From Spirochaetota bacterium (GTDB lineage Bacteria > Spirochaetota > Spirochaetia > Treponematales > Treponemataceae), in NCBI GenBank assembly GCA_022704725.1, contig JAKJFV010000002.1:1-24214 (forward strand): a DNA stretch of 24,214 bases. The letters are read 5' to 3'. The notes beneath the pieces are model-generated. The model was given only the letters and a program-made list of their open reading frames with translations. It ran no database searches and had not been told where the DNA came from. The position numbers and the translations under genes are program-made. Below, one piece after another: positions 1 through 24,214 of the stretch. Within the stretch, counting starts at the first letter, position 1; every line of letters begins with the position of its first letter.

Positions 1-1301
1 AAAAAATCATATTTTGATGATTTTTCATCTATATATTTTTCCAATAATTCTGCACATCGTATATATTTCCGCCGGGCTTTCACGGGATCCTTAGTATTAA
101 GAAGCATTGCACATTGTATATGTGCTGTCCAGAAAACAGGATTCATTTGAGCGGAGCGTTCAAACCACTGAAGGGCTTCGTTATCATTACCCTTCATTTT
201 TTCTATAAGCCCTTTGTAGTAGGATTTTAAATATTGAACATCAAGCTGAAGACCGCATGAATCAAGTATTTTTTCTTCTATTCTATTAGCTTCCAAACAC
301 TGTGTAATTTGAGAAAAAACCGCATCACATGTATTATGATTATTTTTTTCTTGAGGCAGTTTTTTTGAGTTGGAAGAAGTACTATTCTCTTCTTTTTTCC
401 GTATAATTTTTTTTACAATGTGCTTATTTTCTTTTTCAGACTTTTTTTGAAAGCTTTCTTCCGGTATTTTTCCTTTTAATGAAAGAGTAATTGCATTTTT
501 TTGTAAATAATATACCATTTCATGTCTTTGTTTTGTTAATGATGATTTTTTATCCGGTATAATGGAGGCTATTTCACTCATGGAAAAAAACAGACATCCT
601 TGGGGACTCAGCTTTTTTTCCATAAATGAAATAATCTTTTTTCTTGTTTCTTCATCAAAATATATAAATACATTCCGTAAGAAAATAATATCGACAGTAC
701 CATCTGGGGGAATTTCTGCTGTTCCGGAAAAAGAGTGCAGATTAAAGGTACCATATTTAACTTTGTCGATTATTTCCTGTTTAACCTGAATCATCCCGTT
801 ATTTTTACTAGTATACTTATCAAGTAGTGTATGAAATATGGTTCCATCTGTTCGTACAGAAACAGCATTATATTCACCTTTTCCTAAAATATCCAGGGCA
901 TTCGAATCAATATCAGTTCCATATAAACGGGCTTTTATGCCGCAATCATCACAGAGCATAGCCAGAGACAAAACCTCTTCTCCGGTTGAACATGCCGCAC
1001 TCCAAATTGTAACGCTACGGTCATTAAACTGCGGAAATACATTATTTTTCAAATGAAGAAATTGTTTTTCCTCTCTAAAAAAATACGTTTCGTTTATTGT
1101 AGACTGATTAATCAGCCGGGTTAATTCATTCGAATCGTGTTGTACGAGATGTAAAAACGTATCACAGCCTATTTGTAATTCTTCGATTCTTTTATTAATA
1201 TATGAACACAAAAATTCGGTGTGTGCCCCGCTTACACAGATGCCGGAATGAGATTTAATAATTTGACAAATTTTAATTAATTCTTTTTCTTTATTTATCA
1301 T
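1..1301 (-). CDS. cheR: CheR-type chemotaxis protein methyltransferase with C-terminal TPR-like region (3'-truncated by window edge; absent from supplied ORF track)
   Basis: Manual translation from ATG at 1301 (MINKEKELIKICQII...) stays open to position 1. It contains the CheR motifs TINETYFFREE, TIWSAACSTGEE and DIIFLRNVFIYFD, then a Lys-rich linker and a TPR-like helix pair (YYKGLIEKMKGNDNEALQWFERSAQMNPVFWTAHIQCAMLL). The ATG directly abuts the cheB TAA. Confidence 0.93.
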   Translation of the reverse strand, partial: MINKEKELIKICQIIKSHSGICVSGAHTEFLCSYINKRIEELQIGCDTFLHLVQHDSNELTRLINQSTINETYFFREEKQFLHLKNNVFPQFNDRSVTIWSAACSTGEEVLSLAMLCDDCGIKARLYGTDIDSNALDILGKGEYNAVSVRTDGTIFHTLLDKYTSKNNGMIQVKQEIIDKVKYGTFNLHSFSGTAEIPPDGTVDIIFLRNVFIYFDEETRKKIISFMEKKLSPQGCLFFSMSEIASIIPDKKSSLTKQRHEMVYYLQKNAITLSLKGKIPEESFQKKSEKENKHIVKKIIRKKEENSTSSNSKKLPQEKNNHNTCDAVFSQITQCLEANRIEEKILDSCGLQLDVQYLKSYYKGLIEKMKGNDNEALQWFERSAQMNPVFWTAHIQCAMLLNTKDPVKARRKYIRCAELLEKYIDEKSSKYDF

Positions 1302-2315
1302 TTATCTGCCTATTATTGAGCTTACCCTTGTGCAAATATCATGCAAAGGAACTACTTCGGAAACCGCACCTGCATCGATTGCAGCTTTGGGCATTCCGAA
1401 CACAACACAGGTTTCTTCAGATTCAGCTATAGTATAGCCGCCCAGAGTTTTTATCATTTTACAGCCTTCTGCACCGTCTTTGCCCATTCCTGTAAGAAGA
1501 GCAGCCAGGCATTTTTTTCCATAAATGTCTGCTGCACTAAAAAAAAGTTTATCTACAGCAGGCCGTAAAAAATGAACGGGAGGGTCCATGGTAAGCCGTA
1601 ATACAGGATTTCCGTCTGTTACAGATTTTTCGACGACCATGTGTTTGTCTGCTGGTGCAACATAAGCATGGCCTGGAAGCGGAGTTTCTCCATCATTTGC
1701 GAGCTTTACCGGGATTCCGCTTGTTTCAGACAGCCATGAGGCATAATGATGATCAAAGGATTTATCAATATGCTGAGTTATGAGAATTGGAACAGGGAAA
1801 CCTGAAGATAAACCTTTAAGAACCTTTTGAACAGCAACAGGCCCCCCCGTTGATGCACCTATGCAGAAAACTTCATAATTAGATGCTATAAGAGGAATAG
1901 TATATTTTTTAACCGGAGCTGCTGACTGGCTTTTGGAACCTGCAACAGAAATTATTTTTGAGAGAAAAAAAGAATAAAAAACAGAAGTAACCTTTGATAA
2001 ATCCGGTTTTGGTATAATATCGACTGCGCCGTATTCGAGCGCCTGATACCCTACCCTTGCAACATCCTCTGTGGTGAACATTAAAATTGCCGTCGGACTG
2101 TTTATCATTATCTGTTTGGTAGCCTCCAGTCCGTCCATAGTAGGCATATTAATATCCATTATGATGACATCGGGTTTAAGAATTTTTGCCTCATGGACAG
2201 CTTTCTGCCCGTCTCCAGCTTCGCCTACAACTTCAATCTCAGAACTGCGCAGGAGAATTTGCTTAACCATTGTGCGAATAACAGCAGAATCATCAACAAT
2301 AAGAACTCTAATCAT
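1302..2315 (-). CDS. cheB: Chemotaxis response regulator protein-glutamate methylesterase (REC + CheB)
   Basis: N-terminal REC domain (IVDDS, IMDINMP, IIPKP). Catalytic Ser/His/Asp motifs IGASTGGP, ITQH and LLTGMGKDGAEG are intact. Overlaps the upstream gene by ATGA. Confidence 0.97.
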   Translation of the reverse strand: MIRVLIVDDSAVIRTMVKQILLRSSEIEVVGEAGDGQKAVHEAKILKPDVIIMDINMPTMDGLEATKQIMINSPTAILMFTTEDVARVGYQALEYGAVDIIPKPDLSKVTSVFYSFFLSKIISVAGSKSQSAAPVKKYTIPLIASNYEVFCIGASTGGPVAVQKVLKGLSSGFPVPILITQHIDKSFDHHYASWLSETSGIPVKLANDGETPLPGHAYVAPADKHMVVEKSVTDGNPVLRLTMDPPVHFLRPAVDKLFFSAADIYGKKCLAALLTGMGKDGAEGCKMIKTLGGYTIAESEETCVVFGMPKAAIDAGAVSEVVPLHDICTRVSSIIGR

Positions 2316-2800
2316 TTTGTATACCCCGCAGATGAAGCTAAAAGACTGTTAAAATCTGTTAAAAACTGAATACGCCCTTGAGATGTAAAACGGACTGCTG
2401 CAAGACCCTTTTTTTTCAATATCTGCCCTGTAATACCCCTTAAAGGAGAAAAGTCAGAAACACTTAGTTGTACAACCCTTGTCTCTCCTGAAGTTAAAAA
2501 AGCGAAATAGCCGACGGCAGATTTTTTTGTAAACTTGCCCCATTTTTTAGCTACATCGGATGAAAACAAGGTCTTTGAAAAAAGCAGGGCTGTATATGCA
2601 TGTCCTCCCTGGCTGCAGGAAAAAAGAGAAGTAATAATTTTGTCTATAAAAATAGACACAGCCCTTTCATTCTTGTACTCAACACTATGTGTAGTAAAGT
2701 CTGTTTTATCATCGCCTGCATACATACTTGCCTCTATCAGTTCATTTGGGAAAAGAATATCCAGGGATGAATATGATATGCTTATAAAGTTTTTATGCAT
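2312..2800 (-). CDS. Hypothetical protein, probably a degenerate CheW-like domain
   Basis: 162 aa, between cheW (8-nt ATGCATAA overlap) and cheB (ATGA overlap). CheW-like size and pattern: N-terminal F-I-S-I..I-L-F-P, C-terminal GLAAVRF..GRIQFLTDFNSLL. The canonical CheW core motifs are not recognisable. Confidence 0.55.
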   Translation of the reverse strand: MHKNFISISYSSLDILFPNELIEASMYAGDDKTDFTTHSVEYKNERAVSIFIDKIITSLFSCSQGGHAYTALLFSKTLFSSDVAKKWGKFTKKSAVGYFAFLTSGETRVVQLSVSDFSPLRGITGQILKKKGLAAVRFTSQGRIQFLTDFNSLLASSAGYTK

Positions 2801-3293
2801 TGTTTAAATCTAACCTGAGTTTATCAATAAAAGAACGTGTATTAATAATTGGAATTTCTTTATCTTTCCAGGAAATAGTACCGTCAAAATGGATGACAGA
2901 AATATGATTCGAAAATTTCTTAATTTCTTCAGTCTTGACCGGCATAAATTCCACAACATCGCTTATGCGTAAACATAACTGCTCATTCTCAATATTTAAT
3001 ACTAAAAACAGGGAATTTACTTGAGGTTCTTTGCCCAGAATTATCATTGGATCAATTACAGTAAAAGGATCCCCGTGCCGGTTAAGCACTCCGTTCACGT
3101 AGGAGGGAACAAAAGGAAGCGGGTACACTGCAAGATCCCGCATTATTTCCCTTGTTAGAGATGCCTGAATTGCATAAGTCTCTGTATTCATATTAAATAC
3201 AAGAAAAGTCCGGCTTGTGTCTTTTACATCTGAAACGGTCTCAAGATCTTTTTCAACAGCTTCTATTTCATCAATCAAATCGTCACTTATCAT
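2793..3293 (-). CDS. cheW: CheW coupling protein
   Basis: FLVFNMNTETYAI, VYPLPFVPSYVNGVLNRHGDPFTVIDP and LCLRISDVVEF match the CheW pattern. First gene of the che unit. Confidence 0.9.
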   Translation of the reverse strand: MISDDLIDEIEAVEKDLETVSDVKDTSRTFLVFNMNTETYAIQASLTREIMRDLAVYPLPFVPSYVNGVLNRHGDPFTVIDPMIILGKEPQVNSLFLVLNIENEQLCLRISDVVEFMPVKTEEIKKFSNHISVIHFDGTISWKDKEIPIINTRSFIDKLRLDLNNA

Positions 3294-3302
3294 AATAGAA
3301 TA

Positions 3303-3331
3303 AGTGTAGCCCGATACAAGACCATTGTCAA
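3303..3331 (-). promoter_or_regulatory. sigma70-like promoter of che operon (near-leaderless)
   Basis: TTGACA (3331-3326), 17 nt spacer, TACACT (3308-3303), 9 nt, then ATG (3293). No SD motif. Confidence 0.75.
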
Positions 3332-3362
3332 GAAATTTTGATAAATCGGCTTAGAGATTTTA

Positions 3363-3410
3363 GATTTATTTTTAGACCTTACCATTGCCGAAGGTCAGCT
3401 GCAATAAATC
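3363..3410. other. Stem-loop immediately 3' of lepB
   Basis: gatttatt (3363-3370)/aataaatc (3403-3410) outer stem and gacctt (3375-3380)/aaggtc (3391-3396) inner stem. No U-tract follows it on the lepB strand. Confidence 0.4.
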
Positions 3411-3412
3411 CT

Positions 3413-5182
3413 TTATCTGCTTTTTTCTGCAGTTAATCCCGGAACACCGATTCTTGAAACAGGCCAAAACCTGAAGACAGTTGTACCAAGAATTCTTGCA
3501 GAACTTACTTCTCTTTGCTCAATATTCGAGTAATAACGAACTGAGTAAGCATCATAAGATGTTAATGGTATATAAAAGGTATCGTATGAATGCCTCATAT
3601 CGAGCGAATTAAAGCGGTTGTCGCCCATGAGGAAGTAAGAATCGCGGCTTATATATTGAGGATCTCCGGAAGCCGTATTTTTTGGAAATACCGGCATATT
3701 TCTTGAATCATTGAGAACAATATACGTATGTAAATCTTCAGCCTGGTTCAGCAGCTCATTAATACGTTCATCCTTCGATAAAGACTGAACAGTTCCGCCC
3801 AGGAGTATGAGTTCTGTATTGCGGACAATAAGCCTGCCGAATACTAATTTTGACATAATATTTAGTTTATACATTGCCTGTTCATACATGTCTAAATTTT
3901 CCGGTATTGTACTCGACCACGATGTCATAAACTCATTAAACCACTTTACGCCGGCATCGGAAGAGAGCAATTTACGGGTCAAAGTAACATTCTGTGAAAA
4001 AAGATAATACTCATTCAATTCCTGTTCAGATAAAAAGGACGAGACGTTAATACCTTCATCATTTACTTCTTTTGGTAAAAAAATACGTTTCGCTTTGGAA
4101 AAAGCTAGGACAAGCTCCTGAGCTTCTCTTTTTGCATCATCGAGAGTAAGCAGCTTTCTTTCTTTCTCGACAGAAAGAAGCGTGCTGTACACCGATTGAG
4201 AAATAGGCACGCGGTTGATTTTACTTTTTAAATTACTACTCAAGCCGTCTACATTCCATTCGGCCCACAGATTATCATCAGCTACCGGGGTAAACTCCTT
4301 GTTTTCGCGGGTCCGGGCAAACAAGGTACCATCAAGCATGACAAGCTGTTCGCCCCCTTCTCCGCATACCCTCTTAACCAGAGGATCAGCCTTCATCTCC
4401 CCGTATTCATCGACATTTAAATTTACCTTGGTAAAGGTTAACATAAAAACAATTTGAGAAATAAAGTTTTTAACCTCGGATTTACGGGTCGTTTCATAAT
4501 GAGGATTTCTAAAAACAACAATATCACCCCGTTTATAGGAGCGGATAGACGGCAGACCGACATCGGACAGGGGAAATTTGGGACCGGAGGGAGTTTTAAA
4601 TACAACAACTCTGTCTTTTATAAGGAACTCGGGAACCATCGATTCCGAGGGTATTTCATACAACTGAAAAATAAAGATATTTACCAGCAGGACAATTAAC
4701 GCAGCCTGAATAAAGGCATCTATCCAGCTGAATGCTTCTAATACTGCTTTTTTTACAGGATGTTTCTTTTTCGGGGGAAGTTCCGCTCTCGATAATTCAA
4801 GATCGGGATTATTTTTGTATACTCTTTTTTCAGCCAGTAAATATAACAGTACATTTGCACAAACCGTGATTATTACCCAAAAAATAACTGATACAACATC
4901 AAGAATATACGGAGTCCCGTATGCACCGGCTCTTCTAATAACAAAGGCAATAAGATGCACAAAAGGCAGGTACTCGTAGAGTTTCCTTACAAGAGGCAGC
5001 ATTGCGGCATCATTTACTCTCAGGAATTTTCTAAAGCCTATGTTAAAAAGGAATGCTGTAAATGAAAGAGAAATAAAAACAGCAAATAAAGAAATATCAA
5101 ACGATACAGAAACTGATAAAAGAGAAAATACGGCAGAGCTTACAAGAGCAGCTGCCTGGAAATACATTATTTTTTTAGTCAT
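3413..5182 (-). CDS. lepB: Signal peptidase I, long form with polytopic N-terminus
   Basis: Box B IPSESM (catalytic Ser), box C RGDIVVF, box D LVKR (Lys), box E GDNRFNSLD, C-terminal FRFWP. Start moved from the track's 5209 to the ATG at 5182 (MTKKIMYF) because the candidate -10 lies at 5197-5192. Confidence 0.92.
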   Translation of the reverse strand: MTKKIMYFQAAALVSSAVFSLLSVSVSFDISLFAVFISLSFTAFLFNIGFRKFLRVNDAAMLPLVRKLYEYLPFVHLIAFVIRRAGAYGTPYILDVVSVIFWVIITVCANVLLYLLAEKRVYKNNPDLELSRAELPPKKKHPVKKAVLEAFSWIDAFIQAALIVLLVNIFIFQLYEIPSESMVPEFLIKDRVVVFKTPSGPKFPLSDVGLPSIRSYKRGDIVVFRNPHYETTRKSEVKNFISQIVFMLTFTKVNLNVDEYGEMKADPLVKRVCGEGGEQLVMLDGTLFARTRENKEFTPVADDNLWAEWNVDGLSSNLKSKINRVPISQSVYSTLLSVEKERKLLTLDDAKREAQELVLAFSKAKRIFLPKEVNDEGINVSSFLSEQELNEYYLFSQNVTLTRKLLSSDAGVKWFNEFMTSWSSTIPENLDMYEQAMYKLNIMSKLVFGRLIVRNTELILLGGTVQSLSKDERINELLNQAEDLHTYIVLNDSRNMPVFPKNTASGDPQYISRDSYFLMGDNRFNSLDMRHSYDTFYIPLTSYDAYSVRYYSNIEQREVSSARILGTTVFRFWPVSRIGVPGLTAEKSR

Positions 5183-5191
5183 ACAACTCCC

Positions 5192-5220
5192 AGTATAGAA
5201 AAAAAACAAAGAATAATCTA
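5192..5220 (-). promoter_or_regulatory. sigma70-like promoter of lepB
   Basis: TAGATT (5220-5215), 17 nt, TATACT (5197-5192), 9 nt (gggagttgt), then ATG 5182. Confidence 0.6.
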
Positions 5221-5224
5221 CAAT
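5196..5224 (+). promoter_or_regulatory. sigma70-like promoter of fumarase gene (leaderless)
   Basis: TAGAAA (5196-5201), 17 nt, TACAAT (5219-5224), 6 nt, then ATG 5231. No SD. Confidence 0.65.
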
Positions 5225-5230
5225 TGTTAC

Positions 5231-6835
5231 ATGAATTTAAGTTTTTTTGATTTTTATCCGCATACAGCTACCGAAGATGCTGTAGTAATTTCCCATAAAG
5301 ATTTACCGCATGAGCTTCTGTCAATATCCGATGCTGCTTTGTACCGTTTGGTGAGCGAATCGTTTAAGAGGCTTTCATTTACCTTTACAAGGTCCCATAT
5401 AGAACACCTTATTCAAGCGGTTCTGTCAGATAATGCATCTGATAATGACCGTTATGTATGTGCTTCCCTATTAAAAAATGCTCAGTGCGCTTCTTCATTT
5501 GATCTGCCTCTCTGTCAGGATACAGGAATTGCACATATCTTTTCATGGATTCCTCCTAACGTACTTTTGACTGATAATGCACGTTCAATTATCAGCAAGG
5601 CTGTGTCGGATGTCTACCGCGATCATAATCTGCGATACTCCACAACAATTCCCCTGAATTTTTACGACGAAAAAGATCCCCGGAACAATCTGCCGTGCCA
5701 GACTTTTTTATTTAATGAAAAGCTTAATCCTTCATTTTCAGATGAAGCAGAACCGCACGCTTCATTTCTATTTTGTGCAAAGGGAGGCGGCTCATCGAAT
5801 AAAACTGTTTTTATTCAGGGAACGAAGGCGGACTTAACAGAAGAGAAATTTGATGCCTTACTAAAAGAAAAAATTAAGGCACTGGGAACAAGCGCATGCC
5901 CTCCCTATACTATTGCTGTTGTTGCAGGAGGACTGAGTCCTGAACAAAATCTTATGACATTAAAATTAGCAACCTGCGGCTGTATTATTCAAAATGAGCA
6001 CAGCTTCCGCGATGAAAAACTTGAGCAGAGACTTATGGAGATTGCAGAAAAGGCAGGTTACGGAGCACAATTCGGCGGAACAAAGGCAGCCGTAGAAGCT
6101 GTTGTAATAAGGCTGCCGCGTCATGGAGCAAGCTGTCCAATTTCTATTGGAGTTTCCTGTTCAGCCCATAGAAATCTAAAAACATTTATAACGAAAGACG
6201 GACTATATATTGAAAAAACAGTAACAGAGTTGTCGGGTATAGAGGGGTTTTCGCAGGCTGTTTCTTTTGCAGACAACAAAATTGATCAGGTAATGCACAT
6301 CAATACATCTTCCGGCATCAATAAGCTTATTCAGGAAATTTCCTATTTAAAACCCGGAACCCGGCTGTATCTTTCGGGTAACATACTGGTGGCCCGCGAT
6401 GCTGCTCATGCAAGATGGAAAAAATTGATTGATGATGGCAAAGACTTACCCGATTATGCAGTCAGGTATCCAATTTGCTACGCAGGACCTTCAAGAACAC
6501 CGACCGGATTCCCCTTGGGAAGTTTCGGTCCGACAACTGCAGGACGGATGGATTCATATGCAGAAATCCTTATGCAGCGGAATGCGGCGCGGATTACCCT
6601 GGCAAAGGGAAATAGAAGCAGTACATGGAAAGAAGGATGCATAAAATATAATTCGTGCTACCTTGGAACCATAGGAGGCGCTGCAGCACTTATCACAAGC
6701 GAATATATAGTAAGCGCACAAGTGATTGATTATCACGACTTAGGAATGGAAGCCGTTCACCTTGTAGAAGTAAAAAATCTTCCAGTTTTTATGTTGATAA
6801 ACGGAAAAGGAGAGGATTTTTATGAACAAGTCTGA
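5231..6835 (+). CDS. fumA: Class I (Fe-S) fumarate hydratase, fused alpha+beta domains
   Basis: Three Fe-S Cys motifs (PLCQDTG, ACPPY, SCSAHR) plus KGGGSSN, VARDAAH, GPTTAGRMD and AKGNRS. The fumA/fumB assignment cannot be resolved from sequence. Confidence 0.88.
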   Translation: MNLSFFDFYPHTATEDAVVISHKDLPHELLSISDAALYRLVSESFKRLSFTFTRSHIEHLIQAVLSDNASDNDRYVCASLLKNAQCASSFDLPLCQDTGIAHIFSWIPPNVLLTDNARSIISKAVSDVYRDHNLRYSTTIPLNFYDEKDPRNNLPCQTFLFNEKLNPSFSDEAEPHASFLFCAKGGGSSNKTVFIQGTKADLTEEKFDALLKEKIKALGTSACPPYTIAVVAGGLSPEQNLMTLKLATCGCIIQNEHSFRDEKLEQRLMEIAEKAGYGAQFGGTKAAVEAVVIRLPRHGASCPISIGVSCSAHRNLKTFITKDGLYIEKTVTELSGIEGFSQAVSFADNKIDQVMHINTSSGINKLIQEISYLKPGTRLYLSGNILVARDAAHARWKKLIDDGKDLPDYAVRYPICYAGPSRTPTGFPLGSFGPTTAGRMDSYAEILMQRNAARITLAKGNRSSTWKEGCIKYNSCYLGTIGGAAALITSEYIVSAQVIDYHDLGMEAVHLVEVKNLPVFMLINGKGEDFYEQV

Positions 6836-7187
6836 TGCTCAGAAAAGCATTCTCAATGAAGAAGAGGCCCTTGAACGTTTCGGGGGAGAAATTGAGTTAT
6901 ACGAAGAAATACTATTGATGTTTGTTAATGAGCCTCAGTTTTCTCTTAACGAAGTGCAGGAATACATAATCAAAGGGAGAAGTACCGAGGCTGCAAGCTG
7001 TGTTCATCGATTAAAAGGAACCGCAGGTACAATTGGGGCAGATAAACTATATAAAGCAGCCTCGGATGCAGAATCTGTATTACGGGGTAAAACAGAAGGA
7101 AATATTGATGCGCTTCTTGTGCAGGTTTCAAAGTATTACACGGAAGCCGAGAACTTTATTCGAATGAGGATGAATAAACATTCATAA
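6822..7187 (+). CDS. Stand-alone Hpt (histidine phosphotransfer) domain protein
   Basis: 121 aa; ALERFGG..ELYEEILLMF and the Hpt signature VHRLKGTAGTIGA. SD AAGGAGAGG (6807-6815) lies inside the fumarase 3' end; 14-nt overlap. Confidence 0.88.
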   Translation: MNKSDAQKSILNEEEALERFGGEIELYEEILLMFVNEPQFSLNEVQEYIIKGRSTEAASCVHRLKGTAGTIGADKLYKAASDAESVLRGKTEGNIDALLVQVSKYYTEAENFIRMRMNKHS

Positions 7188-7893
7188 AGTTGATATTTAC
7201 CTGGTTAAGATCCTCAACCCTTATTGAACGCAAAGAACTAAGTTGTGTATAAACGCTAAAAATATCAGCAGGAATAGTCATTAGTTCATCCTTCAAAGTC
7301 TGATACGGTCCATCCGTTTCAAGCAGCATCCATTCAAGCGGAAGAAGGGACGCACACCGCAGCGCATTTTTATGATTATTAAGAAGCGGTTTTCCGAAAG
7401 AAAAATAAGCATTAATACCTTTTTTTCTTAATGATGCAGCCTCTTCCGGTGAATATGAGTACGAGTGGAAAACAACAGCTTTTAATGTTCTTAATTGAGC
7501 AGATGAGGCAAAGATTTTGTCGAGCGCCTTCCTGCAGTGAATTATGAGTGGCTTATTATACTGTTGAGCCAGTTCAAGCTGAGCATACCAGACATCTTCC
7601 TGCTTTTTTATGTTTTCCTTATATTCAGTGGTAAATAAATCAAACCCGGCTTCTCCTACTGCATCAGGATGTTGAGTCTTTAAAATTTTTTCAAGAGTAA
7701 AAACAAGGGAATGATCAGGATTTTGAGGATGAACGCCAAAGGATGTATATATAAGTCCGGGATATTGTTTTTTTAAAAGGCATAGTTTCTCCCATTCCTT
7801 TTCGCTGTGGGCGGCAGAACAAACCGGAGAATTTTCAAAGGGCTGCCATGAGTCATACACTGAACAATGAATATGAGAATCACTGTATATCAT
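7156..7893 (-). CDS. tatD: TatD family metal-dependent hydrolase/DNase
   Basis: Metal ligand motifs DSHIH, VGEAGFD, IIHCR, VFHSY and LLETDGP. Confidence 0.92.
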   Translation of the reverse strand: MIYSDSHIHCSVYDSWQPFENSPVCSAAHSEKEWEKLCLLKKQYPGLIYTSFGVHPQNPDHSLVFTLEKILKTQHPDAVGEAGFDLFTTEYKENIKKQEDVWYAQLELAQQYNKPLIIHCRKALDKIFASSAQLRTLKAVVFHSYSYSPEEAASLRKKGINAYFSFGKPLLNNHKNALRCASLLPLEWMLLETDGPYQTLKDELMTIPADIFSVYTQLSSLRSIRVEDLNQVNINFMNVYSSSFE

Positions 7894-7899
7894 ACAAAG

Positions 7900-7928
7900 A
7901 CTATACGTAATTTAACAAAAAAAGTCTA
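7900..7928 (-). promoter_or_regulatory. sigma70-like promoter of tatD (leaderless)
   Basis: TAGACT (7928-7923), 17 nt, TATAGT (7905-7900), 6 nt, then ATG 7893. No SD. Confidence 0.7.
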
Positions 7929-7985
7929 ATAATAGTTTCTAAACATCCGAAAATATAAGTGATATCCACAATGGAGGTAACTAGT

Positions 7986-8204
7986 ATGGAATGTTATTCA
8001 TTAAAAGGTCATGCAAGCTCAAATGATTATATGATGATAATGAGAGAAATGGATGAAGGATATGTAGTACGCATTGTCCGCGATAAGGACGGTTACGAAG
8101 ACATTACCACAGATTTTATTTCGCGGGATCTTTTTGAAAGCTGCGTCCGCACAGGTTACGTAACAAAAGTAGAAATAAGCGAAATAACAGCTGTTACTGC
8201 GTAG
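7986..8204 (+). CDS. Small acidic hypothetical protein (72 aa)
   Basis: Strong SD GGAGG (7973-7977) 8 nt before ATG 7986 (MECYSLKG...). It fills an otherwise non-coding gap. The track's start at 7959 is probably too early. Confidence 0.75.
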   Translation: MECYSLKGHASSNDYMMIMREMDEGYVVRIVRDKDGYEDITTDFISRDLFESCVRTGYVTKVEISEITAVTA

Positions 8205-9390
8205 TATTTTCTAAAAAGTGGAACATTCTAATAATTTTTAGACCGTCAAACCGGTCATGAAATGCATATTCAAGATTCCGGTTTGATTTATGATGAATTA
8301 TATATATTTTCTGCCAGTCTTGAAAAAAGCCGTCTTGTTCTAAAAACGGCATAAGAATACTCAAACTATTTGAAACCTCATGGAAAAAGTCCTCCATGGG
8401 GTTTTTATTTTTTGTCCTTTTAAAAATATCAATAAACTTAAAGAGAATTTCGTACGAAGTTTTTTCAAATACCCTGCATACATTTCCTTCTATTATTTCA
8501 CTAATTTTTTTCCCTGTACCAAAAGGCACACGTTGTGAAATTCTGGAAGAGGGAAAAACCCGGCATGGTAAATATACTATATCCTGGTGAACGTGAAGTT
8601 TTATAAGAGCCTGCAGAAAATAAAAATCTTCCCCTGCGCACCGTGTATTCATACCTCCGCACTCTGCATACGCTTGAGCGGTACATACAATTGTCGGTCC
8701 GAGCGCAACAGGATAATAAGGCGTGCCGCATCTGTATAAAAGACTGCTGTGTTCAAGCAGATAGTCTTCATAGATCCTCACAGCCTTCTCTTCTTCCTCA
8801 ACTGCCCCTCTTTGATGTGAAAAGCCTGTTAATGCCCACGCAGAGGCAATAGAAGGGGAAGATGGGGACACATTCATGAAATTTGAAAAAAATGCCTGCA
8901 GACAGCAAATGTAGGATGAGCTTACAAGAGTATCAGCATCGAGGCAGGCTAATACAGATGCGCCATGCAATACTGCGTAGTCCATGGCGGTCTTTCTGGC
9001 AAGGCCCGCTCCCTGCGTATCCTTGAACAATAAATCATCACTGCTGCAGTCAAGAACAATCAAATTTAATAATGGATGATCATTATATTCGCTCATAGTA
9101 AGACGCTTAAGTTCATACATCATTTTCGCATTATTTTCACGAATCGAAACGGCATCGGAATTCCGTGCATTTACACAGCAGATAATAGAAACCGGAACTG
9201 CTTTAGTTTTTTGATGAGCAAGATACGTAAGCGAACTTAAATGCAGAGAACGGAGTGTCGAAAAAAAAGAAGGGTATTCATTATGAACAGGAATACAGAT
9301 GCATATTGGTTGTACTTGAATAAAAGGTACTACAACTGCTGTATTTTTTACCGCCTTTTTTGTGCAGTATTTTTCAAGTGTATTCTTCAT
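8194..9390 (-). CDS. Soluble GT-A fold (GT2-like) glycosyltransferase
   Basis: CIPVHNE, GAGLARKTAMD, DxD motif ACLDADT, and GEDFYF. No evident TM segment. Its ATG overlaps the miaA stop (TAATG). Confidence 0.78.
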   Translation of the reverse strand: MKNTLEKYCTKKAVKNTAVVVPFIQVQPICICIPVHNEYPSFFSTLRSLHLSSLTYLAHQKTKAVPVSIICCVNARNSDAVSIRENNAKMMYELKRLTMSEYNDHPLLNLIVLDCSSDDLLFKDTQGAGLARKTAMDYAVLHGASVLACLDADTLVSSSYICCLQAFFSNFMNVSPSSPSIASAWALTGFSHQRGAVEEEEKAVRIYEDYLLEHSSLLYRCGTPYYPVALGPTIVCTAQAYAECGGMNTRCAGEDFYFLQALIKLHVHQDIVYLPCRVFPSSRISQRVPFGTGKKISEIIEGNVCRVFEKTSYEILFKFIDIFKRTKNKNPMEDFFHEVSNSLSILMPFLEQDGFFQDWQKIYIIHHKSNRNLEYAFHDRFDGLKIIRMFHFLENTTQ

Positions 9391-10385
9391 TACTCAGCTG
9401 ATAATTCTTTTGTTAGTAACTCTGCAGCCTGTAAAAAACGGTTTTCTACAGAGCAGTCCTTTTCACTGCCGTCATGTTTTAGCCAGTGGATTACAACACC
9501 CTTTCTTTCCATGCCCCTGAACCATGTTTCCTGTCTTTTTACAAACTGATGTATTGCAGTATTTAGTTCTGAAAAAAGCTTCTCCTCGCTTTGTATTTTA
9601 CCCTGTAAAAACCTTGCAATACAGCGGTACTCCAAACCAAGCCGCTCAAGCCTTTCATAGCTTACACCGCTTTCATTCAGGGCTTTAACCTCTTCTATCA
9701 TTCCCTGTTTAAATCGATCCCGTAAACGTATGGTAACCCTTTTTCTTACCATTGCACGGGGAAAGGTGGTGCCTAGTATAATCGGGTTTATATACGGTCT
9801 TTGGGGCATAGATTTACGCTGTTCTTCTGCTTCCGGAGATCGTGAAAAAGTTTCAATTTCTATTGCACGTATGAGCCGGTGGCGTTCACCGGTATCTGTT
9901 TGATTATGAAGTCCGCCTTTGAGATCCATGAGCATACTGCTCAGTTCTTCCATGGATTTTCCATTCAAACTTTCACGAAGATCTATATTTACCGGCACCT
10001 GAATTAAATTGTATCCGCGAATTACGGCATCGAGGTACATACCGGTACCGCCTGCTGTAACAGGAATAAGTCCTCTGGAAGTTAGAGCCGGAAATATTTT
10101 ATAATAATCCATTAAATAATCGAATACAGAATATTCCTGAGCCAAGGATGCAATGTCAATGAGATGATACGGTATAGACTTCGGCGCTGTGCATGGGTGG
10201 AAACAGGCAGAAGGAGGCATAGTAAACTCGTAAAGATCCTTTCCGGAACCTATGTCGAGTCCCCTGTATACCTGCCTTGAATCTGCAGAGATTACTTCTG
10301 AGTTTAAAAACTCTGCAATCCTTACAGCTAATGCTGTTTTGCCGACAGCTGTCGGCCCCAACACTATAACACAGTTCTTTTTCAT
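9390..10385 (-). CDS. miaA: tRNA dimethylallyltransferase (MiaA family, second-paralog-like)
   Basis: P-loop VLGPTAVGKT, ISADSRQVYRGLDIGSGK, GGTGMY, and KRQETWFR. Confidence 0.92.
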   Translation of the reverse strand: MKKNCVIVLGPTAVGKTALAVRIAEFLNSEVISADSRQVYRGLDIGSGKDLYEFTMPPSACFHPCTAPKSIPYHLIDIASLAQEYSVFDYLMDYYKIFPALTSRGLIPVTAGGTGMYLDAVIRGYNLIQVPVNIDLRESLNGKSMEELSSMLMDLKGGLHNQTDTGERHRLIRAIEIETFSRSPEAEEQRKSMPQRPYINPIILGTTFPRAMVRKRVTIRLRDRFKQGMIEEVKALNESGVSYERLERLGLEYRCIARFLQGKIQSEEKLFSELNTAIHQFVKRQETWFRGMERKGVVIHWLKHDGSEKDCSVENRFLQAAELLTKELSAE

Positions 10386-10389
10386 ATGC

Positions 10390-11652
10390 TTAAGTTATTT
10401 TAGCAATAACGCATTTTAAGTATTCAGATTTTGAATACCCCGACAACACAGGGTGATCGGGAGCAGCAAATCGTTTTTCCAATATTTGAAGATTTTTGTG
10501 GGCATCACTGGATGCGTGATCGAGCACTGAATAAAAGGTGTTTGCATCAAAAAAATGAGAACAGGAGCAGGTAACAAGGATTCCCCCGGGCGAGAGAATC
10601 TTCATTGCTCTAAGATTTATTTCTTTGTATCCCCCGTATGCTTTTTTAATATCTTTTGCACTTTTAGTAAAGGCAGGAGGATCAAGAATTATGACATCAA
10701 ATTTTTCACCCTTTTGTTCCGCCTCTTTGAGGTAATCAAAAACATCGGCGCATACAGCACGTACAGATGAACCTGCCTTGTTCAATCCGGCGTTCACCGT
10801 AATCGCAGCAGAGGCTTCTTCTGAGATATCAACACAGACTACCTCACGGGCCCCTGAAGAAAAGGCATGTAAGCCGAAAGCTCCAACATGGGAAAAAGCA
10901 TCAAGCACTCTTTTCCCTTTGCATAATGATGCAGCGGCTTTTCTATTGAACTTTTGATCAAGGAAGTAGCCTGTTTTTTGACCGTGAGCAAGATCGATCT
11001 GCAGTAATACAGAATTCTCAGAAATTGTTATAAGAGGATTACTCTCGCCGCCAATCCAGCCGGTGGAAAGTTCAAGTCCCTCTTTTTCACGTACAGAAGC
11101 ATCGCTTCGCTCGTAAATGCCGTAAGGTTTTATTACAGAACGCAGTGAATTAATAATTTCTTTTCTAAATTTTTCACATGCAAGAGCAAGAAATTGAACA
11201 ACCAAAATTGTTCTATTTTCAATAGTTCTATAATGCTCGACAATTAAGCCGGGAAGAAAATCTGCTTCGGCAAATACAAGACGAAAGGAATCTTCAAGTG
11301 AAAAATAATGAAGACGTAAATCCAAAGCATCTTGAATTTTTTTATCAAAAAAACTTTGATTGAACTGTTCATTTTCAATTTTACCGCGTGTTAACAGCCT
11401 GACAGTAATCTTGGAAGTATTATTAAACACTCCGGTTCCAAGATACATTCCTGACTTAGAAAAAACCTGAACAATACTTCCATCGGGAGCCTTTGTTTCT
11501 TTTAATACAGATTGAACAATTGAGTGCTGTCCCTTATCGTCATAGGCATCTGCTTTCACAAAACCTATTTCATTGTCAAATATCCAAGGGAAGCCTGCTT
11601 TTATTTGATCTTCTTCTTTTGCGTTAAGAAAAACGCGTATATTTTTCATCAT
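10390..11652 (-). CDS. rlmI: Class I SAM-dependent RNA m5C methyltransferase (RlmI/YccW family)
   Basis: N-terminal PUA-like GFPWIFDNEI, EADFLPGLIV, GQKTGYFLDQK, VLDAFSHVG, DVIILDPPAF, and catalytic TCSCS. Confidence 0.88.
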   Translation of the reverse strand: MMKNIRVFLNAKEEDQIKAGFPWIFDNEIGFVKADAYDDKGQHSIVQSVLKETKAPDGSIVQVFSKSGMYLGTGVFNNTSKITVRLLTRGKIENEQFNQSFFDKKIQDALDLRLHYFSLEDSFRLVFAEADFLPGLIVEHYRTIENRTILVVQFLALACEKFRKEIINSLRSVIKPYGIYERSDASVREKEGLELSTGWIGGESNPLITISENSVLLQIDLAHGQKTGYFLDQKFNRKAAASLCKGKRVLDAFSHVGAFGLHAFSSGAREVVCVDISEEASAAITVNAGLNKAGSSVRAVCADVFDYLKEAEQKGEKFDVIILDPPAFTKSAKDIKKAYGGYKEINLRAMKILSPGGILVTCSCSHFFDANTFYSVLDHASSDAHKNLQILEKRFAAPDHPVLSGYSKSEYLKCVIAKIT

Positions 11653-11660
11653 AGTTGCTT

Positions 11661-11689
11661 AGTGTACGGGTAATATAGTAAAAAATCAA
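11661..11689 (-). promoter_or_regulatory. sigma70-like promoter of rlmI-miaA-GT2 unit (near-leaderless)
   Basis: TTGATT (11689-11684), 17 nt, TACACT (11666-11661), 8 nt, then ATG 11652. No SD. Confidence 0.7.
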
Positions 11690-14600
11690 GTATTCGACAT
11701 TTCGCTGATGCTGACATAATAAGTCTTCATACTTCCCTTCCCCTTTACATCGACAGTCACTTCATCGGTAAAACATACTGAATCTTTTGCTAAATTCCAT
11801 GTCTCTTCACTCACATGAATACTGCCAGGCTCTCCCGATGATTCCATTCGGCTTGCAACATTAACAGTGTCGCCCCACAAATCATAAATAAATTTTGTTT
11901 TGCCTATTACACCTGCAATGACATCTCCGGAATTAATACCTATACGCATTTTAAATTTTAATGAGGAAGTAAGATTATACTGCTCAATATCAAGAAGCAT
12001 TCCCCGTGCAAATTGAATCATAGCTGCTGCATGCATGGGATTAGGCTCCGGGAGCCCGCACACAGCCATATAGGCATCTCCAATAGTTTTAATTTTTTCA
12101 ATACCCAAAGTTTGAGCTCTTTCATCAAAACGAGAAAAAAGGTCATTTAATGCAAATATGATTGTTTCCGGACTTGCGGATGAAGTAATTTTTGTAAATC
12201 CGACAATATCTGCAAACAAAACCGACACATTTTCAAACTTATCTGCAATGATCTGATTTTTCCGTTCCTTTAAAATTTCTGCAATGGGTTTTGGAAGGAT
12301 ATTGAGCAAAAGGCGATCGGAGTTATCCCGTTCAATTTCCAGATCTATTGTTTTCATCTGTACCATTGTTTCCAGACGCAGCTGTTCTCTCTTAAGACGG
12401 TTAATTCGTATGACAATGATTGAATAAATAATTCCGCAGATAACTAAACCAATGAAAATCCAGAATACCGGCATTTGATACAAAAAGGGCTTTTGAATAA
12501 TGGTGATTGATGCAGGATTTTCACACCAAAGCATATCGCTGTTAGCTGCCCAGACTTTAAACGTATAGTTTCCAGGGGCAAGATTTGTATAAGAGACAGA
12601 TCTGGAGGATGTCAGCTGAGAATAATCATTTTCAAACCCTTCAAGTATATAACGGAAACGTATCATATCTGTAGAAACAAAACTTAATGCAGTATATTCA
12701 ATGTCTACTCTCTTTGTTCCTGCAGGTATTTTTAAAACTTTATTTGCACTAAATTTTTCCTTAACATTGTCAATACTTATATCTTCAATTTCAACAAGAG
12801 GCGGAACGGGATTCGATTTAATTTTAACAGGATCATAGATAGCAAATCCGTCAATGAGCGTAAACCACAAACGTCCCAGACTGTCATACATGCATAAAGA
12901 AGTTGACGTTACACCTCCGGAACGCAGACCGTCATTTTTCGTATAAAATTTCGGGTCTAAAAAGACCCCTTCTTTATGTGAAGCAGCTTCAAGTACGCTT
13001 AATGATATTGATGATATGCCCCGGTTGCTGGTCATCCAGACGGTATCTGTATAGTCTATCATAATCTGGAAAATTGAGTCGGTACCTAAACCGTCAGACG
13101 CAGTAAAGTTTTTAAACTTATTGCCTTCAATTCTGGTTAGTCCTGTCCCTGTTGAGATCCAGTACACCCCGTTTTTATCCTGCATAATTTTAAAAATAAC
13201 ATTTCCTGCAAGCCCGTCCTTGGTTGTCAAAACGGAAATAATTTTACCATCTTTCATAATACATATACCGCCGCCGTCAGTACCTATCCACAGGTAACCC
13301 TCCGTGTCTTCATAAAGACACATGACGTACTCATTTTCTAAACCTTCATTTTTAGTGTATGAAGTAAGTTCTGCGGCAACATAATCAATTTTTGTTAATC
13401 CTGTAGTTGTACCTATCCACAGATTTTGACTTTTATCTTCAATAGCAACTCTCACCCGGTCTCCCGCTAAACCGTGTTTTGTTGTCCAGTAGGTTATTTG
13501 TCCTTCCTTGGTCATAAGAACCTGCCCGTATTTGGCATACGTACTTACCAATAAATCGCCTTTATCTGTGTTCTCTATATGACGTATTCGTATGCCTTTA
13601 AGCATCTTTGTTAATTCATTCTCAATAAAGACGCCTTTTTCATAACAAAGCAGACCATTGTCTGTCCCAATCCAGACAAGCCCCTCATCAGACTCAGAAA
13701 TACAGTTAACAGGAGATGACAAAGTTACTGTCCTGAATTTTCCGGGACTCATCTTTTGCACACCGCCTCTATCTGTTGCATACCAGATGCTTCCTTCACG
13801 GTCTTCTATAATTTTCTTTACATTATTATTCGTTAAACCTTCGGCCTCTGTATACGTTGAAAACTGTCCCTGTTTATAAAGAACAACACCCTTTTCTGTC
13901 CCGAACCAGAGAGAATTTGAGTTATCAAGATAGATATCATTAACAGTAGTTTCAAGCATACCTTCTTGACTTCCGTAAAGTTTATAATTTCCTTCACTTA
14001 CCCTTACAACGCCTTTTTGTGTAAGCCCATACCAAAAAGATCCTGTATCATCCTGTGTTATTGCTGTAACGGTTGAATAATCAATTGCGTTAAAAGCCGT
14101 GTACTGTGTAAATTTTCCGCTTGAGTAATAGTATAAGCCGTGCTTTTTTGTTGTACTTAGCCATATTCTTCCGGCTGTATCGCAGTATAAAGATATTACG
14201 AGACAGCTGCTGTCGTCATATGCATCCAAGCCCTCCGGACTAACAAATTTTCCGGAAGGAGTCAAAAAAACAACACCATTAGAAGTACCGATCCAAATAT
14301 TTCCCGATTTATCCTGGGCTATATCTCGAATTGAATTATTCGGGAGGCCGTTATCTGTAGTAAACATTTCTATTCCCGATGAAGAAATTTTTGCAACTCC
14401 CTCATCATTTGAACCGACCCACAAATTCCCGTCTGTATCTTCAAAGATTGTCCGTGCAGAAACACATCGAAAATCGCTGACTGTATTTTTATTTAAAATT
14501 GTGAACTTTACTCCGTCAAAACGTACAAGCCCGTCATATGTTCCTATATAAAGGTATCCGTCGGATTTTTGAAGCAAATCGGTAACTGTATTACCAGGTA

Positions 14601-14724
14601 AACCTTCGGCTGCTGTCCATACTTGATTAACATAATCGGCCCATATTACCGAAGAGACTCGGGATTGAGATGTCAGAAAAGAGATTGAAAATAAAAAAAA
14701 TAAAAATACACTGATGCGTTTCAT
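11686..14724 (-). CDS. Membrane sensor adenylate cyclase: signal peptide/TM, Reg_prop beta-propeller repeats, Y_Y_Y domain, TM, class III cyclase
   Basis: Repeated D..G.(L/I)W(I/V)GT..G and GL.NN.(I/V)..I blades; YTNLAPGNYTFKVWA (Y_Y_Y); TM FWIFIGLVICGIIYSIIVI; LLLNILP; VLFADIVGFT, IKTIGDAYM and YDLWGDTVNVASRME. SD GGAGG (14736-14732) precedes ATG 14724. Confidence 0.92.
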   Translation of the reverse strand: MKRISVFLFFLFSISFLTSQSRVSSVIWADYVNQVWTAAEGLPGNTVTDLLQKSDGYLYIGTYDGLVRFDGVKFTILNKNTVSDFRCVSARTIFEDTDGNLWVGSNDEGVAKISSSGIEMFTTDNGLPNNSIRDIAQDKSGNIWIGTSNGVVFLTPSGKFVSPEGLDAYDDSSCLVISLYCDTAGRIWLSTTKKHGLYYYSSGKFTQYTAFNAIDYSTVTAITQDDTGSFWYGLTQKGVVRVSEGNYKLYGSQEGMLETTVNDIYLDNSNSLWFGTEKGVVLYKQGQFSTYTEAEGLTNNNVKKIIEDREGSIWYATDRGGVQKMSPGKFRTVTLSSPVNCISESDEGLVWIGTDNGLLCYEKGVFIENELTKMLKGIRIRHIENTDKGDLLVSTYAKYGQVLMTKEGQITYWTTKHGLAGDRVRVAIEDKSQNLWIGTTTGLTKIDYVAAELTSYTKNEGLENEYVMCLYEDTEGYLWIGTDGGGICIMKDGKIISVLTTKDGLAGNVIFKIMQDKNGVYWISTGTGLTRIEGNKFKNFTASDGLGTDSIFQIMIDYTDTVWMTSNRGISSISLSVLEAASHKEGVFLDPKFYTKNDGLRSGGVTSTSLCMYDSLGRLWFTLIDGFAIYDPVKIKSNPVPPLVEIEDISIDNVKEKFSANKVLKIPAGTKRVDIEYTALSFVSTDMIRFRYILEGFENDYSQLTSSRSVSYTNLAPGNYTFKVWAANSDMLWCENPASITIIQKPFLYQMPVFWIFIGLVICGIIYSIIVIRINRLKREQLRLETMVQMKTIDLEIERDNSDRLLLNILPKPIAEILKERKNQIIADKFENVSVLFADIVGFTKITSSASPETIIFALNDLFSRFDERAQTLGIEKIKTIGDAYMAVCGLPEPNPMHAAAMIQFARGMLLDIEQYNLTSSLKFKMRIGINSGDVIAGVIGKTKFIYDLWGDTVNVASRMESSGEPGSIHVSEETWNLAKDSVCFTDEVTVDVKGKGSMKTYYVSISEMSNT

Positions 14725-14748
14725 CAAACAGCCTCCATTAGGGCTATT

Positions 14749-15522
14749 TTACAGCATATTCTCCATTGTATAAAGGTTTCCCATAGAAATATTTTGCGAA
14801 GTAAGCTGTTCAACCATCCATTGTGCAGCTCTTACGGCTCCTACGGCAAAACCTTCTCTGGATCTGGCACGATGAGTGAGCTCTATAGTATCTGCTTTTG
14901 AGTCAAAAAATACCGTATGAGTTCCGGGTTCAGATCCAAAACGCGTACTTGAAACATGGAGCTCGTGTGCTTTCGGCGCCTCATGAAAGGCATCCGTTAC
15001 AATTTCTGTTTTTTTCGGACAGACCGACATGAGGTGTTTTGCAATATCCAGAGCAGTACCGGACGGGCTGTCTGCCTTCTGTGTATGATGAGCTTCCCAA
15101 ATTGCTGTGTCGTATTCGTCATACTGTGAAAATAAAATTCCTGCTTCCTTGACTATTTTATAAAAAAGATTAACACCTATAGAATAGTTGGCGGCATAAA
15201 AAAGACAGGAATTATTTTTTTTAACAAGGGTATTTACATAATCGAGATGTTTCAGCCAGCCTGTAGTTCCGACAATAACAGGAACTCCTGTAGTAACAAG
15301 AACTTCTATATTTTTTAATACTGCATCGGGATGAGTAAACTCAATTACAGCATCAGCCTTGCTTGCTATGACAGCACCGGCCAGGTCATCAGAGGATTTA
15401 ATACGGCATGAAGCATCTTGTGCATAAAGATCAATAGTTGAGGCAATACCCACACCCCGCTTAACAGCTTCAACTTCTATCATATGCCCCATTTTTCCGT
15501 ACCCGACTAATGCAATATTCAT
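14749..15522 (-). CDS. dapB: 4-hydroxy-tetrahydrodipicolinate reductase
   Basis: NIALVGYGKMG, IEFTHPD, VIVGTTGW, EAHHTQKADSPSGTA, ELTHRARSREGFAVGAV. ATG at 15522 follows the SD-like AAGGGG. Confidence 0.95.
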   Translation of the reverse strand: MNIALVGYGKMGHMIEVEAVKRGVGIASTIDLYAQDASCRIKSSDDLAGAVIASKADAVIEFTHPDAVLKNIEVLVTTGVPVIVGTTGWLKHLDYVNTLVKKNNSCLFYAANYSIGVNLFYKIVKEAGILFSQYDEYDTAIWEAHHTQKADSPSGTALDIAKHLMSVCPKKTEIVTDAFHEAPKAHELHVSSTRFGSEPGTHTVFFDSKADTIELTHRARSREGFAVGAVRAAQWMVEQLTSQNISMGNLYTMENML

Positions 15523-15571
15523 CAACAACCCCTTATTTTAAAAACTGATATTTAAATTTCACAAACCTTAT

Positions 15572-16909
15572 TTATAGAAGAGCATCGGCAATAAAAGCTT
15601 CATGCAGAATCCGGACAACCTGATGTACTTCGGTTTCTTCACACAGCATACTTATATTAACCTTTGAAGCTCCCTGACTGATCATCTGAACATTAATGCC
15701 TTCTTTATCGAGTGCGGAAAAACACGAAGAGAGAATTGCACTTGATCTTTTAACATCGCAAATTATTGTAACTATTGCTTTACCCTTTTTAACATTAATG
15801 TCAGCAACTTTTTTAAGATCCTCTACAAGCCCGTCAACATCTTTTTTTGAATTAACTGTTAAAGAAACAGAAACTTCGCTTGTAGCAATTACATCGATAC
15901 TTACATTCCATTTTAAAAACTGATTAAAAATATGGGCTAAAAAGCCTGATGCACCGAGCATTCTGGTTGAAACAATGTCATACAAGGTAACACCCTTAAC
16001 CGCAGTAATCGCTCTAACCGGAGAAACTTCCTTTGTATGCTTTTCAACAATGATTGAACCAGGTGAAGTAATATTATACGAGTTTTTAACACGAACAGGT
16101 GTTCCGGTTCTTCTGCACGGCATCATAGAACGGGGGTGCAATACCTGAGCGCCAAAGTACGCGAGTTCTGCTGCCTCTTCATAGGTTGCCTCTTCCACAG
16201 GATGTGCCGTCTTAACAATTCTCGGGTCGGTTGTCAAAATTCCGTCAACATCTTTCCAAGTCTGTATTTCATCAACCTTAAGCGCAGCGCCGAGCATTGT
16301 TGCGGTCAAATCACTGCCGCCTCTTCCTAAGGTAGTAATATAGCCGTTAACATCTTTTGCAATAAAACCTGTTACTATTGGAATTTCTTTCTGACTGCCG
16401 GAAGTATAGTCCTTAAAAGCAAGAGGAATAGAAGTCCACACCGATTCATCAAGTTCTGCAGCCATAAAATTTGAATCTGAAAGAAAACCTGCATCCCAGG
16501 CATCATAAAAGCGTGACGGTGTTCCTTGCGAGGCAAGATAAGAGGCCATCATTCTAACAGATAACCGTTCTCCAAAGGAAACAAGATAATCACGGGTCCG
16601 CTTAGTAAGTTCTTTAAGCATAGAAATACCTGTCAGCAGTGTTTTGAGTTCTTCGAGAAGACAGAAGATTTCACTATCATTAACATTCAAATCTTTTGCG
16701 GTGTTAATATGAAGAGCTTCTACGTTGGAAATATCTACAGTTCCCGACACTGCTTCATCTGCAGCATCAAGTAAAAAATCGGTAGTATCGCCCATAGCAG
16801 ACAAGACCACCAGGGGCTGTCTGTCCTTATATGCCTGAATAATTGAGGCAACATGTCTAATGCGTTCAGCGTCGGCTACAGAAGAGCCTCCAAATTTCAT
16901 AACTATCAT
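15572..16909 (-). CDS. lysC: Monofunctional aspartate kinase with two ACT domains
   Basis: [50 protein letters not shown], and ACT motifs TSEVSVSLT and [11 protein letters not shown]. Confidence 0.96.
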
Positions 16910-16915
16910 GTTCGA

Positions 16916-16944
16916 ATATTAGCACAAATACAGAATAATTTCTA
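16916..16944 (-). promoter_or_regulatory. sigma70-like promoter of lysC-dapB (leaderless, extended -10)
   Basis: TAGAAA (16944-16939), 17 nt ending TGc, TAATAT (16921-16916), 6 nt, then ATG 16909. No SD. Confidence 0.6.
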
Positions 16945-16999
16945 CATACATATACATATTTTTGGTATAAAAATACATTTTCAAATACCTTTCTCAGGC

Positions 17000-17028
17000 T
17001 TGCACAGCTTATGCTAATAGTCTATATT
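17000..17028 (+). promoter_or_regulatory. sigma70-like promoter of RNB gene (leaderless)
   Basis: TTGCAC (17000-17005), 17 nt, TATATT (17023-17028), 6 nt, then ATG 17035. Confidence 0.65.
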
Positions 17029-17034
17029 TTGTGT

Positions 17035-19023
17035 ATGCTTAAAAAAGGTTCTGTTGTTTCCTACAAAAAAAATCCTGCTGTTATTATAGAAGCAGGAGAT
17101 AAATTTACTATTGAGTATCCGCAATACCCTGCAAAAAAGGGCGGAAAAATTACCTATGCAACGCAAAGTGTACGGTCAAAGGACGTAGTATTTTTACATG
17201 AGGGTCCCATCCCTTCTGTAAAGAACATTGCTGAACAAGCCTTCTGTAATTCCGAAATTCATAAAACTGCAGCTGCTCTAGAAGAATGCTGGGAGCTTCT
17301 TGTTTCAGATGAGTCAACACAAGATGAAACGCTTACAATACAGGACCTGGGTGAATTATCTACAGGAAGCTATGAAGCAATGCAGTCTTTCCATCTCTAT
17401 AATCTTCTTATAACCCTTCCTTTTTTTACACAACTTGCAGCTGAGGATCAAAAACTTCCTCAATTTACCCCTCTTTCACCGGAAAAGGTTGCAGTTTTAA
17501 AAGCCAAAGAAAATGAAAAAGAATTTGAAGCCCAAAGAAGACAGGAATTCATAGGCAGACTAAAAAGCAGAAAGATTGATCCTTCCCTTGACAGCCAGTT
17601 CATGCAGGAAATTGAAGCATTAGCTCTCGGTAAAACTGATAAATCTAAATTTTTAAGTGAAGCAGGTCTGTCTGAAACACCGGAATCGGCACACTCTATA
17701 TTACTGCAGACAAACTATTGGCCCTTATCAAAAAATCCTCATCCATCCCGGTTTGGTCTTTCTATGCAGTCTTCACAGGAAACCCTCTCATCGCCTCCAG
17801 AAGAAGAAAGAGTTGTACTTAATCACAGAGCATTTGCAATCGATAACAAATGGAGTACCGATCCTGATGATGCTGTTGCATTTGACGGAACCTATATATG
17901 GATACATGTTGCAGATCCTGCATCAACCGTAATACCCGATAGCGCAATAGACATAAGTGCAAGAAACCGCGGATCAACCCTCTATATACCCGAAGGTGCG
18001 TCGCGCATGCTAAGTGAAGAATGTTTGGAAGATTATGCACTGGGACTTTCAAGAAAGTCAGATAAATCCAGCATCTCCGCATACAGCGATATTAATACTC
18101 CAATGGAGCAAAAAGGAACGGTCTCACGAGCGCTGTCTTTTAAAATTCTCCTTGATGCTGCAGGGGCGATTGATGAGGTAGAAGTTTTAAAAACCCTGGT
18201 TGAAATAAAGCGGTTAAGTTATGATTATGCCGACACCATTAAAGACCTTCCAGAAATTGCACCGCTTTTTGCAATAGCACAGAAGAATATTGAAAGAAGA
18301 AAAAAGGCTGGAGCTGTTTTTATAGAACTGCCGGAAGTCAGCATACATGTAATTAAAGACGGCGAAGGTCTTCCGTCGGCAGTGATTTCTGAATCCAATA
18401 AAACAGAATCCTCTGCAGTAGTGAGAGAATTTATGTTATTGGCAGGAGAAGCAGCCGCCCGTTTTGCATTTAAAAACAGCATACCCTTCCCCTTTGTGAG
18501 TCAGGATGCACCGGATATACCCAAAGAACTTCCTTCAGGACTTGCGGGTCAGTATAGACTAAGGCGCTGCATGAGAAGCCGCTCTGTGGGTGTAATACCG
18601 TCCCAACACGCCGGTCTTGGAATAGGCATGTACAGTCAGGTAACAAGTCCTTTGCGCAGGTACGGGGATCTTGTAGCGCATCAGCAATTACGTTCGTTTA
18701 TAGATAAAAGAACGCTTCTTTCAAAAGATGAGGTTCTGGAACGAATCAGTGCAGGAGACGCTGCGGCATCCGCAACGGTAAAAGCCGAAAGGAAGAGCAA
18801 TCTCCATTGGACGCTGTTTTTTTTACTTCAGAATCCTGAATGGAAAGGTACAGCTGTTGCTGTTGAGGATAAAGGAAAACAGTTTGTTTTTTTAATTCCT
18901 TCTTTAGGTCTGGAAACTATTCTTATTCCTTCCAAAAAAGTACAGCTTAACGATGAAATCGAGGTTAAACCAGGCAAAATTAATATAAGTGAATTGACCG
19001 TGTCATTTATGCAAGCAGATTAG
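17035..19023 (+). CDS. RNB-domain 3'-5' exoribonuclease (RNase II/R family)
   Basis: Catalytic AIDNKWSTDPDDAVAFD, WIHVADP, RGSTLYIPEG, EFMLLAG and YSQVTSPLRRYGDL, with a short S1-like C-terminus. Start moved to ATG 17035 (MLKKGSVV) on promoter position. Confidence 0.9.
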   Translation: MLKKGSVVSYKKNPAVIIEAGDKFTIEYPQYPAKKGGKITYATQSVRSKDVVFLHEGPIPSVKNIAEQAFCNSEIHKTAAALEECWELLVSDESTQDETLTIQDLGELSTGSYEAMQSFHLYNLLITLPFFTQLAAEDQKLPQFTPLSPEKVAVLKAKENEKEFEAQRRQEFIGRLKSRKIDPSLDSQFMQEIEALALGKTDKSKFLSEAGLSETPESAHSILLQTNYWPLSKNPHPSRFGLSMQSSQETLSSPPEEERVVLNHRAFAIDNKWSTDPDDAVAFDGTYIWIHVADPASTVIPDSAIDISARNRGSTLYIPEGASRMLSEECLEDYALGLSRKSDKSSISAYSDINTPMEQKGTVSRALSFKILLDAAGAIDEVEVLKTLVEIKRLSYDYADTIKDLPEIAPLFAIAQKNIERRKKAGAVFIELPEVSIHVIKDGEGLPSAVISESNKTESSAVVREFMLLAGEAAARFAFKNSIPFPFVSQDAPDIPKELPSGLAGQYRLRRCMRSRSVGVIPSQHAGLGIGMYSQVTSPLRRYGDLVAHQQLRSFIDKRTLLSKDEVLERISAGDAAASATVKAERKSNLHWTLFFLLQNPEWKGTAVAVEDKGKQFVFLIPSLGLETILIPSKKVQLNDEIEVKPGKINISELTVSFMQAD

Positions 19024-19090
19024 AGCCCTTACAAAAGTCTGTTAACTTTCTCAAGCGGCTTCATTAGTTTATTAAATATTTTATTGAAAA

Positions 19091-19119
19091 AAAAACACGC
19101 CTTTTAAGGGCGTGTTTTT
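19091..19119. terminator. Bidirectional intrinsic terminator between RNB gene and ABC ATPase
   Basis: Perfect 11-bp inverted repeat aaaaacacgcc (19091-19101)/ggcgtgttttt (19109-19119). The A9 run on the left gives a U-tract for the minus strand and T5 on the right for the plus strand. Confidence 0.9.
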
Positions 19120-19139
19120 GTTAACAACCTGATATAAAA

Positions 19140-20252
19140 TTATTCAGATTTTACAACTTCACAAATTGTAAGGTCAGTTTCTCTATCGAAGAACTTAGCT
19201 TTTTCCATCTGTGGAGTAAAGTTAGCAGTATCACCGATCTGGAACTTATTGTCAGGAGCAGTGATTGCTATTACAGATTGTGTCTTTGTATTAAGATGCA
19301 GGTGTGTTTCAGCACCGAGCGGCTCAATAACAGAGATCTTCATCTGCATATTGTTGTTTGGAGTTGGAGTTTTTGTATAAACAAGGTCTTCCGGACGAAT
19401 ACCGAAAGATACTTCTTTACCAATATAGCTCTTAAGAGTTTTAGCCTGATCTTCAGTCGGGGTCATTTCAAATGAACCTTCATCTGCAATAAGCTTTCCG
19501 CCCTTTTCAACAATTTTTACGGTGAGGAAGTTCATGGGAGGTGATCCGATGAAACCTGCAACGAATTTGTTAATTGGATGATTGTACAAGTACAATGGTG
19601 AACCAATCTGCTGGATCTTTCCGTCTTTCATTACAACGATTTTGTCTGACATAGTCATAGCTTCAATCTGATCGTGTGTAACATAGATCATTGTTGCCTT
19701 TAATCTGTGATGAAGATCAGAGATTTCGGCACGCATCTGAACACGGAGTTTAGCATCAAGGTTAGAAAGAGGTTCGTCGAAAAGGAAAACCTTCGGGTTA
19801 CGAACAATAGCGCGTCCTACAGCAACACGCTGACGCTGACCGCCGGAAAGAGCCTTTGGTTTGCGGTCAAGAAGCTTTTCAATATCGAGGATACGTGCAG
19901 CTTCATTAACACGGCGTTCAATTTCTGCTTTGTCTGTCTTACGGATTTTTAATCCGAATGCCATGTTGTCATAAACACTCATGTGCGGATACAAAGCGTA
20001 GTTCTGGAATACCATTGCAATATTACGATCTTTTGGCGGAACATCATTCATCAATTCACCATCGATGTAAAGTTCACCTTCTGTAATATCTTCCAAACCT
20101 GCAACCATTCGGAGAGTTGTTGATTTACCGCAGCCTGATGGTCCTACAAATACAACAAATTCCTGATCTTCTACAACGATGTTTGCGTTATCTACTGCGC
20201 GAACGTTACCGTCATAAACCTTACCAATACCTTTAAGTTCAACTTTTGCCAT
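19140..20252 (-). CDS. MalK/MsmX/UgpC-family carbohydrate ABC transporter ATPase
   Basis: Walker A GPSGCGKST, Q-loop VFQNYALYPHM, signature LSGGQRQ, Walker B FLFDEPLSNLD, H-loop YVTHDQ, and a TOBE C-terminus. SD AAGGAGG (20270-20264) precedes ATG 20252. Confidence 0.96.
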   Translation of the reverse strand: MAKVELKGIGKVYDGNVRAVDNANIVVEDQEFVVFVGPSGCGKSTTLRMVAGLEDITEGELYIDGELMNDVPPKDRNIAMVFQNYALYPHMSVYDNMAFGLKIRKTDKAEIERRVNEAARILDIEKLLDRKPKALSGGQRQRVAVGRAIVRNPKVFLFDEPLSNLDAKLRVQMRAEISDLHHRLKATMIYVTHDQIEAMTMSDKIVVMKDGKIQQIGSPLYLYNHPINKFVAGFIGSPPMNFLTVKIVEKGGKLIADEGSFEMTPTEDQAKTLKSYIGKEVSFGIRPEDLVYTKTPTPNNNMQMKISVIEPLGAETHLHLNTKTQSVIAITAPDNKFQIGDTANFTPQMEKAKFFDRETDLTICEVVKSE

Positions 20253-20289
20253 AAAAAGCAAAGCCTCCTTATATTATTTTATAAACCCA

Positions 20290-20318
20290 ATTATACCTTC
20301 TAAAATAGCATCTGTCAA
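20290..20318 (-). promoter_or_regulatory. Perfect-consensus sigma70 promoter of the ABC ATPase (leadered)
   Basis: TTGACA (20318-20313), 17 nt, TATAAT (20295-20290). 37 nt to the ATG, including SD AAGGAGG. Confidence 0.85.
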
Positions 20319-21079
20319 ATAAAATTATGAAAAAAAGCAGCAATTTTGTCGAACAAAGGTGTTAATAGAACAAGAAGTACGATTATCAGTATTGAGGGAA
20401 GAAAATTTGCGGTTTTAATCTTTCGAAGGTGCAGTAAATTAATACCAATCATGACAATTATAGAACCCCCGACGCCCGTTAGTTCTTTAAGCATTATATC
20501 ACTGACAAAGGGAGATACAAACTGGGAAAGAAGCGTAAGCAGGCCCTGATAGATAAATATTGATACAGCAGAAAAGGCGGTTCCTAATCCCATTGCTGCA
20601 GCAAAGGCGATTGACATAAAACCGTCTAAAACAGATTTTGTAAAAATAATGCTGTAGTCATTGTTTATTCCTGCCTGAAAAGATCCTAATACTGCCATTG
20701 CGCCCACACAAAAAAGGACAGATGCATTTAAAAAAGCATAGGCAAAATTTGATTTTACAGGCGGCATTTCCGGATCTGCCAGAGTTACCGAAGGACCTTT
20801 TTTGTTTTTTGAAATACCTTTTTCTATCAGCGTTCCAAGAGAAAGTATTTTACCGTCAATATCTGCCGCACTGCCGAGAATTCCACCGATTATGAGGGAT
20901 AATGTAAGAAAAATAACATTCTGATACGAAAAAGCCATTTGTACACCAAGAACAATAGTAACAATACCTGCCCCGGTACTAATTACATCGGATAATTCAC
21001 TTGTAATTTTTTTTGCAAATAATAAACCAATAATCGAACCAATAATTACTGCTGCGCAGTTTACAAATACCGCTATCAT
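20315..21079 (-). CDS. DUF554 (YdfK/YqgA-like) membrane protein
   Basis: VFVNCAAVIIGSIIG, LFCVGAMAVLGSFQAG, KSVLDGF, ELTGVGG, KIKTANFLPS; multiple TM segments. Confidence 0.88.
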   Translation of the reverse strand: MIAVFVNCAAVIIGSIIGLLFAKKITSELSDVISTGAGIVTIVLGVQMAFSYQNVIFLTLSLIIGGILGSAADIDGKILSLGTLIEKGISKNKKGPSVTLADPEMPPVKSNFAYAFLNASVLFCVGAMAVLGSFQAGINNDYSIIFTKSVLDGFMSIAFAAAMGLGTAFSAVSIFIYQGLLTLLSQFVSPFVSDIMLKELTGVGGSIIVMIGINLLHLRKIKTANFLPSILIIVLLVLLTPLFDKIAAFFHNFI

Positions 21080-21085
21080 GCAGCG

Positions 21086-21114
21086 ATGGTAGAGTTAATA
21101 CGCAAAATTGTCAA
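21086..21114 (-). promoter_or_regulatory. sigma70-like promoter of DUF554 gene (leaderless)
   Basis: TTGACA (21114-21109), 17 nt, TACCAT (21091-21086), 6 nt, then ATG 21079. No SD. Confidence 0.78.
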
Positions 21115-21176
21115 TCATTATACCGCCTTATCAGTCTAAAATTTTATTTTGATTACTTTTATCTAAAACAAAATAC

Positions 21177-21205
21177 TAGATTAATTATTAAAATAAAATT
21201 ATACT
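21177..21205 (+). promoter_or_regulatory. Candidate sigma70-like promoter of M16 peptidase pair (leadered)
   Basis: TAGATT (21177-21182), 17 nt, TATACT (21200-21205). About 70-nt leader with SD AAGGAG (21270-21275). The region is very AT-rich, so chance matches are possible. Confidence 0.5.
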
Positions 21206-21281
21206 CATTTCCATAATAAAATGCTAATTTGAAGAAGTTATAGTACTCCCTCATTTTTGCCATTAATTTAAGGAGTGAATT

Positions 21282-22733
21282 ATGAAAAAGTACGTTACGA
21301 AACTGCTTTTGCTGGTATTCCTTTTTACTTCATTTACCGCCGCAGCGCAGGAAACGAGTGAAAAGGGATTGTATCATTATGTTTTGGATAACGGTCTTGA
21401 ACTGTTTGTGATGGAAAACCACGCAGCCCCTCTTGCCTATATAGAAATAGCAATACGTGCCGGAGGAATAAGCCAATCGGAAAAAAATGCAGGATTATTT
21501 CATCTATATGAACACATGATGTTCAAAGGGAATACAAAGTATAAAACAGCAGCAGCGGTACAAAGAGCTTTGAAAAACCTTGGAGTTGCTTCATGGAATG
21601 GAAGCACGGCTAACGAGTTTATCAATTATTTTTTTACAGTTCCATCTTCAAGTTTAACAGAGGGTCTTGAGTTTTGGTCTTATGCAGTGCGTGATCCTCT
21701 TCTTGATCCAAATGAATTGGAAAATGAAAAAAAAGTTGTCATATCGGAGATATCAGCCTACCACAGCAATCCTAACTGGATTTTACAGAGTGCAGTGTTT
21801 AGTACTATTTTTTCCGACGAACCTTGGAAGCTCGATCCAGGGGGAAACAACGATATAGTCGCTTCTGCCACGGTAGAAGATTTAGTAAACATTAAAAACA
21901 GCTTTTATATTCCAAATAATGCTGCCCTTTTTGTCGGCGGAGATGTTAATCCTGATGATGTATTTAAAAAGGTTAAAAAAATCTACGGATCCTGGGAAAA
22001 AGGAATTGATCCATGGGAACATGATACAACTGTTAATTCTACTATTGATAAAACGATATATCTCGTACAGCCCCATCCTCAAGTATCGCCGCAGATAGCA
22101 CAGGTCATGGCCTACTATAGAGGTCCGGATATTACACGCGACAAGGAATCAACCTATGCAGCTGATATGTGGAGCGCTTTTGTTAATGCTCCCGCAGGAC
22201 GTTTTGAACAGAGTCTCATTGCAAACCCGTCTTTTGCTATTCCAAATGCTGATTATCTTTCTACCGGCTACCTGACATCAAGACACCACAGCATCATTCA
22301 GTTTACTGCAATTATGCTCTCTCCGGAGCAAATGATAGGACAGCGTGCTGCTTATTTTGCACAGGTTTTAAGCGATGAAATAGCTTTACAAATTGTCGAA
22401 GAACCGGATTTTTTCTCTGAATCAGATTATAAAGATCATCCGATCGGCCCAAGAGACAGCCAAATTCTGCGCGCACAACGCCCGGAATCCTACATGCAGA
22501 ATATTCGATACTGGTGGGCTGTAGCAGATACTGAATACTATTTTACTCATGATAAACTTACCGATTCCATAACACAGAAAGAAATATCACAGTTCTCATC
22601 TTCATACCTTTTGAAAAAACCAGCTGTTGTTGTGGTACTTATTAATCCGGATCTTTATGCTCAGCAAAAAAGTGATTATGATGCGTTGGGTTACAAAGAG
22701 ATTACGTCAGATTCTGCATTTTGGTGGAAATAA
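21282..22733 (+). CDS. M16 (insulinase/pitrilysin) zinc peptidase, catalytic subunit, secreted
   Basis: HxxEH as GLFHLYEHMMFKG (nt 21501-21515), NGST and ELENEKKVVISE. Sec/SPI-type signal ending TAAA|QE. Confidence 0.92.
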   Translation: MKKYVTKLLLLVFLFTSFTAAAQETSEKGLYHYVLDNGLELFVMENHAAPLAYIEIAIRAGGISQSEKNAGLFHLYEHMMFKGNTKYKTAAAVQRALKNLGVASWNGSTANEFINYFFTVPSSSLTEGLEFWSYAVRDPLLDPNELENEKKVVISEISAYHSNPNWILQSAVFSTIFSDEPWKLDPGGNNDIVASATVEDLVNIKNSFYIPNNAALFVGGDVNPDDVFKKVKKIYGSWEKGIDPWEHDTTVNSTIDKTIYLVQPHPQVSPQIAQVMAYYRGPDITRDKESTYAADMWSAFVNAPAGRFEQSLIANPSFAIPNADYLSTGYLTSRHHSIIQFTAIMLSPEQMIGQRAAYFAQVLSDEIALQIVEEPDFFSESDYKDHPIGPRDSQILRAQRPESYMQNIRYWWAVADTEYYFTHDKLTDSITQKEISQFSSSYLLKKPAVVVVLINPDLYAQQKSDYDALGYKEITSDSAFWWK

Positions 22734-22745
22734 AGGGGAGTTTAT

Positions 22746-24149
22746 ATGAAAAAAATAATTATTTTAGCAACAGCAGCACTGCTGTTTACATGCTGCACTT
22801 CTGTAAAACAGACATCACCGTCTGTTTCAGAAACCTATTTTGAAAAAAATGCTTCATCGTTCGAAGTTATGTATTTAGAGAACGGAATACCTCTTATTGT
22901 TAAACAAAATGAAAACCAGCAGGTAGTGTCTCTTTCTATTATGATTGAAGGAGGGAATGCCCTGCTTGATCCTTCACAATCAGGTATAGAAAATATGACT
23001 CTTTCTATGATGACAAGAGGCTCGAGCGGATATACTTATGAAGAAATACAAAAACAGCTGCATTTTACACAGGGAAGCATTTCAGGCTATACGGCAAACG
23101 GGTATTCCTATTTTTCTCTTAACTGTATAAATCATCATTTTAGTAATCTTTTTTCAATTTTTTCAGATGCTTTTTTAAATCCCAGTTTCACCGAGAAGGA
23201 ATTCGGGAACGTTAAAAATGAAAATATTCAGACTCTTCAAAGCATAATGAACGATCCCTTCTCTCTTGCCCAATACAGCGCAGAACGGACTGTATATAAA
23301 AATCATCCCTTTGAAACTGATATACGCCCTACTTATGAAACAATTCAGACAGTATCACTTGATCAGATCAGCGATTTTCATAAAACCCTTTTAAATTCAA
23401 AGAGAATTACAATTGTTGCCGCAGGAAATTTTGATCCTGAATATTTGAAAAAAAGACTAAATGCAGCTTTCTTTGTTCTACCTTCACAGGATTACGTAAC
23501 CCCTCTTATCCCTCAGGTAACAATTTCCGGAGATCCTGTAATTATGTCTCATCCGTCTGCAGCCGGGACAGGGTTTCTTGTTAAGACGTATCCCTTCCCT
23601 CAATTCAATGATTTAGATTACATGCCCTCGCTGCTGGCCTGTACAATTTACTCAGAAACTTTATTCAATATTGTACGTGAGAAATACGGAGCCTGTTATT
23701 CAATAGGAAATACACCAGTTTTAAGCAAAGCTCCCTATATGATGCTCTATGTTAATAGTGCAAGTGATATTGAGAATATGCCGTCGTACATTAATGAGGC
23801 ACAAAGTCTTATGAGCGAAGGGAAGGTTATTGATTCAAAAAATCCGGAAACAAATGAGTTTACCTATTTAACGTTAGAAGAAACACTTGAAGGATACAAA
23901 AACTCGCTTATTAATTCACTTTTTTCAGCCTATATTACCTCTTCCGGGGAAGTTACTCAAATTATGGGAAGCCTCCACTTAACAGGCGAAAAGGAAGCGT
24001 ATCTTAAATTACTAAAAAGAATAGAAGATGTAAGCGCCGATGATATTCGCCGTGTTTTTAATTCCTACTGGATTAATTCATCCGGACAATGGTTTATTGT
24101 AACGGGTCCTGAGAATGCAGATAAGGTTCCTGTAGAATTATATAAGTAA
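22746..24149 (+). CDS. M16 peptidase non-catalytic subunit, probable lipoprotein
   Basis: M16 fold motifs (LENGIPLIV, GIENMTLSMMTRG) without HxxEH; R/Y motif VREKYGACY (nt 23673-23699). N-terminus MKKIIILATAALLFTCC resembles a spirochetal lipobox. SD GGGGAG. Confidence 0.85.
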   Translation: MKKIIILATAALLFTCCTSVKQTSPSVSETYFEKNASSFEVMYLENGIPLIVKQNENQQVVSLSIMIEGGNALLDPSQSGIENMTLSMMTRGSSGYTYEEIQKQLHFTQGSISGYTANGYSYFSLNCINHHFSNLFSIFSDAFLNPSFTEKEFGNVKNENIQTLQSIMNDPFSLAQYSAERTVYKNHPFETDIRPTYETIQTVSLDQISDFHKTLLNSKRITIVAAGNFDPEYLKKRLNAAFFVLPSQDYVTPLIPQVTISGDPVIMSHPSAAGTGFLVKTYPFPQFNDLDYMPSLLACTIYSETLFNIVREKYGACYSIGNTPVLSKAPYMMLYVNSASDIENMPSYINEAQSLMSEGKVIDSKNPETNEFTYLTLEETLEGYKNSLINSLFSAYITSSGEVTQIMGSLHLTGEKEAYLKLLKRIEDVSADDIRRVFNSYWINSSGQWFIVTGPENADKVPVELYK

Positions 24150-24157
24150 AAATAGAT

Positions 24158-24192
24158 AAGGCGCCGTACATTAAAGTATAAGGCGCCTTTTT
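24158..24192 (+). terminator. Intrinsic terminator after M16 pair
   Basis: aaggcgcc (24158-24165) pairs with ggcgcctt (24182-24189), running into T5 (24188-24192), 8 nt after the stop codon. Confidence 0.75.
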
Positions 24193-24214
24193 CTTACAAT
24201 TTTACTTTATTTTA

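Follow-up and report, generated by a model that had tools for sequence, protein, structure and literature searches.

Eight genes in a 24,214-nt stretch of DNA (the window) from an uncultured, manure/wastewater member of the Treponemataceae appear to be transcribed from promoters of the housekeeping (sigma-70) type which lie so close to the start codon that the mRNAs would be leaderless or nearly leaderless. We give this reading, which treats the arrangement as a family trait of the Treponemataceae, a probability of roughly 0.85. RNA polymerase usually initiates at the seventh base past the -10 hexamer, and a transcript from a promoter with a gap of 6 nt between the hexamer and the ATG should therefore open on the A of the AUG. 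For the cheW, rlmI and lepB transcripts the predicted start would be 1-3 nt ahead of the ATG. Such mRNAs would carry no ribosome-binding site, and presumably the ribosome and the initiator tRNA bind directly to the 5'-terminal AUG. This mode would exist beside an SD-led majority and would serve roughly between one in eight and one in four of the transcription units. What we observe is the geometry of the promoters, their positional enrichment in the genome, their co-occurrence with a -35, the preference for ATG, the spacing in orthologues and the ends of RNA contigs; where exactly transcription begins and how the mRNAs are translated is inferred.

All eight arrangements of a -35 hexamer, a 17-nt spacer, TAnnnT, 6-9 nt and an ATG were recovered at the positions where the initial annotation had placed them (Table 1), and Pfam supports the gene names in the window. 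Five of the genes have a gap of 6 nt, the others being rlmI (8 nt) and cheW and lepB (9 nt), and the start codon is ATG in all eight. It had also been proposed that the eight genes have a -35 hexamer in common. The 17-nt spacing holds, but the identity was judged generously: scored as matches out of 6 to TTGACA, the hexamers reach 6/6 in two genes, 4/6 in four and 3/6 in two. None of GGAG, GAGG and AGGA is found in the gap of seven genes, and lepB alone has a GGAG-type motif there. The lepB and fumarase genes are divergent and the distance from ATG to ATG is 48 nt, which leaves no space for two leaders. The rlmI promoter is embedded in the 3'-terminal part of the adenylate cyclase gene. Two units in the window are clearly SD-led, the sugar-transport ATPase and the secreted M16 peptidases. 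In contrast to the eight, the gene for the MalK-like ATPase is an ordinary leadered unit (Table 1).

Table 1. Promoters close to start codons in the window, with one leadered unit for contrast; the gap is the number of nt between the -10 hexamer and the ATG.
Gene or operon	Positions (strand)	-35	Spacer (nt)	-10	Gap (nt)	ATG	Remark
cheW operon	3291..3331 (-)	TTGACA	17	TACACT	9	3293	predicted 5'UTR 0-3 nt
lepB-like signal peptidase (S26)	5180..5220 (-)	TAGATT (3/6)	17	TATACT	9 GGGAGTTGT	5182	
class-I fumarase	5196..5233 (+)	TAGAAA	17	TACAAT	6	5231	
tatD	7891..7928 (-)	TAGACT	17	TATAGT	6	7893	
rlmI-like / miaA / GT operon	11650..11689 (-)	TTGATT	17	TACACT	8	11652	
lysC-dapB-cyclase operon	16907..16944 (-)	TAGAAA	17	TGc-TAATAT	6	16909	
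RNB-domain ribonuclease	17000..17037 (+)	TTGCAC or TGCACA	17 or 16	TATATT	6	17035	
DUF554 membrane protein	21077..21114 (-)	TTGACA	17	TACCAT	6	21079	
MalK-like ATPase (contrast)	20252..20318 (-)	TTGACA	17	TATAAT			perfect promoter, ~30 nt before AAGGAGG-led gene

The simplest objection is that these arrangements arise by chance, as AT-rich noise in short intergenic regions with some of the hexamers supplied by in-frame TAA or TAG stops. The total number of promoter-like sites agrees with this, since positions 2500-22000 hold 54 of them against 53.8 in shuffled sequence. A count equal to the shuffle expectation means that the signal is in the position relative to the ATG and not in the number of sites, and a window-wide promoter scan is uninformative because it ignores the position relative to starts. 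The initial annotation had named a lack of genome-wide enrichment of TAnnnT 6-9 nt upstream of starts as grounds for refutation, and this test did not refute it. It was run on the 2.1-Mb MAG (63% complete, 40% GC) with a home-made ORF caller and neutral longest-ORF starts, and a complete promoter was defined as TAnnnT together with a -35 of at least 4/6 at a spacer of 16-18, scored at unit-leading genes. The result is a sharp peak at gaps 6-7, with 26 complete promoters at gap 6 and 11 at gap 7 over a background of 5.1 per position (Poisson 5e-11 for gap 6). The gaps of 8 and 9 nt, those of rlmI, cheW and lepB, are weakly enriched in the genome (8 and 6 against 5.1).

A -35 hexamer accompanies 58% of the gap-6 hexamers compared to ~20% at other gaps, i.e., it is three times commoner. 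Complete promoters precede 6.7% of first-start ATGs, 0.74% of ATGs deep in frame and 2.2% of intergenic ATGs that are not starts. With gaps of 6-8 nt 70 of 76 starts are ATG (92%), against 72% overall (p=1e-5). In-frame stops do inflate TA[AG]nnT at gaps 0, 6 and 12, and the lysC hexamer TAATAT itself opens with an in-frame TAA; nevertheless the gap-6 peak stays when stop-derived hexamers are left out by counting TA[CT]nnT, 28 against ~12. The peak is repeated in a second genome of the genus (G002; 16 and 11 against 3.6) and in a complete genome of another genus (G018; 10 against 2.4), and the spacing is kept across genera despite turnover of the sequence. Chance is thus effectively refuted as an explanation, and we regard it as highly improbable. 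The eight genes do have promoters of the leaderless type.

The original description of this pattern as "pervasive" did not survive the genome-wide counts. The leaderless type makes up only ~5-7% of the genes and roughly 12-25% of the transcription units; as proxy estimates, direct counting gives 12-17% of units, and among recognisable promoters the share is ~22-27%. The window, with 7-8 of its 10 units of this type, is an outlier. A canonical strong SD is found on ~40-50% of genes although the starts were called crudely. The genome mixes leaderless-type and SD-led starts, as had been proposed.

The orthologues keep the spacing to the ATG while the letters of the hexamer and the discriminator vary. 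In all 13 genomes compared the RNB gene has TAnnnT 5-9 nt, mostly 6 nt, ahead of its ATG, and for lepB an ATG-proximal arrangement is found in 13 of 14. The tatD gap is 6 nt in five genomes with four different hexamers, and the discriminators differ (G001, G002, G003 and G005). For fumarase it is 6 nt in G002, in G003 and, with TATAGT in a different sequence, in G017 of another genus. The cheW promoter is present in three genomes of the genus. The rlmI gap is 8 nt within the genus and 6 nt in G007, G004 and others. The lysC gap is 6 nt in four genomes of the genus and 7 nt in G017, and the gene is SD-led in eight other genera; the DUF554 gap is 6 nt within the genus and also in G011 (TATAAT) and 9 nt in three genomes, and the gene is SD-led in five. 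The starts of lysC and DUF554 are not miscalled, since their SD-led orthologues start at the same ATG. Miscalling was also ruled out for tatD, by the DSHIH motif at residues 5-9, and for RNB by its orthologues, whose alignment confirms the proposal that the true start is the second ATG (17035) and not the first (17011).

For lysC, DUF554, tatD and rlmI the type of start, leaderless or SD-led, depends on the genus. A further reading, held at a little better than even odds, is that these Treponemataceae orthologues have repeatedly switched between the two modes, and that RNB and the S26 signal peptidase have remained leaderless-type across the sampled genera.

This bears on the two-tier regime suggested by the initial annotation, in which leaderless starts are reserved for certain functional classes of genes (RNA modification, nucleases, biosynthesis and signalling) and would put these under separate translational control. 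It could be said for such a regime that the clearly SD-led units of the window encode transport and secreted functions, that RNB and lepB are leaderless-type throughout the family, and that the leaderless genes of Leptospira over- or under-represent some COG classes (PMC5243855). The four genes that switch mode do so among genera of one family, however, and lepB, a protein-secretion gene, is itself leaderless-type. Further, the eight-gene sample was picked post hoc. When leaderless-type leading genes were compared to SD-led ones no difference in length, GC3 or A-content of codons 2-11 was found. We consider a split by function unlikely.

The lepB gene was first described as the one exception with an SD-like motif. 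The motif in the gap is real, but the gene is hardly an SD-bearing exception: the GGGAG precedes the predicted +1 and would thus be outside the transcript, and in 10 of the 14 genomes of the family the orthologue has its TAnnnT hexamer (TATACT) at 6-8 nt from the ATG, the distance being 9-10 nt in three of this genus. GGGAG or AGGAG is kept in the gap in three species, and GGGAG is missing from the gap-6 orthologues. The insertion of 3-4 nt (GGG/AGGA) in this genus may be an intermediate between the two modes. A leader of 1-3 nt, as predicted for rlmI, cheW and lepB, already lowers leaderless translation in E. coli. If a second promoter exists upstream, the GGGAG/AGGAG might be used as an SD.

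An alternative is that the eight promoters exist but play a secondary part: most of the protein would be made from longer leadered or polycistronic transcripts starting upstream, and the promoters next to the ATGs would add little mRNA that is translated. The conservation of the lepB GGAG motif in three species is in its favour, and rlmI lies only 33 nt behind the preceding gene. It can be weighed with metatranscriptome data. These are unstranded Logan contigs from strains that are 95-99% alike; we used the ends of the longest contigs listed, and it should be noted that a contig end is not equal to a mapped TSS and can reflect strain variants or low coverage. Among the contigs listed, five of the eight ATGs have an end at a distance of 1-30 nt, and the intergenic stretches in between have no coverage. 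For lepB, whose ATG is at 5182, a contig (X15 rec2) ends at 5183, a single nucleotide upstream. A lysC contig ends at 16896 (ATG 16909) and an RNB contig begins at 17050 (ATG 17035). For rlmI the ends are at 11643 and 11623 (ATG 11652), and for tatD the end is at 7865 (ATG 7893) and the next contig runs from 7981. These ends support the leaderless reading.

Two starts are bridged by RNA contigs, that of cheW from lepB (X15, X16) and that of rlmI from the cyclase gene by one X17 contig in a single run, which means that transcription of upstream genes runs on into both of them as well, or that the libraries contained DNA. For lepB, lysC, RNB and tatD, on the other hand, the listed contigs break off at the ATG or a little way within the gene, and the DNA upstream is uncovered. 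The fumarase/lepB and lysC/RNB pairs are divergent, so read-through into these genes is impossible, and the seven genes other than lepB have no SD which a longer transcript could use. A secondary role for the promoters is in our judgement improbable, and direct leaderless or near-leaderless initiation is preferred.

The pattern is not new to spirochaetes, and what we describe is another, conserved instance of it. The initial annotation named Actinobacteria, Deinococcus and archaea as the best-known cases and omitted the spirochaete records. In Borrelia burgdorferi ~19% of the 5'UTRs are shorter than 10 nt and 85 were called leaderless (PMC5314773), and Leptospira interrogans has ~440 mRNAs with a UTR shorter than 10 nt, half of them shorter than 2 nt (PMC5243855). 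These organisms belong to the same phylum and show the same phenomenon, and the shares found here are in the same range. The difference is that they are cultured pathogens of other families studied by experimental TSS maps, whereas the present evidence from an uncultured genus consists of geometry, conservation and contig ends. In an earlier survey (Zheng et al., 2011, BMC Genomics 12:361) six out of 18 Spirochaetes genomes had TA-led leaderless genes, with a mean of 3.9% of genes (1.8-6.9%) (PMC3160421). The signature is the same, a TA-rich -10-like signal ~10 nt before the start, and the frequency matches ours. That survey predates these uncultured genomes, and conservation and switching at the level of orthologues were not covered there. 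The group C genomes of GeneMarkS-2 (Actinobacteria, Deinococcus-Thermus), in which 25-50% of operons are predicted to be leaderless (PMC6028130), are similar in that the first genes of operons have a Pribnow box at 6-8 nt from their start and that RBS-led genes occur elsewhere in the genome. They differ in that this genome, by our own proxy counts, reaches the bottom of that range at most and has a strong canonical SD on ~40-50% of its genes. In the collection of papers that we searched, none was dedicated to leaderless transcription in Treponema itself, the Borrelia paper (PMC5314773) being the sole match.

No new mechanism is revealed by the finding. It extends the pattern known by experiment from Borrelia and Leptospira to environmental Treponemataceae, which suggests that throughout the phylum a minority of genes is initiated in this leaderless way. 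The switching of mode between orthologues offers a modest but workable approach to the evolution of translation-initiation signals; if it is true, the Treponemataceae would be a comparative system for studying selection for and against leaderless initiation and the passage between modes. There is also a consequence for annotation, as gene callers which assume an SD mis-start genes of the leaderless type. In public calls the RNB start is placed at 17011, which is 8 codons ahead of the true one.

All eight promoter-ATG arrangements claimed for the window in the initial annotation were found as described, and Pfam bears out its gene names: CheW, S26 signal peptidase (lepB), class-I fumarase and Hpt, TatD, an RlmI-like methyltransferase with MiaA and one unassigned gene, LysC with DapB and adenylate cyclase, RNB ribonuclease, a MalK-like ATPase, DUF554 and two M16 peptidases. 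The distance between the last base of the -10 hexamer (TAnnnT) and the ATG, here called the gap, is 6-9 nt, and only in lepB does it contain a GGAG-type motif. By established promoter geometry, the -10 hexamer occupies positions -12 to -7, and a gap of 6 nt therefore sets +1 on the A of the ATG. By analogy with other bacteria, a ribosome carrying initiator tRNA would be recruited directly to such a 5' AUG; where the gap is 8-9 nt, a transcript with 1-3 extra bases is predicted. GeneMarkS-2 likewise gives a distance of 6-8 nt for leaderless genes (PMC6028130). Promoter-like sites in the window region, when simply counted, show no excess (54 against 53.8 in shuffles), so any real signal must lie in the position relative to start codons.

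Features of the window (ATG position for genes; RNA contig ends are among the contigs listed)
Feature	Position	Strand	Gap (nt)	-35 match to TTGACA, 17-nt spacer	RNA contig end	ATGATA start
cheW	3293	-	9	6/6		3288-3293
lepB	5182	-	9	3/6	5183	
fumarase	5231	+	6	4/6		
tatD	7893	-	6	4/6	7865, next contig from 7981	7888-7893
rlmI	11652	-	8	4/6	11643 and 11623	
lysC	16909	-	6	4/6	16896	16904-16909
RNB	17035	+	6	3/6 (4/6 as TGCACA if the spacer is 16 nt)	17050	
DUF554	21079	-	6	6/6		21074-21079
lepB gap, compared with loci L166, L167 and L168	5183-5197	-				
Promoter of rlmI-miaA-GT operon	11650-11689	-				
Promoter at the 18-nt position	14724-14774	-				
Perfect consensus TTGACA-17-TATAAT	20290-20318	-				
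Highest RNA depth	19548-20171					

The window corresponds to contig C222 in a metagenome-assembled genome (MAG) of 2.12 Mb in 463 contigs, 63% complete and with 40% GC. Genes were called in this genome from stop-to-stop ORFs with a codon-bias filter, taking the first ATG/GTG/TTG as start, so that starts were not picked by motif. A complete 5' end was present in 1,417 genes, and their Shine-Dalgarno (SD) signal is highest between -9 and -12. The enrichment of TAnnnT before start codons, which the initial annotation had proposed to look for, peaks at gaps 6-7, with a spike at the single position of gap 6 (6.4-6.6% of genes versus ~3-4% at other positions). In-frame TAA/TAG stops supply part of this spike. 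They are not its whole cause, since an excess survives when such hexamers are excluded: 28 unit-leading genes have a hexamer at gap 6 and 19 have one at gap 7, versus ~12. A co-occurring -35 (at least 4/6 match, spacer 16-18) accompanies 26 of 45 hexamers before unit-leading genes at gap 6, 10 of 22 at gap 7 and 8 of 18 at gap 8, versus ~20% at other gaps; the background for the 26 complete promoters at gap 6 is 5.1 per position (Poisson 5e-11). A complete promoter at gaps 6-8 stands before 6.7% of first-start ATGs, 4.5% of alternative ATGs within 25 codons, 2.2% of intergenic non-start ATGs and 0.74% of in-frame ATGs deep in genes. Genes of this leaderless-type class start with ATG in 70 of 76 cases versus 72% overall (p=1e-5).

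The leaderless-type class is thus real, but a minority. After background subtraction it comprises ~70-100 genes (5-7% of genes, 12-17% of units), and ~22-27% of strong promoters (at least 9 or at least 10 of 12) before unit-leading genes lie at gaps 6-9. The window, with 7-8 of 10 units leaderless-type, is an outlier (binomial 0.0035 at p=0.25), as expected for a stretch flagged for this very feature. In 0.8 Mb of a 99% complete genome of the same genus (G002), the same pipeline counted 16 complete promoters at gap 6 and 11 at gap 7, versus 3.6; in 0.4 Mb of a complete genome of another genus (G018) it counted 6 at gap 5 and 10 at gap 6, versus 2.4.

Orthologues of each gene were located in 30 relatives and the DNA upstream of the aligned start was inspected; no p-value is given across genomes, since relatives are not independent samples. 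Among named organisms, the RNB ribonuclease is closest (51-57% identity) to those of Treponemataceae/Treponema MAGs and isolates, e.g. T. brennaborense and T. rectale. RNB has a TAnnnT 5-9 nt upstream of the ATG in 13 of 13 genomes (~12 genera), and the gap is exactly 6 nt in 9 of these; the hexamers (TATATT, TATAGT, TATACT, TAAAAT, TACACT and others) and the discriminators vary. That orthologues keep the spacing while the sequence turns over is the strongest argument for selection on the distance itself. Public calls P0001 and P0002 start RNB at 17011 (+), giving 670 aa. The orthologue alignment starts at the second ATG, 17035, and together with the conserved promoter this places the start there (662 aa); the public calls exemplify how SD-based callers extend leaderless genes upstream.

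For the signal peptidase, a TATACT-like box, often preceded by TGc, lies at 6 nt in seven genomes, at 7-8 nt in three, and at 9-10 nt in three, namely the source genome (G000), G002 and G003 of the same genus. In these last three a GGG/AGGA insertion of 3-4 nt makes the SD-like motif: between TATACT and ATG stands GGGAGTTGT in G000, GGGAGTTACT in G002 and AGGAGAGCT in G003, and in G001, of the same genus, AGTTGT, with gap 6 and without the motif. The insertion could represent a GGGA-type discriminator, or else a transitional stage between the leaderless and the SD-led mode. Five genomes have tatD at gap 6, using four different hexamers between them, and the gene is SD-led in G004, of another genus. 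Fumarase has gap 6 in the genus and in G017, of another genus, where the sequence differs. For lysC the gap is 6-7 in five genomes, and eight other genera are SD-led at the same ATG (GAGAGG, AGAGGA and similar). For DUF554, four genomes show gap 6 and three show gap 9, and in five the gene is SD-led. The gap of rlmI is 8 in the genus and, by eye, 6 in G004 and in G007, also of another genus; a permissive script flagged three more genomes, at ATGs 1-3 codons off the aligned start. The cheW case (gap 9) is weakly informative, since it is found only in three near-identical sequences of one genus.

DNA near-identical to the window is present in metagenomes of manure, compost and wastewater. RNA was available as contigs from four metatranscriptome runs with strains 95-99% alike. 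The contig ends in the table are as expected of transcripts that start on the ATG or beside it, although the contigs are unstranded and may break at variants, and the listing covers just the longest of them. Among the contigs listed there is no coverage of 16897-17049, between the divergent lysC and RNB starts, nor, among those of run X15, of 5184-5760. Contigs cross the cheW start in X15 and X16 and the rlmI start in X17, which counts against a purely leaderless picture; each gene lies downstream of a same-strand gene, so that read-through reaches both too. The rlmI-miaA-GT promoter is embedded in the final codons of the adenylate cyclase gene upstream; with an intergenic gap of only 33 nt, the unit receives read-through in addition to having an internal promoter.

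We consider it very probable (about 0.85) that at least the five gap-6 genes yield leaderless mRNAs. The interpretation in the initial annotation is partly supported. These genes are leaderless-type; given the fractions found, the pattern is not pervasive genome-wide. Nor is the proposed partition by function into two tiers supported: orthologues change mode between genera, and leaderless-type and SD-led genes do not differ in length, GC3 or 5' A-content. The pattern is not new for spirochaetes. Leaderless genes were predicted in 6 of 18 Spirochaetes genomes, with a mean of 3.9% of genes (Zheng et al., 2011; PMC3160421), and 5'-end mapping found 19% of 5'UTRs below 10 nt in Borrelia (PMC5314773) and ~440 mRNAs with a 5'UTR below 10 nt in Leptospira (PMC5243855).

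The 3' end of the DUF554 gene contains the perfect consensus promoter, which is followed ~30 nt downstream by the MalK-like ATPase gene, led by AAGGAGG. The RNA depth maximum of the window, by far the highest in all four runs, may come in part from conserved ABC ATPase genes of other organisms. A second discrete promoter position was seen in the source genome, where the -10 ends exactly 18 nt before the start of 17 unit-leading genes versus 5.1 per position (p=2.5e-5; e.g. on contigs C32, C127, C277 and C344). Its layout is -10, ~6 nt, AGGAGG/GGAGG, 6-8 nt and ATG, so the transcript should start right at the SD with a minimal leader of 11-12 nt; it replicates weakly (5 versus 3.6 in G002, 5 versus 2.4 in G018). 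Leaderless-type genes often start with ATGATA: 9 of 68 have ATA as their second codon, versus 36 of 940 among the remaining ATG genes (Fisher p=0.002, post hoc), which may reflect what initial transcription or early translation favours.
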